Source: a virus. Taken from it: DNA of 64,000 nt. Numbering within the stretch: the first letter of the stretch is position 1; each line of letters starts with the position of its first letter. The DNA lies in the IMG/VR virus record IMGVR_UViG_3300037485_001872, positions 1 through 64,000 of that record. The stretch is one strand, 5' to 3'. Positions 1 through 64,000 of this stretch are shown in pieces. A model generated the notes under the pieces. It was given only the letters and a program-made list of their open reading frames with translations, did not search any database and was not told where the DNA came from. The translations under genes and the position numbers were made by a program.

Positions 1-2228
1 GTTTTTATTCTGCTTACTCCACCTACTTGTAAGTTCATCAAATCACTTGTACTTCCACTAGCTAAGTTACCTGCGATTAATGTTCCTGCGGCTGAACCTG
101 TAAAAAATCCTGCTGTTGCTCCATCAAACGCACCATTACCTAAAGAAACTAATCCGTAATTAGCGGAAGCGGTTGGGGCTATTGGAATAGCTAACCTAGA
201 TATATCGGTAGTAGCCCCTATTGTAAGATTACCTGCTGTAGTTAAACTCATCCACCTATTATTGAAGTTATTATTTCCAAACCATAAGGCTGTAGAACTA
301 GCCCCCATACCTATTTGCCATGTAGGAGAACCTATACTGTTTGTACTAAATCCAAAATAAGCCCCTCCTGCGGTAGTCCCTCTGTCTACATTAAATTGAG
401 CGTCACCACTAGAAACACTTACACTGCCCGATATACTGGATGTACCCCTGATTACAAATTTATGTGCAGGTGTATTTGTACCTATCCCTACGTTTCCGTT
501 ATTCAAAATATTCATCGCGGTAGCTGTCCCAATCCCCACATTTCCATTATTCAAAATGGTCATTGCTTCTGTACCTCCATTGTTACCTACAAGGAAGTGC
601 ATATCTGCACCTGTTGTGCCTACACCTGATGTTGTTTTGAATGTTAATGGTGAAGTTGTCGTTGTTCCACCTACTATTAAGGGAGTAGTTAAAGATGTTA
701 CTAATGTACTTGCGCCTGAATTATCCACCTTAAACTTACTAACTCCCCCTACCTGCAAATTCATTAAATCACTTGTACTACCACTTGCAAGATTACCTGC
801 TATTAAAGTTCCATTAGCAGAACCTGTAAAATATCCTGATGTTGAACCATCAAACGCACCGTTACCTAAAGATACTAATCCATAGTTTGCTGAGGCTGTT
901 GGGGCTACTCCTATATGAAGTTTTGATACGGGAGAAGATACTCCTATTCCTAATCTTCCTGATGAAGTTATTCCTGCACTTGCTGCACCGCCATTAATTA
1001 TCACATCTCCATTGGCTGACATTTTTAAAATATCGGTTGCATAACTTGTAACTACACCGCTACTGTTACGACCAATATAATTGAACCTCATAATATTGGT
1101 TGTATTAGCTGCTGAATAAACATACTGCATTTCAAAGCCAGGATAAACAGAGCCAGTTGTAGTTAAGTTAGTTTGACCAAAAGCTATTGATGCCCCATCT
1201 GATGATGAAGCAGATGAGGTGTATATTCCTATTTTATTATCTCCATTGTATTCAAAGGATGAAGTTTCATAGGTTGATTTTGCCATTGTTCCTGCAATCC
1301 CCCTAACTAAATCTAATTTATTTACAGGATTGACAACACCTATCCCTATGTTACCGTTGTTTAAAATTCGCATAGCTTCAGTTGCACCATTATTTCCAAC
1401 TTGGAAAATATGGTCTGCTCCTGTTGCTCCTACGCCTGTTGTGGTTTTATAGGTAAGAGTTTGAGTAGTTGAAGTACCACCAATAATTGTAGGTGTAATA
1501 ACACCTCCTACAACTTTTAATTGGTTTGTAGTATCGTTAAAGAAAAAATTTGCATTATCTTCGGCAATAGTAGTACCATTAGAAAATAGTACAGAACCGT
1601 TAGTAAGGGATGGAAGTGTGAATCCTAATTTAGTTTCTTCTATTATGTAGAAGTTATTTAAATTAGCGTAATCTGCTGCGGGAATATTTATAGAATAAAT
1701 AAGTGCAACAGAAGTGTCTGTGTATGTTCCTGAAGCTGTCCAAGCCCCTGTTAAAGGGTTTAGGTTAGCCGTAACCACGACACCACCCGCTGTAAGAGGT
1801 GATGAAAACGTTGGCTTATTGTCAACGTTAATTTTGGAGAGGATACTATCTCCACTATCTCCGAACTCGTTTGCGTTAAAGGTGGCTCCCGTAGGAGGCG
1901 TGATTGTTCCGCTTGCTCCTGAGACAATTTCATAATATGTAATTTTGTAGACATTGTTTTCTAATGTGTTTAATCTTGTATCAAATAATGTTAGACTACT
2001 AACCCATGATACACCGTTTGAGTACCATATATTACCTATACTTCCATCAACGGTATTAATCACGTAGTAAATTTCTCCAGTGTGTAAACTTGCTGCGGGT
2101 AGGTCTGAGTAATCATCTACAATTGCCTCAAACCCAATAATGCCACCAACGGAATCCCGAAGGCAGCATAATTGTCTGTTTAATTTTAATATTTGTTGAT
2201 AAAGGGCTTTTTCTACATCTGTACTCAT
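1..2228 (-). CDS. Tail fibre / receptor-binding protein, C-terminus runs off the window
   Basis: ATG at 2228 (MSTDVEKALYQQILKLNRQLCC...). The stretches I translated are open, and the ORF is presumably missing from the track because it has no stop inside the window. Gly/Thr-rich with GNVGIGT/GNIGIG fibre repeats; last gene of the structural operon in view. Confidence 0.75.
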   Translation of the reverse strand, partial: MSTDVEKALYQQILKLNRQLCCLRDSVGGIIGFEAIVDDYSDLPAASLHTGEIYYVINTVDGSIGNIWYSNGVSWVSSLTLFDTRLNTLENNVYKITYYEIVSGASGTITPPTGATFNANEFGDSGDSILSKINVDNKPTFSSPLTAGGVVVTANLNPLTGAWTASGTYTDTSVALIYSINIPAADYANLNNFYIIEETKLGFTLPSLTNGSVLFSNGTTIAEDNANFFFNDTTNQLKVVGGVITPTIIGGTSTTQTLTYKTTTGVGATGADHIFQVGNNGATEAMRILNNGNIGIGVVNPVNKLDLVRGIAGTMAKSTYETSSFEYNGDNKIGIYTSSASSSDGASIAFGQTNLTTTGSVYPGFEMQYVYSAANTTNIMRFNYIGRNSSGVVTSYATDILKMSANGDVIINGGAASAGITSSGRLGIGVSSPVSKLHIGVAPTASANYGLVSLGNGAFDGSTSGYFTGSANGTLIAGNLASGSTSDLMNLQVGGVSKFKVDNSGASTLVTSLTTPLIVGGTTTTSPLTFKTTSGVGTTGADMHFLVGNNGGTEAMTILNNGNVGIGTATAMNILNNGNVGIGTNTPAHKFVIRGTSSISGSVSVSSGDAQFNVDRGTTAGGAYFGFSTNSIGSPTWQIGMGASSTALWFGNNNFNNRWMSLTTAGNLTIGATTDISRLAIPIAPTASANYGLVSLGNGAFDGATAGFFTGSAAGTLIAGNLASGSTSDLMNLQVGGVSRIK
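13..907 (-). repeat. Internal ~57-codon direct repeat in the fibre gene (about 13-181 and 739-907, offset 726 nt)
   Basis: Both copies encode APTASANYGLVSLGNGAFDG..G.FTGSA.GTLIAGNLASGSTSDLMNLQVGGVS; differences are mostly synonymous. Confidence 0.85.
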
Positions 2229-2275
2229 TGAAATAAAATATTATAACATCCTTAGATGTCGGTGCAGAAAAAGTA

Positions 2276-3214
2276 TTACGCTATTCTACTAATAACAGCG
2301 GCTGTTGCACTGTAAAAATACATACGGAATATTCCTACTCCTAATGTTGCAGATGCGGCCACAGTTAATAAACCTGCTCCACCATTTGGTACATTAACAA
2401 GTTGTGTGATAGATGCATCTAAAGCTACGGTCACTGTACTTGCTCCTAAAGTATTATCTATTACAAAATCAAAGCTACTACCCCTTGCGTTTCCTAACAC
2501 AGCAACTATTGAAGCCACTGTTGGAAGTGTTACGGTAACTGGAGCCGCTGATGTACTTGTTATTACTCCTGCAAGTAATTGGGCTGCTGTTATTGCGGCT
2601 GATGTATTTACTGCTGTTGGTGTTGGTTTATTTATAATATAACCATCCCTGGCTGTAGCACCATCCACTGTAACACCCACCCCTACTATTTGCTCTGCAA
2701 CATTTGAGGTGAAAAGTCCAAGTGTATTTGCTCCTGCAACTAAAGTACCTTCTACGGCCACTCCTAATTGTGTATCAGAAATCCCATAAATTCCATTATC
2801 TTTATCTGCACCAAGTTGTAAAGCAAGAGCTCCTACAGTTCCATTTGCTAGGGATATTGCAGAATCTTTTAATAGCACACCATCAACTGTAACACCTGCT
2901 GCACCTGTAAGTTCAGCAATAGCATCTGTGGCTAATCCTGTTGATATTACTTCAGCAACAAGGGCTCCTTCAATTGCAATACCAAGGATTGTATCAGAAA
3001 CACCATAAAATCCATTATTACCATCCGTACCAAATTTAATAGCTAAATCTGAAACAGTACCATCACCTAGGGCTAGTTCTGTCATAACTATACCTCCAGC
3101 AATATCTGTTAATAAGTCTTGGAACAACTCAATTAATTCTTTTTCATTTTTTGAACCAACAAATTGAGCGAAGTTGGTTAGAGAAGTTCTAATTCTTGTG
3201 TTTGTAACTAACAT
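2276..3214 (-). CDS. Virion fibre/decoration protein (312 aa) with shared N-terminal anchor
   Basis: N-terminus MLVT...FAQFVGSKNEKELIELFQDLL is paralogous to 3561-5147; internal repeat (DGTV..LA..G.D..NG.YG.SDT.LG.A.EG.LVA); lies in the structural operon. Confidence 0.6.
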   Translation of the reverse strand: MLVTNTRIRTSLTNFAQFVGSKNEKELIELFQDLLTDIAGGIVMTELALGDGTVSDLAIKFGTDGNNGFYGVSDTILGIAIEGALVAEVISTGLATDAIAELTGAAGVTVDGVLLKDSAISLANGTVGALALQLGADKDNGIYGISDTQLGVAVEGTLVAGANTLGLFTSNVAEQIVGVGVTVDGATARDGYIINKPTPTAVNTSAAITAAQLLAGVITSTSAAPVTVTLPTVASIVAVLGNARGSSFDFVIDNTLGASTVTVALDASITQLVNVPNGGAGLLTVAASATLGVGIFRMYFYSATAAVISRIA

Positions 3215-3225
3215 TTTTTATTTTA

Positions 3226-3552
3226 TTAAATTTTTGTAATTTTATTATTTATCCAATAAAGGGCATTGTTATCAAGTAGAAATTTATTTTGCTCGTTTAG
3301 TTCAAAATTTATTTCCTGAAGCACATCTTCACTATCATAATAGCCACTTACTATTTTAGTTTCGGTATCGTAATTAAACTTTACAATACTTACCTTATCA
3401 AGCGAAACGGCTGGTATAAGACTAAATACAGGGTACAAGTCAGAAGGCTTAGGTATTTCCTCTACTTCAATTCCATGTTCGGTTATTGTAGCATTTTTAG
3501 CTATTTTAATAATTAAGCCTTGCTCGTTATGTATAATTGCTTTTAGTTCCAT
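3226..3552 (-). CDS. Hypothetical protein, possible fibre chaperone
   Basis: 108-aa ORF tightly packed between two fibre genes. Confidence 0.45.
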   Translation of the reverse strand: MELKAIIHNEQGLIIKIAKNATITEHGIEVEEIPKPSDLYPVFSLIPAVSLDKVSIVKFNYDTETKIVSGYYDSEDVLQEINFELNEQNKFLLDNNALYWINNKITKI

Positions 3553-3560
3553 CTTTATAA

Positions 3561-5147
3561 TTAATTACTCGCTACCCATCTATCCCCTATGGGTGTTAAA
3601 ATTATCACTTCACCATTTGTGCCATTGGCAGTAACGGTAGCTGCCTGTACGAATCCATTGGCAATATTACTATGTGCTATAGATATAGTTAATCCAGCCG
3701 CAGGCTTTAATACTATTGAAAAATTATTAGTTGGATTTTTAACAAATGAAGTCATATTTACAGTACCAGCTCCAGTTAGATTTATTATTCCTGCGAATAA
3801 ATCTATTGACGTTGAATCTCTACCTGCTGTTGGAGCCATAGCAGCTACCGCAGCCATTGTAACTGTAATATCTGAAAAAGTCCTACTGTAATGTATATTC
3901 CCTAATGCAGATAAATTCTTTAAGTTATTACCAACCCAATCATCTTCTTTGGTTGTTACATAATCAAAGTTATCTACTATACAAACTTTACCTCTACCCA
4001 AAGTAGGTGCTATCAATACATTTTGACTATTTCTAACTTTTAAATATCCTGTAGAATTACTATGTGATGATGTGGCATTTATTACACTAGTTGATACATT
4101 AGATATATCTCCACTAATAATTCTATTAATTATATCCATGTAAAAAGTAACTCCATTTAGATTCTTAATACATATGGAAGCAAAATGTTTTGCATTGCTA
4201 AATACTGAATTGAAAAATCCACTAAATCCATTGACATATGAAATTACATCTGTAAAGATGCAATCTTTCATAGTAACTACATCAAGGTCATAAATTTCAT
4301 TCGTCCAAGTATTGTTAGTACATGAAGTAATTTTAACATTATTAAAATGGGGGTAAGAACTTCCATATCCTTCAATATGAATATTAGGCATCATAAACGC
4401 AGTTCCTTGTCCATCTGTAGACCTTTTAATATATGTATTAACAGTACCTCTTTGACTAGCTCCATAATCAGGAATGCAAATTCTTACATCCTTATAACCT
4501 GTGGGGTTTGTAGAAGCATCGTAAACTGATGTACTCATTGCTACAAAAGCCTGACCTGTAAGTGTACCTGTAGCTACTAATCCACATGACATACTTGGTG
4601 ACCATAATATCCATCTAGTTCCTCTACCTGTAGCTGATAAATCAGCTGCCCATCGTCTTACAATGAAATTTCTCCAATCTCCATTACCAATTTCAATATT
4701 TCTTATTGGGTCTTTTCTGAAGGTAATACACCCTTTTTGTCCTGTAATAGTTAAATCGTTCCAAGCTCCATTGTCTGTGGTGTAATGGATAATATCATTG
4801 GGATATAATTCACTGTAAACTACATTTTCAAATTCTGATTCACTTTTAGCAGTTAATGTAAGTGGTTCAATTGGAATAACAACATTTGTATCATTTCTTT
4901 CAGAACTACCTTGTAGTTTATGTAATGTTTGAAAATCTGTTATTTTATATTTAACTCCTGGTATTAATGCATTTGCTGTTTCTAATGACGTTATCTCTGT
5001 ATAGGTTCCTTCTATTACCGTAGTTACACTATCTAAATCTAATAATAAATCCTGAAAAAGCTCTATTAGTTTTTTTTCGTTTTTATTCCCCACAAACTGT
5101 GCAAAGTCTGTAAGGTCTTTTTTTACTCTATAATCGGTTACTAACAT
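3561..5147 (-). CDS. Virion fibre protein (528 aa), probable beta-helical region
   Basis: TYTEI...LIPGVKYKITDFQT...KGCITFRKD motif resembles Bacteroidota phage fibres; Asn-rich middle region; shares N-terminus with 2276-3214. Confidence 0.6.
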   Translation of the reverse strand: MLVTDYRVKKDLTDFAQFVGNKNEKKLIELFQDLLLDLDSVTTVIEGTYTEITSLETANALIPGVKYKITDFQTLHKLQGSSERNDTNVVIPIEPLTLTAKSESEFENVVYSELYPNDIIHYTTDNGAWNDLTITGQKGCITFRKDPIRNIEIGNGDWRNFIVRRWAADLSATGRGTRWILWSPSMSCGLVATGTLTGQAFVAMSTSVYDASTNPTGYKDVRICIPDYGASQRGTVNTYIKRSTDGQGTAFMMPNIHIEGYGSSYPHFNNVKITSCTNNTWTNEIYDLDVVTMKDCIFTDVISYVNGFSGFFNSVFSNAKHFASICIKNLNGVTFYMDIINRIISGDISNVSTSVINATSSHSNSTGYLKVRNSQNVLIAPTLGRGKVCIVDNFDYVTTKEDDWVGNNLKNLSALGNIHYSRTFSDITVTMAAVAAMAPTAGRDSTSIDLFAGIINLTGAGTVNMTSFVKNPTNNFSIVLKPAAGLTISIAHSNIANGFVQAATVTANGTNGEVIILTPIGDRWVASN

Positions 5148-5173
5148 TATTAATTAATTAATCAATTAAATAC

Positions 5174-5204
5174 AAAAAGAAAGCCCTGAGATTTTCAGGG
5201 CTTT
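5174..5204 (-). terminator. Intrinsic terminator after the auxiliary capsid gene
   Basis: AAAGCCCTGA-GATTT-TCAGGGCTTT hairpin followed by a U-tract on the minus strand. Confidence 0.7.
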
Positions 5205-5215
5205 CCGTTGTTAAT

Positions 5216-7798
5216 CTAGACAGCGTAGGCCATTACCCCATTTAACCCTGCGGCAGCTGCCACTTTGTTCATGAGTAACTCCACTGCTGTATGTCTACCA
5301 ACTTCAACTAAGAAGTGATAAGTATTAGTTTCGATATTTCTACCAGCCATTCCTTGGCTCATTGTGTTACGTTCAATATCAATTGCATAATCAATATATT
5401 GGGTAGTAGAACGAATACTTGATTCTTCACCTTTGAAAAGACGAGCTACAATATCTTCGTGTCTATCTTCACCTGTAAAGAATTGGCGAGACATATCTTC
5501 GAATTGGTACAAGTTACCACCTAAGTGTGTACGAGGAATCCAACGTGATAAATAAGTGATTGCGAAAATATCGTCTTCAACAAGACCAATTGCTTCACGG
5601 ATTTCAGTGATGTAGCCACCTGATACTTCAATCTGTACAGAGCTATCTGCAAATCCAATAGTGTCACGTAAACATTCGTCAGGATGTACTTCTAATACTT
5701 TTCCTTTAAATTTAATACCACAAAGACAGTCTGTGCTATAATCTGGACTTGGTTCTACTTTTGTCCAAGAATAAACATCAAAGTTTGCTGGGGCAGTTGT
5801 AGTATAATAATCAAGGTAGATTGGGTCACATTCTGGGCATACAACGTTAGTGATAACTGTTGTAGTGTATTTAGTTTGGCAACCACCACTAACTGTAGTG
5901 ATTGCTGTAAATCCAACATCATCTCCATCTAAATTCCCTGTTGCATTCACTGCTGTTACATAACCTGCTCCAACATCTGCTGTAAGTCCGATAATTTTAA
6001 AGGTGTTTGAATCAGAAATATACTCAAGAGTGTTATCTCCTGTTGCGGCTACTGCTGCTGCGTTTGCATTTACGAAATTTTGTGCTGTTAAAGCTAAACT
6101 TGTATCGAAAGTAGCTGTGTAACCTGTTCCATCAATAGTTATGGTGGCAGTTCCTGAAGTTCCACTAAGTGTAACAATTTGAGATGAGTAAAGAGTAGTT
6201 CCTGTTTCAATTGCAATTGTTAAATCTGGGTAGGCTGCTTGTAATTCAGTAAGGCGGCTAGTTCCACATTCATCATCTGGAAGAACAATTGTGTATTCTT
6301 CTGTAGATGCTGTACATCCTTCTAATTCTACCCATGCAACTGTTGCTGCATCTGTATGGTCACACACATCTGCTACAATATTTACAAACTCAACTGTTGA
6401 AGATGCACCAAAAATAGTAAATTCTGATGTAAATCCTGTATCGTCACCATCAAGGTCTCCTGTAGCATTTACTGCTGTAAGAGTTGCCACTTCATTTGTA
6501 GCAGAAATAACAGTGAAAGAGTTTGTTCCTAAGTTATAAACTAAAAGGTTATCTCCACTAGCTGCCACTGCTGCTGCATTTGTTGTTACAAAGTTTGCTG
6601 CTGTAGTTGCTAAATCTGTTGCGAAGGTTGCTGTGTAGTTAGAACCATCAATTGCAATTGTAGCAGTTCCTGAAGTACCTGAAAGGGTTACTACTTGTTG
6701 AGAATATGAAGCTGTTGTAGCTAAGAATATTGCAAGGTTAGCGGCACTTAATTTAGCACTAAGAATTACAGTGTAGAAACCAACGGCTCCATTCTGTCCA
6801 CTCTTAATTGCTGAACCTGCAACGGCTCCTGCGATGTTATCTACGGCTCCAATTGCATTAAAACCACCGTCTACAATACTAATTGCGTAAAGGTATCCAC
6901 CATTGTTTTCCAAATAGCCTGTTGGACAAGCTGCACATCCTTTTATTAAAGAAGCCACTGGAGTAGCAAAGGCTGCTGGAGTTGCACTTGAAAGAGCTAA
7001 AAATTCATAAACTGATTGTACACCATTACGTTCTTTACGAACTATTGTATATGATGGATATTGTGCTTGAACTAAAGCTAGAGATTCTTCGTCACCAATA
7101 TCTGTAACAGTTAAGGTGAAAAAGCTATAAGCTGTATCAGAATAGGTTGGAGAAGTTGTACAACTTTTTACAGGAGTGATTTCTACAAAATCTGACATCT
7201 TAACACCACCACGTAAATCATAGCTCTTTAAAAACTCAATTGCATTCAAAATAATAGGTGTGCAACTTACGTCTGTACAGTCATCACATGTAGTACAGTC
7301 AGAAACCCGTGGGTCACATAATTCTTCTGCCATTACATATGAAACGTCAACATAGTTTCCAGGGAATCCCATCATTCCAATAGCTTCACCAGAAAGACGA
7401 ATGAAAATTTCTTTTCTATCTCCTTTGGTAAAAGAAATTGATGTACCTGCGTCAATACCATTGTAACCAACAACTACTTCATCCACTTTTTGTTCTGAGT
7501 ACTTAGGAGCACTTACACGAACATCAAGCACTTCACTCATTTTAAAAGGGAAGGTTGAGAATGATTTGTTAGATTGGCTACGAGTAACAGCTAAGTCTGT
7601 GTTACCTACTTTAAACTGATAATCACGGTTTTTTGGTTTACCAGCGAAACTTGAAATGGCTGTTTGGCCATTAATTGTTTCCATAGTGGTATCAAAAATA
7701 CCTAATTGTCCTTTTGCTAATTGTAATGAACCTCCAGAGGTCATTACGTTGCCGCCAATTACTACGAAGTGACGGTCAAACGGTTTGTGTAATCCCAT
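5216..7798 (-). CDS. Auxiliary capsid/structural protein (860 aa) with a duplicated ~95-aa domain
   Basis: Syntenic with the crAss-like block downstream of MCP and ring protein; Cys-rich core with two copies of YS.Q.VTLSGTSGTATI.IDG..YTATF...DGDD.GFT. Confidence 0.6.
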   Translation of the reverse strand: MGLHKPFDRHFVVIGGNVMTSGGSLQLAKGQLGIFDTTMETINGQTAISSFAGKPKNRDYQFKVGNTDLAVTRSQSNKSFSTFPFKMSEVLDVRVSAPKYSEQKVDEVVVGYNGIDAGTSISFTKGDRKEIFIRLSGEAIGMMGFPGNYVDVSYVMAEELCDPRVSDCTTCDDCTDVSCTPIILNAIEFLKSYDLRGGVKMSDFVEITPVKSCTTSPTYSDTAYSFFTLTVTDIGDEESLALVQAQYPSYTIVRKERNGVQSVYEFLALSSATPAAFATPVASLIKGCAACPTGYLENNGGYLYAISIVDGGFNAIGAVDNIAGAVAGSAIKSGQNGAVGFYTVILSAKLSAANLAIFLATTASYSQQVVTLSGTSGTATIAIDGSNYTATFATDLATTAANFVTTNAAAVAASGDNLLVYNLGTNSFTVISATNEVATLTAVNATGDLDGDDTGFTSEFTIFGASSTVEFVNIVADVCDHTDAATVAWVELEGCTASTEEYTIVLPDDECGTSRLTELQAAYPDLTIAIETGTTLYSSQIVTLSGTSGTATITIDGTGYTATFDTSLALTAQNFVNANAAAVAATGDNTLEYISDSNTFKIIGLTADVGAGYVTAVNATGNLDGDDVGFTAITTVSGGCQTKYTTTVITNVVCPECDPIYLDYYTTTAPANFDVYSWTKVEPSPDYSTDCLCGIKFKGKVLEVHPDECLRDTIGFADSSVQIEVSGGYITEIREAIGLVEDDIFAITYLSRWIPRTHLGGNLYQFEDMSRQFFTGEDRHEDIVARLFKGEESSIRSTTQYIDYAIDIERNTMSQGMAGRNIETNTYHFLVEVGRHTAVELLMNKVAAAAGLNGVMAYAV

Positions 7799-7819
7799 TG
7801 TTAATTTTTATATTATATG

Positions 7820-8485
7820 TTAAAATTTATTGTTAATTCTTGTGTTGTCTATTTGAAAGTGTTGAAGATTATCTGTATTTATATTTAGATTTTTTACAGC
7901 TATAGAGATGATACGATTCATTGTTTTATCGTCCCATTCTGGGTTAGAGGTTGAAGAATTTATTCCATCTAGTGTTATGTATCCCTCAATATCAATTATC
8001 CTAGGATAACGGTAGTAGGACATAAATAAAGCATCTATTAAAAAATCATCTATAAAAACCCTAATTGTATTATTCGCTATGTAATAAAAACTCTCTCTAA
8101 AGTAAAAGGAAGGTTTATTATGTTCGTCAAAAAGAAGCTCTTGTGTGTTTTCTGCTTTGGCCTCCCATAGCTTGATACTATCTTTACATGTGGAAGTTTT
8201 TGCAATTGCTCTTAATGTTGCTAAGTCAAAGAAATCTGTGGGGATGGTGAAGTAGTGACTATCTGTAGTTTTACTACTTTCTTTTAACTTTTTATCTGGA
8301 ATTAATAACTTTTGAATGAGTCTAATATCATCTTCATTTCTTTTTTCTAACACCCACTCTATAAACTGATATTGAGCTTCATTAACCGCTGTTTTTATTC
8401 TTGGGTTATCAAACGCAATACCATCGTTTATATTGTTTTTATTAGCTTTTTCTCTTACTTGATTGAAGACTTCTATACTTAGCAT
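7820..8485 (-). CDS. Head-tail connector ring protein (crAss-like)
   Basis: 221 aa; NEAQ...SYYRYP...NPEWDD...IISIAV pattern and position two genes after MCP. Confidence 0.55.
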   Translation of the reverse strand: MLSIEVFNQVREKANKNNINDGIAFDNPRIKTAVNEAQYQFIEWVLEKRNEDDIRLIQKLLIPDKKLKESSKTTDSHYFTIPTDFFDLATLRAIAKTSTCKDSIKLWEAKAENTQELLFDEHNKPSFYFRESFYYIANNTIRVFIDDFLIDALFMSYYRYPRIIDIEGYITLDGINSSTSNPEWDDKTMNRIISIAVKNLNINTDNLQHFQIDNTRINNKF

Positions 8486-8486
8486 T

Positions 8487-9458
8487 CTATGTTAACATAA
8501 TTTCCTCATAAATTTCTACTAGTTCAGTATCAGTTTTTAGTTTTTGGGTGATTGATTTAGAATCTACACCAAGGTCTACACCTTTATATTGGTATTGTCC
8601 ACCTAGTTTTGTAAGTTTACCATTTAAAATCATGGTCATCACTTTAACTTGAAGAACAATATCATTATATCCTTCATCCTCCTTAGCTTTTTCATAAAGT
8701 TTATTAAAAGCATCTGCATTTTGATAATCCTTATTCAACCATATTTCAAAATAACTCTGTAGGTCAACTAAATTTGGTTTTATATTCGGCCTAATAACTG
8801 ATAAGTGTTTTAGAATATTTATTAATTTAGTTTCATTTTCTATGCCTAACATTGAGAATGTACCAATTGCTTTAAATCTAGCATTAGTTCTTTTCTTATC
8901 AACGTCCATTGCTGTGTGTTTATCTTCAACAATGTAGTCAGCCATATTAAATTGAGGGGAACCTTCTTGACCCGCTGGGGTTAATTCAAAACTATTTACA
9001 GCAATAAACAAATCTAATAAGTCGTCTGGATTTGCTGTATTTAAAACTCTTCCGTCATATAAACTAATGCTGAAAGAATCCCAAAATTCTAAATTTTTAT
9101 TATCTAAACATAAATCACCGTGAATTGTTTCATATGGTGACACTATGTATTTTTTTAGTGCCTTAACCTTCTCTGACTTTACGTTATCATCTAGTCCTGC
9201 ATAACATGGACTACCTACGAAAAATCCTGTATCAAAGACACCTGTTTTTGTGTTTGCGTTTTGAATGACATATCTACATGCCACTGAGTTTTCGATGCCT
9301 TCTGATGGTAGTTTTGTTGTTCCTACTTTTTGGAACCCATCAGGAGCTGTTTTGTCTGGTTTATTTGAAATTTTATAAACGCTGTTTCTACGAATTTCAA
9401 GGCCATTAACCTTGACTATTACATCTTGTTCTTCTGTAGTTTCTACTGCTTTTGCCAT
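8487..9458 (-). CDS. Conserved crAss-like capsid-module protein downstream of MCP
   Basis: 323 aa, syntenic position, has its own promoter at 9481. Confidence 0.5.
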   Translation of the reverse strand: MAKAVETTEEQDVIVKVNGLEIRRNSVYKISNKPDKTAPDGFQKVGTTKLPSEGIENSVACRYVIQNANTKTGVFDTGFFVGSPCYAGLDDNVKSEKVKALKKYIVSPYETIHGDLCLDNKNLEFWDSFSISLYDGRVLNTANPDDLLDLFIAVNSFELTPAGQEGSPQFNMADYIVEDKHTAMDVDKKRTNARFKAIGTFSMLGIENETKLINILKHLSVIRPNIKPNLVDLQSYFEIWLNKDYQNADAFNKLYEKAKEDEGYNDIVLQVKVMTMILNGKLTKLGGQYQYKGVDLGVDSKSITQKLKTDTELVEIYEEIMLT

Positions 9459-9480
9459 TATTTTTGGTTTTTTATTTATG

Positions 9481-9523
9481 CAAATATAATACTTTTATTT
9501 GCATTTTCAAAGCCGATAAAATT
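9481..9523 (-). promoter_or_regulatory. Promoter, AATTTTAT-N27-TATATTTG class
   Basis: -7 TATATTTG (9481-9488, reverse complement), TTTG 19 nt upstream, AATTTTAT at 9516-9523. Confidence 0.75.
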
Positions 9524-9546
9524 AGATATTATCGGTAAAATATATT

Positions 9547-9567
9547 GGGGGGAGGGACACTCCCCCC
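9547..9567. terminator. GC hairpin after the MCP stop (terminator or mRNA stabiliser)
   Basis: GGGGGGAG-GGACA-CTCCCCCC; no clear U-tract on the minus strand. Confidence 0.5.
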
Positions 9568-9585
9568 TTTATTTAATTAGCTTAA

Positions 9586-11274
9586 TTAGCGTTTTAGTTC
9601 TATAACTAAGAACTTAGAAATATCTCTCACCCAACAAGCAGAAATACTATGTACCCAGAACTCACGTCCCATTGTCTTCGTAGAAGAAGCAATTTCTGAA
9701 GTTTTATCTGGGCTCCAACGGCCTGTTCCAAATCCCCACCACATGCTATCACCTTCTGGTTTAACATAGTAGATGTTTGCTCCTTTGTTTCCACCGTCAA
9801 TAAGTGTAGTTCCTGAAGGTAGGTTTGTACGTGCGTTTGAGTATTCTTCTTGTGCAGCATCCCATATTACTAAGCTATAGCTATCATGAGCTTCACCACG
9901 TCCTGCAAATCCTCTACTGAATCTTTCAGAACCTAATTGATAATTCAATGATGGGTCATATTCGATTTCAATATTTCCAATGTCAGGGATAGAAACTTTT
10001 GTAAATGCTACAGGAGATAGTTTTAGATGCATGTTATCACCTGAAACTGGGTTTTGGATAAGTCTATCGGTTCCTAAGAATATACCAAGGTTTTGAACTT
10101 GCATTCTAACTTCTTCTTGGAAGATGCTCAACATGTTTTCGAATGCACGAGCTCCTGCTTTAAACTTAATGTTACGTTCAATTGGTTGTAAGTCTGGACG
10201 ACCTTGGAAGATATATGCAGCGGCTTGACGGATGTGCTCACGAGTGATTCCACCTGGACGGCTATATTTAATAACCCTTCCTCTACGTATTTGATGCCAT
10301 AAACCTTCATTCAAACGTTTAACACCATTGCTACCACGAATTACACCACCTTTTTGGAATAGTAATTGTTGAGCTTCAATTTTCATGTGCTCTAACAACA
10401 CTAAGTATTCTAAAGTACTACCTAAACGTAATGTGTTAGAATTTACTTTACCATTGGCGTTCAATTTACCAACATAGAACATATCAAGCTTACGACCCAT
10501 ATCATCTTTGATTTTGGCCATTTCGTCTTGGAACATATTCCAATATTGTTTTGAGTGTGTAGCTGCTCCTGAGAATGACTTCATTCCTGCATACATAGTT
10601 TCAAATGTTTCAACACCTCTATGGTTTCCTAATACGAATTCGCAGGTCATGGTTCCCATGTTATCTGGACTTTCAAGGTTTGAGAATTGTGTAGAGAACT
10701 CACCAAGTACGTGACCAATTTTAAAATACTGAATACCAGCTTTTAATTTTGATTTATCAAAGTATTTAGCGGCATCTTGTGTGTTAATAGTGGCCATATG
10801 TAACCAGTAATCACCTTCTTGTGTAATAGGGTAGTCTTCTGAAATTACAAGTTGGTCTCCGTATTGTTTATCATATGTCAATACATCACCTGGTTGGTAA
10901 GGTTTAGACAATCCAATAGGGAAAAGACTTTCATCAATACCTGGAAAATCATGTTCTGTAGACGTATCTTTCATTGTGAACGTACCTGTTGGTTTATAAA
11001 CTGGTAGGTCATAAGTAAAAGTACCATCTGCACCATTTACTTCCATCACGGCTTTGTTTGCGAAAAGATTTTGGTAAATTGGAACCCTCACCTCTGCGAA
11101 ATTAGTGAATAAATTTACTAATCCAAGATGATTTTTGTTAGGGTCTTCTTTGTACCAAGATGAAAGGGAAGCCCTATCCATCCAGCCCATTTGTTTTACA
11201 CTTTCGGTTGTTTTGAATCCGATTACGGTATCACCATTGATTACCTTCGGAACATTAGTTATTACTGTGCTCAT
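9586..11274 (-). CDS. Major capsid protein (crAss-like, HK97 fold)
   Basis: 562 aa; NEGLWHQIRRG resembles the conserved GL..Q motif of crAss-like MCPs; portal-scaffold-MCP order. Confidence 0.8.
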   Translation of the reverse strand: MSTVITNVPKVINGDTVIGFKTTESVKQMGWMDRASLSSWYKEDPNKNHLGLVNLFTNFAEVRVPIYQNLFANKAVMEVNGADGTFTYDLPVYKPTGTFTMKDTSTEHDFPGIDESLFPIGLSKPYQPGDVLTYDKQYGDQLVISEDYPITQEGDYWLHMATINTQDAAKYFDKSKLKAGIQYFKIGHVLGEFSTQFSNLESPDNMGTMTCEFVLGNHRGVETFETMYAGMKSFSGAATHSKQYWNMFQDEMAKIKDDMGRKLDMFYVGKLNANGKVNSNTLRLGSTLEYLVLLEHMKIEAQQLLFQKGGVIRGSNGVKRLNEGLWHQIRRGRVIKYSRPGGITREHIRQAAAYIFQGRPDLQPIERNIKFKAGARAFENMLSIFQEEVRMQVQNLGIFLGTDRLIQNPVSGDNMHLKLSPVAFTKVSIPDIGNIEIEYDPSLNYQLGSERFSRGFAGRGEAHDSYSLVIWDAAQEEYSNARTNLPSGTTLIDGGNKGANIYYVKPEGDSMWWGFGTGRWSPDKTSEIASSTKTMGREFWVHSISACWVRDISKFLVIELKR

Positions 11275-11285
11275 TTTAATATGTT

Positions 11286-12383
11286 TTATTTATCTATTAG
11301 TTCTTCTAAACTTAACTCTTTTCCACTTCCCTTGCCTTGTACTGAAAGTTTTATACTATCCCCAGATTTCTTAACTAGGTTTAGTGTTTTTAGTGTAGAC
11401 AACTCCTTGTTTCTAGAAAAATCTTTAAATTTTTGTTTTAAAAATTCTTCGGGGTCTGTAAGGTAGAGGGTTAAATCTGCTGCTGTTTTTGGGTCTTTTC
11501 GTCTTTCGTTGTAAAGAGTGTCAACCTCAAACTTACCATCTTTTTTCTTAGTTGCTACATCTAAGAGTTTTTTTTGTGTTGCGTCATTTAACTCATATGA
11601 AGTGGAATAAATTTCCTTTAAATCCTTTCTATAATTCTGAAGAGCTTTTTCTGCTTCTTCTTTTTGAATTATTGCTTGCGAATTTAAATATTCAACATGC
11701 TTATCAAATGCTATATGAAATTCGTTTACGGCTTCTTCTGCTTTTTCACCTAGAACTTCTTTTGCTTTAAATCCATCTATAATTGTAGAAATTACATCTT
11801 CAGCGATTCCTTGTGCTGTAAATTTCATTTTTAAAATTTCAGATTGGCCTTCTTCTGAAGTAACATCTAAACTATCTAAAGGAGATATTACTTTGTCATA
11901 GGCATCTAAAGCTTGGCGAATATTACCGCCATTTTTTTCAATGTCAATTAACTTTCTTGTGAGGTCTGATGTTTTGTCAATATCAATTTTATTGGCTAAA
12001 AGTTCACCTTTCTTTGTTTCCTCTTGTAATTCTACAATTTGGTTAAAAGTGTCTTCGTCAATATTGGCATCCTCATATGCCACTTCATTTCCGTTTTCAT
12101 CTACGATGGTCTCTAAGGCCACCCATTTTCCCATACTCACCATCTTATCCACCATTTCTTTATATGGAGAACCTAAAATAGCTTCAGGTGCTTCAGTAGT
12201 TGGTGGGGGTGTTTTTGGTTCTGGTGGGTTTAAATCTAGAATCTCTGTAATTTCAATCTCTTCTTCTGAAGGTGTTATAACAGGTGGTACTAAATCTGCG
12301 GGCTCTAGAAAATCTTCAATTGATTTAACTTCTCCTTCACCTACAGCAAAACTTAATGGTTCGTGGTTTTCAAATGTGTTCAT
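11286..12383 (-). CDS. Acidic scaffold-like protein upstream of MCP
   Basis: 365 aa, Glu/Pro-rich disordered N-terminus with a helical remainder; syntenic position. Confidence 0.55.
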   Translation of the reverse strand: MNTFENHEPLSFAVGEGEVKSIEDFLEPADLVPPVITPSEEEIEITEILDLNPPEPKTPPPTTEAPEAILGSPYKEMVDKMVSMGKWVALETIVDENGNEVAYEDANIDEDTFNQIVELQEETKKGELLANKIDIDKTSDLTRKLIDIEKNGGNIRQALDAYDKVISPLDSLDVTSEEGQSEILKMKFTAQGIAEDVISTIIDGFKAKEVLGEKAEEAVNEFHIAFDKHVEYLNSQAIIQKEEAEKALQNYRKDLKEIYSTSYELNDATQKKLLDVATKKKDGKFEVDTLYNERRKDPKTAADLTLYLTDPEEFLKQKFKDFSRNKELSTLKTLNLVKKSGDSIKLSVQGKGSGKELSLEELIDK

Positions 12384-12384
12384 A

Positions 12385-12427
12385 CAAATATACGTTGGTT
12401 TTTTAAAAAAGTAAAGTAAATAAAATT
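12385..12427 (-). promoter_or_regulatory. Promoter, AATTTTAT-N27-TATATTTG class
   Basis: CAAATATA 12385-12392 and ATAAAATT 12420-12427 on the plus strand. Confidence 0.7.
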
Positions 12428-12481
12428 ACAACAGTAGCTTTATTCCCTTAATAATATTTATTTTTATTATAAAATTTAATT

Positions 12482-12757
12482 TTATTTAAATGTTCTACAA
12501 ACTCCTATTGCTGAACCCGATGCCAGCTTTATATCTTTAATAGTTAACTCATCTTTACATCTGATTAACATTGTAGTTGCTAATGTAATGCCACTAAGTC
12601 CTAAATAAACAAAAGCATTTCCTCCATTACTATCTACAAGTTTTGTAAGTACTGCGGCTGCGTTTATAATAATGTGGTCATAGTCTACATTATTTTGTTC
12701 TGTAGTGGTTATTATTTTTGTTCCTCTTCCTCCTAGGGTATGTTGGTCTGTTTTCAT
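12482..12757 (-). CDS. Small virion protein, paralog of the N-terminal domain of 13751-14788
   Basis: DQHT.GGRGTKII.TTEQ...YLGLSGITLA..MLIRCK.ELTIK.IKL.SGSAIGVCR.FK is shared. Confidence 0.6.
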   Translation of the reverse strand: MKTDQHTLGGRGTKIITTTEQNNVDYDHIIINAAAVLTKLVDSNGGNAFVYLGLSGITLATTMLIRCKDELTIKDIKLASGSAIGVCRTFK

Positions 12758-12787
12758 ATTTTTTAAACTGTTACTATTGTTACTCTT

Positions 12788-13036
12788 TTAAATTCTTTCA
12801 TATTGTTGTTTATTAAATTTTTCAGTTGCTATTTCTTTAGGTTTAATTTTACTTAATTTTATTTTATGTGCTTTATGTAAAGCAAGAAGATTAGTAAGTC
12901 TTTGTAATTCTTCTGTATTAGTTTCATTATCAACTCTACTTTGTATTTTTACTATATTATCTTCATTACTAGATTTAATTATATTAAGATTATTAATCTC
13001 TCTTTCTTCTAATTCTTCTAATGTGTATGTTTTCAT
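12788..13036 (-). CDS. Hypothetical protein
   Basis: 82-aa ORF within the operon. Confidence 0.45.
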   Translation of the reverse strand: MKTYTLEELEEREINNLNIIKSSNEDNIVKIQSRVDNETNTEELQRLTNLLALHKAHKIKLSKIKPKEIATEKFNKQQYERI

Positions 13037-13040
13037 AATG

Positions 13041-13346
13041 TTAAACTGTTGTTATTGATACGGTATTATTTGCTTGTAAATATATTATATCTCCATCAGG
13101 GTTTCCACTATTGCAAGTCATCAATGCTGATGGAATTGTTAATAATATTAAGTTTCCAAGAATATCACTAAATACTGCATCATCTCCAACCGTATTACCT
13201 GTTTGGTCAATACTTAAAGCACATTGCCAAAAATAATAACTTAACCCTTTGTGGAAGATTGAACGAATTAATCCGTACACTAAAGATATTGGCATTAAAA
13301 TAAACGCCATTAAACTTGCTACAATCATTAATATTAAATTTATCAT
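13041..13346 (-). CDS. Membrane protein, probably chimeric
   Basis: Hydrophobic N-terminus ending in SIDQTGNTV, then an abrupt switch to an unrelated LTIPSALMTCNSGNPDGDIIYLQANN tail. Confidence 0.4.
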   Translation of the reverse strand: MINLILMIVASLMAFILMPISLVYGLIRSIFHKGLSYYFWQCALSIDQTGNTVGDDAVFSDILGNLILLTIPSALMTCNSGNPDGDIIYLQANNTVSITTV

Positions 13347-13347
13347 T

Positions 13348-13524
13348 TTATTTCTTTAAAGTTGCTTTGTATTTTTTATATTCGTTAAGAGTCCTTCCTA
13401 ATGTATATATTATTGTAGCTAACAACAAAATGGTCTGCAAACCAACATTAAGGTCAACAGTCTTTATTGTTATAAAACAAAGGACATTTGCCCCTACTAC
13501 TTTAAGGTCTTCTAATTCTATCAT
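13348..13524 (-). CDS. Small membrane protein (holin-like), 58 aa
   Basis: ATG at 13524 overlaps the upstream stop; hydrophobic segment followed by a basic C-terminus (YKKYKATLKK). Confidence 0.45.
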   Translation of the reverse strand: MIELEDLKVVGANVLCFITIKTVDLNVGLQTILLLATIIYTLGRTLNEYKKYKATLKK

Positions 13525-13751
13525 TAATTGCTTGGTGGGAATGGTGGTGGTAAAGGTGGAACATACTCGCCTTGCGGTAAATCTAAAACCCAAGCATATT
13601 GACTTGCCTCAACTTCGGGTTCATCTTCATCTGATAACATTAAATACCAAACATCATCAATATCTTGAACGCAATTAAAAAATTGATATTCTGTGTAATA
13701 TTTACCTTGTATTTGGTCTTTTTCTTGCTCTGTTAAAATGTATCCTATCAT
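13524..13751 (-). CDS. Hypothetical protein, possible chaperone of the upstream lectin-like protein
   Basis: 75 aa, FFNCVQDIDDVWY motif and Pro-rich C-terminus; translationally coupled. Confidence 0.45.
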   Translation of the reverse strand: MIGYILTEQEKDQIQGKYYTEYQFFNCVQDIDDVWYLMLSDEDEPEVEASQYAWVLDLPQGEYVPPLPPPFPPSN

Positions 13752-14788
13752 TATACTTGTCTTGAAAGGGTTGTTTGAAATGCTTGTACGGCTGTGTAAA
13801 AGTTAGACATTTGACTTATTGATAAACTATTACCTAATGAGGTAAAAGCTATTTCTAAAGTATCAAATCTTAAAGGAACTCCAAGACTATTTAATGCTCC
13901 TAAATATACATTGTAATTTATTGTTCCATTACTTGCATGTGTAACAGTAGTATTTGTTGAATTTACAGAAAAATTTAAAGTTGTAGATAAATTTCTTGAT
14001 GCTTGTCTAAACCCAGTTGTACTTGTAACTATTGTGCTACTTCCATTTGAATCATCATTTATAGCAGGATAAGTTATGTTATTTGTATATCTCATATATG
14101 TACCTAATAAAGAAAGTCCATTAAATACTCCCAAAATTATACTTACACTTCCTGTTCTATTTGTTCTTGAATAAATACCAAATGAAGCATTATTTTGAGA
14201 TAATTCAACAGATGGATTTAATCCAGTATTCATATATGCACTCGCACCATTTGGCGTAACCCCCGTACTCGCAAAAGTCCACCCACTTGAAAACGTACCC
14301 GTAAAACTTGACGATTTTAAGTTCTGAGCACAAGATGCTGCACTTGCCCCTACCATTGGATATATGGCTTTCATATTTGCCCAAACACTATTTGCTTTTA
14401 AATCTAAAACAAGTTGCAATGTTGCACTTTGTTCAGTTGCATTTAATGAGCCTCCAGCAGCAATTACCCTATTATAAAATGCTACATAATCGGCATCTGT
14501 AACTTGTATTCCCGTTTTAAATTTTCTACAAACTCCTATGGCTGACCCTGATGAAAGTTTTATATTTTTAATTGTTAATTCATTTTTACATCTTATTAAC
14601 ATTTTACTAGCTAGGGTTATACCAGAAAGTCCTAAATAGGTAAGGGCATCTTCACCGTTACTATCTATTAGTTTTGTTATTACAGAATCTTCATTTATAA
14701 CTATATACTCATACTCTACAGCGTCTTGCTCTGTAGTAGATATTATTTTTGTACCTCTACCTCCAATAGTGTGTTGGTCTACTCTCAT
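13751..14788 (-). CDS. Virion protein: duplicated N-terminal domain fused to a ConA/LamG-like domain
   Basis: First ~90 aa paralogous to 12482-12757; C-terminal LVLDLK...W..M.AIYPMVG...NFYTAVQAFQTTLSRQV resembles lectin-like virion proteins of small freshwater phages. Confidence 0.5.
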   Translation of the reverse strand: MRVDQHTIGGRGTKIISTTEQDAVEYEYIVINEDSVITKLIDSNGEDALTYLGLSGITLASKMLIRCKNELTIKNIKLSSGSAIGVCRKFKTGIQVTDADYVAFYNRVIAAGGSLNATEQSATLQLVLDLKANSVWANMKAIYPMVGASAASCAQNLKSSSFTGTFSSGWTFASTGVTPNGASAYMNTGLNPSVELSQNNASFGIYSRTNRTGSVSIILGVFNGLSLLGTYMRYTNNITYPAINDDSNGSSTIVTSTTGFRQASRNLSTTLNFSVNSTNTTVTHASNGTINYNVYLGALNSLGVPLRFDTLEIAFTSLGNSLSISQMSNFYTAVQAFQTTLSRQV

Positions 14789-14807
14789 TTAGTTCTTATT
14801 TATTTAA

Positions 14808-15716
14808 TTAAGTGAAAGGCATATTAATTGGTGAAGAAAAACATTCAGTGTGACCACTGAACTTTATCATGGGTTTATATCTTAATTTCTTATTTGCCTC
14901 TATTATCTTTGCCTCCCAATTTACTGCTAGGTATAAAGAAGTACGAATTTCAGTTACTAATCTATGTTTATAGGGTATCTTGGCTTTTACAAACCTATCT
15001 TTTATACGTTTTAATGATGTTATTCCAACTTTGTAAAAATTCTCATATTCTGAGTATAAATGTAAAAAGTAAATAGTTGCTGGAATTTTTAACCACTCTT
15101 CTTTATTTTTTTCTGATAGTCTAATATTATGAACTCCCCTATGTAGCTCCTCATTACATGTTGGGCATCCTTGCCCAGATAAATGATTTCGCCTACTCTG
15201 CATAAAGCTACCGTGTTTTTTACATGTTATGTTTATTATCCCCTTGTGTTTATTATAAATAACATTTTCATAGGTATATTTATTTTCATGTATAATACTT
15301 GCTATTTCTATAAAATCATCTATTGGTCTTAGTTGATTATTTGAACAGGTAGGACAACCTTTCCCTGCCAAATGATTGTTAGGAAATTGACTAAATTCCC
15401 CATGCTCCTTACATATTATTTTTACCTTTTTAAGTGCTGTTTTATAACTTGTATTACTATAGTCATACTTATCTTCATGTACCTCTTTACATTGTAATAA
15501 AAATTCACTATTTGTCTTTGTATAATTCGTATTACAAAAAGTACAACCATGACCAATTAAATGTTTACTAGGTGCTTGTTCAAATATATGACCTTGTTTA
15601 CACTTTATAGAAACCTTTACTTTACAATTTATATACTCTACCTCTGAATAATCATACTTATTACCATGTACTTGTATACTTTTATTAATAAATTCTAATG
15701 TTGAACTTTTTTCCAT
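14808..15716 (-). CDS. Homing endonuclease: tandem zinc-finger (DUF723-like) repeats plus C-terminal GIY-YIG-like domain
   Basis: Three H..KY.Y...C..H..F.Q...HL.G.GC..C repeats; IYFLHL...FYKVGIT; free-standing after portal. Confidence 0.7.
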   Translation of the reverse strand: MEKSSTLEFINKSIQVHGNKYDYSEVEYINCKVKVSIKCKQGHIFEQAPSKHLIGHGCTFCNTNYTKTNSEFLLQCKEVHEDKYDYSNTSYKTALKKVKIICKEHGEFSQFPNNHLAGKGCPTCSNNQLRPIDDFIEIASIIHENKYTYENVIYNKHKGIINITCKKHGSFMQSRRNHLSGQGCPTCNEELHRGVHNIRLSEKNKEEWLKIPATIYFLHLYSEYENFYKVGITSLKRIKDRFVKAKIPYKHRLVTEIRTSLYLAVNWEAKIIEANKKLRYKPMIKFSGHTECFSSPINMPFT

Positions 15717-15718
15717 TT

Positions 15719-18475
15719 TTAGTTTTTATTAACTTCTGCGATATATCTATCCTGCTTTAGTTTCTCTTTCTGAAGTGCTAGTTTATCTACTTCTAGTTTT
15801 AATTTTGCTTCATTGGTTTTAAAAGTATCTTTGGCAGTATTTATACGTAACTCTAAATCTTTTAGTTTTAAAGCATGCTCTTCTGAAAATTGTTCGTTAT
15901 TAATAAATCTATCAGCTTCATCATTATAAAATTGTAATTGTGGTAATGAAGAATTATTATCAACGGCTTTTCCTAATCCTGATAAGTATGATACTGTTAA
16001 GTCTTTTTGCCTATCCTTTTCACTTTCCCCAGCTTTAAATATTCTTTCTTCCTCCGTAGCATTCTTAGTGGCTTCTAGTTGTTGTGTTAATAAATCTTGT
16101 TCATGCTTACGTTGCGCCTGGGTATTTAAATCTCTTCTCATTCTTTCTAAACGAGCAATTTCCATTAAACTCACCATACTATCAGAACCCATAATAGCTG
16201 CTAATTCAAGACTATCAGAGTCTAAGGTATTTCTATTTAGGAGAGATTGTTTTAATGTTTCTAGTTCCTTACGTTTTTTACTATTAGATATGGCCATAAT
16301 ACCAAGTCTACGTAATGGAAAATCCTTATCTTGAAATTTAAGGAAAGCCTTTGACATGTCACTTTTAGTGTATGACACTGAAATATCGTGACCATCACCT
16401 TGAGCATGTTGTGCTAAATTTAAGTGTATTTCAAGTGCTCTTTTCTTTGCGGCACTAAAGTCTTCATATAGATAATCTGTTTGTGTAGTGGTTGCTGAGG
16501 CATTTTGTCTTACACCCTCTGCTGTCTGGTACTTAACTGGTGTACCCAATGCTGGAGGATTTATACCAAATTGCTCATAAGCTAATAACTTGTAGTGTTC
16601 TGCTTGTTGTTGTTTAGCTAATATTTGATTAGAAAAAGATAGGTCTACAAGTTGGAATTGATTAAATGCTGATTTTCCTTGAAGATTCTGAGAAGAACCA
16701 TCAACACCGAAAAGTCCTGAATCTTTTATTATTCTAGATACGTTTAAAAGAGATGTTTCTGTATCCCCATATTCTTTTATATCTGAGGGTAAAAAGTTAA
16801 CATCGAATAAAAAGAATGCTCCTATTTCTTTTTCCTGTAGATTATATTCACCATTTTTAGCAATGTTATACATGTTTTGGTAAGGCATAATTTTATCTGC
16901 TGGAGCCTTTCCAATTAATCCTGCCAGTGGCAATTGTACATCGTAAATATTACTATCACCTTTTATTTGAAATTCTAAAGGCTCTATAGCATAATATAAA
17001 TCTTCTTTCAGATTAGTAGTACCTGTTGTAGCTTTTTTACCTTTCCAAACCTGCGGGATATAATCCCATACTATTGTATTAGGTTCCCTATTGTCTTTAA
17101 GTGTTTCTAAAGATACATTTTTAAGACTCTTTATATTATAATCCTCTAAGAAGTCGGGAAGAAGTTCATCTGTAACTATTTTTGATTCAATCCTACCTGT
17201 TTCAGTTACATATGTTATATAAGCGACTCTTTGCCAGCTTCTCCAATATGCCTCTGTAACTTGAATTAAATCTGTACGTAAATTTAAATCCTCACGTAAA
17301 TAGGATGCATATTGATTGGCTGTTTGCCTATTTCCATCAAAATGTCTTGGTAGAAAACTTGGGAATGATTCCTCGGTTCCATCTTTTTTATAGATGGTTT
17401 GTTGCGCTAAAGGTACACCGAAATGGTCTTGAATACCTAATAAGAAATTATAATCGTGATATTGTTCATTTGGTACTAGGTTATTTTTACCCGTACTTTT
17501 ATATAAATCAGAGGAGAACATTCCAGAAGTTTCCTGGTGTTCTGCTTTTCTTTGATTTAAAATTTGTTTTTTTGTTTCTTCTGAGAAGTGATGACCGTCT
17601 CTATTAACAAAATCAGAGGGGGTGAAGAAGTGTACTCTTCCTCCATATTCTCCAAGTTGTGGATATTTGACATCAACTGTTTGAGAAAAAAATGTATTTA
17701 TAGGGCTCCATCTCTCTATTCCATAACTATCATACTTAGTATAATAATGGGAAAACCATCTTCCTGTTAGTAATTGGTCATAAATTAACTCACTGTCCAA
17801 TTCATCTAGATGGAAACGTTCCGTATCGGCTTCTAAGGTGTTTTCTGCCCATTCCACCGCAGTTGTCTTCCAATCTTTCCTCATGTAGTTTTCTATCTCA
17901 GGAGGAGTTAATTCTTGTCTGGCGTTCTGTATCTGCTCAATATATGCAGCTTTCTCTTCTTCGTTTTTAAAATCCGTTTTATCTGGATTTATTCCTCTAT
18001 CAAGAAGTCTTAATTGAATCTCTTTTTCTACCTCCTCATTTATGAACTTATGTATAAGTTCTGACTTTGTTCTTATATACTCATTAGAAGATATTTCGTC
18101 AATGTTTGTGGGGTGAAATTTATCACGACCCTCATTCATAATACTTCTCAGATAGTTTACAATTATACCTAATATATCATAGTGTCGTATTGTATTTGGT
18201 ATTTCAAATTCTTCTAGAAGGTTAGAAACTTCTCTTAACTGGGGAATAAGCTCAGAGATTTCCATATAACTTAACTTTCCCTCACACATTCTGTAGTAAT
18301 CACAGAAGCGTTGATTTTCACGGAATTGTGTAAGCCCTATTAATTCAAGAGCGTCCATAGTGGATTTCTTCCACCTATCACCTTTTTTACTTGATGGAAT
18401 TGCCTGTGCTGGTAGAGTGGAAACCACATTACCATCAGAAAAGGCAGAATACCATGCATGGAGATTATCAGACAT
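15719..18475 (-). CDS. Portal protein (crAss-like)
   Basis: 918 aa; IRHYDIL and MPYQNMYNI motifs, long coiled-coil C-terminus; lies between TerL and MCP. Confidence 0.8.
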   Translation of the reverse strand: MSDNLHAWYSAFSDGNVVSTLPAQAIPSSKKGDRWKKSTMDALELIGLTQFRENQRFCDYYRMCEGKLSYMEISELIPQLREVSNLLEEFEIPNTIRHYDILGIIVNYLRSIMNEGRDKFHPTNIDEISSNEYIRTKSELIHKFINEEVEKEIQLRLLDRGINPDKTDFKNEEEKAAYIEQIQNARQELTPPEIENYMRKDWKTTAVEWAENTLEADTERFHLDELDSELIYDQLLTGRWFSHYYTKYDSYGIERWSPINTFFSQTVDVKYPQLGEYGGRVHFFTPSDFVNRDGHHFSEETKKQILNQRKAEHQETSGMFSSDLYKSTGKNNLVPNEQYHDYNFLLGIQDHFGVPLAQQTIYKKDGTEESFPSFLPRHFDGNRQTANQYASYLREDLNLRTDLIQVTEAYWRSWQRVAYITYVTETGRIESKIVTDELLPDFLEDYNIKSLKNVSLETLKDNREPNTIVWDYIPQVWKGKKATTGTTNLKEDLYYAIEPLEFQIKGDSNIYDVQLPLAGLIGKAPADKIMPYQNMYNIAKNGEYNLQEKEIGAFFLFDVNFLPSDIKEYGDTETSLLNVSRIIKDSGLFGVDGSSQNLQGKSAFNQFQLVDLSFSNQILAKQQQAEHYKLLAYEQFGINPPALGTPVKYQTAEGVRQNASATTTQTDYLYEDFSAAKKRALEIHLNLAQHAQGDGHDISVSYTKSDMSKAFLKFQDKDFPLRRLGIMAISNSKKRKELETLKQSLLNRNTLDSDSLELAAIMGSDSMVSLMEIARLERMRRDLNTQAQRKHEQDLLTQQLEATKNATEEERIFKAGESEKDRQKDLTVSYLSGLGKAVDNNSSLPQLQFYNDEADRFINNEQFSEEHALKLKDLELRINTAKDTFKTNEAKLKLEVDKLALQKEKLKQDRYIAEVNKN

Positions 18476-18480
18476 TTTTA

Positions 18481-18523
18481 CAAATATATGACATTTTTAT
18501 TACATTTCAAAGACAATAAAATT
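18481..18523 (-). promoter_or_regulatory. Portal promoter, AATTTTAT-N27-TATATTTG class, overlapped by three TGACA-like half-sites
   Basis: -7 at 18481-18488; plus-strand TGACA 18489, TTACA 18500, AGACA 18511 (11-nt period); ATAAAATT 18516-18523. Confidence 0.7.
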
Positions 18524-18531
18524 TTATCAAA

Positions 18532-19173
18532 CTAAGTATACCTCAAATATGTTTTATTTGGGGTGTTTCCATTTAGCATACTTATAATGCTTGTTTTTGA
18601 AAAATGATTATTATATTGTGCTGCTTCTTTTGCTGATTCATAATATACACCTGTTTGAATATCTAAAACTATTTTTCTTAATTTTTCACATCTCTTTTCA
18701 ATAGCTTCTAAACTAGCTTTTTTACCTTTTTGACATGCAGTTCTTTTTTCTATTACTTCTTTAGATTGTTTTTTACCTAAATTTGCTTTTCTTAATTTTT
18801 CTCTTGTCGCTTCAGATGGGCTAACCCCCATTCTAGCTATTGACATTTTTAAAATAGTTTCTTTAGACTTTAATCTAGGTATTTCATTATACCCTGGTAA
18901 TGTACAATTTAAACCTTCTTCTAAGACATTATAAAAAAGACCCCAAGCCCTCTCTAATAAAAATAATATTTCAAACTCACAATATTCAATTATTTCAAAA
19001 GTATGCTTTTCTACTCCATACTTACAAAGAGAGTTATAAAGTTTGGGTTGGTCTTTACAGTTTTTCGAGAAGTAAGACCACCATCTTTTTTGAATATCTT
19101 TTGAACTCCCTATATAAATTCTTCCAGTAGGTGATGTTATTTTATAAATCCCACATTTAATTTTTCTTCTCAT
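18532..19173 (-). CDS. GIY-YIG homing endonuclease with NUMOD3 repeats
   Basis: GIYKITSPTGRIYIGSS; S.ET..KMS/KLR repeats; C-terminal TGVYYESAKEAA. Confidence 0.9.
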   Translation of the reverse strand: MRRKIKCGIYKITSPTGRIYIGSSKDIQKRWWSYFSKNCKDQPKLYNSLCKYGVEKHTFEIIEYCEFEILFLLERAWGLFYNVLEEGLNCTLPGYNEIPRLKSKETILKMSIARMGVSPSEATREKLRKANLGKKQSKEVIEKRTACQKGKKASLEAIEKRCEKLRKIVLDIQTGVYYESAKEAAQYNNHFSKTSIISMLNGNTPNKTYLRYT

Positions 19174-19176
19174 TTT

Positions 19177-21231
19177 TTAGTAATTTATACTTTCTTTTTT
19201 TCTTTTTATATTAACAAACCCTTTACTCATCATTTTGGCATCTTTTATATTTTTCTTTCGAATAGCATCATCTATATTTTTTTCTCGTGGAATTATTCTA
19301 CGCCTATCTAATTCTCTAGCCCAACCTAATGCTAAAGAAAAAGCTGTTAATCTATCATGATTTTCATCATATTTAAAATCAATAATTTCTTCTAGTAGGT
19401 CTACATCTGGTATAAAATAAACACCTAATTTAGTTATGGGGGTTCCATCATCTTCATAACCTATAACCACTTCTTCATTACAGTAATCTGCGGCTAGGGA
19501 TAATAAATATGCTTGGTTTTTTACAGATGGATATATTCCTAAATTATTAGATGGTTTCGAATTTGGATTTATTAACTTTGAAAATTCTACACCGTCTGCT
19601 AGAAGCATTTCCGCTTTATTTTTACTTTTTAAGTACTCTATAAATGCGGTATCAACATTTTCTATTAAAGTTTCTGCTCCCCACCCCTCTATCATTAACT
19701 CACAATTTCTATTAAATGCAATCATTGTTGATGGTCTAGCTGCATAAGAACATTTTATTATTTCTATTGGGGTTGAAAGATTAAATCTTCGTTGTAATAT
19801 ATATAATGTACCTACCGAATCTGTTCCTGATAAAGCTTGTTTATAGCCATCTAAACCTCCTACAAACTCACCATAAGATGGCTTTATTATTGGAGGGTCA
19901 TCAAAAAATATAACAGGTGCATTACACATTCCTCCTTTAAAAGGATATTGTGCTCTTTGTTTTTCAGAAAATTCATATCCTAAAATACCACTACCTTTAT
20001 CAAAAATATCCACATTTCTTCCAATATTACCTTCTTCTATTAACTTTTGTCTATGTAGTCTAGCATCATTTGATGGAAATGGGGAATTTACATTAGATAT
20101 GAAGCAGTCTTCAGTACATGTTGGATAATACATCTTTCGTTTATTTGTAGCATCAGCGTCTTTCTTAACTTTAATAAGTTCCTCGTGTAAAACTTTTTTA
20201 GCATTAGACCAATCTGTAGTTTGTATATTAATTTTTTTAAGTTCTTTATCTTCTACTTTTAAATAACCCGCTAAATTGTTTTCTATTTTAATAAGTCCTG
20301 ATTCTCCCGTCATTTGTGCTGGAACAAACACCCCAAATGTACTTCTCTTCCATGTTATATCTGTTATATCTGGTACTTTATTTTCAAGCCTATCCCAATC
20401 CATTGGCATAATATTATATGTTGTTGGGTCAGATAACACTGTTGCAGCATCTTTTGATAGTTCTACGTTCCCACTCGTCCCAGTTAAAATAGGAACAAGC
20501 TTCATTCCATGTATTGTCTTAAAAGCAGGAAGAGCACTTTGTAAAAATGGAATAAATCCGAACTTGCCACATTCGTCCAATACCCACCCTACTGGAGAAC
20601 CTCCCGCACCTTTTTCAGATGCTTTACCTATCCCATCAACCGCATTCTTTATTATTATTTCTGAGTATGGGATTTCTTCATTAGACTTATGCTTGACCCC
20701 TAATTTTATATGGCTATTCCAATCTTGGGTGTTTGAAGGAAGTTTAAAAGCAGGGTGCATATTAATCATTCCTATTTTTATAAGTCCTGATAATTGTTTT
20801 AAATCTGGGTCAGAACCCCCAATTACTTCTGATTTTCCATTTTCTTTAGTTGTGGCAAGGTGTGATAGTACAGAGGATATTATACTACTTTTACTATATC
20901 TTCTTGTTCCAAATAACATTAAAACTTTATCTAAATCCTCTGCTGCTTGGTAATTTTCCATAAAATACCACTCATTATCTCTAAGAGGTGGATTCATTAT
21001 TTTTTCAGTTTTATCTGGTTGTGGTATTGGAGTTTTAAAATAATTTAAATGAAAATATAACCATGGATGAATGTGTATACCTCCTATAGTTATACCATGG
21101 TTAATTTTATACCATTCTTCTTTAAAAAATTGTAATGTTGATTTTTCTTGTTCCCAATACGGAAGTTTCTTATTCCACTCAGGAATATTCTTCATATTAA
21201 TGAACATTTCATTACTACTACTTACACTCAT
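19177..21231 (-). CDS. terL: Terminase large subunit
   Basis: 684 aa; TRRYSKS Walker A variant, VLDECGK Walker B, GGLDGY and HDRLTA nuclease acidic motifs. Confidence 0.85.
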   Translation of the reverse strand: MSVSSSNEMFINMKNIPEWNKKLPYWEQEKSTLQFFKEEWYKINHGITIGGIHIHPWLYFHLNYFKTPIPQPDKTEKIMNPPLRDNEWYFMENYQAAEDLDKVLMLFGTRRYSKSSIISSVLSHLATTKENGKSEVIGGSDPDLKQLSGLIKIGMINMHPAFKLPSNTQDWNSHIKLGVKHKSNEEIPYSEIIIKNAVDGIGKASEKGAGGSPVGWVLDECGKFGFIPFLQSALPAFKTIHGMKLVPILTGTSGNVELSKDAATVLSDPTTYNIMPMDWDRLENKVPDITDITWKRSTFGVFVPAQMTGESGLIKIENNLAGYLKVEDKELKKINIQTTDWSNAKKVLHEELIKVKKDADATNKRKMYYPTCTEDCFISNVNSPFPSNDARLHRQKLIEEGNIGRNVDIFDKGSGILGYEFSEKQRAQYPFKGGMCNAPVIFFDDPPIIKPSYGEFVGGLDGYKQALSGTDSVGTLYILQRRFNLSTPIEIIKCSYAARPSTMIAFNRNCELMIEGWGAETLIENVDTAFIEYLKSKNKAEMLLADGVEFSKLINPNSKPSNNLGIYPSVKNQAYLLSLAADYCNEEVVIGYEDDGTPITKLGVYFIPDVDLLEEIIDFKYDENHDRLTAFSLALGWARELDRRRIIPREKNIDDAIRKKNIKDAKMMSKGFVNIKRKKESINY

Positions 21232-21763
21232 CTCTGTTTATGAATTCTAATATTTCTGGAAAATTTTCTTCCATCATTCTGGCCATTGGTATTGATATTA
21301 TTTTATCTGAGTGAATAGGTAGTACAACTTTTTTGATTTTTTGCTGAACATTTAACTTATTTTTCTCCTTTTTAAAAAATATTACATTCTTTAAAATATC
21401 TTCTTGAAAGTCCATCTCATCTCCTCTATTTATAGCTGCCTCAGAATCCTCTGAAACACCATAATCTTGCCACCTTTCCGTTTCAAAATAAGTATGGGCT
21501 CTCTCTATATAATTATCTAATTCCTCAACAAGAGTTGAATTAAATTTTTTTATCTCCTCATTTTTTAGATTTCCATCCGATTCTTTTATTACGTCTTGCA
21601 TTTTTGTGCAGAACCCCTTTAGAATTTTTATATGGAGAGTGTGTTCATCTTTTCTAAATTTTCTAAGAGAAATATCTGCCCAATTGACAGTTCTTAGATA
21701 GTTTGCCTCTCGTTCAAGAACCTCTCCATGTTCTTCTATAAATAATAATGCGTCTTCAATCAT
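21218..21763 (-). CDS. Helical protein upstream of terL, candidate terminase small subunit
   Basis: 181 aa overlapping the terL start; call is positional only. Confidence 0.35.
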   Translation of the reverse strand: MIEDALLFIEEHGEVLEREANYLRTVNWADISLRKFRKDEHTLHIKILKGFCTKMQDVIKESDGNLKNEEIKKFNSTLVEELDNYIERAHTYFETERWQDYGVSEDSEAAINRGDEMDFQEDILKNVIFFKKEKNKLNVQQKIKKVVLPIHSDKIISIPMARMMEENFPEILEFINRDECK

Positions 21764-21821
21764 GATGTTTTTAAACGAAAAAGTCGGAGGGTTACTCCGA
21801 CATTCCGTATGGTTAAGTGGT

Positions 21822-22151
21822 TTATTTTACTATTTCTAGCTGTGGTTTTGAAAGTTCTTCAATACTAGTTGCAACTCCTGCATCTGTGTTGTCTTGATGT
21901 ACTACAAACATTGTACCTAACATATCTGAGAGTGCCATTCCTTTTTCTGTCAGGTAAACTAAAGGTTTATTTTCATCTGAAAACATTTCCTCTGGGGTTG
22001 GCTTCATAGTCCAAAAGGTTTTTCTTTCATCATCATTTAAATGTGTAAGAAGATTTAATAAGGAGGTGAATACGGCTCCTGGCATAATTACTTTCGCATC
22101 TTCTTTATACGAGAATTTTGTGTAATCGGTTGGTGTTTCGGTTTTTTTCAT
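21822..22151 (-). CDS. Hypothetical protein
   Basis: 109-aa coupled ORF. Confidence 0.5.
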   Translation of the reverse strand: MKKTETPTDYTKFSYKEDAKVIMPGAVFTSLLNLLTHLNDDERKTFWTMKPTPEEMFSDENKPLVYLTEKGMALSDMLGTMFVVHQDNTDAGVATSIEELSKPQLEIVK

Positions 22152-22396
22152 ATACGTTCTTTTTTTAATATTGCTGTTTCTGCTAAAAATGTTGCTATTT
22201 CAATATAATCTATGGCTTGACAAATTTTATTCATTTGTTCAATTTGTACATCTGTTTCCTCATCACCTTCATTTTCTAACATTGGTGTGGCTCCTTCTAG
22301 GAGGTCTATAAACTCTGCTGCAATTTCTCTTATAGAATTTATTGTATCATTCGATGTATTGGGTTTACCAACTTTCCATTCTCCTAGATTTTTCAT
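22148..22396 (-). CDS. Hypothetical protein
   Basis: 82-aa coupled ORF. Confidence 0.5.
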   Translation of the reverse strand: MKNLGEWKVGKPNTSNDTINSIREIAAEFIDLLEGATPMLENEGDEETDVQIEQMNKICQAIDYIEIATFLAETAILKKERI

Positions 22397-22848
22397 ACTA
22401 ATAAGCTTTTAATATAGTTATCAATGAAAGGAGCTTCCTTTAAAGAAAGAGATTTTTCCTTCATTATCTTTAATAAATCAGGCCGTCTTGATTGTACTTC
22501 TCCTTTATCTATTACAAAGATGTTTTCAGAGTTTTTTGTATATCCCTCTACAATTTTAAGTTCTTCCTCAGAAAGTTCTAATTCCACACCTAAAATAACA
22601 GATGTTAAATAACATTCAGCCACTCTATGCATTAATTTATTTAAATCAGCAATTAGTAAGCTTTGATATTGCACTAATGCAAAGTGTTCTGTACATAGAT
22701 TTTTTTGAATATTTACATCTGATGCATCTTGTACACTTTTTTCTATTCCTTTTATTTCTTCCACTAACTTTTTTACAGTGGCATTAATTTTTTCAATCCC
22801 ATCAATATGGGAGGCCAATCTTTCTTTTACTTTATTTGTCATCATCAA
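22393..22848 (-). CDS. Hypothetical coiled-coil protein
   Basis: 151-aa coupled ORF. Confidence 0.5.
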   Translation of the reverse strand: MMMTNKVKERLASHIDGIEKINATVKKLVEEIKGIEKSVQDASDVNIQKNLCTEHFALVQYQSLLIADLNKLMHRVAECYLTSVILGVELELSEEELKIVEGYTKNSENIFVIDKGEVQSRRPDLLKIMKEKSLSLKEAPFIDNYIKSLLV

Positions 22849-23059
22849 TTTCGTTTATTCTTTTTTCAAATTTAATTGTTCTTTCAATAGCTGCCATAAA
22901 GTCTGTATCTTTAATATGCATAAGCCATGCTGAGTGTGTATCATCTGGTTTAATTTTAGAATCTCGTAGAACAGAATATATTAATTCTCCAAAACTAAAA
23001 TTAGGAACAGTGGTGTGTAATTCGGTTAATTTATCTATTAAAAGTAATTGTATCCTCAT
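22832..23059 (-). CDS. Hypothetical protein
   Basis: 75-aa coupled ORF with P...FGEL motif. Confidence 0.45.
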   Translation of the reverse strand: MRIQLLLIDKLTELHTTVPNFSFGELIYSVLRDSKIKPDDTHSAWLMHIKDTDFMAAIERTIKFEKRINEIDDDK

Positions 23060-23060
23060 T

Positions 23061-23738
23061 TTATTTTGTTTTTAATCCTTTAACTTTAATTTCAATTGAT
23101 TCAAAATTTGCAGCGGATGGTGTTTTTTTATATGTTATGTGTACCCTCTTTCCCCACACACCTAATGATAATTTAGAGGTATCTACACCTATAGTAAGCT
23201 CTGTTTGAGTAGGTGATAACACTCTAAAAGTTGGTGTTGTACATCCACAATTTGCTGTAGCTGTTTTTATTATTCCAGTACCTTCTAGAATAAGCTTAAC
23301 AGTCATATTTGTTGTATTATTCATCAACCCATAGTCTACGACATAATGACTTCCATCGGATGATAGATTTATATTAACTTTACTTGGACTTAAATTTATA
23401 ATATTAAAATCTTCTGAATTTGTAGTGTGAACTAATAGTCTTGGCCATTTTGGAACCAATGCTTTTTCTTCTAGACCACATGCTTCTTCTTTTTGTCCTG
23501 CCTTACGTCTTATGAAACAACCACATGCATTACACTGAGGTTCATTTACATCCACTATATTAACAGCATTTGCTAAAAAGTTTATTACATTATTCTTTAT
23601 CCCTTCAACACCAGCATTTGCAGAATTATACTCACATCCAGCACAAATCTTCAACCGTGCTTCATACCAATCCTCCCCAATTGGTAGGGGACTAGAAAAA
23701 GCATCAATTATACTCTCCACTTTACTTATCTTTTTCAT
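23061..23738 (-). CDS. Zinc-finger plus DUF1573-like Ig-domain protein
   Basis: R..IC.GC...QCNACGC...C....KW N-terminal zinc motif; NCGCTTP motif typical of DUF1573. Confidence 0.6.
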   Translation of the reverse strand: MKKISKVESIIDAFSSPLPIGEDWYEARLKICAGCEYNSANAGVEGIKNNVINFLANAVNIVDVNEPQCNACGCFIRRKAGQKEEACGLEEKALVPKWPRLLVHTTNSEDFNIINLSPSKVNINLSSDGSHYVVDYGLMNNTTNMTVKLILEGTGIIKTATANCGCTTPTFRVLSPTQTELTIGVDTSKLSLGVWGKRVHITYKKTPSAANFESIEIKVKGLKTK

Positions 23739-24172
23739 CTTTCGTTTTGTATTTTTTCTATATCTTTAAAATTCATTCTACAAGTCCACATTTTCATCAT
23801 CATTTGTGGTCTTTTAAAATTTACAAGTTTTGTTTTGAACTTTATGGTTCCGTCTTTTATTTGTTCTTTAGCATGTTGAAAAATAATTGAGTGAAGATGT
23901 TCAAGCTTCTCAAGTTTTTTTCTAGCCTCTTCAGAAACTGATGTTCCATTTTTATCTCGGCTCTCTATTTTATATTTTACTAAGTTTCTATAATAGGCTG
24001 CGAAATATAAATTTCCAATAAATGGTAGATGTATATTTACATGATTTGTTTTAATTAAATAATGTAAAAAATCTATGCTTGATGCTAATACCTCTTCTAC
24101 ATCAGATTTTTTATATCCGTGTTTTTTTACAACATTTTCAATTAATTCGTCTTTTAATAATATACTACCCAT
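23735..24172 (-). CDS. IHF/HU-like DNA-binding protein
   Basis: KDELIENVVKKHGYKKSDVEEVL...IHLPFIGNL matches the HU/IHF N-terminal pattern; an IHF-like gene is conserved in crAss-like phages. Confidence 0.6.
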   Translation of the reverse strand: MGSILLKDELIENVVKKHGYKKSDVEEVLASSIDFLHYLIKTNHVNIHLPFIGNLYFAAYYRNLVKYKIESRDKNGTSVSEEARKKLEKLEHLHSIIFQHAKEQIKDGTIKFKTKLVNFKRPQMMMKMWTCRMNFKDIEKIQNER

Positions 24173-24551
24173 TTATAAATTTAATACCGAATTTTGGTTC
24201 TGAGTCCTTTTCGGATTCAATATAATTTTTTAAAGCTTCTACAGTGGCTGCTAATGCTTTTTCATTATTTCTAAAACCTGATTTAACTAAATATCCTTTT
24301 TTAGTAAGTTCAGCATTAATTTGATTTAGGTTTGTTCTTTTTAATTCTGGATTACTTTGTAGAATAAAGTTTTTAGTATCCTCAGAATATCCTTTGATTA
24401 TGTAGTAAGTCAAAACATCTACCAATTTAGGACGAAGATAGTTTTTACCTTTTTTTAAATTATGACACATTGTATAAAATGTCAAGAACTTTCTTAACAA
24501 ATCATATTCACTATAGAATGGTAATTCAAAGGTATAAAGTTTTTTACTCAT
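24165..24551 (-). CDS. Winged-helix-like DNA-binding protein
   Basis: LKRTNLNQINAELTKKGYLVK resembles a MarR-type recognition helix and wing; first gene of the leftward operon. Confidence 0.45.
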   Translation of the reverse strand: MSKKLYTFELPFYSEYDLLRKFLTFYTMCHNLKKGKNYLRPKLVDVLTYYIIKGYSEDTKNFILQSNPELKRTNLNQINAELTKKGYLVKSGFRNNEKALAATVEALKNYIESEKDSEPKFGIKFING

Positions 24552-24726
24552 AATTTTATTAAAACATAGAAGGTTAAAAAGCTAATTTGTGTAATACACA
24601 TTGCTATAAAATTATAAGTGTTACCAAATATCCACTCATCACTCTTCAATCTAAAAAATTGAGTTAGAGTATAGATAAGACCTATAAAAGGAATATGTGG
24701 TATAAGGTATCTAAATTTCAACACCA

Positions 24727-24734
24727 CAAAGATA
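24727..24734 (-). promoter_or_regulatory. -7 promoter element for the leftward operon
   Basis: CAAAGATA, i.e. TATCTTTG on the minus strand. Confidence 0.55.
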
Positions 24735-24859
24735 CAAAATTAAATTTGAAAGATTTAATCAAGTTTTAATCAAAATCTTTTCGGGCATAGGGGGTAGCTT
24801 CTTATCTAAGAATAATACTCTACAATATACTAAGAGAATATTAATTGTAAGAGTAATTG

Positions 24860-25220
24860 GTTAGAACTTATTGCTCCTTCAACGCAAGAACCCCATGTCA
24901 GAAAATGGTAGTTTTCTGCTGTGGGTTCCGTACATGTGACCAATTTATTTTATTAAATTTCCACCTTCCGCAAAGAGCCTATCTAACTCAGCACCTATCG
25001 AGTAATGTAGACGTTTAGCCGCCATATCCGCAGGTATTACTCAAACCCACCCTGCTACAGTCTTGGACTTCTGGTACTGTAATGTTTCGTTTAATCCCCA
25101 GGTACGTTTTTATTCACCCCGAATTAAATATAAATAAAAAACCCACAACAGGTAGAGCTGCTGCGGGCTTAATATGGTCTAAGGTAGACACAATCTTGCT
25201 ACACCTCTACGTGCATTTGT
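24860..25220 (-). ncRNA. Putative attenuator plus ~250-nt structured RNA (locus A)
   Basis: No long ORF; terminator 25142-25167 whose loop CTCTAC complements upstream GTAGAG; stems CGTAC/GTACG, TACAGT/ACTGTA, GAGTAAT/ATTACTC, GAACCC/GGGTTC, CAGAAAA/TTTTCTG. Confidence 0.45.
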
Positions 25221-25229
25221 TTTAATTTG

Positions 25230-25304
25230 TTGCGGTTACAGGCTACGACCCTGCTGTTTCTGGGATATGAACCCAGTGTGTAATCCATTTTTCACTCAAC
25301 CGCC
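25230..25304 (-). tRNA. tRNA-Met(CAT), initiator-like, degenerate
   Basis: GGCGGTT/AACCGCA acceptor with 1:72 mismatch; CTGGG-TTCATAT-CCCAG anticodon arm; GCAGG-GTCGTAG-CCTGT T arm; promoter TACCTTTG at 25308-25315 directly upstream. Confidence 0.7.
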
Positions 25305-25436
25305 CTACAAAGGTAGGCAATTAATTTTAAAAAAACAAGAGAATAATATTATATTTTATTTTGTGTGAATATGATGAAATATTATTTATTTTGTACTATC
25401 ACTTTTATGTCCTATATTTGCATTATTAAAACTAAT

Positions 25437-26114
25437 ATGAAATTAATAGGAGTATATATGATAACATCACCTACTGGGAGACGTTATATTGGAAGTTCTA
25501 TTAATATTGATAATAGATGGAAACAGTATATTAAGGGGTATTGTGATGGGCAACATAAACTTAAAAATTCATTTTTAAAATATGGTAGTGAAGCACATAC
25601 TTTTGAAATAATAGCTATAACTACTCCAGGAGAAAGATTAAAGTGGGAACATATTTTAGGAATGTATTATGATGTTTTAGGAGAGAAAGGAATGAATTGT
25701 ATTTTACCAGGATATGATGATATACCTGCTATATACAGTGATGAAACAAGAGAAAAAATAGCTAAAATTCATATTGGAGCTAAACGTTCTGAAGAATCAA
25801 AAAAGAGAATGTCAATTGCCCAAATGGGTAAGAAAATGGCTCCAGAATCTATTGCAAAAACAGTAGCTGCAAATAAAGGTAGAAAATATACTCCTGAGCA
25901 AATAATAAATTATTGTAAGGGGCAGGCAAATAGAAATGAGGATTGGTTAAGAAAAATAGGAGAATCTAAACAAAAATTAGTATTAGATACTTACACTGGT
26001 ATTTTTTATAATTCTGCAAAAGAAGCTTGTTTAGTAACAAACTATAAATATGAATATTTTTGTAGTATGTTAATAGGTAAAAAAAGAAATAGAACAACTT
26101 TACAATATGTTTAA
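25437..26114 (+). CDS. GIY-YIG homing endonuclease with NUMOD3 repeats
   Basis: GVYMITSPTGRRYIGSS; paralog of 18532-19173; start reassigned to ATG 25437 downstream of TATATTTG 25413. Confidence 0.9.
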   Translation: MKLIGVYMITSPTGRRYIGSSINIDNRWKQYIKGYCDGQHKLKNSFLKYGSEAHTFEIIAITTPGERLKWEHILGMYYDVLGEKGMNCILPGYDDIPAIYSDETREKIAKIHIGAKRSEESKKRMSIAQMGKKMAPESIAKTVAANKGRKYTPEQIINYCKGQANRNEDWLRKIGESKQKLVLDTYTGIFYNSAKEACLVTNYKYEYFCSMLIGKKRNRTTLQYV

Positions 26115-26134
26115 TTAAATAAAACCATAAAATT

Positions 26135-26377
26135 ATGATACATTATGAAAGGGATATAGAGGTTAACAGTTTTGAAGATTATCTAGATTGTTGGGATTTT
26201 TTAAGTATGGATTTAATCACAGATAAATTCTGGAATGAAAACTATGAGTTCATAAAATCTATGACTTTTGATTTATATCAAGTAGAAAAGAATCTAGGAG
26301 AGATAAACCTAAAACTATCAGCAAAAAGATTGGAAATAATTTTTTCCAACTTATTTAAATACGGAATAATTTCATAA
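26135..26377 (+). CDS. Hypothetical protein
   Basis: 80-aa ORF. Confidence 0.5.
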   Translation: MIHYERDIEVNSFEDYLDCWDFLSMDLITDKFWNENYEFIKSMTFDLYQVEKNLGEINLKLSAKRLEIIFSNLFKYGIIS

Positions 26378-26414
26378 ATATAATAATTTTAGAATATACT
26401 TAAAATTTAAAAAA

Positions 26415-26620
26415 GTGAATAGATTGAAGGCATATAAGTTTAGACTTTATCCAAATAAGCAGCAAGAGATTTTATTGCCAGTAAAAACATTTTAAAAGAA
26501 GGTCGTAGGAGTTTAGGCGACTTAACAGACACAGAGACAGAGGTTACAAAGTCTATGAAGTGTTTAAAATTAAGTAACAATAATTGTTATTTAAATTATA
26601 ACTATGGAATTATCAGTTAA
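26415..26620 (+). pseudogene. tnpB: Internally deleted IS605/IS607-family tnpB remnant
   Basis: GTG-NRLKAYKFRLYPNKQQEILL (TnpB N-terminus) joined out of frame to ASKNILKEGRRSLG... (TnpB C-terminal NA.KNI motif). Confidence 0.75.
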
Positions 26621-26646
26621 TTATATTTATGTTTTAAATTTTAAAT

Positions 26647-26678
26647 AAGACCACATCTTTACCGAGTGGTCTTTTTTT
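26647..26678 (+). terminator. Intrinsic terminator
   Basis: AAGACCAC...GTGGTCTT followed by a T-tract. Confidence 0.7.
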
Positions 26679-26684
26679 ATCCCC

Positions 26685-26987
26685 ATGTTACTATCAGAAA
26701 TTGAAGACAAGTTATATATACACCAACAAACAATGTTGGATACACCAGAACCCAGGGAAATACTTGAGGCTTTAATAACTGTATTTGAAAAAAATGGAAA
26801 ATTTTACCTAGTGGAGGGTTATCCACAAATGAGACTTTATCAAAATGGTGTTTTAGCTGATGTAATATGTGAGTCTAAACTCCTTTTTAGATTTAAAAGA
26901 GTGGAATATGTTCCCCTTCATAAAATACCACACCACGTAAGTGATAACCTATGCCAAAGAAAACAGTCAAACGAAGAACAAATATAG
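26685..26987 (+). CDS. Hypothetical protein
   Basis: 100-aa ORF. Confidence 0.45.
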   Translation: MLLSEIEDKLYIHQQTMLDTPEPREILEALITVFEKNGKFYLVEGYPQMRLYQNGVLADVICESKLLFRFKRVEYVPLHKIPHHVSDNLCQRKQSNEEQI

Positions 26988-27388
26988 AACGCCCTTTTAA
27001 TATGGGTGAATGGACATCTGCAATGATGTTTGGGACAATCAGGTCAGCCTTGAGAAAAGCGTTTCAATATAACTGGAATCCAGCAAAAAAGGCTTTAGAA
27101 AATGCTAGAAGACAAAGTCAATCTAAAACAAATTTAAGACTAAAATATGAATATAAATGTGCTTGTTGTGGTAAATATTTTGAAAGAAAATTAGTAAATT
27201 TAGACCACAAGTTAGAGTGTGGAAGTTTAAAAACATGGGATGATGTAGCCCCATTCCTACAAAACCTTCTTCCTGAAGATGAAAATGCTTACCAAGTTTT
27301 ATGTATAGGAACAAAAGAGAAACCAGGGTGTCATCTAATTAAAACTAAAGAGTATATGGATAATAAGAGAAAAAATGAAAAACTATAA
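26951..27388 (+). CDS. HNH-family nuclease
   Basis: RSALR...YKCACCG...VNLDH...QVLC...CH..KT. Confidence 0.7.
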   Translation: MPKKTVKRRTNIERPFNMGEWTSAMMFGTIRSALRKAFQYNWNPAKKALENARRQSQSKTNLRLKYEYKCACCGKYFERKLVNLDHKLECGSLKTWDDVAPFLQNLLPEDENAYQVLCIGTKEKPGCHLIKTKEYMDNKRKNEKL

Positions 27389-27534
27389 TTTTAAATATTT
27401 TGTATATTCCCATATAAGATTAGATATAATCTGTATTCCGTATTATTTAAAACATAATAAATCTTGTAATGGTTATTTTTTAAAAAGATTATAATAAATT
27501 TTGTTTTCTCATTTTTTATTCGTATATTTGCATC

Positions 27535-28224
27535 ATGAATTACAATAATTTTAATATCAAAGCAAGTTCGGGAACGTTTTATCAAACTTCTCCCACTCCT
27601 CAAGAAGGATTCGTAGCCAATTCCTATACAGATAGGCAAACCAAAGAAGAAAAAACAAACTACCATCGAGAGGTGGAAAGTTTGCACGGGAAATTACATT
27701 CTATTAAACTTAAAGATGGAAAGTATGGAGAACAACTATGCATCTCCTTAACCCAATCTAATGGTGACGCAAACGTTTTACAGCTTAAAGTTTTTAACAC
27801 TGGTACAAGTGTAAATGATTATATTAAATCTTTTGTTCAAGTAATGGAGAATTTAGTATTAGGTGCTGAAACAGAAATTACTTTAAATCGCACTAGTAAG
27901 GACAAGAAAGACAAGCTTTATGCAAATGTTTTTATTTCTCAAGACGGTGAAAAAATACAATGGGCGTTTAAAACAGTGGGAGAGGATAGTCCAGTTCCAA
28001 AAGCTAAAAAAGTAATTAACAAAGTTAAGAAAACAGAATCATGGGATTTTGATGATGTTAATGAATTTTATTATGATAAGCTTAAAAAACTTTCTAATAA
28101 TGTAGCTGCTCCACAATCACCACCTCCTGACCAACAGTCTACACCAACAGCAGAAGCCCCTGAAGAAAATGCACAGGATGATACCCAACTATCACAAGAC
28201 GAAACACAAGATTTACCATTTTAA
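27535..28224 (+). CDS. Single-stranded DNA-binding protein-like, leaderless
   Basis: Beta-rich core, Pro/acidic tail ending DLPF; TATATTTG-CATC-ATG start. Confidence 0.6.
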   Translation: MNYNNFNIKASSGTFYQTSPTPQEGFVANSYTDRQTKEEKTNYHREVESLHGKLHSIKLKDGKYGEQLCISLTQSNGDANVLQLKVFNTGTSVNDYIKSFVQVMENLVLGAETEITLNRTSKDKKDKLYANVFISQDGEKIQWAFKTVGEDSPVPKAKKVINKVKKTESWDFDDVNEFYYDKLKKLSNNVAAPQSPPPDQQSTPTAEAPEENAQDDTQLSQDETQDLPF

Positions 28225-28773
28225 ATGAGTAATTTAAATATAAAAGAGGTTTCAAAAATATGTTTCAAGTGTAACATTGAGAAGCCTCTTTTTGATTTTT
28301 ATAAACACTCTAAGATGTCTGATGGGCATGTAAACAAATGTAAAGACTGTAATAAAAAAGATGTTTCAGAAAATTATGAGAGAAATGTTACAGAAACCCC
28401 AGGGTTTATAGATAAGGAACGAAAGAGAGGGAGAGATAAATTTCATAGATTATATACAGGTATGGGTAAATCAAATCCAACCTCTACAAATAATCATAAG
28501 GAAAAGTATCCTGAAAAAAGAAAAGCCATATCTATGTCTACAAGTTTACCTAAGCCATTTGATAATGCTGAAAGACATCATTGGAGTTATAATGAATCGC
28601 ATTATAAAGACGTAATTTGGCTTACAAAAAAAGAACACATGAAGGCTCATAGGTTTATAATTTATGACCAATTATTTTTTAAATATAGACGAATAGATAC
28701 TGGTCATCTTCTTTTAACTAAAGAGGAACATGAAAAATATATTAAACATTGCATTATTAATAACGAAGATTAA
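28225..28773 (+). CDS. Zinc-ribbon/HNH-like endonuclease
   Basis: CFKCNIEKPL.DFY....DG...CKDC; RHHWSY...WL...H...H. Confidence 0.6.
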   Translation: MSNLNIKEVSKICFKCNIEKPLFDFYKHSKMSDGHVNKCKDCNKKDVSENYERNVTETPGFIDKERKRGRDKFHRLYTGMGKSNPTSTNNHKEKYPEKRKAISMSTSLPKPFDNAERHHWSYNESHYKDVIWLTKKEHMKAHRFIIYDQLFFKYRRIDTGHLLLTKEEHEKYIKHCIINNED

Positions 28774-29048
28774 TGAAAAATAAAAAAGCATTAAACCTAC
28801 ATAAAATGTGGGTGGCATATATAATGTCTGAGGTAAAAGAAGTTACATTTATTTCTTTTTTGAAAAGAAAAGACCCTGATGATGACTTTAAGCTTAAAGA
28901 TTATATCTCTGTTAAACTTAAAAACAGCTCTGGTGGAAGAGATGTAATAGATTTTGAGGTGAAGTGTCCAATTGATAAAGTTGGTGGAAAGGAGTATGAA
29001 TATCTATTGCATAATCTAAAGAATAGAGAGTATGAGAGCGTTGTATGA
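28773..29048 (+). CDS. Hypothetical protein
   Basis: 91-aa coupled ORF. Confidence 0.45.
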   Translation: MKNKKALNLHKMWVAYIMSEVKEVTFISFLKRKDPDDDFKLKDYISVKLKNSSGGRDVIDFEVKCPIDKVGGKEYEYLLHNLKNREYESVV

Positions 29049-29329
29049 TAAAATGAAAGAAGAGGGTACTCTTCACATTCTTTTTCCTCAAGCATCTGGT
29101 GTTTGGAAAAGAGATGAATTACAATTTATAACACTTTGTAATGAACCATTCCTGGGAGATGATGAGGAAGAAGAATGACTATAGATGATTGTAAACTCCA
29201 GATAGCTCAAGATAATAATTTCTCAAAATGGGACTTGGTATATTTTGTAGCAACAGAATCTGTGGATTTAGTTAATAAAATGATAAATGACACCATCCTA
29301 TTGTATCACAAAACACAAGTAAATTTATA

Positions 29330-30004
29330 ATGGTAAAATCTAGATACTCTACAAAAAACATTTCTAACAACTTTCTTACATTTGACTTATTAACTCCCAC
29401 GGAAAAACAACGGGGGATTATGGGTTTTAAAAATGACATCACATGTATCACTGGAGACCCTGGCACTGGCAAAAGCTTTTTGGCATTATATTATGCCTTA
29501 GAACAACTCGCAAATCGCTCCTGTGAAAAAATCATATTAACAAAACCTCTCGTAGAAGTAGGGAAGAGTATGGGGTTTTTACCTGGCACAGAAGATGACA
29601 AGACAAAAGCCTACACAACTTCCTTCTATGAAATAATTGAAAACATTCTTGGTAGAGACCAATTTAAAATGCTCATCAATTCTAAAAAAATATGCTTTGA
29701 GCCAATAAACTTTTGCCGAGGAATGACCTATGCTAACAACATCATAATAGCCGATGAGTGTCAGAACGCTACATTACATGAATTAGTTACATTTGCTACA
29801 AGACTTAGCGACACCTCAAAGCTAATAATGCTAGGAGATGTTTGGCAATCAGACATACGCAATAGTGGCTTTGAACCTTTTACAAAAATATTTGCCTCAG
29901 TGGTTAAAAATATTCACCTAGATGAAAGCTTTCAAATGAGGCATAAGTTAATAACAGACATGTATAAATTATATAAATCACATTTAGAAAATGGAAAACC
30001 TTAA
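29330..30004 (+). CDS. phoH: PhoH-family ATPase
   Basis: GDPGTGKS, MGFLPG, RGMT, IADECQN, TRL...K....GD..QSD, RH.L. Confidence 0.92.
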   Translation: MVKSRYSTKNISNNFLTFDLLTPTEKQRGIMGFKNDITCITGDPGTGKSFLALYYALEQLANRSCEKIILTKPLVEVGKSMGFLPGTEDDKTKAYTTSFYEIIENILGRDQFKMLINSKKICFEPINFCRGMTYANNIIIADECQNATLHELVTFATRLSDTSKLIMLGDVWQSDIRNSGFEPFTKIFASVVKNIHLDESFQMRHKLITDMYKLYKSHLENGKP

Positions 30005-30263
30005 TAATCAAACACTATTTGGTAAAGCCTCTATAGTTAGTGCTTTTGATTTTGGCCAAGAAGTTTGGTTTTTAAATGGCCGACATATCATGAATGGAAC
30101 CGTAGTGGCAATAAAAGGAAGTAAGCACTGTTACTACGCCCATGAAGACATCGAACTTGAAATAAAGTATACAAATGGTGAGATGGGATGTAATTTCTGG
30201 GTGAAGGAAGAAGATGTTTTTAAAACTAAAGAATATTTAATAAATACAATACTAAATCAATAA
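29991..30263 (+). CDS. Hypothetical protein
   Basis: 90 aa, F..GQEVWF...E.DVF.TKE.L. Confidence 0.45.
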   Translation: MENLNNQTLFGKASIVSAFDFGQEVWFLNGRHIMNGTVVAIKGSKHCYYAHEDIELEIKYTNGEMGCNFWVKEEDVFKTKEYLINTILNQ

Positions 30264-30654
30264 ATTATGAATTTTATAAACTCTTACACATCAACTCGTA
30301 AACAAAATGACAAAGCTGTTCTAGAACTACGTTTTGGAACCCTTACAATATTTGAATTGTACTATGATGCCAGTGCTGCTCATTTTAGAATTATGCTTCT
30401 TAACTTTGGCTTAGAAATAAAATAATGCAAGATACATTAATCATCACTCTTTCACAAGAAGACTACATGAAGCTTACTAAGCTCGCAGAAAGACTTGGAG
30501 AAACCTCAATAGAGGTTGCAACCAATATTATTAAAGCGGCCATAAGCTAATGAAAGAAAACGCAATAGACTTTGTGAAATACATTACAGAGAATTATTCC
30601 TTTAAGTATAATAATTATTTTAGGAATGATACACCCCTGGTGCAACCAATTCCA

Positions 30655-30999
30655 CTAGAAAAAATCTATGACCAGTGGTTGAAGAGGACGATTTAAGTAC
30701 TCTCCCACTTTAAGCTTCTCAGCTGGTATATACGTTGTTGCACTATTTGTAAATAGTGTAAATCCGTATAAAAATTTTGGTCTCCATTCTCCTTTTCCTC
30801 CCCACTCCCACATAGGTATATCTTCAAAATACCTAATCTCAGTGAGTATTAATTGGTAGTCTTCTACATAGAATCTAAACCCTTCCAATAAATGTCTATC
30901 TTCATCTCCATCAAGTCCTAGATATATAGTTTGTAAATCTATACTAGGTTTATCATGTAATAAATCAATAGTGTTATAATTTATTCTATATTTTTTCAT
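30655..30999 (-). CDS. Hypothetical protein
   Basis: Likely start MKKYR at 30999 after an A-rich leader. Confidence 0.45.
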   Translation of the reverse strand: MKKYRINYNTIDLLHDKPSIDLQTIYLGLDGDEDRHLLEGFRFYVEDYQLILTEIRYFEDIPMWEWGGKGEWRPKFLYGFTLFTNSATTYIPAEKLKVGEYLNRPLQPLVIDFF

Positions 31000-31231
31000 T
31001 TTATATTTAATAATTTTGTTATGGTGCGAAATTCGTTTATTGAAGGACACTCTATGCACATTTGCTGATGATTACACATAGAGCTTATAAAATTATTTTT
31101 AAAAGCATTGTCATAAAAATGTAAAAGCATTTTAAAGCGTTTTAAGCCACTTTCTCTTATAAGGAGATAATAACCCCCTCCTTTCTAAATATACAAGCTC
31201 TGTAAAAGCCCCAGGTGGCAAATTTAATAAA

Positions 31232-32191
31232 TTACACCCATGTTTTAAGCTGCTGAATATCTCTTATTGTTTTAGAAGAGCATCCTATAATTTTAGATAT
31301 ATCATAAGAACTTAAATCTTTATATTGACCATAACGTATTTCTTTTACAATTTCTTCATTTAACTTTGTTGTTCTTTTATTCTGTGAATTTTTCTTTCCC
31401 GTGATAAATCTACAATTAGTGGGGGTATAATTACCATTAACATCTATCCTATCCATCTCTAATCCTTTTTCATATCCGTTATTTAAACACCATTCTGAAA
31501 ATTTCCAAAAATCTTCTTGCCATTCTTGACACATTTTAATACCACGTCCTCCATAATTTTTATCATTAGATTTACATCTAGCATCTATCCCATACCATAA
31601 TCTAAATACTGGTGATGTATTTTTACAAGGTTGTCTCTTACACTCACACGGGGAAGTTTTTAATTTAGAAATTTTTACCCCAGACATTTTAAAAGTTTTA
31701 CCACAGCTACATGTACCTTCAAACATTTGATAAATACTACTTTTTTCAACCTCCTTAAAGGTTATATCATAAAGAGTTGAAAAACTGTAGGTTGGTTGAT
31801 ATTTAAAATATGAGTTTTCTGGGGAATGTGGTAAAGAAAAATCTTTTCTAGTAAGTTCAAACGATTGATTTAAATCAGGAGTATTATCCTCGTACCATTT
31901 AAGAAAGTCTATAAAATATTTCCATTCTTTACATTTATCTTTAAGTTTTGTAAACCTACCATAGATTGGGTGTTCTTCATAATGACTATTTTCTTTGTAT
32001 TTTGTACGTGTTATTTTATTCATACCACATTTTAAACAAGGTATATTTAATAATTTATTTTGAAGATGAGAAAGATTTAATTCTTTAAACTCTCCACAAA
32101 CACTGCATTCGCATTTAAACTTCCTATATATGTTAATAGTTACATCATCTACTATTCTCCAACCTTTATAATCTTTTCCTAGGTAATTCAT
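31232..32191 (-). CDS. HNH homing endonuclease, leaderless
   Basis: YGGRGIKMC.EW...F..W....GY..GL..DRID.NGNY.P.NCR; start at 32191, 4 nt from TATATTTG. Confidence 0.8.
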   Translation of the reverse strand: MNYLGKDYKGWRIVDDVTINIYRKFKCECSVCGEFKELNLSHLQNKLLNIPCLKCGMNKITRTKYKENSHYEEHPIYGRFTKLKDKCKEWKYFIDFLKWYEDNTPDLNQSFELTRKDFSLPHSPENSYFKYQPTYSFSTLYDITFKEVEKSSIYQMFEGTCSCGKTFKMSGVKISKLKTSPCECKRQPCKNTSPVFRLWYGIDARCKSNDKNYGGRGIKMCQEWQEDFWKFSEWCLNNGYEKGLEMDRIDVNGNYTPTNCRFITGKKNSQNKRTTKLNEEIVKEIRYGQYKDLSSYDISKIIGCSSKTIRDIQQLKTWV

Positions 32192-32195
32192 AACA

Positions 32196-32238
32196 CAAAT
32201 ATACGGCATTATTTTTAAATTTCCTAATAGATAAAATT
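32196..32238 (-). promoter_or_regulatory. Promoter, AATTTTAT-N27-TATATTTG class
   Basis: CAAATATA 32196-32203 and ATAAAATT 32231-32238. Confidence 0.7.
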
Positions 32239-32612
32239 ATATTATACAGGTGGGTATTTTATAAGTTGTGGTATTATTAAAAATTTCATATTAAAAAAAT
32301 TTTTTAGGGGTCTAAAATTTAAAAATGTATTGTGTGATAGATGTACGGATAGACAATATCGTAGAAGGCCACGGCATTTTGCAAACTTGGTGCACCCCCT
32401 ACCAACTTTTTACTAGCTTGTTTCTAATATCCTGCAAACCTTGTTAACCGCTTGCAAAAATATATTTATTTTAGCTCCTTTATATTTTGCCTTATAAGAC
32501 CTTATTATTAGTTGGTAGGCTTATTTATATGCTAGGTTATTTATATTGCCTTATATGTTGCCTTGTTGCCTTGTTTAAGCATAATAGTTAACATGAATCT
32601 ATTTAGGTTAAT

Positions 32613-32703
32613 AGAGATTTTTATGCGGCAATTATTAATAACATTCATATGACATTCGCATGACAATTGCCTATTGCGGTTATGGTATTTAGTATTACCT
32701 TTG
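32613..32703 (+). promoter_or_regulatory. First early promoter: AGAGATTTT..GCGG motif, three TGACA-like half-sites, -7 TACCTTTG
   Basis: AGAGATTTTTATGCGGC 32613; TAACA 32639, TGACA 32650, TGACA 32661; TACCTTTG 32696. Confidence 0.75.
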
Positions 32704-32725
32704 TATTGCCTTATTAATTAAACTA

Positions 32726-32770
32726 CTTAGCACGGATTTACTCCGATGACTGAGGAACGCTCTTTGACAT
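32726..32770 (+). promoter_or_regulatory. Hairpin followed by a boxA-like antitermination signal
   Basis: CGGA-TTTAC-TCCG hairpin, then CGCTCTTTGACAT 32758-32770 (boxA consensus GCTCTTTAACA). Confidence 0.5.
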
Positions 32771-32862
32771 CTTGGCAATTATATAGGGGGTTAACTAAGG
32801 TTAACAACACAAAACCCCTATTCTATGCAAACTAATTTCAATTTTAAAGCAAATTAAAACAC

Positions 32863-33768
32863 ATGGAAACAAACACAATTTTAGACGGTATTTTAGCAGG
32901 TAATGCGCACGTTGAATCGTTAAGGACTCAAGTAATTCAAGCCAAAAAAATGCAATTGCATTCAGGTGTTGAGGGGTTCGAAAGTCCCGAATCTTACGGG
33001 GTTTATAGACATACGGGGGGTGCACCTTTGGGGGTTGTTGGTTCAGTTTTTCAACCAATGGATTTAAACGTATTTATTGACTCGATTGAACAAAGTGTTG
33101 CTAATTGTGGCAATGGTTTGGATATATCTAAGTTACAATATGATGAGTTCAAAGGGGGTTCAAAAGTGGCCTTTTCTTTGCCCGTTAAATCTTACAAACT
33201 TAAAACCCCTCAAGTGGGGGACATAGTTGAAACGAAATTAATGTTTTCAACGGGGTTTGATGGACTAACTAAATGTAGCCTATCTTATATGACTAAGCGG
33301 TTATGGTGTACTAATGGAGCGGCTGCATGGGACAAAAAAACTAGCTTTGAACTTTCCTTTAAAAATACCATTGGGAACCAATTTAAGGTTATGATGTTTT
33401 GTGATGAGGTTATGAATTCAATTAACAATATAGAGGCTTATATTAAGCAACTAAATGAGTTGAATGAATTTAAAGTGACCAAGGAGCAACAAGACAGATT
33501 TGTGACCAAGCTAACAGGCTTTAACATGGGGGAGTATAAAGACCTTAACACTAACAAGCGAAATATTTTAGATAGAATAAATCGTGATATTCTTATTGAA
33601 AGCAATAACACGGGAATGACAGCCTTTAGCTTGTTGCAAGGTATTACAAGATACACCACTCATGAATTGGGCAAAGGGGATGTTAATGCTGTACTTTTTG
33701 ACAATGCAGCTAAACTAAACCAAAAAGCCCATGAACTTGTACTAGTGGAATCATCTAGTTGGAACTAA
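32863..33768 (+). CDS. DUF932-family protein
   Basis: LGVVG..F.P, GG.KV, GFDG, RLWCTNG, T...L..G.T.Y..H pattern; typical early phage gene. Confidence 0.75.
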   Translation: METNTILDGILAGNAHVESLRTQVIQAKKMQLHSGVEGFESPESYGVYRHTGGAPLGVVGSVFQPMDLNVFIDSIEQSVANCGNGLDISKLQYDEFKGGSKVAFSLPVKSYKLKTPQVGDIVETKLMFSTGFDGLTKCSLSYMTKRLWCTNGAAAWDKKTSFELSFKNTIGNQFKVMMFCDEVMNSINNIEAYIKQLNELNEFKVTKEQQDRFVTKLTGFNMGEYKDLNTNKRNILDRINRDILIESNNTGMTAFSLLQGITRYTTHELGKGDVNAVLFDNAAKLNQKAHELVLVESSSWN

Positions 33769-33774
33769 CAAAGG

Positions 33775-33798
33775 AAAGCCCCGAAAGGGGCTTTTTTT
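33775..33798 (+). terminator. Intrinsic terminator
   Basis: AAAGCCCC-GAAA-GGGGCTTT followed by TTTT. Confidence 0.85.
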
Positions 33799-33954
33799 AT
33801 GTCTAAATTTTAGCCCCTTTATTCTAGTTAATATAAATTAGTTAACACACATGTATAACACACACAGATTTAAACTAGTTAACACAAATATAAACACAAA
33901 TATGACATTGTTATGACACAAAAAAGTTGTAACTTTGAAGTCAAATATTAAATT

Positions 33955-34368
33955 ATGGAACCTATACTAATTACTACAGACATTGCCAAAGCTATTGGCA
34001 AGGCTATTGCCGAACAAAGCAAATCTATTCTAACTAACAGAGAAAAAGAATTCAAAGTTAGCTTTAACATTCGAGGGGATGTAAACGTAAAAAAAGGAAA
34101 CGATTTTCAACAAATAGTTAACTTTTCAATTGATTGGCAAAAAGCATTTTTATTCGCACTAAATAAGCTAAATAAAGACACGGCAAATACAGTGTTAAAG
34201 GAATTTTTACAAGCTCCTGAAATTGAAATTACAAAGGAATTCAAAACACGTTGTGATACTATCATTAAAGAAATTAAACAAGCTAGTTTAAAAACCGTAT
34301 CAGGTAAGGTTACAATTAATAATCCTTTTCTATCTACTAATGAAATAGAGGTTTGCGAAAATTGCTAA
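33955..34368 (+). CDS. Hypothetical early protein
   Basis: 137 aa with its own TGACA-box promoter (33903-33937). Confidence 0.55.
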   Translation: MEPILITTDIAKAIGKAIAEQSKSILTNREKEFKVSFNIRGDVNVKKGNDFQQIVNFSIDWQKAFLFALNKLNKDTANTVLKEFLQAPEIEITKEFKTRCDTIIKEIKQASLKTVSGKVTINNPFLSTNEIEVCENC

Positions 34369-34388
34369 ATCGAAATAAGTTAAAACAA

Positions 34389-34416
34389 AAAGCTCACAGA
34401 AATGTGGGCTTTTTTT
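34389..34416 (+). terminator. Intrinsic terminator
   Basis: AGCTCACA-GAAA-TGTGGGCT followed by a T-tract. Confidence 0.75.
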
Positions 34417-34491
34417 ATGACACAAAGATGACATTAAAAAGCTTGTATAATTAAAAAATAGTTGTACCTTTGAGTAACAAATTAAAACATC

Positions 34492-34749
34492 ATGCATAAA
34501 AACTTAGTAGTAACTCGCACAGGCCAAACGGCCACAGGTAAATTAGGCAATTTAATCGGCCACAGTATGGACAGTTCAAACACTGTAAGACCTTTGTCAG
34601 CAAGTGACAAACATTTGCAGCAAATGAATTTAGCTCGTATACGTTTGGCCAAATCATTTGTAGAACCTGAATTGTCAAATGAATTAGCAAAATTCGAAGC
34701 TAGTTTAATTGAATCTAAGGAAGACTTTTATGACATTCAAACTAACTAA
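34492..34749 (+). CDS. Hypothetical early protein
   Basis: 85 aa behind TGACA-box promoter 34418-34472. Confidence 0.5.
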   Translation: MHKNLVVTRTGQTATGKLGNLIGHSMDSSNTVRPLSASDKHLQQMNLARIRLAKSFVEPELSNELAKFEASLIESKEDFYDIQTN

Positions 34750-35003
34750 AATGAAACGCTTAAAATTAGCTCGCTGTAAAAAGCGGGCTTTTTTATTGGT
34801 TGAAAGTATTAATATAGATAAGTTTGTTTATATCTATATTAGTTTGTGTACAATTATTGGTGGGCTTTCCTTACTTTATTTGATGACAAAAAGATGACAA
34901 AACTATTTTGCAGTGTTATAATTAAGTTGTAAATTTGTATCCTAATGATAGAGGTAATAATCCAAACGATAGTTATTTATTCAATCCTAATTTATAACCT
35001 CCT

Positions 35004-35645
35004 ATGTTTATAAAGTTTCAAACTAAGGTGGTAAAACGTAAACAAGTGGTTAAACGTTTGCTATTCTATTACGAGCAAGCCACAGCCACTGAATTAACGT
35101 ACAATTGGTATGTAGAAGCAAACCAATTTTGCCGTGAATTATCCACAGCTTTTAAAACACCATTGTTTCAAGTTGCTGGCATAGTTTCTGCAATGAGTCC
35201 CCAAAAAAATTGGCAAGAAAATAAAAAGCTTGCCTATCAATTCATGAAAGGTAAACGAGGTGGACAAACTAAGCAGCAAATTTTAAAAGCTGAAAGGTGC
35301 TTGATATGTGACAGTGAAACTGAAATATTTTCGTTGCTAACTAAGAAGGGATTAAAAACAAGTTACTTTTATACTAACTTATTACACCCTGATTTTGACA
35401 GTGGGGTGACAATTGATAGACATGCAATCGGTGCTAGTTTAAATGAATTAAAAGACATTAACACAAACATGAAAGCTGCCGTGTTAACAAAGCCACAGTA
35501 CGATTTTTTTGCCTCATGCTTCAATGATGTAGCAAAGGTCAAAAAAGTATTACCATTACAAGTACAAGCCACAGTTTGGCAAAGCTACAGACGGTTGAAA
35601 GGACTTGTTGAAAGTTATAACACAAACGAAGATATTCCATTTTAG
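35004..35645 (+). CDS. Phage helix-hairpin-helix glycosylase-like protein
   Basis: WY..A...VAGIVSAMSPQ.NW..N...K...F..N...VTIDRHA...Y...QA.VW. Confidence 0.5.
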   Translation: MFIKFQTKVVKRKQVVKRLLFYYEQATATELTYNWYVEANQFCRELSTAFKTPLFQVAGIVSAMSPQKNWQENKKLAYQFMKGKRGGQTKQQILKAERCLICDSETEIFSLLTKKGLKTSYFYTNLLHPDFDSGVTIDRHAIGASLNELKDINTNMKAAVLTKPQYDFFASCFNDVAKVKKVLPLQVQATVWQSYRRLKGLVESYNTNEDIPF

Positions 35646-35647
35646 TT

Positions 35648-35884
35648 ATGATAGATTGTAGTACTTATTACGTTTATGCTAATGGTGAAAGGATTGGTAA
35701 AACCATTACGGTTAATGATGGTGTAGATGTTATGGAAAGCATCATGCAAAAAATCAATTCAATTAAGCATTCAAATTATTACACCACAGAATTCAAATCC
35801 AAACTAACTAATATAACCTTCAAAAGGATATATGGTGGACACAGAAATGAAGGAGTTAATTACCACAATGACTTTATATTTTAA
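35648..35884 (+). CDS. Hypothetical protein
   Basis: 78-aa ORF. Confidence 0.45.
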   Translation: MIDCSTYYVYANGERIGKTITVNDGVDVMESIMQKINSIKHSNYYTTEFKSKLTNITFKRIYGGHRNEGVNYHNDFIF

Positions 35885-35942
35885 TGACAAAAAAATGACA
35901 CAGAAACTTTTTTAATTCAAAAATGTTTCGTACCTTTGAATC

Positions 35943-36449
35943 ATGGAAGTAATATATAAAGAAGATGGCCGAGGTACTATCATCACTCCTTTTTTTCATG
36001 AGGTTTATAATAAAAAGGAAAGGATTGAAGTGAATTTTAGCTCATTAGCTAAAGAAATCTTTTCGTTTGCTAAATATGGTGTTATTCAATTTATCATTGA
36101 AACAGACTCTTTAGAAAAAGCAGTTGAATTAGCCAAGGATAGAATAAATCTATTATTTCCTATGTATCCTAAACAAAATGAAATTATAAAGGTTACGGGC
36201 TTTAAATATAATAATGAAAATGTAAAAGTTCCATTTGAGTTATCATTCATGGAAAATACACATCACCAAAATCAATTCACTGCTAATTCCTATAAAACTA
36301 AAATAGGTGACTTATTAAGATATGATTGTAACGGAGATGGTTGGGGATTTTGGTATATTGTAGATGACAATGGAAAAAGAATTTCTGAAAGGTTAAAAGG
36401 AACAACATTTTTAGGTGCAATATCTGATGGTATAATTACAAAGAAATAA
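35943..36449 (+). CDS. Hypothetical protein, leaderless
   Basis: TGACA 35885/35896; TACCTTTG-AATC-ATG start. Confidence 0.55.
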   Translation: MEVIYKEDGRGTIITPFFHEVYNKKERIEVNFSSLAKEIFSFAKYGVIQFIIETDSLEKAVELAKDRINLLFPMYPKQNEIIKVTGFKYNNENVKVPFELSFMENTHHQNQFTANSYKTKIGDLLRYDCNGDGWGFWYIVDDNGKRISERLKGTTFLGAISDGIITKK

Positions 36450-36689
36450 GTGACAAAAAAATGACAAAAAGATTTTGTAGTGTAACGAAAAAATCGTACC
36501 TTTAAATCATCCAAAACTTGGCTTAGTATCCAAAATACAGAGTAGGGGAGCCATGGTTGAAACAAATTGGGTAAAGGAAACAGTTAATCAATATAAACAA
36601 AAATAGTTGTCCATGATGTTGAGAAATGTAGGGGGAATAATGTAGATTTCCCCAAAGTTTCTTTCTTAGGACTAAAAAATAATTAAAAT

Positions 36690-36826
36690 GGGGGATTAGT
36701 AGTAGCGGTTAGAATAGCTAACGTGTAAAGGATAACAAAAGTGGAGTAATTACCCACCATGTTAAACTTCGGATAAACCGAAAAAATACACTTTAGAAGA
36801 CACGGGTTCAAATCCCGTATCCCTCT
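36690..36826 (+). ncRNA. tRNA-like RNA with a structured insert in place of the anticodon loop
   Basis: GGGGGAT/ATCCCTC acceptor; GGTTAGAATA D-loop-like segment; ACGGG-TTCAAAT-CCCGT perfect T arm; CTAA.GTGTA/TACAC.TTAG stem enclosing ~60 nt. Confidence 0.7.
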
Positions 36827-36838
36827 GCCCAAATTTAT

Positions 36839-37010
36839 ATTCCGAAAGGAACGAACAACGAGGCGTCAGCACACGCCTACAATCTAACCTAGTTAGAAGA
36901 GAATTTGGGGTAAAAACACTGCACCGCCCAATATATGTGGCCATCGCAAAGTTGAATTTAGTTCAACAACAAGCCTCGCCTCGTTGAAATTCACAGCGGG
37001 GTTGAGGTAG
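36839..37010 (+). ncRNA. Hairpin-rich non-coding segment downstream of the tRNA-like RNA
   Basis: TTCC-GAAA-GGAA, AGGCGT/ACGCCT, TCTAAC/GTTAGA, GTTGAA/TTCAAC; long-range pair CAACGAGGCG/CGCCTCGTTG. Confidence 0.45.
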
Positions 37011-37212
37011 TGAAATGAAATCAGGAATGTACGTTAAACTAGGGGAACTAAAATACATGTTCCTAGGATTTACAGACTATAAACAAAAATATTGTTTCTT
37101 AGCTGATATACATGGTAACACACATACACAACTTCGTAAAAATTTAACCATATGCATATAATCACCATCCTTGTTATCTTATTTCTTTTATCTGTAATTA
37201 CAGCAAACCGAA

Positions 37213-39900
37213 ATGGAAGCAGAAATAATTAAGAAGCTTGAACGTGGTATTTTTAGAATAACACAAGGTACTGGCACAGCAGTTTCTGAGCGTTGTGGGT
37301 TCTATTTTAAGCTATTAAAGCCACTGAATGAGTTTATGTATGAGGATTTATTTGAAAAATATAAAAAAGCATTACAATTCCGTGACAATAAATTGAAAAA
37401 ATAGTTGTAGCTTTGAAGCATAATATTTAACACATGAACATACAAGAAAACATCATCAGAGAAAAAATCACCTTTAGAGGTGGAGGAGTTGAAATCAGTC
37501 TTAACTCAGTTGGATTTGAAGGAGAAAAAATGACTGCCTACCAAAATTATTTAGGAGGAGGTATGCTAGGTAGAATAGCAAATGACTGCACCATTAAAAA
37601 TTGGAGAGATAATTCTGAGCTAGTTAAAATAGCAGACGAGCTTAGTAGATATATGTTTGAGGTTACAAATCCTGAGGGAGATTGGGAGAGTACTACCTAT
37701 GAACAGAACCAAAACCTACCTATATCAGCTTATTAATCATGAACAAAGAATTGGTAATGTAGTAACTTTTTATCGTTAAAATAAATAATAAAATGAGAAC
37801 ATTTAAAGAATTAAAACAGTCGATTGACAATAACGAAGAATTGGTGTGGAATGACCCAGACCCGATAAAAAACAATGATTATACTATCACATACATTGAA
37901 CCGATTAATGAGGACTTTGATGAATATACACCTATATTAATACAATATGGTGGTGGTAGTGAGGCTGAAGTATTTTTACATGAAATTTTAAAAAAGTAAT
38001 ACAATGAATAAGCAAGAAACAATAAAAACAATCAGAGAAATCATCAGTAATTGGGGAAGTCCGATTACTGACGCAGATATGGAACTAATCAGTTCACCCA
38101 TCATCAACCAGGTGAGCAAAGACCATTTTAGTTTGGCAGAAAGTTTCCATCTCGACTATGTGGGTGTAACAACTTATGTACACGAAATTGTAACCGATGA
38201 AACCGATATGTCATACGAAGACCTTTCGGAAGATATACTAAAAAAAGTAATCATTGCGTTTGTTATTGAAAACTTCAATGAGTTTCAATTGGTTAATACC
38301 ACTAAAGAAAAATTTCGTCCTTACATATATGACAGTGAGGGAGAATATTTAATTGGTGGTGAAGAAGTGGCCGTGTTTATTGAAAGTTTCATAAAACTTT
38401 ATAGTAACTAAGATGAAAACAGAAGATATTTTTTTCGAAAATTATACACCCGAATATAATCAGGTGTTATTAAAAGAACTACAAGCCAAAGAAGATACGG
38501 GTTCAACGCTACCCGAAGATATGTGTTCGTGGAATGGTTGTATGTATGAAACATATGGAGAAGAATTAGATTATGTTATAAAACAACCGAGTAACCGTAT
38601 ATGGACAATCATAGAAGAGGATGGAGTAATGTATATTTCAGCAGGTTATCATATAGTTAACAGATTGGGCTATTTTATTACTAATGAGGAAATCACTGAC
38701 TTTTCAGAAGACTATTTAATAGAGGAATAATGCAAATAGTATTCAATAAAGAAACCGCTGTAGTTGGTAGCATGGATGGTATACATGTATTCAATACCAT
38801 TAACATTGAAAAGCCTGAATACAACTGCCCCGAAGAAGTTGTGGATAAGGTGGTGGAAATGTTTAATGAGGGATATGACTTATCTTGTATAGATGAATGT
38901 TTATTATATGCTAATTGCACAACAGAAGCAAGAGAGGTAATGGTGGAGGGGTTATATAAAATAATGTACCAACCAAAGCTTAATATTGGTAATGATACTT
39001 TTGACACTTATACAGGAGAACTATGCAAATAATATTCGGAAACATAACCTTTAACCACCTGAGCCAAGGAGAGCTTAGTTTGTTTAAAACCAAAAAAGAT
39101 TTGAAGGCTCTTATACACCGTGTAGACCTTACATTGGATGTGAAGGAGGAGAAGCTTGTGGATGTAATTGATTTGAATGAAGGAAACTATTCAGCATGGA
39201 TTGTTCCCGCAAAATTTGAAGGAGAAATTATTTATGAACAAAAATAAATTAACACAACAGGAACGTGATGAAATTAGCAAGGCTAAGAGTACACACAAAG
39301 GACGACTGAAAAATCAAGCAGCAGAAATGCAAGCAGCAAGCCATGACTTAATTCGTCAGGTGCTTCTAAATGATACTCCTAATTGGGGTGGAATGAAACT
39401 AAATGGGATAGATATTGACACGCCATCTCGTAGTGTTTACAAAACATTCAAAAGATAATGGGAGGCTTTGTATTTATTATGGCTGTAGGAATATTTTTTT
39501 ATTGGCTTGGAACGTATGCCGAAAAATAAAATTTATTTCAGTGAAGCTCAACAAGGCTATTGTGAGGGAACTCTCTCAGGTAACAGAAGTGGGAACCAAA
39601 AGGAAATCATTTTGCCCAATGGTAAAAGCATACTACTTTATGAGTATCAATATAGCACGACAATGGTTACGTATCCTGACAGAAAATTGACAAAGTGTTT
39701 GTGCGGAAATTCAACTAAATAACGTATCTTTGTAACATGAAACACTATCAATATTTTTTCAAAACAGAAAGTGGAGAAACTAAGTTGGCTTGGGGTGTAG
39801 CAAAAAGTGAGACGGCATTAAGAAGTAGCCTAGCTAATTTAGATATTCACGGCATCTCTAGGGGACGAGCTAAAACACACAAAAAATGTATTTCCATCTA
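37213..39900 (+). other. Cluster of about 10 small hypothetical early ORFs (37213, 37434, 37793, 38004, 38413, 38730, 39023, 39234, 39737 and others)
   Basis: Tightly packed 54-135 aa ORFs, many acidic, with A-rich leaders and internal TGACA-box promoters at 37372-37415 and 39677-39732. Confidence 0.6.
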
Positions 39901-39984
39901 ATCTTATATTGCATTTCTCTTCTCTTTAAAAAGAGGACAAATAATATATAATTTTATTGATTTGGATATTCCAATTAATTGTTG

Positions 39985-40315
39985 TACATTTGTACTTCGT
40001 TATTGGTTCGATTAATACTATAACTTAGGCCGTTCGCAAAACTTGATAAATCCTAAGAAACCCTGTTGGAAATCGAACTTCTAGCAGGGTTTTTTATTGC
40101 CCGTTGTTGTATTGGATTAAACAAGTTAAAATAAATCCTCGGTGGCGAAAACGGAAATACATACTAATAAATAAAGGTGGTTGAAGTCCATATGTGTCTT
40201 GTAAACGGTTTGACATTTATGGCGGGTGATAGAAATTAATAAGGCCGCATTTATTAAAAGACAATAAAAGAAAGTAAGTCTGGATGATTTGCTTCTCCTG
40301 AAAGGGAACTCAAGT
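39985..40315 (+). ncRNA. Promoter, attenuator and structured RNA (locus B)
   Basis: TACATTTG 39985; GTTCGATT 40006 complements the loop of terminator 40059-40095; stems TGTATT/AATACA, TAATAAAT/ATTTATTA, CCATA/TATGG, AAGTAAGTC/GATTTGCTT, TCCT-GAAA-GGGA. Confidence 0.45.
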
Positions 40316-40485
40316 ATTGTTATTTAGCTTAATGATTCTAATAGAATGACAATCGGGGAAGGTATCACCCAAGATAAAAACCGTTTTATGCAAACTAGGG
40401 TAGAATTCAAATGACAAACAAATGACAATTTCCCTATTGTAATTCCCAAATATAGTTGTAGCTTTGTGTTGTAATATTATAGCAT

Positions 40486-40842
40486 ATGACATTCACAGAC
40501 AAACTAATCAAAGACATTCGTAATGGTAAGGGGTTCTCTAAAACCCTAAGAGGTAAATCACCCAAGTCAGGGTACATGGTTGCTCTCTCAGACTATCGTG
40601 AGCGTACAATTCCCCGTACAAAAAATATAGAACGTATTGGATACGAGCTTCAAGAATTTATCAAGGCTAACTTATTTCCATTATTAAATGGAGCATACCT
40701 AGGTGTATGGGTTACAGATAAAAACATTGTATTTGATGTCTCCGAGAATCTTGCCTCCGAGGTTCTTACAAAAGAACTAGGAAGGGTTCGTAAGCAACAA
40801 GCAATTTGGGATGTGGTTAATGGATGCGAAATATTTATATAA
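40486..40842 (+). CDS. Conserved phage protein of unknown function
   Basis: GFS...P.SGYMV...LGVW...DVS...G....Q.AIWD motif set; TGACA-box promoter 40412-40466. Confidence 0.5.
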   Translation: MTFTDKLIKDIRNGKGFSKTLRGKSPKSGYMVALSDYRERTIPRTKNIERIGYELQEFIKANLFPLLNGAYLGVWVTDKNIVFDVSENLASEVLTKELGRVRKQQAIWDVVNGCEIFI

Positions 40843-40848
40843 GGTAGT

Positions 40849-41313
40849 ATGTATATATTAACTAAAATCGCACGGGAGGCATCATTAGATGTTCCATTCA
40901 TAAACGCAGGGGGTTGTGCTATATTTGCATTAAACATGGCAAAAGAGTTAGCTCCTCTTCGTCCTGAGATTTATAATATTAGTTCACTGATACCAAAATT
41001 TGCAAAACAATACAGTAAGCAAAAAACCCTCTTAGCCACTTCTTGTGACCATGTTGTAATTAAAGTTGCAGGAGTTTATTTAGATAGTAATGGTGTAGCA
41101 CATAATAAAGATGCCGTTAGAAAACCATGGTATGGTAGAACATTCACCAAGGTGAGTTTAAAGGAGACACAGGAAGCTGTACAACATAAATCAAATTGGA
41201 ATCCTAAATTTGACCGTGATGAATATAAGAGTGTATTAGAGGAGCAGATTAAATTGGCCGTATCAAAAAACCTATGCCCCTTACTTAAAGACAAATTTAT
41301 AACAAAGAAATGA
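40849..41313 (+). CDS. Papain-like thiol peptidase-fold protein
   Basis: GGCAIFA...DHVVIK...YLDSNG gives a Cys-His-Asp order. Confidence 0.45.
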   Translation: MYILTKIAREASLDVPFINAGGCAIFALNMAKELAPLRPEIYNISSLIPKFAKQYSKQKTLLATSCDHVVIKVAGVYLDSNGVAHNKDAVRKPWYGRTFTKVSLKETQEAVQHKSNWNPKFDRDEYKSVLEEQIKLAVSKNLCPLLKDKFITKK

Positions 41314-44300
41314 AAGCAACTAGAATACAAAGAGACTTCTGTTATGCCTATGATTTTCTATTCACTACAGAAGCAGAACAACTAGCAAGGAAAGCTATTA
41401 TACGTTCCTTCTCTTTAAGTGTAGAAATTCCACGAAGAAACTTCTTTGAATATAATAATGTTTATGACAAATTAATGACAAAAAAACTTGTTTGCATCAA
41501 AAAAATAATATAACTTTGTACCATGTTAAAAGAGTTCGGAATTAAATCAGAAAGTTTTGCTTTATTGGAAGCATTCAAAAAAGAAAGTGAAAAGTTAGGT
41601 GCTGAATATCATACAGTGTTCAATGCTTTCACAGAAGAGAAATTTAAAGATAAGGAGGGGATGTTTTTTGCACAGGCCATTGATGGTACTTGGAGTTTAA
41701 GGTCAGAAGAACAAGAAGGTAAAATACTTTTTGCTTTAACAGGAAGTATTTGTTTAGCTCCTAATTTAGTATTCACTCTTCCTGAGCAGTGGAATGAAGG
41801 AATTGCCGCTATAAAAAATCTTGTAACAGATAGTAAAAAAGTATTTAACCCAAAGAAAATTTATGGGTATGATGCTAAGACTAAGCTTAAAGGAAAATGT
41901 AAACTACATAGCATAGATGAACTTGATAACGTATGGGCATTTGTATCTTGTGAGAACTCAGACTGTTGGGCAGAATCTTTTACAACGGCTCAAGCAGCAT
42001 TGGATTATGTAGGAGAGCGTTTGATGGTGTTCGATGATGTGAAGGAGTTTGGTAAGTGGTTGGCGGCATAAAAATCTCTTTTCATAACTCATTGATAATC
42101 ACACCCCAAGTCAGGTTTCTCCACCGTACGGAGACAAGTTTTTGGTGGGGAAAATGGCCGCATTGAAAAATCTTAACTACTTGATAATCAATGAAAGAAC
42201 TAATTGCATATTACACAGAAATAGGTAGACATGATGTCGTTGCCAATTTAAAGGAAGTACAAATTGACCAAACCATAATAGATAACGAGAATTATTCACG
42301 CCTATCGGATGAATTAGAGAACAGTTTCTATTGGAAATATACCGAAATGGGTTACGATTATTGGAATAATTTGTTTTCTGAATTACTTACGTTAAATTTG
42401 TAAAGCCTTGGTATCAGGGGGTTGGAGGAGGATGGAGAACCCCCTAATATTGTATTCTTGGTACTGTGCAATACCTAGTACCGTGTTTGGCATATTTCCA
42501 AATTGCATATACCATTTTCTCCCACGTCTTTTTCATGTTATTTTATTTGGATACCTCTCTTACTATGTAGGAGGGTTGCTTTCAATTTATGGGGAAAGAG
42601 ATTTTGTTGCGGCAATTTTCTTACAATAACATGACACAATATGTTTGGTGGTTTAAATATCTAGTTGTATCTTTGTTCTGTTAATAATCAACATATGAAT
42701 CCAAAATTAAGAATCCAAAACATTGACGGAGTTACCAAGGAATTTGATAAGAAAGAAGATGCCATTGAGTTTATTCAAAATCTCTTTATAGAAAATGAGG
42801 ATTGGTCAGAAATGAAAAACCCCAATACATATGCAGAATGTGTAAATTACCTAGTAAAGTTTTGTGATAATTGGATATTGATATGAACATACACGAATTA
42901 AAAAAAGAGCATTCTAAGCTAACTAGTATAAATGACCATACAGGGGCAGCTCAGTTAATAATAAATCAATTTGGAACTTTTGATGATAAGTTTAATATGG
43001 GAGTGCTTGCTAGTAAACATGAGAAGCAAGGGTATATGACTCCATGGGATTTAGAGATTAGAGACCAATTGGTTAAGAAGTGGTGGCCTTTCTTTAAGAT
43101 GTTATGTAATGAGGTGGTATAAAAGAGAATGTTAAAAGAGATTTTTAAGCGGCCAAATCCTGATGATAATATGACAATACTTATTTGGTGATGTCAATTA
43201 GTAGTTGTAACTTTGAGCTATGAAAGAATCTAAAAAAGAATTTATTAAACGTAACATTAAATCTTATGGTAGAGAGGATTTTATCTCTTTGCTTAATGAA
43301 AATATTCAAAATCTAGCTGAGGATGGAATGGCTAATGAGAATAAGTTTCAGATTAAATGGTTTTGTGATATGTTAATTCAAATAGAAAAAGATGAACTTT
43401 AAAAAACAATACCGAGACTTTGAAATGCGTATTCTACGAGAACTAGAAACTCGTGTTCTTAGAAGTACCTATAAGTCAAAGCATGTTGATACCCATGCTA
43501 TACGAGTTAATATATTTGGGTACACTGAGCTAGTTCATCTAAATGGTAAGTTAGTTTTCCTAGATGATTCAGGCTATGCTTATTCTATATTTTCTGATTG
43601 TACCTTGGAGGATTTGATTGATGTTCTTAATTCTTGTATAGACTAGATGGATAAGAGATTTTTTAGCGGAATTTTCCTGACAATAAAATGACAAAATAAG
43701 CTTGGTGGTGTGAAACCCTTGTCGTACCTTTGAAAGACAATAAAAACAACATGAAAAAAGTATTATATCTTAATTATGGCAGACCATTCCCAACTGCTGA
43801 ACCTGATGGGGAAAGTGTAAAATTTCTTGATATTAAGTCATTTAGAATTGTTTGGGGAAATATTGAGGTGACGGATTTGAAGGGGGAGATACATTACCTA
43901 CCCATGGTGTGTAATTTGTTTTATTACAATGGTGTATACTACTCAGATATTTGGGTGGAAATGATTCATGATAATGTCGCCTCAGAACAATTCGACATTA
44001 ATAAAACTAAGCTAACTAATCCACTTCCTATTCAACACCCAAGTTTAGGCGAGGTGCTTCAAATACTAACAGATGAAATTGAGGTGGATGGGGAAACTAT
44101 GCAATACATTTTGGAGGAGTGTAATATGGACGAGCAAATGTTCAAGCAACTTCTAAATACCAAGGACTATGTTTCAAATTACCTAGCAGAGTATTTAGCT
44201 GAAAGAAAGGAAGGGAAAGGAAAGAATAAGGAGCTGAAACACCGCCTAAAAATGATTGAGGAAGATATGGCCGCCATTGTATCCTTTATAAAAGAGGGGG

Positions 44301-44702
44301 GTTTATCTGAAACATTTAAAAACCCAACACCTTTCACTGATGAAGCTTGGACTCATATAAGCAACATTGAAATAGCTTGTAACCTACAGGCAGATGAATC
44401 TTTGAATTGGAAGCCTTTTAGAAAGAACTAGTATGAATCCAGAAGAAGAATCATTAAAGACTTTTTGGAGAGATGTGAGGAATCAGGAGATGACAATTAG
44501 ATATGCAGCAGAACTAGTATGGAACTATCTTTACTCCCACCCGAAAGAATTCTTAACTCGGAAGCAGTTCATAGAGGATAACCACCTCAATAGTCAATTG
44601 GAATTTATAGTAGTTAATCAGGTTTGGAATGATATTGAGAATAATGACACCCTTATATATTGGGACTTTAAATCTTATTATGAAAACCTTACACTAATAT
44701 GA
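41310..44702 (+). other. Cluster of small hypothetical early ORFs (41310, 41523, 42191, 42695, 42883, 43220, 43392, 43751, 44433)
   Basis: ORF track, with starts corrected to lie downstream of TGACA-box promoters at 41465, 42621, 43172 and 43678. Confidence 0.6.
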
Positions 44703-44762
44703 CATTAAAAGTTTGTAGTGTAATAAATTAGTTGTAGCTTTGTATCAACAAATAGAAACAAC

Positions 44763-45296
44763 ATGAACCTACCGACAACTTGGCTAGAAGCCCTAGAAAA
44801 AAAGAAACAAGAAGCAGAAAGTAACCCAACAGCCTTTAAATTTAATGATGGTGGAAGAGCCTCAGCAGGATTTAAGGGAACCACGGGAGATTGCGTTGTA
44901 AGAGCCATTGCCATTGCTACTAAGCAAGAGTATAAATTGGTGTATGACGAACTGACAGAACGTATTAAATCTTTCGCCACCTCCTCTCGGAGTAGAGCCG
45001 CCAAGAGTATTAAAACGCATTCACCATCTAAAGGAGTTCACAGGGAGGTTTATGAAAAATATCTATCTGAACTAGGATGGAAGTTTGTTCCCACCATGGG
45101 AATTGGAACAGGATGCACATTACATATCGGGGATGTAGTGAAGAAGGAGGGGGAAATTCTTTGCTCCTCTAATCGGATTATTGCTAGAGTGAGCAAGCAT
45201 TTAGTGGCCATTGTAGAAGGGGTTGTTGAAGACACCTATGATTGTACAAGAGGAGGTAACAGATGTATCTATGGATATTACACTCAGCTGACATAA
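44763..45296 (+). CDS. Papain-like thiol peptidase-fold protein (DCVVRA family)
   Basis: GDCVVRAIAIAT...KHLVAIVEGVVEDTYDC; Cys-His-Asp order. Confidence 0.55.
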   Translation: MNLPTTWLEALEKKKQEAESNPTAFKFNDGGRASAGFKGTTGDCVVRAIAIATKQEYKLVYDELTERIKSFATSSRSRAAKSIKTHSPSKGVHREVYEKYLSELGWKFVPTMGIGTGCTLHIGDVVKKEGEILCSSNRIIARVSKHLVAIVEGVVEDTYDCTRGGNRCIYGYYTQLT

Positions 45297-45335
45297 ATAT
45301 TTTGGTATTTAAAAATTAAGTTGTAACTTTGAATC

Positions 45336-48300
45336 ATGGAAGAAATAGTAAAAGCATTAGAAATTGAAATGTTAAGACTTGTTCGAAAGTTACAAGATAA
45401 ATCAGCAACTAAGCAAGATGCTATAAATTTGGCAGTGCTTACTGAGTGTTTAGAAAAAATAAATAAATTCATTAAATAAATCATGTTTATAGTTAATTAC
45501 AAAAGAAAAGACAATGGTGAGTCATTGGGTTATCACTTGGATACATTTGGTAGTTTAGGTAAGAAAGAACACGCTAAATGTTATGGTGATGATACTGACA
45601 CTCAGGAAGATATTGATAGTCAATTAGCGGTGATTAGAAAAAACTTAAACCATCGCCTAAGTGAAGGTGGTGGAGGTGGAATGTTTGCTGAGATATTTAT
45701 TAAGCAAAAGGAGCAATCATATCAAGGATTAAATGCCGACCAAATTGATATTGTTGCAGAAGCAGTTGTTTATAAAGAACAAGAGTTAGTTGCTCATACA
45801 ATAGTTGATGAAAATGGTGTACATAAAATTCGTAAACCATTGGTTGATGTTGTTGTGGACATGGTTAAAAAAGTTGCAGGTTATGGCAAAGATTAATTTA
45901 GATAGACACGTTTGGGAGGATGTTAAAGATTATGAATCTTTATATCAAATTAACCAAGAAGGTGTGGTGATTCAAAGTACAGGAGTCTCAATAATGGAGT
46001 CTAAACTTTATTCCCCTCTACCTGAGAATGAGAGACAAGGTAAATTAGGTTGTATAAATACTCAACTTCTTGACAAATAAATGACAATACTTTCTTGTTT
46101 ATATCAAACATCGGTTGTAGCTTTGTTCTATGCAAATGAAACACTTTAATATCATTGCCGAGGATGGAAAGGTTGTAGGAACAATTGTAAATTGCTCCTC
46201 AGACCCACACGGAAGACTCTCGTTAACTAAAAGGATGAAGGTGGCACTAGAGGAACACTTTGATGTAGATGTTGTCTTAAATGAGCTCCCTGACGTTTTT
46301 ACAAACTCTCCTAAATACACTATGAAAATTTTTAGAGGTGGGTATAGGGAGGAAATATCAATAATGGAAACTTGGATATATTAAACAAATTAAAATGAAA
46401 ACAGAGATAACAAAAGGAAAATGGCAAGTAAGGGATGAAGGAAGTAATGGTATTTACATTAAATCTGAGGAACACACTAGTGCCATAGGTAAATTTTTTA
46501 CTAATAACGAAGTGATAAAGAATAGAGAAGAAGCCTTGGCGAATGCTAACTATATAGTGAATGCTGTAAATTCTCATGAAGAATTAAAGGCAGCATTGGT
46601 TGAAGCTAAAAGATGTTTATTAAATAGTACATATGATGAACTTTGCACACCTATCAAAATAATAGACCGAGCTCTTAAAAACTGTGTACCTGAATGCCCT
46701 TATAAAGAAGGGGAGTTAATATGGGCGAAAACTGCTCTTGGATTAGAGGTATTACCATGTACAGGAAAAATAGTTGATGGAGATATTGAAATTTGGCTTT
46801 GGATGGATAAGAGGAGTGATAGAAAAACTACGACTAAATTCCATGCTTCAACAAATGGATTAACTTTCCCTGAGTAATTATGACAAATTTTAAAGTAGGC
46901 TACCATAAAAGATTCTCAAAGGACGGAACGGTTTATACCCAATCTGTACGAATTAATATGAATACATTAATATCTTTGAGAGAAGTTAGACAGAGTGAAA
47001 TTGATTTAGGTTTTCCTAGGCGAAAAGAATATGACCCAACAGGCTACCATGATATTCCTCATTTTAGTTGTAGGTATGAAGGAGTCGGTAAGAAAGCTAC
47101 ATGCTATTCTTATATGACCCTAACTCAGACACGTTTTTCTAATTTATTTTTGAAGCTAAATTTAAAAGACAGGAACACTTATTTAATAATTGAAAAATAA
47201 TGGAAGGCTTTTCAGGAGATTTAGAAAAATATAAAAAATGTCGAGACTTTTTAAAAGCATGTGGTTATGACGTAAACTCAGCTATACATGTTGGTGGTAA
47301 CAGGTTTGAATTTGAAGAGGCATCATTTAATAGTGAAAAGAAAGGATGTCGTAATATTCATAAGATTTTAGCCTGGGTGGGGGATAATGGTGTTGGGTAT
47401 AAAGTAAAGAAAATAGGTTGGATTTGTATTGATTAAAATATGAGAAGAGTACTTTTTAAAAAATGGAAAGATTTTCCTGACAATAAGGTTAGATGTGGTA
47501 TGGTAGGAATGTTTGAAGAAGATTTTACACATGAGGGTGATTTTCATCAGTGGGCTCCCGCATATGAAGAGTTTGAATCTGGGGCTGGAAATTACATAGT
47601 AGCTTTAATCGAAACAACTGATGGAACTATAGAGGAAGTGCTTCCTAAAAATATGAAAATAAAATTCGGAGTGTTTTGTAATCAAATGGTGGGAAGAATG
47701 GTGAGGGCTAATTCCTTAGTTGAGGCCATAAATAACCTACCCATTAAGCTTAAAAAGCATTGGAGTGTTATTATGTACCGAGATGAAGATGGTCTCTCTA
47801 TTAGCGTTAGAAAAGAGTTTTTAGAGGATATGTCTCTTGCAGAAGTTGTAGAAGACCATGTGCTTTTTGGTGATACAGATGCCGATATTATTGTTTTAAA
47901 TCCTAGTGGAGTAGGAGTAATTTATTTATAAACTATGATAAATCTTGATAATTTTGACGGCCATTTAGTATTGTATTGCAAAAATAATTACTATGTACCC
48001 AATATAGACTTTTTAACAGGGTTAAGAAGGATTTGGGCTATTCGCTGTGGATATGACTATAAGGATGGTAACACCTCTGTAGATAGATATATAGCAGACC
48101 ATTTGTATGATGTTTTGAAATTAACAGATTTTCATCCTAGCTTACAAGAACTTTTACATAATTACATCGTAAACAATTATTATGATGATGGTAAAACTGC
48201 CATTGAAAATATAATTATGTTTTATAGGAGTAGAATAAGTATGCTTATAATAAGGGAAAAGGTAAACACCTATTGGAAACCTCTAATACATCTACCTAAA

Positions 48301-48372
48301 ACTCAAAGAAGAGTGTTTAAGAGAATAGTTAGAGGGAATGGTCGCTATAATGATTACAAGTTAATAAACTAG
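45336..48372 (+). other. Cluster of small hypothetical ORFs (45336, 45483, 45883, 46130, 46395, 46880, 47200, 47440, 47935)
   Basis: Coupled plus-strand ORFs; leaderless starts at 45336 and 46130. Confidence 0.6.
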
Positions 48373-48434
48373 ATAAATGAACACACCTGTAAATTTTGAA
48401 AACTTTTTTGTATATTTGTATGTACATACAAAAT

Positions 48435-48671
48435 ATGATAGGAATTTATAAAATTACATCTCCATCTGGTAAAATTTACATTGGTAGTTCTAAAAACATA
48501 GAAAGAAGAAAAGAAGACTATCGCTATAAACGATTTAAATATCAAATAAACCAACCCAAACTAATCTCAATAGAGATAGAAATGGAAGATATAAGCAATG
48601 AAGAATGTTTTATTATAAAAGCACCAAAAATAACCAACAATCAATTAAAAATAACTAAAATACTATGGTAA
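48435..48671 (+). pseudogene. Truncated GIY-YIG endonuclease fused to an unrelated tail
   Basis: MIGIYKITSPSGKIYIGSSKNIERR...QPKL, after which similarity to the two full paralogs stops. Confidence 0.7.
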
Positions 48672-49106
48672 TATTCAGCATAATCGTATTAATAATTTTT
48701 ATCTTAACCACCCCACATTTAATAAATTGGATGTGGAGAAATATTCTTGATGATTTAATCGTGCTAGGAATATTTATTTCAATCATATACACTGTAACAA
48801 CAGCGTATGCACTAAAGTACTTAATCATATGGGCTTACCCATTACTAGTAGCATAATAAAGAGACATAAAAATGACAAAAAAATCTTGTAGCGTAACAAA
48901 AAAGTTGTACATTTGTATCATCAAATAACATGAAACTATCTACAGAAATAATTGAAGGAATCACATACACCAAAGTGGAAGGAGTGGGACAAACGTTTTC
49001 AGTGAAAGGAGTTAAGTCTATCAAAGAAGTACTTTCTATATTAGATAAGATAGAAAAGGACTCAGAACGGTTTTTTACTAAAGTGGCTAGTATTTCTATT
49101 TTGGAG

Positions 49107-49237
49107 GTGTAACGGTATTTGGCTTTACGCAGGTGGGGCTAAATAGCGCAAAACTTTCAACCTGCACAAATGATTATTAAAAGCACTCAAGCTGGGTTTA
49201 AGCACTAACCCCCACTTGCGTAAAACCAATGTTAGGC
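49107..49237 (+). mobile_element. attC-like palindromic recombination site
   Basis: GTGTAAC (contains the upstream stop) ... TTTACGCAGGTGGGG / CCCCACTTGCGTAAA ... GTTAGGC (perfect GTTRRRY); 131 bp. Confidence 0.6.
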
Positions 49238-49248
49238 GAAGTTAAATT

Positions 49249-49452
49249 ATGGAAGCAAGAGATTTTTACAACAAACGAATTAATGAAGATTCAACTATTG
49301 GAAGTGTTCAATTAATGGAAGAATACGCAAAGCATATTATTGAAATAAATTTTTGCGATGGTACTTCTTCTGATTTTGAAAAGCTAACAGTTGATGAATT
49401 GCAGAAGATACATAAAAATATAAATCTATGTGTCGATTGGGTGAACGCTTAA
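49249..49452 (+). CDS. Cassette-like hypothetical protein (67 aa)
   Basis: Flanked by inverted repeats GTTAGGCGAAGTTAA (49231) and TTAATTTCGCCTAAC (49449). Confidence 0.55.
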   Translation: MEARDFYNKRINEDSTIGSVQLMEEYAKHIIEINFCDGTSSDFEKLTVDELQKIHKNINLCVDWVNA

Positions 49453-49494
49453 TTTCGCCTAACTAGTAGATTAGAGAAATAAAACCCAACTTTA

Positions 49495-49719
49495 ATGGTA
49501 ACAATATCAACGACTTATAATATAGATTTCACTTTAAAAAACTATCCGAATTACGGGGTAACAAATAAAGGGATTGTTATTAGTCTACAACGATGTAAAA
49601 TTTTAAAAAGAACAGTTGTCGGTTATTCAAAGGGTTATTATATTGGAGGAAAATTTATAACTCTTACTAAGTTAAGAACCATGTTAGTTAAGGTAGAAAA
49701 GATAAAATGCCCATTTTAA
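49495..49719 (+). CDS. NUMOD4-like small protein
   Basis: YPNYGVTNKG.V....R.KILK...GY pattern. Confidence 0.4.
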   Translation: MVTISTTYNIDFTLKNYPNYGVTNKGIVISLQRCKILKRTVVGYSKGYYIGGKFITLTKLRTMLVKVEKIKCPF

Positions 49720-50190
49720 TAATTAAATTTGTAAAATAGAAATAAAAATATTATATTTGCACCATGATAAAAAAACAAGGAATATTTACAGGAACTGACA
49801 CAGCTGGTTATGAAAACGGCTCAACGTACACAATCTTAATCAATCAATCTGAAATCGGTTGTCCCATCTCAATTGTAGCCATAGGAGAAACTTTTGTAGG
49901 AAGTGTTTCTTACAATACAATCAACTTATTTTTAACGGATTGGAATAATCTAAAAAATATCTAGAGGAACTATGAACATCTTATTAGCAATTACATTTGT
50001 ATTTGGGGTATTACGATTATTTACGGCAACTAAGCTATTTGACATAACTTTAGGTTATTTTTTCGGAAGTTTATTTGGAGTGCATAATAAGCGTAATAAC
50101 TTATTTGAAGGTTTACTAGTAGCTTTTGATGTATGGTTTTTTTATTTTAGTTTAATATTTCAGAGTTGGTGGTGGTTATTTAAATAAAAT

Positions 50191-51279
50191 ATGGATTTAA
50201 GAAGAATAGCCTTTAATTATTTATCGAAGGGATTGAGTGTGATTCCTATAGATAACCTAAAACGCCCTACAATCCACTCATGGTATGAATTCCAAAAGCG
50301 TTATATGACCCCAGAGGAAGTTGAAAAGTATTTTAAAGATGCATGGGGTATCGCAGTTTTAGGAGGCACAATTAGTTCTGATATTGAGGGTTATTCTCTT
50401 ATAATGATTGACGTAGATACTAAAAACTTCGATGACCAAATAACATATAAGCAAGTAGTTGACGCTATTCCAGAAGATATTTTTAAAAAATTAGTAGTGG
50501 TGAGTACTATGAACGGTGGGTATCATTGGTATTTGAGAGCACCTATAGCTGGAAGGAATCAGAAATTTGCAATGCGTCCAACATCAGAAGAGGAACGTAA
50601 AGAAAATCCAAAGGAACTTATGAGAGTACTTTTGGAATCAAGAGCCAATGGAGGCTACTGCTTGGCTCCTGTAACCCCAGGTTATGAAGTTATTTCAAAT
50701 AATAAGAAAATTCATATCTTGGATTTAGATGAGTATTACTCCATATCTGACTCATTAGGTTCCTTTAATAGGGTTATAAATGAAGGACTTTTATTCGAAC
50801 AATTTCAAGAAGAAAAGAAAAATAAATTTTTAGTCTCACCCTTCGATGATTATAATAAGAGAGAAAATGCATTAAATATATTGATGCGAAATGGGTATAG
50901 TGTTGTGGGAGATACTCGTGGGGATAAGATTATGGTAAAGAGACAAGGCAACAGTAGCAGTAAACATTCAGGATATATTGTAGAGCAAGGTAGTAGATAT
51001 ATAAATTTTAGCACTAGTACTGGTTTTGACAGTTCAAAGTCATATAGTTGTTCAGAATTATTTACCTTATTAGAGTGTGAAAATAATTGGAGTAAAAGCT
51101 ATAAAGCCCTTATAGAAATGGGGTATGGTCACTCAGTAAATATGGATAAAAATGTGAGAGAGTTTGTGGATGCGTTTAGGAAAGGAAATCTTATGAGACT
51201 TTTAGAAATTCAATTTGCTGCAACTAAAACAGATAAAGGTATAGAAATAAATAATAAGACTTTTAATATCAAATTATAA
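50191..51279 (+). CDS. Bifunctional primase-polymerase (Prim-Pol) domain protein
   Basis: GLSVIP...KRP...W..FQ; IDVD; T..GGYHWY; ESRANGGYCLAP..PGY. Confidence 0.8.
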   Translation: MDLRRIAFNYLSKGLSVIPIDNLKRPTIHSWYEFQKRYMTPEEVEKYFKDAWGIAVLGGTISSDIEGYSLIMIDVDTKNFDDQITYKQVVDAIPEDIFKKLVVVSTMNGGYHWYLRAPIAGRNQKFAMRPTSEEERKENPKELMRVLLESRANGGYCLAPVTPGYEVISNNKKIHILDLDEYYSISDSLGSFNRVINEGLLFEQFQEEKKNKFLVSPFDDYNKRENALNILMRNGYSVVGDTRGDKIMVKRQGNSSSKHSGYIVEQGSRYINFSTSTGFDSSKSYSCSELFTLLECENNWSKSYKALIEMGYGHSVNMDKNVREFVDAFRKGNLMRLLEIQFAATKTDKGIEINNKTFNIKL

Positions 51280-51742
51280 TATCTAATTTTATAGATTAGG
51301 AATATTTTATAAAAATGTATTTGAAGCTGGAAAAGCTATTAATAAAACTGGTTTTGAAATTCACGAATTAATATTAAAAAATAATGAATCTTTTATATAT
51401 GTATGATTTACAAACAAAGGATAAAGTTTTAACATTACAATATAATGACAATACTTTCAAATATTAATTGTATCTTTGTACTATGAATCAATTTATAATA
51501 CTCACAGCACTATGTTTTATTGTACCAATGTTTTTAGGAAGGAAGAAAGATGAAGCTTAAAATTGTAATTTTAATAGCTCTCTGCTCATTACTATCTAAC
51601 TGCCAAAGTGTTTTTGTATGGACAGTACAAGATGTTATTGGTTTAGGTTTTCTAGGTCTAATAATAATTATTGGTTTATTTATTGGGTTGTTAATCCTCC
51701 TTGATAAATTTAAAATGTGGTGGAAAAATAATTTTAAATAAA

Positions 51743-52069
51743 ATGATTAAAGTTTATATAGCAAGTCCCTACACTAAAGGGGATGTTTCAGAAAATGTAC
51801 GTCTTCAAATGACTACTATGAATACATTAATAGAAGAAGGGTATTCCCCATTTTGTCCTCTTTTATTTCACTTTCAGGATTTAATGTTTCCTCAAGCTTA
51901 TAATAAGTGGATAGCTCTTTCAGCAGATTGGGTACTTAGTTGTGATGTTCTTTTAAGATTAGAAGGAGAAAGTGCTGGAGCAGATGGGGAAGTGCGTTTA
52001 ACCACTGAAAATAATATCCCTGTAGTGTTTTCTCTTACTGAATTATATTCGATGTATGAACCCACCTAA
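51743..52069 (+). CDS. Nucleoside deoxyribosyltransferase-like (DUF4406/DUF1937-type) protein
   Basis: VYIASPYT...SPFCP...CD.LLRL.GES.GA..E. Confidence 0.65.
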   Translation: MIKVYIASPYTKGDVSENVRLQMTTMNTLIEEGYSPFCPLLFHFQDLMFPQAYNKWIALSADWVLSCDVLLRLEGESAGADGEVRLTTENNIPVVFSLTELYSMYEPT

Positions 52070-52589
52070 AAAATATCCCTGTAAAGAATGCGGAACTTTA
52101 GTTGTCATTAGAAGTAAGGGAAAATGTCCGTTATGTCGGTCATTAGAGTTAAAATCAGCCTCAATGGGGGATATTTCATACAAAACACCTAAAAAAGGGG
52201 AAAGTAAACAACAAAAAGCAAGAAAAGAAAAAAGAGATTGTCTCTCACAATTCTTTAAAGAGCAAATTGAATTATTGGCACAGAATCCATATTGTAGAGA
52301 GACAGGAGTTCAAATTATACCGAGCTCTTTTTCAGTTTGTCATATTCTCCCTAAGAGAAATCATTTTTCTATACAATGCCACCCAGACAATGTAATATTT
52401 CTACATGTGGATGTACATTCTCGCTTTGATAGGCTCCTAGATGAACATAGATTTTCTGAGCTAACTAAGATGAATATATGGCCTATAGTTAAATTTAAAT
52501 TAGAGAGGCTACTTCCTGAGTTAAAGGAGGTGACAAAACTAGGGGAAGCCTTAAAAGATTTTCTTTATGAAATTAATGCACAAAAATGA
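52056..52589 (+). CDS. Zinc-binding HNH-like nuclease
   Basis: CKECG...CPLC; CRETG...CHILPK...N...L...H..FD. Confidence 0.55.
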   Translation: MNPPKKYPCKECGTLVVIRSKGKCPLCRSLELKSASMGDISYKTPKKGESKQQKARKEKRDCLSQFFKEQIELLAQNPYCRETGVQIIPSSFSVCHILPKRNHFSIQCHPDNVIFLHVDVHSRFDRLLDEHRFSELTKMNIWPIVKFKLERLLPELKEVTKLGEALKDFLYEINAQK

Positions 52590-52633
52590 CAAATAAATTT
52601 TGTAATAACAATAAAAACTTGTAAATTTGCACT

Positions 52634-52939
52634 ATGAATTTATATAACGATTTAAAAGAAGGAGACAAAGTACGTGTATTAAGAAGTGGAAGTCGCTATA
52701 ATACACATCCAGAGTTAGCTAAAGAGCTAGATGTTTTAGTTGATGCTAAATGTTATTTTAAAGTAGAGGAACCTAAAACAGGAATTTACACCTTCATGAG
52801 ATACATTTCTTTTTCTAATTGTAAAAGGGTGTTATTAATGAGGACAGGGGTTAAAAGATTTAAGTATTATGCTTTCGGTATAGAAAATAACTATGAATTA
52901 TATGACAACCCACCATTTGAATTATACAAACAAAAATGA
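52634..52939 (+). CDS. Hypothetical protein, leaderless
   Basis: TGACA 52587; TAAATTTG-CACT-ATG start. Confidence 0.5.
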   Translation: MNLYNDLKEGDKVRVLRSGSRYNTHPELAKELDVLVDAKCYFKVEEPKTGIYTFMRYISFSNCKRVLLMRTGVKRFKYYAFGIENNYELYDNPPFELYKQK

Positions 52940-53108
52940 ATAGATACTACTGCCACTCAAAACTAAAAGGACTAGAAGGATTTTTTCCTAGAGAAAAGAC
53001 TTTCAAGTGTACTGAAGAAAGGTTTGCATTAATACAAAATGATGCTCGGTATAAGTATTTAGATGCATTATTTTCAACCCATAATTATACATTACAATTT
53101 CAACTAAT

Positions 53109-53558
53109 ATGAACAGAAAACAAAGACTAGCCTATGATTTGGCTATAGAAAAACAGGAAAGAGTGAATGTCATTTCAGCAAAGTTTGCAGAGTTTGATGG
53201 CTTTGAATTTTTGGATGATGCTCCGACATTATATCCTGATGGTTATTGGTATCTAGAGGTGGACGGTGAAAAAATCCACATGGAAATTGAAGACTTTGAC
53301 TATCTAAATAACTATGGGTTACTCATGGAGTTTGTAAATAATATTGAAGAGTTCTATCCATATAACATTGTAGTAGTTCGCTCACAGTGCCAAATTTTCC
53401 GTCAAGAGGATGGTAAACCAATAATAGAAGTGATGGCCACATCTAAACCAGAAGCTATTTTTGAAGCTGTAGGACAACTTTTAGATGTTTTGGCCGATGC
53501 AGCTCTTGAACAAATTGCTCAAGAAAACACTTCACTTAATAAATTAGACGTAAACTAA
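53109..53558 (+). CDS. Hypothetical protein
   Basis: 149 aa, coupled to the exonuclease gene. Confidence 0.5.
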   Translation: MNRKQRLAYDLAIEKQERVNVISAKFAEFDGFEFLDDAPTLYPDGYWYLEVDGEKIHMEIEDFDYLNNYGLLMEFVNNIEEFYPYNIVVVRSQCQIFRQEDGKPIIEVMATSKPEAIFEAVGQLLDVLADAALEQIAQENTSLNKLDVN

Positions 53559-54316
53559 TGAAAATAGAAAGACCAATAATAGTATTTGACCTTGAAACTA
53601 CCTCGGTGGATACAGAAACAGCTAGAATTGTACAAATTGCGGCTATAAAAATAAACCATGATGGTAGTACAGAAGAAAAAAATCTTCTTATAAACCCCAC
53701 TATTCCAATTCCTCTTGAAACATCTGAAATTCATGGGATTACAGATGAAATGGTGAAGAATGCTCCTACATTTAAACAAGTGGCTCAGAGTATGAAAAAT
53801 TGGTTTAAGGGTTGTGATGTTGCTGGGTTTAATTCAGATAGTTATGATATTCCTGTTATAAGTGCTGAGATGGAACGTTGTGGTATTACATTTCTAGATT
53901 GGGAATTTAATTTAGTGGATGTGATGAAGATGTACAGACACTTCTATCCAAATAAACTAACAGACATTTATAAACGTTTTACAGGAAAAGAACTAGAGGA
54001 TGCCCACGATGCACTGGGAGATGTTAAAGCCACCATGGTAGTGATGAAACATATTTTAGAAAACCATTTTGATAGTATACCGACTCCCGAAGAAGTTGAT
54101 GTTTTATTGCAGGGTGAGAAGTTCAGGGTGGACATTGGAGGTAAAATGTATAAAGATGCTGAAGGAGTTGTAAGATGGAATTTTTCAAAGAATGTGGGAC
54201 AACCCGTTCTTGCCGACCCAGGATTCTATAATTGGTTCCTAAAACAAAGCTTCCCAAAAGACTCAAAAGATAAACTTTTAAATTTAATTCAAAATAATAA
54301 AGAAAGACATGCCTAA
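53558..54316 (+). CDS. DEDDh 3'-5' exonuclease (DnaQ-like)
   Basis: FDLETT, IHGIT, GFNSDSYD, AHDALGDV. Confidence 0.9.
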   Translation: MKIERPIIVFDLETTSVDTETARIVQIAAIKINHDGSTEEKNLLINPTIPIPLETSEIHGITDEMVKNAPTFKQVAQSMKNWFKGCDVAGFNSDSYDIPVISAEMERCGITFLDWEFNLVDVMKMYRHFYPNKLTDIYKRFTGKELEDAHDALGDVKATMVVMKHILENHFDSIPTPEEVDVLLQGEKFRVDIGGKMYKDAEGVVRWNFSKNVGQPVLADPGFYNWFLKQSFPKDSKDKLLNLIQNNKERHA

Positions 54317-55250
54317 TTTATATTGGAAATTACAATCAATTAATCAAACAGAGGAATTAGAAGTGGATTCCCTAGAATACAACCTATACAGGGAGCATTT
54401 TAAGAAAGATTTTAACACACGGGAATTAATGTCAATGCAGGAAACTATAGAGCACTATAGGCTTAATGCTTGGCGAACACCACTTTATTCCCGTATATAT
54501 TCTCTTACAGTAGCTTATGTAGAAAAAGAACAAGTTCGTATAGTGTATTATACAGGGGATGAAAAAGACATTATTCAAACCTTCTTAAACACCCTAAAAA
54601 ACGATTATTTTAAAGACTATATTGTTACACATTATGGGGCAGAATATATACTTCCATATTTGGGTACTAGGATAGATAAGAGTGGTATAGTTTCTTCGGT
54701 TCCAAACGGCCTACAATACAAAAATATGAAGCCATGGAATTTGACGGGATGCTGTGTTAGGGATTATTATACAGGAGCTGGAGCTTATAAACACAATTTA
54801 AAGGAATTAGCATGGATTTATAATATTCCTTGTAATTTTATTGACCCTGTAGATGAGTTTACATACTTTCAAATGAAAGAGTTGGAAGCTTTAAAAGAAA
54901 GTGCTATTGATGAAATTTTCACCCTAGTTAATGTACATAGATGTATGATGGGAGAATCTAAAATAGAATCCTTAACTTATTCGGAAGTAAGGGTGGAATC
55001 TGTGGAAGAAATAAAACCAACAAACTTTTTAGCTCTCCTATATGAATCTCAGGCAATGACCCTTGAAGTTAGAGAAGGGCTTGAGAGACAACTGAAAAAG
55101 AAAAAGATGACCAAGAGAGACCGAGAAATTGTTAGAGAGATACTTTTGGGAACCTATTTATTAACAGACTTTATTAACGGAAGTCAAGATACAAAAGCAG
55201 TGATAGAAAAGAAAACAAAAGAAGTGGATAATTTTTTAGCAACAATATAA
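54309..55250 (+). CDS. Degenerate PolB-type 3'-5' exonuclease-like protein
   Basis: EKDII..F...LPYL..R...KPW...L..L.....IP pattern; catalytic acidic residues appear to be missing. Confidence 0.4.
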   Translation: MPNLYWKLQSINQTEELEVDSLEYNLYREHFKKDFNTRELMSMQETIEHYRLNAWRTPLYSRIYSLTVAYVEKEQVRIVYYTGDEKDIIQTFLNTLKNDYFKDYIVTHYGAEYILPYLGTRIDKSGIVSSVPNGLQYKNMKPWNLTGCCVRDYYTGAGAYKHNLKELAWIYNIPCNFIDPVDEFTYFQMKELEALKESAIDEIFTLVNVHRCMMGESKIESLTYSEVRVESVEEIKPTNFLALLYESQAMTLEVREGLERQLKKKKMTKRDREIVREILLGTYLLTDFINGSQDTKAVIEKKTKEVDNFLATI

Positions 55251-55957
55251 TGGGAAAAATAAATTTAATAAATAAACTAACTACCGACTGTTGGTTCTAT
55301 GAGGATAATAAAGAATTATTGGCTCCTCATATGGGGAAGTTTTATATAAGTTACTCCTCGATTTCTTCATGGGAGGATTATCGTAGTGATTTTATAAAAC
55401 AAAAACTTGTAGGTATTTCTTTACCAGAGTCTGTGTATTCGAACTTCGGCTCGTGGGTGGGTGAAAGTGTTGAGCACGGGAAAGTACAAACTAATAATTA
55501 TGGCTTTACAGGACACGAAAACATTTCTTTAATTGAACGTAAACCAAATGCCAAATATGAAAGGATGGTGTTGATTGATATGGGGGAATATTGCATTATT
55601 GGCTTCATAGATATTCTAGAAGAAAAAACAAATAAGGTGGTGGATTTGAAGGATGTAAAGACTGGAGGTAGTAAAAAAGAGGAAGAATATAAAAAAGAAA
55701 GTTATGTTCAATTACTTATATATGCACATGCTCTAGTCTTAGAAGGGTATACAATAGATAGTATGGGTGTTTGGTTCTGTAGACGTACGGGCTCCCACAT
55801 AAAACCGCCCTTACATTTATCAAATGAGCAGTTTTATATTCCTTTGGTGTATGATGCGAAAAGAGTGAAGTATGCCCTAGATAAGGTAGAAAGAGTAGTG
55901 AAAGAAATTAGTGAATTTTACACTACTTTTACAAAATTCTTTGGTGATTCAAAATAA
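55250..55957 (+). CDS. PD-(D/E)XK nuclease (Cas4/RecB-like)
   Basis: ISYS, G..V, GFIDI, DVKTG, QLLIY. Confidence 0.75.
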   Translation: MGKINLINKLTTDCWFYEDNKELLAPHMGKFYISYSSISSWEDYRSDFIKQKLVGISLPESVYSNFGSWVGESVEHGKVQTNNYGFTGHENISLIERKPNAKYERMVLIDMGEYCIIGFIDILEEKTNKVVDLKDVKTGGSKKEEEYKKESYVQLLIYAHALVLEGYTIDSMGVWFCRRTGSHIKPPLHLSNEQFYIPLVYDAKRVKYALDKVERVVKEISEFYTTFTKFFGDSK

Positions 55958-56440
55958 TTAACGTATCTTTGTATTATGGAAATTTTAGATAGAGCTATAA
56001 AGGGGGAATCCCTTAACGCAAAGGAAAAAGAGGAACTTACAAAACACCTCTCCCAATACGATGGAACCCCCTACTTGCAGGAAATCCTAAACAAAATACC
56101 GAGTTTAAAATATATTGAATTACCAGAAATTCCACTATGACAATTATAATAACAATCCTCCTAATTCTATTCATCACCAAACTAATGTGGAGATGGAATT
56201 TAGACTTCTCTGAAACAAGTGATGGTGAATGGTATGTACGTGGATTCTGGAGTACAAGAAATCCAGATGGTAGTTTTAATAGACATGATAAACTTTTAAT
56301 GAGAATGTAATGAATAAAATAGTTAAAATTTACGACTTTTTGGTTGATATAGTGTTAATAGGCACTATTGGGGGTATAATTGTCTATTATCTATTTCACA
56401 TATTACAATTTATTTACTACACCCTTACTAATTTTTTTAT

Positions 56441-57399
56441 ATGAAAAAAGATGATTTTGGAACCATCACTGATTTTGGTGATAGATATACAACCTGCGAT
56501 AGATGTGTTTACAAAGATTTAGGTATGGGTGGTTTTAATACTGTATGTAGACATTGTATGAAAACTCATACAGAAACAGAGGGCTATTCAGCACTACCTG
56601 AGAAGGAAGATGTATTTAGTACTCTTGGAAATATGTTAGACCCCACAACAAAGTTTGTAAATAATATAGGCTCATGTTTTCCTACTGAGGCAAAATATGG
56701 AGAAGAAAGGACTGTAGTTAATAGTGGTAAAGAATTTATAGAATACTTTGCTAACACTGGAGAAAAACGTTGGTTAGCTCCAAATGAATCGGCAACATAT
56801 AAACTAAAATGGGTGTTATGCGAATAGAATGGACTTTTGAAGAAGACCACATGTTTGTTAAACTAGCTGGGAAAACATTTCAAGCAGATGTTTTATTTAT
56901 TGATAATGAGGAAAAGCATTATGGGGTTGTGGCTGAGTATGGACAAGATTATATTGATTTTAACGTAGCAAGAATATTATAATGGAAAAAACAGCAGTAG
57001 ACTATTTAATAGAAATTCTAGAAGCACCTTGCAGGGGTATACCAACCTTCGTCATTGAAAAAGCTAAAGAGATTCATAAACAGCAGCTATTAGATGCGTG
57101 GAAACAAGGTAATAATGAAGGATATTTAAATACTCTCATAACAGCAGAGGATTATTATAATGACACCTATGGAAAATAAAACAGCTTTACAGCAATTAAT
57201 AGAAGAATTAAGTATAGTTAACCCACATTCAGTAGGTCAGGTTATTTTAATGGTTAAACACTATTTAAAAACTGAAAAAGAACAGATTTGTGATGCTTAC
57301 TTTCAGGGGATAGGTTTTTGTCTAAATGAACGAGAGGGTACGGGAGATACTGATGATGCTAGTGCTGAGTTTTACTTTACAGAAACCTTTAAACAATGA
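56441..57399 (+). other. Small hypothetical ORFs (56441, 56982, 57160)
   Basis: 56982 and 57160 are related (KTA...LIE.L...K.Q..DA......Y...T). Confidence 0.5.
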
Positions 57400-57553
57400 A
57401 ATATTTAACAATAGACAAAACAGCTAAAATTTCTATTTACTCAAAGTCTATTAAACCTACAACTAATTCAGAATTAATTATAGTGGATTTAGTTGAAAAT
57501 CAGGTGAGTTATGATGGAGGAAATTTGTGGGTACTTACTAAGTGGGCAAGATA

Positions 57554-58549
57554 ATGATACTACAACAAGGTGATGTTATTAAATTTTCTAGCGATGCTAC
57601 ATTTCTAGAAGAAATACCAAAAGGTAATTGGCTCCTTAACTTGGACACAGTGTCCATGTATTTGTCCAAGCTTCCTCAATTTACCCTTCCATCAAAGATT
57701 TATGGGGATTATTTGACCACCAGTAAACATTACTTATCGTCCTTTAATTCCCTTCCAAACTCCACTGGGGTGTTACTATCGGGGAGTTCGGGTAGTGGAA
57801 AAAGCTTACTAGCTAAGATGGTTTGCGAAATGTCCAACCTTCCTGTAATTATTATTAGTGAATACTATACAGGAACACAGTTTCATAAGGTTTTAAATGA
57901 AATATCACAGGATGTTGTAATTTTCATTGATGAGTTTGAGAAGATTTATGACACCCATGAGAAGCAAAATGAATTTTTGCCAATTTTAGATGGTGTTTTT
58001 CAGAATAAAAAACTGTTTATTTTCACCACAAATAATCCTTCGGTGAATAAATTCCTTTTAAATCGGCCAGGTAGAGTCAGATACCATAGGCATTTCACAG
58101 GGCTTTCTGAAGAGCTTATTGAAGAAGTACTTTCGGATAATGTAACCGATGTAGATGTTAAGAAGCAAATATCTGAAATCTGTCTTACGTTAGGTGATGT
58201 TTCCTATGACGCTTTACAGTCTATTTTACAAGAAGTTAATATGTATAGCATTTCCCCAGCTGAGGCTGTAAATCTTTTGAATATAGAGGTGCAATCTTCG
58301 CATTACAGAGTGTTTCTCATAATAAAGGGAAAACATTACACTTCTTCCTTTGAAGGCCATCCTGTGGTAAATGAGGAGTACTCAGTGGGGTATAAAGACG
58401 ATGGGGGTTGGTGGGATAAGTCGTACATTGTAAAATTAAGGGATTTTGATATTTATTATGAATCTGGGGGACGTGTTGAGTTAAGACATAAAGAGGAAAC
58501 CACTGTTCTTAGGTTTGAAAAAATAGTTCCATATAAATTTGAACTATGA
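57554..58549 (+). CDS. AAA+ ATPase
   Basis: GSSGSGKS, IFIDEFEK, LDG, FTTN, NRPGR. Confidence 0.85.
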   Translation: MILQQGDVIKFSSDATFLEEIPKGNWLLNLDTVSMYLSKLPQFTLPSKIYGDYLTTSKHYLSSFNSLPNSTGVLLSGSSGSGKSLLAKMVCEMSNLPVIIISEYYTGTQFHKVLNEISQDVVIFIDEFEKIYDTHEKQNEFLPILDGVFQNKKLFIFTTNNPSVNKFLLNRPGRVRYHRHFTGLSEELIEEVLSDNVTDVDVKKQISEICLTLGDVSYDALQSILQEVNMYSISPAEAVNLLNIEVQSSHYRVFLIIKGKHYTSSFEGHPVVNEEYSVGYKDDGGWWDKSYIVKLRDFDIYYESGGRVELRHKEETTVLRFEKIVPYKFEL

Positions 58550-58588
58550 CATTGTTTTTACACAAAATATTCGTACCTTTGTATTGTA

Positions 58589-59092
58589 ATGTCTGATGAA
58601 GAATATTTAAAAGGGTGTAAGCAAAATTCACAATTTCACCAGAAAGCCCTATACGATGCTTTTTCCAAGCAAATGTTTGGAGTGTGTTTGCAATATTGTA
58701 AAAATAAACACCAAGCTGAGGATGCATTGCAGGAAGGGTGGTTGAAGGTATTTAAGTATATTAAATCTCTAACTCTTACAGGTTTGTTAGTGGGATGGAT
58801 TCGTAAAATCATGGTGCACACCTGTCTAGATATTAATAGAAAAAATAACAATAATTTAGTTGAATATAATGATGCAATGGGTGTAATGGTGTCCCCGTCA
58901 AATAATATGGATGCTAAATACCTTCTCTCTGTTATAAATAAACTCCCAGAAGGTTATAAACAAGTGTTTTTATTATTTGCTGTTGAGGGATGGAGTCATA
59001 AACAAATAGCAGAACAATTAAATATTCAGGAGGCGACATCACGGACACAGTACTTGAGGGCTAGAAATATGTTACGTAAAATATTATGTTAA
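58589..59092 (+). CDS. ECF RNA polymerase sigma factor (Bacteroidota host-like)
   Basis: Region 2 AEDALQEGWLKVF...GWIRKI; region 4 LPEGYKQVFLLFAVEGWSHKQIAEQLNI.E.TSRTQ..RAR. Confidence 0.88.
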   Translation: MSDEEYLKGCKQNSQFHQKALYDAFSKQMFGVCLQYCKNKHQAEDALQEGWLKVFKYIKSLTLTGLLVGWIRKIMVHTCLDINRKNNNNLVEYNDAMGVMVSPSNNMDAKYLLSVINKLPEGYKQVFLLFAVEGWSHKQIAEQLNIQEATSRTQYLRARNMLRKILC

Positions 59093-59314
59093 AATGTAAG
59101 TGGAATTCGGGAAACCTAGCGATTCTTTGCTCATTCTGTTCTAAAATCTTAAAAACAGGGAATGAGTTTTCAGAAGAGGAACATAAATGTATAAGAGGGG
59201 ATGTTGAACTCCCAGCACAATATTGTACAACTTGTAATAACAGCCTTTGGAAAATTCTTAGGAATAATACAAAAAAATGACAATACTCTCAACTATTAAT
59301 TGTATATTTGCACT

Positions 59315-59659
59315 ATGAAATTATCAATAAATCCCCCACCAAATGACCGTAAATGTATGCGATGTGGAAAACCTTCCTCAGAATGTTTACCCTTTAGAAA
59401 AGAAGGAGACCCTTTAGTTGGAAATTTTGAGGGAGCCAAGTTAGTTAAAATCTTTAGAGATATGGGTGATAACTTGGATATTCCTGATGAACAGAGAGTT
59501 TTATATGATAAAATTATAGACGCATATTGTCATGTTACAGACTTTACCATTCTTGAAGAGGAATTTGGAGTAGAACAAGTAAAATCAGCAATGATGTATG
59601 ACCAACTATGTAGTACAGTAGCTTCCTCATGGGAGTGTAGAGATTGTATAATATTATGA
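59315..59659 (+). CDS. Zinc-binding hypothetical protein, leaderless
   Basis: CMRC...CRDC; TATATTTG-CACT-ATG start. Confidence 0.5.
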   Translation: MKLSINPPPNDRKCMRCGKPSSECLPFRKEGDPLVGNFEGAKLVKIFRDMGDNLDIPDEQRVLYDKIIDAYCHVTDFTILEEEFGVEQVKSAMMYDQLCSTVASSWECRDCIIL

Positions 59660-59985
59660 AAGAATATATATTGTGTGCCGCAATTTGGTATAAAGATATT
59701 CCACTAAAAAAAGTGATTGAAGGGGTATTACCAAAAAACTGTAATGTTGGAATAGTTGTACTAGGACATAGACATGGACAATGTATGTGGACAATGGGAA
59801 GCTTAACAGGATTACGAAGTGTTACAAATGGGGAAGATAGTGTAGGAGAATATGAACAAGGTTTTTTGACTAATACGAATAAATTTGTAGGAAGGAAAGA
59901 AGCGTGGGTAATAGCAAAGGAGGCTAATCAAATAATTAAACAGTCTGGTGGTGAAGGTATATTATATAGCGAAGATTTATATTAA
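59656..59985 (+). CDS. Conserved phage protein
   Basis: ILCAAIW...G.RH...QGFLTN...FV.R.EA...A...Q...LYSEDLY. Confidence 0.55.
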   Translation: MKEYILCAAIWYKDIPLKKVIEGVLPKNCNVGIVVLGHRHGQCMWTMGSLTGLRSVTNGEDSVGEYEQGFLTNTNKFVGRKEAWVIAKEANQIIKQSGGEGILYSEDLY

Positions 59986-59987
59986 AA

Positions 59988-60470
59988 ATGAACATAAGAA
60001 TAAAAAAACTAAACGAATTAGCACAGATTCCAAAACAAGCCCATGCATTTGATGGGGGATGGGATGTTGTATGTACAGAAATTGAGCAAGTGGCCGAGGA
60101 TTTTGTTATATGTAAACTTGGGTTTGCATTAGAGGTTCCTGAACGCTATAAGTTAACTCTTGTACCAAGGAGTTCCCTCACTAGTACACATTGGATTGTA
60201 CAGAACTCGCCAGGATTGGGAGATGCCCACTACAGAGGAGAATATCAATATAGATTTAGAGCTCTACCTACAGGGGTTTTTAGAAAGTCTAATGCAGTTT
60301 ATAAGTTATCATATCCAGAATTTCCATATAAAGTGGGAGACAGAATTGGTCAGGTGTATTTGGAGGAAGTGATTCCTATGACCTTTAAGGAGGTTGACTA
60401 TTTATATGAAAGTGAAAGAAATACAGGTGGTTATGGTAGTACAGGAAATTCACCCTTAATTACTGACTAA
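59988..60470 (+). CDS. dut: dUTPase
   Basis: GWD, PRSS, NSPGLGDAHYRGE, GDRIGQ, R.TGGYGSTG. Confidence 0.92.
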   Translation: MNIRIKKLNELAQIPKQAHAFDGGWDVVCTEIEQVAEDFVICKLGFALEVPERYKLTLVPRSSLTSTHWIVQNSPGLGDAHYRGEYQYRFRALPTGVFRKSNAVYKLSYPEFPYKVGDRIGQVYLEEVIPMTFKEVDYLYESERNTGGYGSTGNSPLITD

Positions 60471-61350
60471 TGAGTGGTGGACATTACGACTACAGGTATC
60501 ATGCACTCAATGAGTTAGCTGACGCTATAGAGCAAGATTTTTTGCAAGACGGAAAATACATGACAGGTGATTATTCTGCTCCTCACATTGGCTTTAGTAG
60601 ACACCCACAAGTAGGAGCCGATAGAATTGGTGATGCCACAGAGGAAGAACGCCCTTTAATATTGGCAGAAATAAAATCATTAATAGCAGATTTAAAAAAA
60701 TGTGCTTTTAGGGCTAGAGAAATTGAATGGTATATGTCTGGAGACACTGGAGCAACTTCTTATTTAAAAAGATTGAATACATATGAAAACAGGAATTAAA
60801 GACTTCTTTAAACAACTACGAGAAAAGGAAAGATTTGAAAAGAGGGTGGAGGAACTTCATTATACTTCAGGGACAGAAACAGAAAAATTCACACCTTTGT
60901 ACAGACAAAGAATGTTAGGAATACCAAACATAACATTTTCTATTTGTTATAAGGAGACTATCCCAGGTCAACTAACTATACCAAATAGTGAAACGTTTCT
61001 ATTTAGATTAGATGATGAAGATTTAAAATACTTTGCTGACAAATACCGACCTCAATTACAAAAAGAACTTGAAGAAAATATAGCTACATTAAAGAATGAA
61101 TATGACATCTAAAGATAAAGCAATACTAGAATGTTGGAAAATCTGGCAACTAACAGAAACTGACGAAGATTTAAAGAATGTAAGTATGGAATGGCTTGAT
61201 GCAGTGTGGCAAGCTATTTTCATTTTTAATAATGTAGATGTTGACCTTTGTGATGAAATGTTAGAAGAGTTAAACTCAGTGGATAAGTTTAAAAATTATT
61301 CTAAATTTAGAGAAGTTTTTTATTTTATTCCCTTGGAAGACTTTAATTAA
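60470..61350 (+). other. Three coupled hypothetical ORFs (60470, 60783, 61096)
   Basis: ORF track; overlapping start/stop codons. Confidence 0.5.
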
Positions 61351-61389
61351 AATTGTATATTTGCATTATTAAAAATTATTATAAAAAAC

Positions 61390-63606
61390 ATGAGTAAAGG
61401 AAAACAATTACTATCAGATTTAAAATTATACTCTGATTATTTGAAATGGAATGAGGATTTGGGACGTTATGAAACATGGGCGGAGGCGTGTAAAGATGTG
61501 TTAGATACACACTTACTAAAATATGGAGAAAAGGTTCAACCTCTTATTAATGAGGTGTTACCACATTATATAAATAAAGAGTTCTTAACATCACAAAGAA
61601 ATCTTCAGTTTAGGAAAGAAAGTATTGCAAAAAATAATGCTAAACTTTACAATTGCTCTGTACTATATGCTTATGCCCCTGACTGTTTTAATAAGGGGTT
61701 TTTTATGTTATTATCTGGTTGTGGACTAGGTGTTAATTTAAAAAATAAATACACCTCCCAAATGCCAAATATTGAGAAAAGAACAGAAGAAACTGTTACT
61801 TTTGTAGTTCCCGACAGTATTGAGGGTTGGGCAGAATCAATGAAAGTTCTTATTAGTTCATATTGTCAACACCCATCTCTCTATCCACAATATTTTGGAA
61901 AGAAAATAAGAATGGATTATTCTTTAATAAGAGAAGAGGGTAGTTATATAACAGGAGGGTTTTCGGCTCCTGGGCACATGGGTTTGAGGCAATCAATAGA
62001 TTTAATTGAAAAACTTTTTGATAAAGAACTTTCTAAAGCAGATAGTATTGAATTTAGAAGCTATTTAATATATAATGTATTTATGTATATATCGGATGCT
62101 GTTCTATCTGGTGGTGTAAGGAGGTCGGCCATGAATGTTATAATTGATGAAGATGATACTGAGATGGTTTACGCTAAAACAGGTGATTGGAGAACAACCC
62201 ATCCACATTTTGCAAGAAGTAATAATTCGGTGGGTTTGATGAAATACTCTTTCTCAAAAGAGAAGTTTCAAGAACTAATTGATTTAAATGTTGGTGATAA
62301 TGATATTGGTTTTGTTTTATTAGAATCTGAAAATCAGATGTTTAACCCCTGTTTCGAGATTGGCTTTGATTTCTATGATAAAATTAAAGATAGAAACTAC
62401 ACTGTAATTCAGCTTTGTAATCTATGTGAAGGTAATGCAATGTCTTGTTACAATAATAGAGGAAAATTTGAGGAAGAACGTTTCTATAGATTATGTCGTA
62501 ATTTAGCCATTGTGGGGTCATTGCAGGCTGGATACACATCTTTTCCATACTTGGGTAAGGAAACGGAAGAAATAGTGGCTGGAGAGGCTTTATTGGGTTG
62601 TAGTATAACAGGGTGGATGAATGTTCCCGAATTATTTAACCCTGAAATTTTATCCAAGGGGGTAGAAATAATTAGACAAACAAATAAAGAAGTGACCGAG
62701 CTTATTGGTATCAGTATTGCAGCTAGATTAACCTGTACAAAACCATCTGGAAATGCCTCAGTTATTTTACAAACACCTTCTGGAATACACCCAGAGCATT
62801 CTGAGAGATATTTTAGAATAATGCAACTAAATAAAAATTCTGAAGTTGCCAAGTATTTAGAAGAAAAACAACCTTTCTTAATAGAAGAATCTGTATGGAG
62901 CCGTACAAATACTGATTATGTTGTTTTTATTCCTGTAGAAAATCCAAAACAAGGGTATTTTAAGGAAAATTTAACAGATATTGAGCATTTGAGGTTAATA
63001 AACATGGTACAAGAGCATTGGGTTTTTAAGGGGAATAACCCAGAGGTGGCCTATAACCCTAATATCCACCATAACGTATCTAATACAGTGTTAATAGATG
63101 ACAAAGAGGCCATTGTAGATTATATTTTTAATAATCAGAAATACTTTGTAGCAGTTTCTTTTTTAGATAGAAGTGGTGATAAGGATTTTAATCAAGCTCC
63201 ATTTACATCGGTGTTAACATCGGAGGAATTACTAAAAGAATATGGGGATGCAGCTTTATTAGCATCAGGTTTAATAGTAGATGGTTTAGATGTTTTTGAT
63301 AATAATTTATGGGAAGCTTGTGATTACATATTAGATAGGGATAAAAAACTCTATGGTATTAGAAAAGAAAAGCTGTTAAAGAAAGACTGGTTAGAAAGGG
63401 CTAGAAAGTTTGCAAAAAACTATTTTAAAAATGATTTAAAGAAGTTAATATATTGCCTTAAAGATTTACACCTATACCATAAATGGTGTACTGTAAATAG
63501 AGAGTTGAAACCAATTAACTTTTTTGAAATACTATCGGCTCCCACATTTAAAAATGTGAACACTATGGGGGCTGTAGCATGTTCTGGGGGTAGTTGTGAA
63601 ATATAA
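61390..63606 (+). CDS. nrdJ: Class II (B12-dependent) ribonucleotide reductase
   Basis: LYNC, GGVRRSA, NPCFEI, LCNL, TCTKPSGNAS, GIHP, C-terminal ACSGGSCEI. Confidence 0.85.
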   Translation: MSKGKQLLSDLKLYSDYLKWNEDLGRYETWAEACKDVLDTHLLKYGEKVQPLINEVLPHYINKEFLTSQRNLQFRKESIAKNNAKLYNCSVLYAYAPDCFNKGFFMLLSGCGLGVNLKNKYTSQMPNIEKRTEETVTFVVPDSIEGWAESMKVLISSYCQHPSLYPQYFGKKIRMDYSLIREEGSYITGGFSAPGHMGLRQSIDLIEKLFDKELSKADSIEFRSYLIYNVFMYISDAVLSGGVRRSAMNVIIDEDDTEMVYAKTGDWRTTHPHFARSNNSVGLMKYSFSKEKFQELIDLNVGDNDIGFVLLESENQMFNPCFEIGFDFYDKIKDRNYTVIQLCNLCEGNAMSCYNNRGKFEEERFYRLCRNLAIVGSLQAGYTSFPYLGKETEEIVAGEALLGCSITGWMNVPELFNPEILSKGVEIIRQTNKEVTELIGISIAARLTCTKPSGNASVILQTPSGIHPEHSERYFRIMQLNKNSEVAKYLEEKQPFLIEESVWSRTNTDYVVFIPVENPKQGYFKENLTDIEHLRLINMVQEHWVFKGNNPEVAYNPNIHHNVSNTVLIDDKEAIVDYIFNNQKYFVAVSFLDRSGDKDFNQAPFTSVLTSEELLKEYGDAALLASGLIVDGLDVFDNNLWEACDYILDRDKKLYGIRKEKLLKKDWLERARKFAKNYFKNDLKKLIYCLKDLHLYHKWCTVNRELKPINFFEILSAPTFKNVNTMGAVACSGGSCEI

Positions 63607-63629
63607 TAATTTGTAATATTACTGTCATG

Positions 63630-63658
63630 AAAGCGAAATGTAAAAGTTTCGCTTTTTT
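63630..63658 (+). terminator. Intrinsic terminator
   Basis: AAAGCGAAA...TTTCGCTTT followed by T residues. Confidence 0.75.
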
Positions 63659-63707
63659 GTTTAATAAATTTTTCGTATATTTGTACCATAGATTAAAACA
63701 CTACACA

Positions 63708-64000
63708 ATGATACCATGTATTTGTATAGACGACAAAAATAAACCCTCCATCATCCCTGATAGTTTATGGGTGAAGGAAGGGGAGCGTTACACTATTAGC
63801 CACATATATCAACATCAAAATTCTGAACAAAAAGGACTTCAGAGTTGTGACCTGGCCGAATTAGATATTTCAGCCTACATTCCCTATAAGCATTTTCTAT
63901 TAACTCGTTTTGCTATTAATGCAAATGACCTAGAGAAATTAAAAGCTTTATTAAAGGATTGTACGGATATGAATGATGCCGACATTAGTGAGTTAATTGA
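63708..64000 (+). CDS. Hypothetical protein (partial)
   Basis: MIPCICIDDKNKP..., open to the window end, behind TATATTTG 63676. Confidence 0.55.
   Translation, partial: MIPCICIDDKNKPSIIPDSLWVKEGERYTISHIYQHQNSEQKGLQSCDLAELDISAYIPYKHFLLTRFAINANDLEKLKALLKDCTDMNDADISELI

Follow-up and report, generated by a model that had tools for sequence, protein, structure and literature searches.

The analysis covers the first 64 kb (hereafter the window) of a 134-kb (134,122-bp) crAss-like phage record, in which one class of rightward promoters carries a pair of short TGACA boxes. What are these boxes, and what kind of protein would read them? The phage is an uncultured freshwater virus present in sediment and lake-water runs, and among cultured phages it is closest to those of Cellulophaga (terminase identity, 39%). 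An initial annotation had listed 21 boxed sites and attributed them to a single activator, namely a host PhoB-type regulator or a phage winged-helix protein. The twin-box observation was confirmed on re-reading of the sequence; all 21 coordinates held, and the five shifted versions at 33903, 37383, 51446, 58547 and 59278 were real.

Twin boxes at fixed distances from host-type promoters

The pattern TGACA-N6-TGACA with at most one mismatch occurred 28 times in the window, 25 of them on the + strand, when compared with a mean of 4.43 and a maximum of 11 in 100 shuffled sequences. Throughout the 134,122-bp record, the exact pattern TGACA-N5-ATGACA was detected ten times in the forward and once in the reverse direction, and the reversed-pattern control gave no match in either. 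The composite TGACA-N30-32-TAnnTTTG was found 16 times on the + strand and never on the − strand, against a mean of 0.62 and a maximum of 4 in 200 first-order Markov sequences. One of the 16 matches, a single box within an ORF at 34605, is probably a chance occurrence. When all 1024 five-mers were ranked by their frequency at that distance from the −7 box, TGACA came first.

The boxed sites are normal Bacteroidota primary-sigma promoters (TTG-N19-TAnnTTTG) with two boxes upstream. In the main register (n = 16), the second half-site ends 30-32 nt before the −7 box, with a start-to-start distance of 35 nt in nine promoters, 36 nt in six and 37 nt in one. The first promoter of the box region (32639..32703, upstream of the DUF932 gene at 32863-33768) has three phased half-sites, TAACA at 32639 and TGACA at 32650 and 32661, followed by a TTG at −33 and, at 32696, the −7 box TACCTTTG. 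Further main-register promoters on the same strand are 34418..34472 (boxes 34418/34429, −7 box 34465), 34884..34937 (34884/34895, 34930), 35885..35938 (35885/35896, 35931, with the start codon 12 nt past the TA), 39677..39732 (39677/39688, 39725), 40412..40466 (40412/40423, 40459), 41465..41518 (41465/41476, 41511), 43678..43732 (43678/43689, 43725) and 46071..46125 (46071/46082, 46118). The site at 36451..36504 (boxes 36451/36462) carries a variant −7 box, TACCTTTA at 36497, which is not TAnnTTTG, and is followed by about 500 nt lacking any + strand ORF of at least 20 aa. The first half-site preceding TGACA is TTACA at 42621..42675 (TTACA 42621, TGACA 42632, −7 box 42668), 44689..44742 (44689, 44700, 44735) and 45278..45331 (45278, 45289, 45324), and AGACA at 48862..48915 (48862, 48873, 48908). 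The weaker members 43161..43215 (TGATG 43161, TGACA 43172, −7 box 43208) and 52576..52629 (ATGCA 52576, TGACA 52587, −7 box 52622) have a degenerate one. The blocks GACA, ATGACA, TTG and G..GTA.CTTTG are conserved and the spacers between them are not, indicating that the blocks are maintained, not merely copied. The DNA between the boxes and after them is rich in A.

In the five promoters outside the main register, the boxes lie one or two helical turns closer and overlap or replace the −33 element. Three registers thus exist, in which the distances from box start to −7 box are 46-47/35-36, 36/25 and 27/16 nt, with steps of about 10-11 nt, as expected of a protein constrained to meet the polymerase on one face of the helix. 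The middle register is seen at 37372..37415 (TTACA 37372 and TGACA 37383, before TAGCTTTG at 37408) and at 51435..51478 (TTACA 51435 and TGACA 51446, before TATCTTTG at 51471), the latter without a −33 TTG. The close register occurs at 33903..33937, upstream of the ORF at 33955-34368, where the −33 TTG falls between the boxes and the −7 box is TAACTTTG (33930), and at 58547..58581 (TGACA 58547, TTACA 58558, −7 box TACCTTTG at 58574), directly 5' of a sigma-factor gene. At 59278..59310, a single TGACA stands 25 nt before TATATTTG (59303), and the sequence behind it resembles that at 51446. Arrays of at least three phased half-sites numbered two, against 0.00 in 100 shuffles, and one of the two lies over the leftward portal promoter: at 18478..18515, TTACA, TGACA, TTACA and AGACA on the + strand extend from the −33 TTG to the ATG start codon at 18475 (TATATTTG on the − strand, read from 18488), making this array a candidate repression site. 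Three phased half-sites (TGACA, TGACA, AGACA) with no promoter behind them lie at 35396..35422 within the ORF 35004-35645.

Boxes run into the core at 33903, at 58547 and in the portal promoter, which could suggest that they are repressor operators, through which a later-made shut-off protein or a host silencer turns the class off. Cooperative binding to phased repeats commonly coats and silences DNA, and the core promoters look complete unaided, as the exact pattern TTG-N18-20-TAnnTTTG, combining the −33 TTG and the −7 box, is present in 13 of the 16 main-register promoters. However, in 16 of the 21 cases about 8 nt separate the end of the boxes from the −33 element, the core is left free, and the spacing varies by only ±1 nt, which is typical of contact activation and needless for occlusion. 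We consider general repression unlikely.

Boxed promoters as a repeated module in a fast-changing region

The boxes cover only 32.6-59.3 kb. Rightward genes on either side, at 25-32 kb and 59-75 kb, have plain promoters, so the proposal that the boxes control the whole early/accessory programme was too wide. A natural variant (run X5) has a deletion joint 43202->45319 whose ends lie in the boxed promoters at 43161 and 45278 and share 14 letters, and another X5 deletion end is located at 42675, in the promoter at 42621. This arrangement recalls the promoter-early stem-loop (PeSL) cassettes of T4-type phages (Arbiol et al. 2010, PMC2839356). In both, many copies of a strong host-type promoter module stand among small non-essential genes of a fast-changing region, and cassettes are lost or exchanged through recombination among the copies, represented here by the X5 joint and by genes that are missing from four relatives. 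Unlike the PeSL cassettes, the modules here are not regularly paired with a stem-loop terminator (terminator-like sites, 13 vs 8.8 expected in 20 kb), their extra element is a twin putative protein-binding box, and the carrier is a crAss-like phage with closest cultured relatives infecting Bacteroidota, not a T4-type phage.

The boxes might have no regulatory role, being parts of a promoter module spread with cassettes by recombination and kept by descent. In addition to the X5 joint within two promoters and the absence of the genes behind them from four relatives, three more deletion ends lie at or adjoining promoters. The upstream flanks at 42621, 43161 and 43678, which belong to three neighbouring cassettes, are alike; some promoter copies are thus paralogous, and the 21 sites do not represent 21 independent events. 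Nevertheless, the spacers have fully diverged with the blocks kept, which points to selection on the boxes, and equal boxes at an equal distance recur in phages without other DNA likeness and at bacterial hemA promoters, as given below. We give this explanation very little credence.

The promoter core itself is shared with a cultured relative. In the crAss-like Cellulophaga phage phi14:2, the middle promoters use the host polymerase, and the early genes are served by a virion polymerase and have no common motif, according to Drobysheva et al. (bioRxiv 10.1101/2020.03.07.982082). The regions upstream of phi14:2 g070, g075, g108 and g110, as read here, contain an A-rich stretch, TTG and TAnnTTTG, and the cores of both the boxed promoters and the plain TATATTTG promoters of the present phage are like these middle promoters. 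In contrast, phi14:2 does not have the twin TGACA (two matches with at most one mismatch vs six for the control).

Boxes in other phages and in bacteria

None of the 29 relatives examined (27 IMG/VR records, phi4:1 and phi14:2) had the boxes, and no substitute motif was found in four of them; the clade thus gives no comparative support. The twin composite, present in seven copies in the 134-kb phage, occurred only in this seed genome and in none of 400 other Flavobacteriales genomes. The single-box composite numbered 13 in the phage vs 68 in 61 Flavobacteriales genomes (roughly 200 Mb), so that TGACA at this position is found at about 97 per Mb in the phage vs 0.33 per Mb in the chromosomes. 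By these sequence counts, promoters of Flavobacteriales do not generally contain the twin composite. Should the host belong to this order, its chromosome seems to lack such sites, which argues against a host regulon; the Flavobacterium host of the initial annotation was an assumption.

The same boxes at equal distance were detected in further Bacteroidota phage records that otherwise have no DNA likeness (start-to-start, 36 nt in G002 and 35 nt in G005, the latter with seven phased units). In G001-G005 the boxes lie in the first few kb of each record, and G001 and G002 have further ones deeper in. Among viral contigs as a whole, phased TGACA arrays were not clearly commoner than a control five-mer. 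The boxes were also carried by 12 Chitinophagaceae-type hemA promoters, divergent from hemH, with the structure TGACAGTnnAATGACA, 9 nt, TTG, 18 nt, TAnTTTTG. Boxes, orientation and the 35-nt distance match those of the phage in all 12 genomes, indicating that a cellular protein can use the twin-box design, although, unlike the phage, the three of these genomes that were scanned whole had one site each, and the target is a haem-synthesis gene. To our knowledge, this hemH-hemA promoter type has not been described in print.

The distribution bears on whether the polymerase itself reads the boxes, as an UP-element-like pair for two alpha C-terminal domains or through another polymerase part, giving very strong early promoters that need no additional factor. 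The two boxes, 11 bp apart and just upstream of the −33 element, occupy the place of the E. coli UP subsites, and A-rich DNA lies between and after the boxes. The boxes of G001-G005 are near the record end; if that end enters first, no phage protein would be there yet, and portable cassettes would work best when needing host parts only. This explanation is nonetheless quite improbable: chromosomes of the presumed host order show 0.33 sites per Mb vs about 97 in the phage, 29 relatives with equal promoter cores do without boxes, and fixed polymerase contacts leave the two further registers and the portal array unexplained.

The link to phosphate starvation proposed initially, in which host PhoB, an OmpR-family response regulator, binds the sites as Pho boxes and ties the accessory genes to phosphate, was unsupported. 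Sites of the OmpR/PhoB family, such as the E. coli Pho box and the PhoP boxes of B. subtilis and Salmonella, are head-to-tail repeats with an 11-bp period and a TGTCA/TGACA-like core, adjoining or covering a −35-type element in whole-turn registers, and family members act in either orientation at one-turn steps. The phage boxes are like them in repeat type, period, core (TGACA being complementary to the E. coli PhoB half-site), placement and whole-turn registers. They differ in standing opposite to the E. coli Pho box, in lying mostly upstream of an intact −33 element and not replacing it, and in having a Bacteroidota-type polymerase and no linked phosphate genes. The phage does carry phoH, as had been stated (29330-30001; Pfam PhoH, E 1.9e-44), but this gene is outside the box region and has no box of its own. 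A check of 13 pstS-like genes from 12 of 31 sampled genomes gave no twin TGACA upstream of any of them, a weak test because the starts of the genes were guesses and some of them may be operon-internal. With the twin composite found in none of the 400 other Flavobacteriales genomes, and with hemA, a haem and not a phosphate gene, as the sole conserved bacterial target found, we regard PhoB control as very unlikely. Search listings of papers on Pho boxes in Flavobacterium or Bacteroidetes gave no Bacteroidota Pho box.

Candidate readers and predicted mode of action

A fixed-register phased direct repeat upstream of the −33 element is what one factor touching RNA polymerase would give. This part of the initial proposal, one activator serving a distinct rightward promoter class, agrees with the geometry, while the regulators named for it were unsupported. 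The phage candidate, a basic 128-aa protein encoded at 24165..24551 on the − strand, had no Pfam or PHROGs match and only weak winged-helix likeness in its Atlas structure (TM 0.48-0.58), and its homologues occur in phi4:1 and G415, both without boxes. Pfam and PHROGs searches for a phage regulator yielded only the sigma factor and a weak HU-like match. The former, an ECF-type protein (Sigma70_r2 and r4_2; 58589..59092, + strand) missing from four relatives, is context and at most a candidate reader of the boxes. No protein families except virion proteins were common to all four box-bearing phages. The odds between a host-encoded and a phage-encoded binding protein are roughly even.

The phage proteins phi29 p4, lambda CII and T4 MotA offer precedents, each being a phage-timed protein that recognizes a short sequence motif in a defined position of many promoters. 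Their sites have other layouts: those of CII, TTGC-N6-TTGC with a period of 10, lie across −35, MotA uses single boxes in place of −35, and p4 sites are inverted repeats. Homologues of the three were not found in this phage by Pfam or PHROGs. The closest parallel to the scheme proposed here is p4, which turns on one promoter class and can block another.

We favor, at a probability of roughly 0.55, the reading that the boxes are tandem same-face sites for one sequence-specific protein acting on host primary-sigma RNA polymerase. The predicted protein is likely to occupy them head-to-tail, in the form of a dimer or a short oligomer. In the 16 main-register promoters it would occupy about −58/−54 and −47/−43, counted from an assumed start about 12 nt past the T of the −7 box. 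These positions lie just upstream of the −33 TTG, from where it could touch the polymerase and activate transcription. The four-box array would let it obstruct the leftward portal promoter, of which it is probably a repressor. The boxed promoters would thereby form a temporal class comprising an ORFan-rich fast-changing region, some replication genes and the phage sigma-factor gene, and the repeated promoters may double as recombination joints for gene cassettes.

Twin boxes and the promoters that carry them

The initial annotation had listed pairs of TGACA half-sites with an 11-nt period (twin boxes) in front of promoters with a -7 element, TAnnTTTG. All of its coordinates were re-read from the sequence, and every one of them held. 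With up to one mismatch, TGACA-N6-TGACA gave 28 matches against 4.43 expected, 28 being reached in no shuffle; 25 of the 28 were on the plus strand, and 23 of these 25 lay within 32639-58562. Over the whole record, TGACA started 35, 36 and 37 nt before TAnnTTTG in nine, six and one cases, respectively, with a second peak at 46-48 nt (10 cases). The cases in both distance peaks were all on the plus strand, the minus strand having one such case. The combination TGACA-N30-32-TAnnTTTG occurred 16 times against 0.62 expected (largest count 4 in 200 Markov controls), one of these matches, at 34605, looking like a chance occurrence, and TGACA ranked first of the 1024 five-mers at this distance. Reverse-oriented box pairs were found at 31109, 63612 and 74325. 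The twin-box pattern described initially is real and strong.

The record is a linear virus sequence of 134,122 bp with an estimated completeness of 88%. Both crAss tail ring proteins (1 and 2) were detected with Pfam, the portal and terminase with PHROGs, and the ORF set, which was a greedy ORF choice made in this analysis, included three giant ORFs on the minus strand (4974, 2354 and 2018 aa). The largest, a polyvalent protein at 75986-90910 of the whole record, has ADP-ribosyltransferase, LPD23 and radical-SAM domains. The terminase shares 39% identity with its counterparts in Cellulophaga phages phi4:1 and phi17:2 (145 kb) and 38% with the one in an epsilon crAss-like gut phage. DNA near-identical to the record was present in sediment, lake-water and wastewater runs, and no RNA run holding such sequence was found among the matches listed. 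Flavobacterium as the phage host is an assumption.

Alignment of the 16 main-register promoters showed conserved GACA, ATGACA, TTG and G..GTA.CTTTG blocks, and the spacers between them were not conserved. The -7 box TAnnTTTG was found in 20 of the 21 boxed promoters (the exception, at 36497, reads TACCTTTA), with TAnCTTTG as the preferred form. The exact core pattern of TTG, 18-20 nt and TAnnTTTG was present in 13 of the 16 main-register promoters, and 15 of them had a TTG near the -33 place by eye. The consensus of the Bacteroidota primary sigma factor, reportedly described by Bayley in 2000 and Chen in 2007, is -33 TTG / -7 TAnnTTTG, and the core of the boxed promoters is a Bacteroidota primary-sigma promoter. 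The core also resembles that of the host-polymerase middle promoters of phi14:2 in the upstream regions of g070, g075, g108 and g110. Polymerase itself might recognize boxes placed before such a core, a possible explanation to which we assign lower odds. Unlike UP elements (alpha-CTD sites), which would lie on strong promoters of the host itself, the boxes were very rare at this position in the sampled Flavobacteriales, the order assumed to include the host.

The boxes occurred in three registers. They start 46-47 and 35-36 nt before the -7 box in the main register (16 sites), 36 and 25 nt before it in the middle register (37372/37383, 51435/51446 and 59278), and 27 and 16 nt before it in the close register (33903 and 58547). 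A box occupies the position of the -33 element in the middle register, with no -33 TTG at 51446 and 59278, while two boxes flank the -33 TTG in the close register. As the registers are separated by steps of approximately one helical turn, the boxes stay on one face of the DNA. At nine of the 21 boxed promoters (-7 boxes at 35931, 39725, 41511, 43208, 45324, 46118, 51471, 52622 and 59303), an ATG follows the -7 box at a constant offset, 12 nt from its T and 4 nt from its G, and the mRNAs from these promoters would be leaderless or nearly so.

The boxes were rejected as -35 elements of a second promoter, as the geometry lacks a conserved -10 located 16-18 nt after either box; sigma-70-type promoters in 32000-51999 numbered 92 against 93.2 expected. 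The remaining promoters of the phage, on both strands, nearly always had TATATTTG and lacked boxes. A second promoter class was observed upstream of structural genes, with an extended -33 block ATTTTATnnnCTTTGAAA followed by 19 nt and TATATTTG; four leftward (minus-strand) cases are located at 9440-9495 and 18488-18540 of the window and at 116460-116510 and 127966-128015 of the whole record.

Phased arrays and boxes beyond this phage

Four phased units (TTACA, TGACA, TTACA and AGACA) formed an array at 18478-18515, spanning the leftward portal promoter from the -33 TTG through the start codon, and a three-unit array was located within the ORF 35004-35645. Arrays of at least three phased units appeared in none of 100 shuffles. 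The late structural (portal) promoter may carry a mirror site of the boxed class. The array over it is a candidate repression site, and it is possible, at lower odds, that the boxes serve a repressor alone; the main-register boxes lie upstream of the core. In the 45-kb crAss-like record G005, seven TGACA-type units with an exact 11-bp period and varying spacers (L143, 1570-1640) were found directly 5' of a TTG / TAACTTTG promoter near the end of the record. Four phased TGACA units were found at at least 120 loci in viral contigs versus 102 for the control ACAGT, and arrays with variable spacers made up 46 of 101 versus 26 of 83, respectively, the two sets sharing members via TGACAGT units. For phages at large, we do not claim anything special about TGACA arrays.

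The same boxes were present in three other phage records, G001 (37 kb), G002 (70 kb) and G005, and at the same distance in G002 and G005. The only proteins common to G002, G005 and this phage were the portal, the terminase and a ring protein, and G001 had none of these. No small protein common to all four box-bearing phages was found by blastp, phmmer or PHROGs; the protein search among them turned up nothing beyond the portal, terminase and ring protein plus one short acidic motif protein. Exact twin boxes numbered 0-1 per record in 27 IMG/VR relatives (31-46% terminase identity; eight of them at least 90% complete) versus 11 in this record. Twin boxes in phi4:1 and phi14:2 were not above control, and no substitute motif was found at the box position in four relatives.

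The twin composite, with both boxes at the fixed distance before TAnnTTTG, was found in none of 400 other Flavobacteriales genomes, and the single-box composite occurred 68 times in 61 genomes versus 13 times in the 134-kb phage. Across 185,579 species genomes, the ATGACA composite was detected at 45 places, approximately three quarters of them Bacteroidota by record title. Twelve of the 45, from Chitinophagaceae plus one unclassified Bacteroidota, preceded the glutamyl-tRNA reductase gene hemA, which diverges from hemH, and a thirteenth adjoined hemH (genome-contig loci L096, L101, L104, L106, L111, L117, L123 and L126-L131). In the divergent hemH-hemA spacer of Chitinophagaceae, a TGACAGTnnAATGACA pair is conserved upstream of the hemA -7 box, at a start-to-start distance of 35 nt, and whole-genome scans of three Chitinophagaceae detected the full box design at hemA only. 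Judged from these sequences, the hemH-hemA boxes look like a dedicated, previously undescribed regulator site for haem synthesis, and exactly this box design is putatively in use by a cellular Bacteroidota protein. No host-wide box regulon was found in the genomes scanned. The same twin TGACA box and promoter design was also present at each of three paralogous genes of the SusC type (CarboxypepD_reg; L099, L108 and L112) in one Prevotella genome.

Candidates for a protein that reads the boxes

The protein encoded at 24165-24551 had been proposed as a possible regulator, and this proposal was not supported: the protein has no family match and only a weak winged-helix likeness (Atlas, TM 0.48-0.58), and homologues are present in box-free relatives. 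Pfam and PHROGs gave only three candidates in the phage, namely an ECF-type sigma factor (58589-59092, plus strand; Sigma70_r2 and r4_2), a weakly matched HU-like protein (23738-24172) and a DnaA-C-like protein (67821-68108). The sigma factor reaches an identity of only 23-32% with sigma genes from certain gut crAss-like phages and is missing from four relatives. It was rejected as the box reader, being absent in G001, G002, G003 and G005, and the box geometry is unlike a -35/-10 pair. Small DnaA-C-like proteins were found in this record, G001 and G003, and none in G002 (complete), G004 or G005; the DnaA signature was kept in the G001 copy and not in that of this phage. These proteins were rejected as well, being no consistent partner across the box-bearing phages. 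The product of 71903-72454 is a replisome-organiser homologue and no special candidate. Presence and absence in comparison with four relatives singled out no candidate, because almost all genes at 32.6-50 kb occur in this phage alone; nearly all of these ORFs had neither a family nor a homologue in G414, G415, G417 and phi4:1.

Several known systems were compared. The phage boxes resemble a Pho box in being TGTCA-type direct repeats with an 11-bp period, read on the complement strand. The E. coli Pho box replaces a -35-type element and is oriented with transcription, whereas at 16 of the 21 phage promoters an intact -33 element remains downstream of the boxes, and the orientation is opposite at all of them. 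The suggested link to phosphate is not supported. The proposed membership in the Pho system failed in the tests run here, with twin TGACA at none of 13 pstS-like loci in the sampled Flavobacteriales, a result that is provisional as the host is only assumed to be of this order. The literature covered gave no Bacteroidota Pho box. The lambda CII site, TTGC-N6-TTGC, has a period of 10 and straddles the -35 element, whereas the phage boxes have a period of 11, another core and a mostly upstream position. No description of such boxes in phages of Bacteroidota was found in the same literature.

Several features point to one DNA-binding protein: a distance constant to within +/-1 nt, registers one turn apart, spacers that are not conserved, the restriction to one strand and region, and the array over the late promoter. 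Boxes that merely hitch-hike are also possible, with lower odds. We put the probability that one putative DNA-binding regulator reads the twin boxes slightly above one half (about 55%). This protein would act on the host polymerase, activating from boxes upstream of the core and blocking where boxes overlap the core promoter. OmpR/PhoB-family regulators and phage switches such as phi29 p4 form the comparison class, and by analogy the box protein may work like them. The evidence on its origin pulls both ways. A host factor is favored because the boxes are portable across unrelated phages and present at hemA, while the lack of boxes in the sampled Flavobacteriales chromosomes and in all relatives speaks for a factor encoded by the phage or for a host of another order.

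A more far-reaching proposal, which we regard as rather doubtful, is that the twin box is a portable enhancer read by a conserved cellular protein or by small phage proteins of a new family. In the former case, unrelated Bacteroidota phages would add the box to ordinary host promoters, and the reader could be the regulator of Chitinophagaceae hemA or a polymerase-associated factor; in the latter, the new phage protein would activate the boxed class and block the portal promoter. If the former were true, a host regulator would be hijacked for a whole set of phage takeover genes, and the repeated module would drive phage-to-phage cassette exchange.

Boxed genes, possible cassette exchange and transcription in crAss-like phages

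To the right of 50 kb, boxed promoters precede some replication genes (exonucleases, 53.5-56 kb) and the sigma-factor gene, which has the site 58547 just 5' of it. The metagenome run X5 contains a relative with 90-95% identity. One contig, a single one of low depth, joins 43202 to 45319 at 14 letters common to two boxed promoters, and further deletion ends (42675, 44754 and 36454) were at or beside promoters. The promoter-ended deletions, seen in one contig of low depth each, are a hint only. A flank of approximately 25 nt (AAGAGATTTT..GCGG..) is common to three neighboring cassettes (42596-42620, 43136-43160 and 43653-43677), immediately 5' of the boxes, and suggests possible tandem duplication of promoter-plus-gene units.

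PeSL cassettes of T4-type phages are described as recombining promoter modules (PMC2839356). This phage is similar in that a host-type strong promoter is repeated among small non-essential genes, and the deletions ending in promoters hint at agreement with the T4-type cassette idea as given there. It differs in having no regular stem-loop partner, with 13 terminator-like sites versus 8.8 (sd 2.9) expected in 32000-51999. The boxed class combines two things already known, phage promoter classes of the activator type and promoter cassettes in repeated copies.

The phage carries an unusually heavy load of homing-endonuclease-type genes (GIY-YIG, HNH and NUMOD), some of them between structural genes. 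They are located at 14811-15716, 18535-19173, 25365-26111, 26951-27385, 28225-28770, 31235-32209, 48396-48668 and 52056-52586 of the window, the GIY-YIG gene at 48396 being a short fragment, and at 75336-75986, 117140-117802, 119924-120886 and 122041-122712 of the whole record.

The approximately 500 nt 3' of the boxed promoter 36451 (36505-37010, plus strand) had no plus-strand ORF of at least 20 aa and folded far better than shuffles (z -4.69), and may be a candidate non-coding RNA. It includes a tRNA-like module (36690-36826), made up of a T-arm and an acceptor paired over 7 bp, which matched the T-arm of the Rfam tmRNA model at 16.5 bits, far below threshold, and was called by ARAGORN, at relaxed settings only, as a tRNA with a 64-nt insert. 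No Rfam family reached threshold in the scan of the window.

To our knowledge, little is known about gene timing in crAss-like and other Bacteroidota phages, phi14:2 being the one studied case. In phi14:2, early genes are transcribed by a virion polymerase and later ones from plain host promoters (bioRxiv 10.1101/2020.03.07.982082). The DFDxD motif was absent from every ORF of at least 500 aa in the present record, so any virion RNA polymerase that the phage may have is too diverged for this motif search. The boxed promoters add a third layer beyond the phi14:2 scheme, a sharply defined regulator-type class of approximately 20 transcription units with genes of unknown function. Strong and simple as it is, the motif should allow a box-binding protein to be fished out, and the conserved hemH-hemA site offers a cellular entry point to the question of what reads the boxes. 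The motif can also be used for predicting co-regulated genes in metagenomic phages, and it allows asking whether repeated promoter modules drive cassette exchange outside the T4 group.

What the first reader, a model, noticed from the sequence alone, without database searches (positions are those of the whole stretch)
36690..36826. tRNA-shaped RNA whose anticodon loop is replaced by a ~60-nt branched domain
Seen: 7-bp acceptor GGGGGAT/ATCCCTC, D-like GGTTAGAATA, canonical T arm ACGGG-TTCAAAT-CCCGT and an extended stem CTAA-C-GTGTA/TACAC-T-TTAG. That stem encloses two sub-hairpins (TAACA..GTGG..CCAC..TGTTA and TTCGG-ATAAA-CCGAA). There is no anticodon loop and no encoded CCA. The GAC before the T arm and the long central stem recall the tmRNA tRNA-like domain, but at 137 nt it is far shorter than a tmRNA and its G-U pair is at 2:71 rather than 3:70. 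Inference: a mini-tmRNA/SmpB decoy, a tRNA mimic that titrates anticodon nucleases or other defence sensors, or an intron-containing tRNA. It lies downstream of TGACA-box promoter 36451-36504.
Basis: partly seen in the sequence, partly recalled or inferred. Interest (0 to 1): 0.75.

Follow-up and report, generated by a model that had tools for sequence, protein, structure and literature searches.

The report
Anticodon-less tRNA-shaped phage RNA gene
A large freshwater phage of the crAss-related kind carries a gene for an RNA with the ends and elbow of a tRNA but a folded 71-base domain where the codon-reading loop should be; it resembles the long-unexplained tRNA-like stable RNAs of phages T4 and T5, and no relative of it could be found to test it further.

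Summary
Window 36690-36826 (+) has a 7-bp acceptor stem, a canonical T arm, a D loop with GG, tRNA-correct spacing and U73. A 71-nt three-way junction sits where the 7-nt anticodon loop belongs, and no CCA is encoded.

- **Detection:** ARAGORN calls nothing. Rfam tRNA reaches 29.6 bits (cut-off 29) only in a 156-nt scan. tmRNA matches the T arm alone (16.5 of 47 bits).
- **Against chance:** no GC-rich shell of this kind occurs in 0 of 200 genome shuffles. The insert (z -3.6) and the 188-nt tail behind it (z -4.6) fold far better than shuffles.
- **Setting:** it lies behind one of ten copies of a phage promoter, in a 565-nt non-coding island.
- **Relatives:** none found. My covariance model matched 0 of 80 related IMG/VR records, so covariation is untestable.

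Best reading (0.5): a non-decoding tRNA-shaped RNA cut out by host tRNA-end enzymes, analogous to T4 RNA C/D and T5 RNA1/RNA2, whose functions are unknown.

Rivals: a decayed tRNA (0.2), a cis-acting domain of a larger RNA (0.12), an intron-bearing tRNA (0.08), a mini-tmRNA (0.03).

This scan has noted similar shell RNAs on other DNA, but never this sequence.

The parts
36451..36504 (+). Promoter of the phage's TGACA-N6-TGACA ... TAnnTTT[AG] class, here ending TACCTTTA
   Evidence: One of 10 + strand matches to the motif between 32650 and 46071, with 0 on the - strand. BLAST finds similarity of 36450-36515 to 48863-48925 (82.5%) and 35885-35944. Reading TAnnTTTG as the Bacteroidota -7 element is recalled knowledge, not a tool result.
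36507..36689 (+). Leader of about 180 nt, ending in a terminator-like hairpin (36631-36653) 36 nt before the element
   Evidence: The hairpin GGGGGAATAATGTAGATTTCCCC followed by a T-rich tail was found by the consensus scan. The leader as a whole is not unusually structured (z -0.93). A contig of run X5 joins 36454 to 36597, skipping 142 nt, so promoter and most of the leader are absent in one strain.
36690..36826 (+). The tRNA-shaped RNA, 137 nt, with no anticodon loop and no encoded CCA
   Evidence: Sequence read. RF00005 gives 29.6 bits over exactly 36690-36826 in a 156-nt scan. It is present once in the 134-kb record. The base before +1 is T and +1 is G.
36690..36696 (+). Acceptor stem 5' strand GGGGGAT, pairing with 36819-36825 ATCCCTC. 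G.U is at 2:71 and the discriminator T is at 36826.
   Evidence: Pair probabilities 0.79-1.00. 0 of 200 shuffles give such a GC-rich shell.
36697..36716 (+). D region TAGTAGTAGCGGTTAGAATA: 20 nt, with T8 and GG in the D loop, but a degenerate D stem
   Evidence: In the canonical register only G10.T26 and T11-A25 can pair, as in the ARAGORN drawing. Alternative local hairpins TAGC/GCTA (0.19-0.26) and GTTAG/CTAAC (0.65) compete.
36717..36721 (+). Equivalent of the anticodon stem: 5' strand GCTAA pairing with 36793-36797 TTAGA (4 pairs plus G.A)
   Evidence: The spacing fits tRNA positions 27-31 and 39-43. Pair probability is only 0.05 in the thermodynamic ensemble; the constrained fold is -34.7 against an MFE of -36.3.
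36722..36792 (+). 71-nt three-way junction in place of the 7-nt anticodon loop. It has a closing helix GTGTA/TACAC, hairpin 1 (36733-36764) and hairpin 2 (36768-36782, TTCGG-ATAAA-CCGAA).
   Evidence: Folded alone: -16.3 kcal/mol, z -3.57, with 1 of 200 shuffles folding as well. No Rfam family matches it. No other copy exists in the genome.
36798..36818 (+). Variable region AGAC (36798-36801) and T arm ACGGG-TTCAAAT-CCCGT (36802-36818)
   Evidence: Rfam tmRNA and tRNA models both align this arm. The 23 nt from CGGG to the end of the acceptor strand are identical in three bacterial tRNA-Gly(CCC) genes, which also have discriminator T.
36827..37014 (+). 188-nt strongly structured tail that starts one base after the discriminator. 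It has a 9-bp stem enclosing three hairpins (36828-36909), then a second multi-hairpin domain reaching the ATG at 37015.
   Evidence: MFE -59.1 kcal/mol, z -4.61, with 0 of 200 shuffles folding as well. No Rfam match.

Best explanation
It is a gene for a non-decoding, tRNA-shaped RNA.

How it would be made:
- The island is transcribed from the phage promoter at 36451-36504 (inferred from the motif family).
- The acceptor/T-arm minihelix and the D-loop/T-loop elbow make the transcript a substrate for the host's tRNA-end enzymes. RNase P would cut between T36689 and G36690. A 3' endonuclease or exonucleases would trim after T36826. The CCA-adding enzyme would complete the end. All three steps are inferred from established tRNA biology.
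- The result would be a stable RNA of about 140 nt that cannot read codons, because a 71-nt three-way junction stands on the anticodon stem where the loop should be (shown by the sequence).

What it would do: the tRNA shell serves as a processing and stabilising carrier. The RNA would act by occupying a protein that recognises the tRNA body or 3' end, with the insert either as the specific part or simply as the block to decoding. This last step is the weakest and is pure inference. Its excision would also create the 5' end of the structured RNA that begins one base downstream.
For: - **Shell:** it is intact where tRNA-end enzymes read it. The acceptor stem pairs 7 of 7 and the T stem 5 of 5. 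The T loop is TTCAAAT, T8 and the D-loop GG are present, and T(-1)/G(+1) flank the 5' end.
- **Spacing:** it is that of a class I tRNA except for the loop. When any normal-sized loop is restored in silico, ARAGORN calls a tRNA at default thresholds (14 of 1950 deletion variants).
- **Against chance:** such a GC-rich shell appears in 0 of 200 shuffles of this 32% G+C genome.
- **Insert and tail:** the insert is more stable than shuffles (z -3.57). The abutting tail is even more so (z -4.61, 0 of 200).
- **Transcription setting:** the island sits behind one of 10 same-strand copies of a promoter motif, in a densely coding block of small genes.
- **Precedent:** T4 rnaC (139 nt) and rnaD, and T5 RNA1 (144 nt) and RNA2 (125 nt), are annotated as small or tRNA-like stable RNAs next to further stable RNAs. 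T4 RNAC and RNAD are made late in infection and have unknown function (PMC9697503 and PMC3014915, passages read).
- **Persistence:** both ends of the element are present in contigs of a 95-99% identical strain from another study (run X5).
Against: - No relative was found, so no covariation test is possible. The 26-nt 3' end has no exact match in IMG/VR, and blastn against 50,697 phage records finds nothing.
- Model R1 (self score 179.8 bits) matched 0 of 80 related IMG/VR records at E <= 1. These 80 were kept from 468 portal relatives, at 38-44% portal identity, and 26 of them are at least 90% complete.
- R1 also matched 0 of 3 records that carry the neighbouring gene, found nothing in csAssE-Sib, and matched only ordinary tRNAs in Cellulophaga phage phi17:2.
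- The neighbouring gene's relatives have no such island behind them.
- The D stem is degenerate (2 of 4 pairs).
- There is no RNA evidence of any kind.
- No partner protein is known. The phage record shows no SmpB, RtcB or RNA ligase among the families tried. A weak PolyA_pol hit (12 bits) was not confirmed.
- One strain lacks the promoter and most of the leader.
Confidence: 0.5

Rival explanations
1. It is a decaying tRNA gene. An ancestral phage tRNA, glycine- or arginine-like in its acceptor and T arms, was hit by an insertion in the anticodon loop and is now a relic without function.
For: - It is an orphan: 0 of 80 related records have it.
- Relatives carry ordinary tRNAs instead. There were 57 RF00005 matches in 18 of the 80 related records, all 60-85 nt long. 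Cellulophaga phage phi17:2 has 26 and csAssE-Sib has 7.
- The D stem has decayed, and a TAG-TAG-TAG run looks like slippage.
- This phage keeps only one other tRNA, itself low-scoring: CAU at 25230-25304, 31.3 bits.
Against: - Decay should not spare exactly the 12 pairs and the T loop that processing enzymes read. The GC-rich shell appears in 0 of 200 shuffles.
- The insert is not random sequence: z -3.57, with its closing helix stacking on the anticodon stem.
- It has no other copy in the genome, so it is not a repeat element.
- It sits in a 565-nt non-coding island with its own promoter copy and a very structured tail, in a genome that otherwise packs genes tightly.
Confidence: 0.2
2. It is not released as a separate RNA. 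It is one domain of a structured leader or non-coding RNA of about 500 nt (36507-37014) that acts in cis on the operon of small genes starting at 37015. It could act as a processing or punctuation site, or as a stabiliser.
For: - The tail begins one base after the discriminator and runs to the ATG at 37015.
- The motif scan finds no further copy of this promoter class between 36451 and 39677.
- T5 and T4 show tRNA-like RNAs abutting other stable RNAs.
Against: A tRNA-like shell this complete is expected to be cut by RNase P and 3' trimming enzymes, which releases it. That expectation comes from established knowledge, not from a test here. There are no data on RNA ends.
Confidence: 0.12
3. It is a tRNA gene with a short intron that is not of group I type. 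After removal of about 62 nt at position 37/38, a 75-nt tRNA with anticodon GUA would remain. This would resemble the 'enigmatic introns' reported in tRNAs of Lak megaphages of Prevotella.
For: - In-silico excision of 40-101 gives a loop GUGUAAC with U33, GUA and A37, and ARAGORN calls it at default thresholds.
- Phage tRNA introns of unknown mechanism are in print for phages of Bacteroidota hosts (PMC6784885, abstract and passages read).
Against: - The cut point is not unique. The 14 default ARAGORN calls among 1950 variants give six different anticodons, and ARAGORN's own intron mode at -ps90 proposes ACA instead.
- G32 and C38 could pair and close the loop.
- The body is class I with U73, whereas bacterial tRNA-Tyr is class II with A73 (recalled knowledge).
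- At 62-64 nt it is far too short for a group I intron, and Rfam reports no intron family.
- The would-be 3' splice site lies inside a helix, not in a bulge.
- The phage record has no RtcB or RNA ligase.
Confidence: 0.08
4. It is a miniature tmRNA, or a decoy for SmpB: a tRNA-like domain with a long helix in place of the anticodon arm.
For: - The D region may be stemless.
- GAC precedes the T arm.
- The Rfam tmRNA model aligns GAC plus the T arm (16.5 bits, E 0.00015 in a 701-nt scan).
Against: - Position 3:70 is G-C, the G.U pair is at 2:71, and the discriminator is U.
- The tmRNA score is far below the gathering score of 47 and covers 24 nt only.
- ARAGORN in tmRNA mode finds nothing, even at -ps80.
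- The mt-tmRNA model hits elsewhere, not here.
- The three frames of the insert give no alanine-rich tag.
- No SmpB gene is in the record.
Confidence: 0.03

Closest known systems
Phage T5 RNA1 (144 nt) and RNA2 (125 nt), annotated 'tRNA-like stable RNA with unknown functions' (NC_005859 30501-30644 and 32959-33083)
   Same: - They are phage-encoded and 125-144 nt long.
- A paired 5'/3' end abuts a canonical T arm, and a large folded middle takes the place of a decoding anticodon arm.
- RNA1 directly abuts further stable RNAs (RNAI, RNAIII). Here a structured 188-nt tail abuts the element in the same way.
   Different: - There is no sequence relationship. Over the T5 locus, model R1 gives only 10.9 bits, and that match is to a tRNA-Ser.
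- The T5 RNAs lie inside a tRNA gene cluster. This element stands alone behind its own promoter.
- T5 RNA1 has a leucine/serine-type D arm. This shell is class I, with U73.
- The T5 RNAs were seen as RNA; this one has not been.
Phage T4 species 1 and 2 RNAs (rnaC 139 nt, rnaD 119 nt; NC_000866 70908-71171)
   Same: They are small stable phage RNAs made from the tRNA region. rnaC ends in a canonical T arm. Their function has been unknown for decades (PMC3014915 and PMC9697503, passages read).
   Different: - R1 finds no sequence relationship in the T4 locus.
- The rnaC acceptor pairing is much weaker than here.
- The host and the phage lineage are different.
tmRNA tRNA-like domain (Rfam RF00023) and the reduced mitochondrial tmRNA (RF02544)
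   Same: It has an acceptor stem plus T arm, a possibly stemless D region, and a long helix where the anticodon arm would be.
   Different: It has no G3.U70 and no A73. Scores are 16.5 of the 47 bits needed for RF00023, and there is no RF02544 match at the element. There is no tag frame.
Bacterial tRNA-Gly(CCC) genes of three metagenome-assembled Myxococcota/Bdellovibrio-type genomes, and tRNA-Arg(UCU) of Cellulophaga phage phi17:2
   Same: - The 23 nt CGGGTTCAAATCCCGTATCCCTC and the discriminator T are identical to the tRNA-Gly(CCC) genes. This is the best non-self R1 score, 29.8 bits.
- The 5' GGGGGATTAGT and a U discriminator are shared with the phi17:2 tRNA-Arg (24.7 bits).
   Different: Those are ordinary 74-75-nt tRNAs with 7-nt anticodon loops and proper D stems.
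Engineered 'tRNA scaffold' for expressing recombinant RNA in E. coli (the method of PMC3753655; only the search listing and start of the abstract were seen, the design itself is recalled)
   Same: The design is the same: a folded RNA is grafted onto the anticodon stem of a tRNA body, so that cellular tRNA enzymes process and stabilise it.
   Different: That is a laboratory construct. Whether the natural element is processed or stable has not been tested.

Membership tests
tmRNA (RF00023) | G3.U70 pair and A73 (alanine identity), 3' CCA | tested here: not met
   Position 3:70 is G-C, G.U is at 2:71, the discriminator is T, and it is followed by GCC.
tmRNA (RF00023) | Match to the family covariance model at or above the gathering score; call by ARAGORN in tmRNA mode | tested here: not met
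   16.5 bits against 47, covering 36796-36819 only. ARAGORN -m finds nothing, also at -ps80. RF02544 does not hit the element.
tmRNA (RF00023) | Internal tag reading frame ending in a stop | tested here: not met
   The three frames of 36717-36801 read ANV*RITKVE*..., LTCKG*QKW... and *RVKDNKSGVITHHVKLRINRKNTL*. None is alanine-rich or tag-like.
Decoding tRNA (RF00005) | 7-bp acceptor stem, 5-bp T stem with T loop, abutting each other | tested here: met
Decoding tRNA (RF00005) | 5-bp anticodon stem closed by a 7-nt loop with U33 and an anticodon | tested here: not met
   71 nt lie between the two strands of the stem equivalent. ARAGORN, with and without intron mode, finds nothing at default thresholds.
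Decoding tRNA (RF00005) | Score at or above the Rfam gathering score (29 bits) | tested here: inconclusive
   29.6 bits in a 156-nt scan, with insertions of 58 and 22 nt. 21.6 bits for a partial alignment in the genome-wide search. Not reported in the whole-window gathering scan.
Decoding tRNA (RF00005) | 4-bp D stem | tested here: not met
   Only 2 of 4 pairs form in the canonical register. The alternative hairpins are non-canonical.
tRNA with group I intron | Intron of about 200 nt or more with a group I core, in the anticodon loop | tested here: not met
   The insert is 62-71 nt. No intron family appears in the Rfam E-value scans.
tRNA with archaeal/eukaryal-type intron | A unique excision at 37/38 giving a canonical loop, with splice sites in bulges (bulge-helix-bulge) | tested here: inconclusive
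   Excision at 37/38 gives GUGUAAC (GUA). However, six different anticodons arise from nearby cuts, and the 3' site lies inside a helix. tRNAscan-SE was not available.
T4 rnaC/rnaD and T5 RNA1/RNA2 type of tRNA-like stable phage RNA | Phage-encoded, 120-145 nt, tRNA-like paired ends with a T arm, no decoding arm | tested here: met
T4 rnaC/rnaD and T5 RNA1/RNA2 type of tRNA-like stable phage RNA | Accumulates as a discrete stable RNA in infected cells | not testable with these tools
   No RNA run was listed as holding the stretch.
T4 rnaC/rnaD and T5 RNA1/RNA2 type of tRNA-like stable phage RNA | Sequence or model homology to those RNAs | tested here: not met
   R1 finds no match to RNA1, RNA2, rnaC or rnaD in L051 and L052 at E <= 10.
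YrlA-type bacterial Y RNA | RNA ends lie in a Ro-binding stem, with the tRNA-like module distal and its acceptor closed by a loop | tested here: not met
   Here the free ends are those of the acceptor stem. There is no Rfam match. The topology of YrlA is recalled from PMC4201824, of which only the search listing and start of the abstract were seen.

The most novel reading that the evidence does not exclude
The element is a natural 'tRNA scaffold'. In this reading the phage uses the top half of a glycine/arginine-type tRNA purely as a handle for host RNase P, 3' trimming and CCA addition. This produces a stable RNA whose three-way-junction cargo, or whose uncharged or charged CCA end, captures a host protein that inspects tRNAs, for example a defence toxin acting on tRNA 3' ends or bodies. 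It would then be one case of a broad, still unexplained class of anticodon-less tRNA-shaped phage RNAs that includes T4 RNA C/D and T5 RNA1/2.
Probability: 0.25. Interest if true: 0.7.

Novelty: new variant of a known kind. Interest (0 to 1): 0.4.

Why it matters
tRNA-like stable RNAs of T4 and T5 have been known for about fifty years without a function. If elements like this one are working RNAs, phages of quite different lineages and hosts have repeatedly turned tRNA bodies into carriers for other RNA domains. That would point to a general, untested interaction with host tRNA-handling or tRNA-targeting proteins.

This particular case adds three things: a class I (Gly/Arg-like, U73) shell, a clean three-way-junction insert, and a dedicated promoter in a crAss-related freshwater phage.

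Its weight is limited. It is an orphan, the phage is uncultured, its host is unknown, and neither expression nor conservation could be tested.

Tried and rejected
**Searches for relatives that found nothing**
- An exact 26-nt 3'-end pattern in IMG/VR.
- blastn (distant mode) of 36400-37100 against 50,697 phage records.
- tblastn of the upstream 168-aa protein against the same records.
- Single-protein locus searches with three neighbouring or conserved proteins.

**Synteny route**
- The 168-aa protein has 19 relatives.
- Profile and P0012 searches fetched four distinct loci. None has a T-arm motif or a non-coding island behind the gene, and no other neighbouring gene is shared.

**Portal route**
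- There are 225 relatives at E <= 1e-50. IMG/VR holds 468 relatives, of which 80 were kept. Model R1 matched 0 of the 80.
- The closest portal relatives (50-61% identity) are on Logan, ENA or JGI contigs that I could not fetch.

**D-loop/T-loop spacing pattern**
- It returned 27 IMG/VR loci. One of them (L050) is a comparable shell with a different insert, in an unrelated phage with no portal match. The others are adjacent tRNAs, coding sequence, or a 101-nt tRNA-Trp-plus-T-arm family.
- The genome search with R1 missed the L050 shell, but cmsearch found it at 24.9 bits. The genome-search front end can therefore miss shell-level matches.

**Sequencing runs**
- No RNA holder was listed.
- The one read-laying run covered only parts of the stretch. 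In X5, 36667-36799 had no laid contig. The 4 differences in the contig over 36800-36941 were not itemised. No variant information on the element itself was obtained.

**Candidates rejected**
- ARAGORN's tRNA-Ser(gga) at 44078-44162 (-ps95) lies inside an ORF and has no Rfam support.
- The ARAGORN 'tRNA-Arg(tcg)' readings of this element and of L050 need poor anticodon stems.
- The weak PolyA_pol hit at 128145-128477 was not confirmed.
- Minus-strand ORFs 36683-36832 (49 aa) and 36762-36944 (60 aa) overlap the element. I treat them as chance frames, because the whole block is transcribed on the + strand.

**Papers not fully seen**
Supplements were closed. Supplementary Table 6 of PMC6784885 (Lak intron sequences) and Supplementary Table 1 of PMC10690425 (10,006 candidate viral RNAs) may bear on whether this element or its kind is already listed.

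That this element is not in print rests only on searches and on the passages read.
Full report
**What is there.** Window 36690-36826 (+) reads as a tRNA body with a foreign middle. In order along the sequence:
- GGGGGAT (1-7) pairs with ATCCCTC (130-136), 7 of 7 pairs, with G.U at 2:71.
- T8 and A9 follow.
- A 17-18-nt D region contains GG.
- One purine follows.
- GCTAA faces TTAGA (4 pairs plus G.A) where the anticodon stem belongs.
- A 4-nt variable region AGAC follows.
- The T arm is ACGGG-TTCAAAT-CCCGT.
- The discriminator is T. GCC follows, so CCA is not encoded.

Between the two strands of the anticodon-stem equivalent lie 71 nt instead of 7. They form a closing helix GTGTA/TACAC and two hairpins. 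Pair probabilities support the acceptor stem, the T arm, both hairpins and the closing helix (0.66-1.00). The outer CTAA/TTAG pairs compete with a local D-region hairpin, and enforcing them costs 1.6 kcal/mol.

**Is it more than chance?**
- A loose shell criterion is met 1.89 times per shuffled genome, so pairing alone proves nothing in this AT-rich DNA.
- Requiring the G-C content actually seen, the real genome has one such shell and 200 shuffles have none. This criterion was chosen post hoc.
- Infernal's tRNA model gives 29.6 bits over exactly 36690-36826 when a 156-nt stretch is searched. It gives 21.6 bits for a partial alignment genome-wide.
- The element is absent from the whole-window gathering scan, and ARAGORN finds nothing.
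- The insert alone has z -3.57.

**Context.**
- The window is the first 64 kb of a 134,122-nt IMG/VR virus record estimated 88% complete.
- Its portal is 40% identical to that of phage csAssE-Sib and 36% to those of Cellulophaga phages phi17:2 and phi4:1. It is therefore a large crAss-related phage, probably of a Bacteroidota host.
- Holders of the stretch are sediment and lake-water metagenomes.
- The element lies in a 565-nt stretch without a plausible ORF (36450-37014), between a 168-aa gene and a run of small genes of no known family.
- The island begins with one of ten same-strand copies of the motif TGACA-N6-TGACA...TAnnTTT[AG].
- A terminator-like hairpin stands 36 nt before the element.
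- One base after the discriminator begins a 188-nt tail that is very strongly structured (z -4.61, 0 of 200 shuffles).
- The phage has one true tRNA elsewhere: anticodon CAU, 25230-25304 on the minus strand, 31.3 bits.

**Relatives.** I could find none.
- Exact and similarity searches were empty.
- Loci that carry the neighbouring gene have neither the element nor the island.
- A covariance model of the element (self score 179.8 bits) matched 0 of 80 related IMG/VR records. These were the best 80 of 468 portal relatives, at 38-44% identity, and 26 are at least 90% complete.
- The model matched only ordinary tRNAs in phi17:2.
- Eighteen of the 80 records were also scanned with the tRNA model. 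All 57 matches span 60-85 nt, so none has a comparable insert.

**Origin of the shell.**
- The 23 nt from the T stem to the end of the acceptor strand, plus the discriminator T, are identical to three bacterial tRNA-Gly(CCC) genes (29.8 bits with R1).
- The 5' 11 nt and a U discriminator are shared with tRNA-Arg(UCU) of phi17:2.
- The shell is thus a class I tRNA body. It is not the leucine-type shell that earlier notes of this scan describe on other DNA.

**What it is not.**
- *tmRNA.* Every defining feature tested fails: G3.U70, A73, the family model, a tag frame and ARAGORN.
- *tRNA with a group I intron.* The insert is too short and no model matches.
- *tRNA with a short intron.* This cannot be excluded, because cutting out 62 nt at 37/38 leaves GUGUAAC with U33, GUA and A37. 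But 14 ARAGORN calls among 1950 in-silico deletions give six different anticodons. G32 and C38 could pair. The body does not fit bacterial tyrosine identity (recalled knowledge). No ligase or RtcB is encoded. Short 'enigmatic' tRNA introns are reported for Lak phages of Prevotella (PMC6784885, passages read), so I keep this reading at 0.08.

**What it most likely is.** The closest things known are the tRNA-like stable RNAs of T5 (RNA1, RNA2) and T4 (rnaC, rnaD). They have the same size range and the same paired ends with a T arm, lack a decoding arm, and abut further stable RNAs. Their function is still unknown (PMC3014915 and PMC9697503, passages read). They are not homologous to this element, so the resemblance is one of design.

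I therefore read the element as a non-decoding tRNA-shaped RNA that host RNase P, 3' trimming and CCA addition would release from the island transcript. The shell would act as carrier, and the junction insert would act as cargo or as a block to decoding. What it binds is unknown. A role against host proteins that inspect tRNAs is an inference from its place among small early-type genes, not a result.

A comparable shell with an unrelated insert, next to another odd tRNA-like RNA, turned up in an unrelated large phage (L050). This fits the picture of a recurrent design.

**Verdict.** It is a new variant of a known but unexplained kind. Confidence in a working, processed, non-decoding RNA is 0.5, against 0.2 for a decayed tRNA. 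Interest is moderate (0.4). The design is striking and the class is unexplained, but this case is an orphan in an uncultured phage with no expression or conservation data.

Noticed in passing
window 25230-25304 (-): A real but low-scoring tRNA with anticodon CAU. RF00005 gives 31.3 bits in a 601-nt scan. The whole-window gathering scan and ARAGORN at default thresholds both miss it; ARAGORN calls it only at -ps90. It has a G.A mismatch at 1:72 and an unusual T loop, GTCGTAG. It sits just behind a TACCTTTG promoter element and before a terminator and a structured region.
   Followed up: partly
window 32650-46071 (+): Ten same-strand copies of TGACA-N6-TGACA, then 20-40 nt, then TAnnTTT[AG], each just upstream of a + strand gene or non-coding island. 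None is on the minus strand. It looks like a regulated promoter class with a two-box operator.
   Followed up: partly
window 36455-36596: A lake-water contig (run X5, pieces 95-99% alike) joins 36454 directly to 36597. One strain therefore lacks the island's promoter and most of its leader. It keeps the hairpin and, in the contig's loose end, the first bases of the element.
   Followed up: no
window 36827-37014 (+): A 188-nt tail with z -4.61. A 9-bp stem encloses three hairpins, one with a GAAA loop, giving a cloverleaf-like four-way junction. A second multi-hairpin domain then ends at the ATG of a 48-aa ORF. No Rfam match.
   Followed up: partly
L050 2962-3082 (-) and about 110 nt downstream on the same strand: An unrelated large IMG/VR phage (153.7-kb record). 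Inside a tRNA cluster that also holds a tmRNA gene, it carries a tRNA-shaped element with a proper D arm and an insert of about 50 nt. Next to it is an RNA of about 113 nt whose ends pair as GGGGCAT/ATGCTCC, with G.U at 3:70, followed by ACC.
   Followed up: partly
L026, L028, L029, L032-L034, L037-L039, L042, L046, L049: Twelve IMG/VR contigs share a nearly identical arrangement. A tRNA-Trp(CCA)-like gene is followed at once by about 50 nt that end in a second T arm (TGTGG-TTCAAAT-CCACA) without a full tRNA body.
   Followed up: no
L019 (G002 3331-3391) and L020 (G003 43859-43919): RF00005 matches of 45.9 bits that span only 61 nt. ARAGORN does not call them. They may be tRNAs lacking an arm, in phages that share the 168-aa neighbour gene.
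   Followed up: no
window 35943-36449 (+): The 168-aa protein upstream has 19 relatives (44-97% identity) and no Pfam or PHROG family. It occurs in otherwise non-syntenic phage neighbourhoods, so it behaves like a mobile accessory gene.
   Followed up: partly
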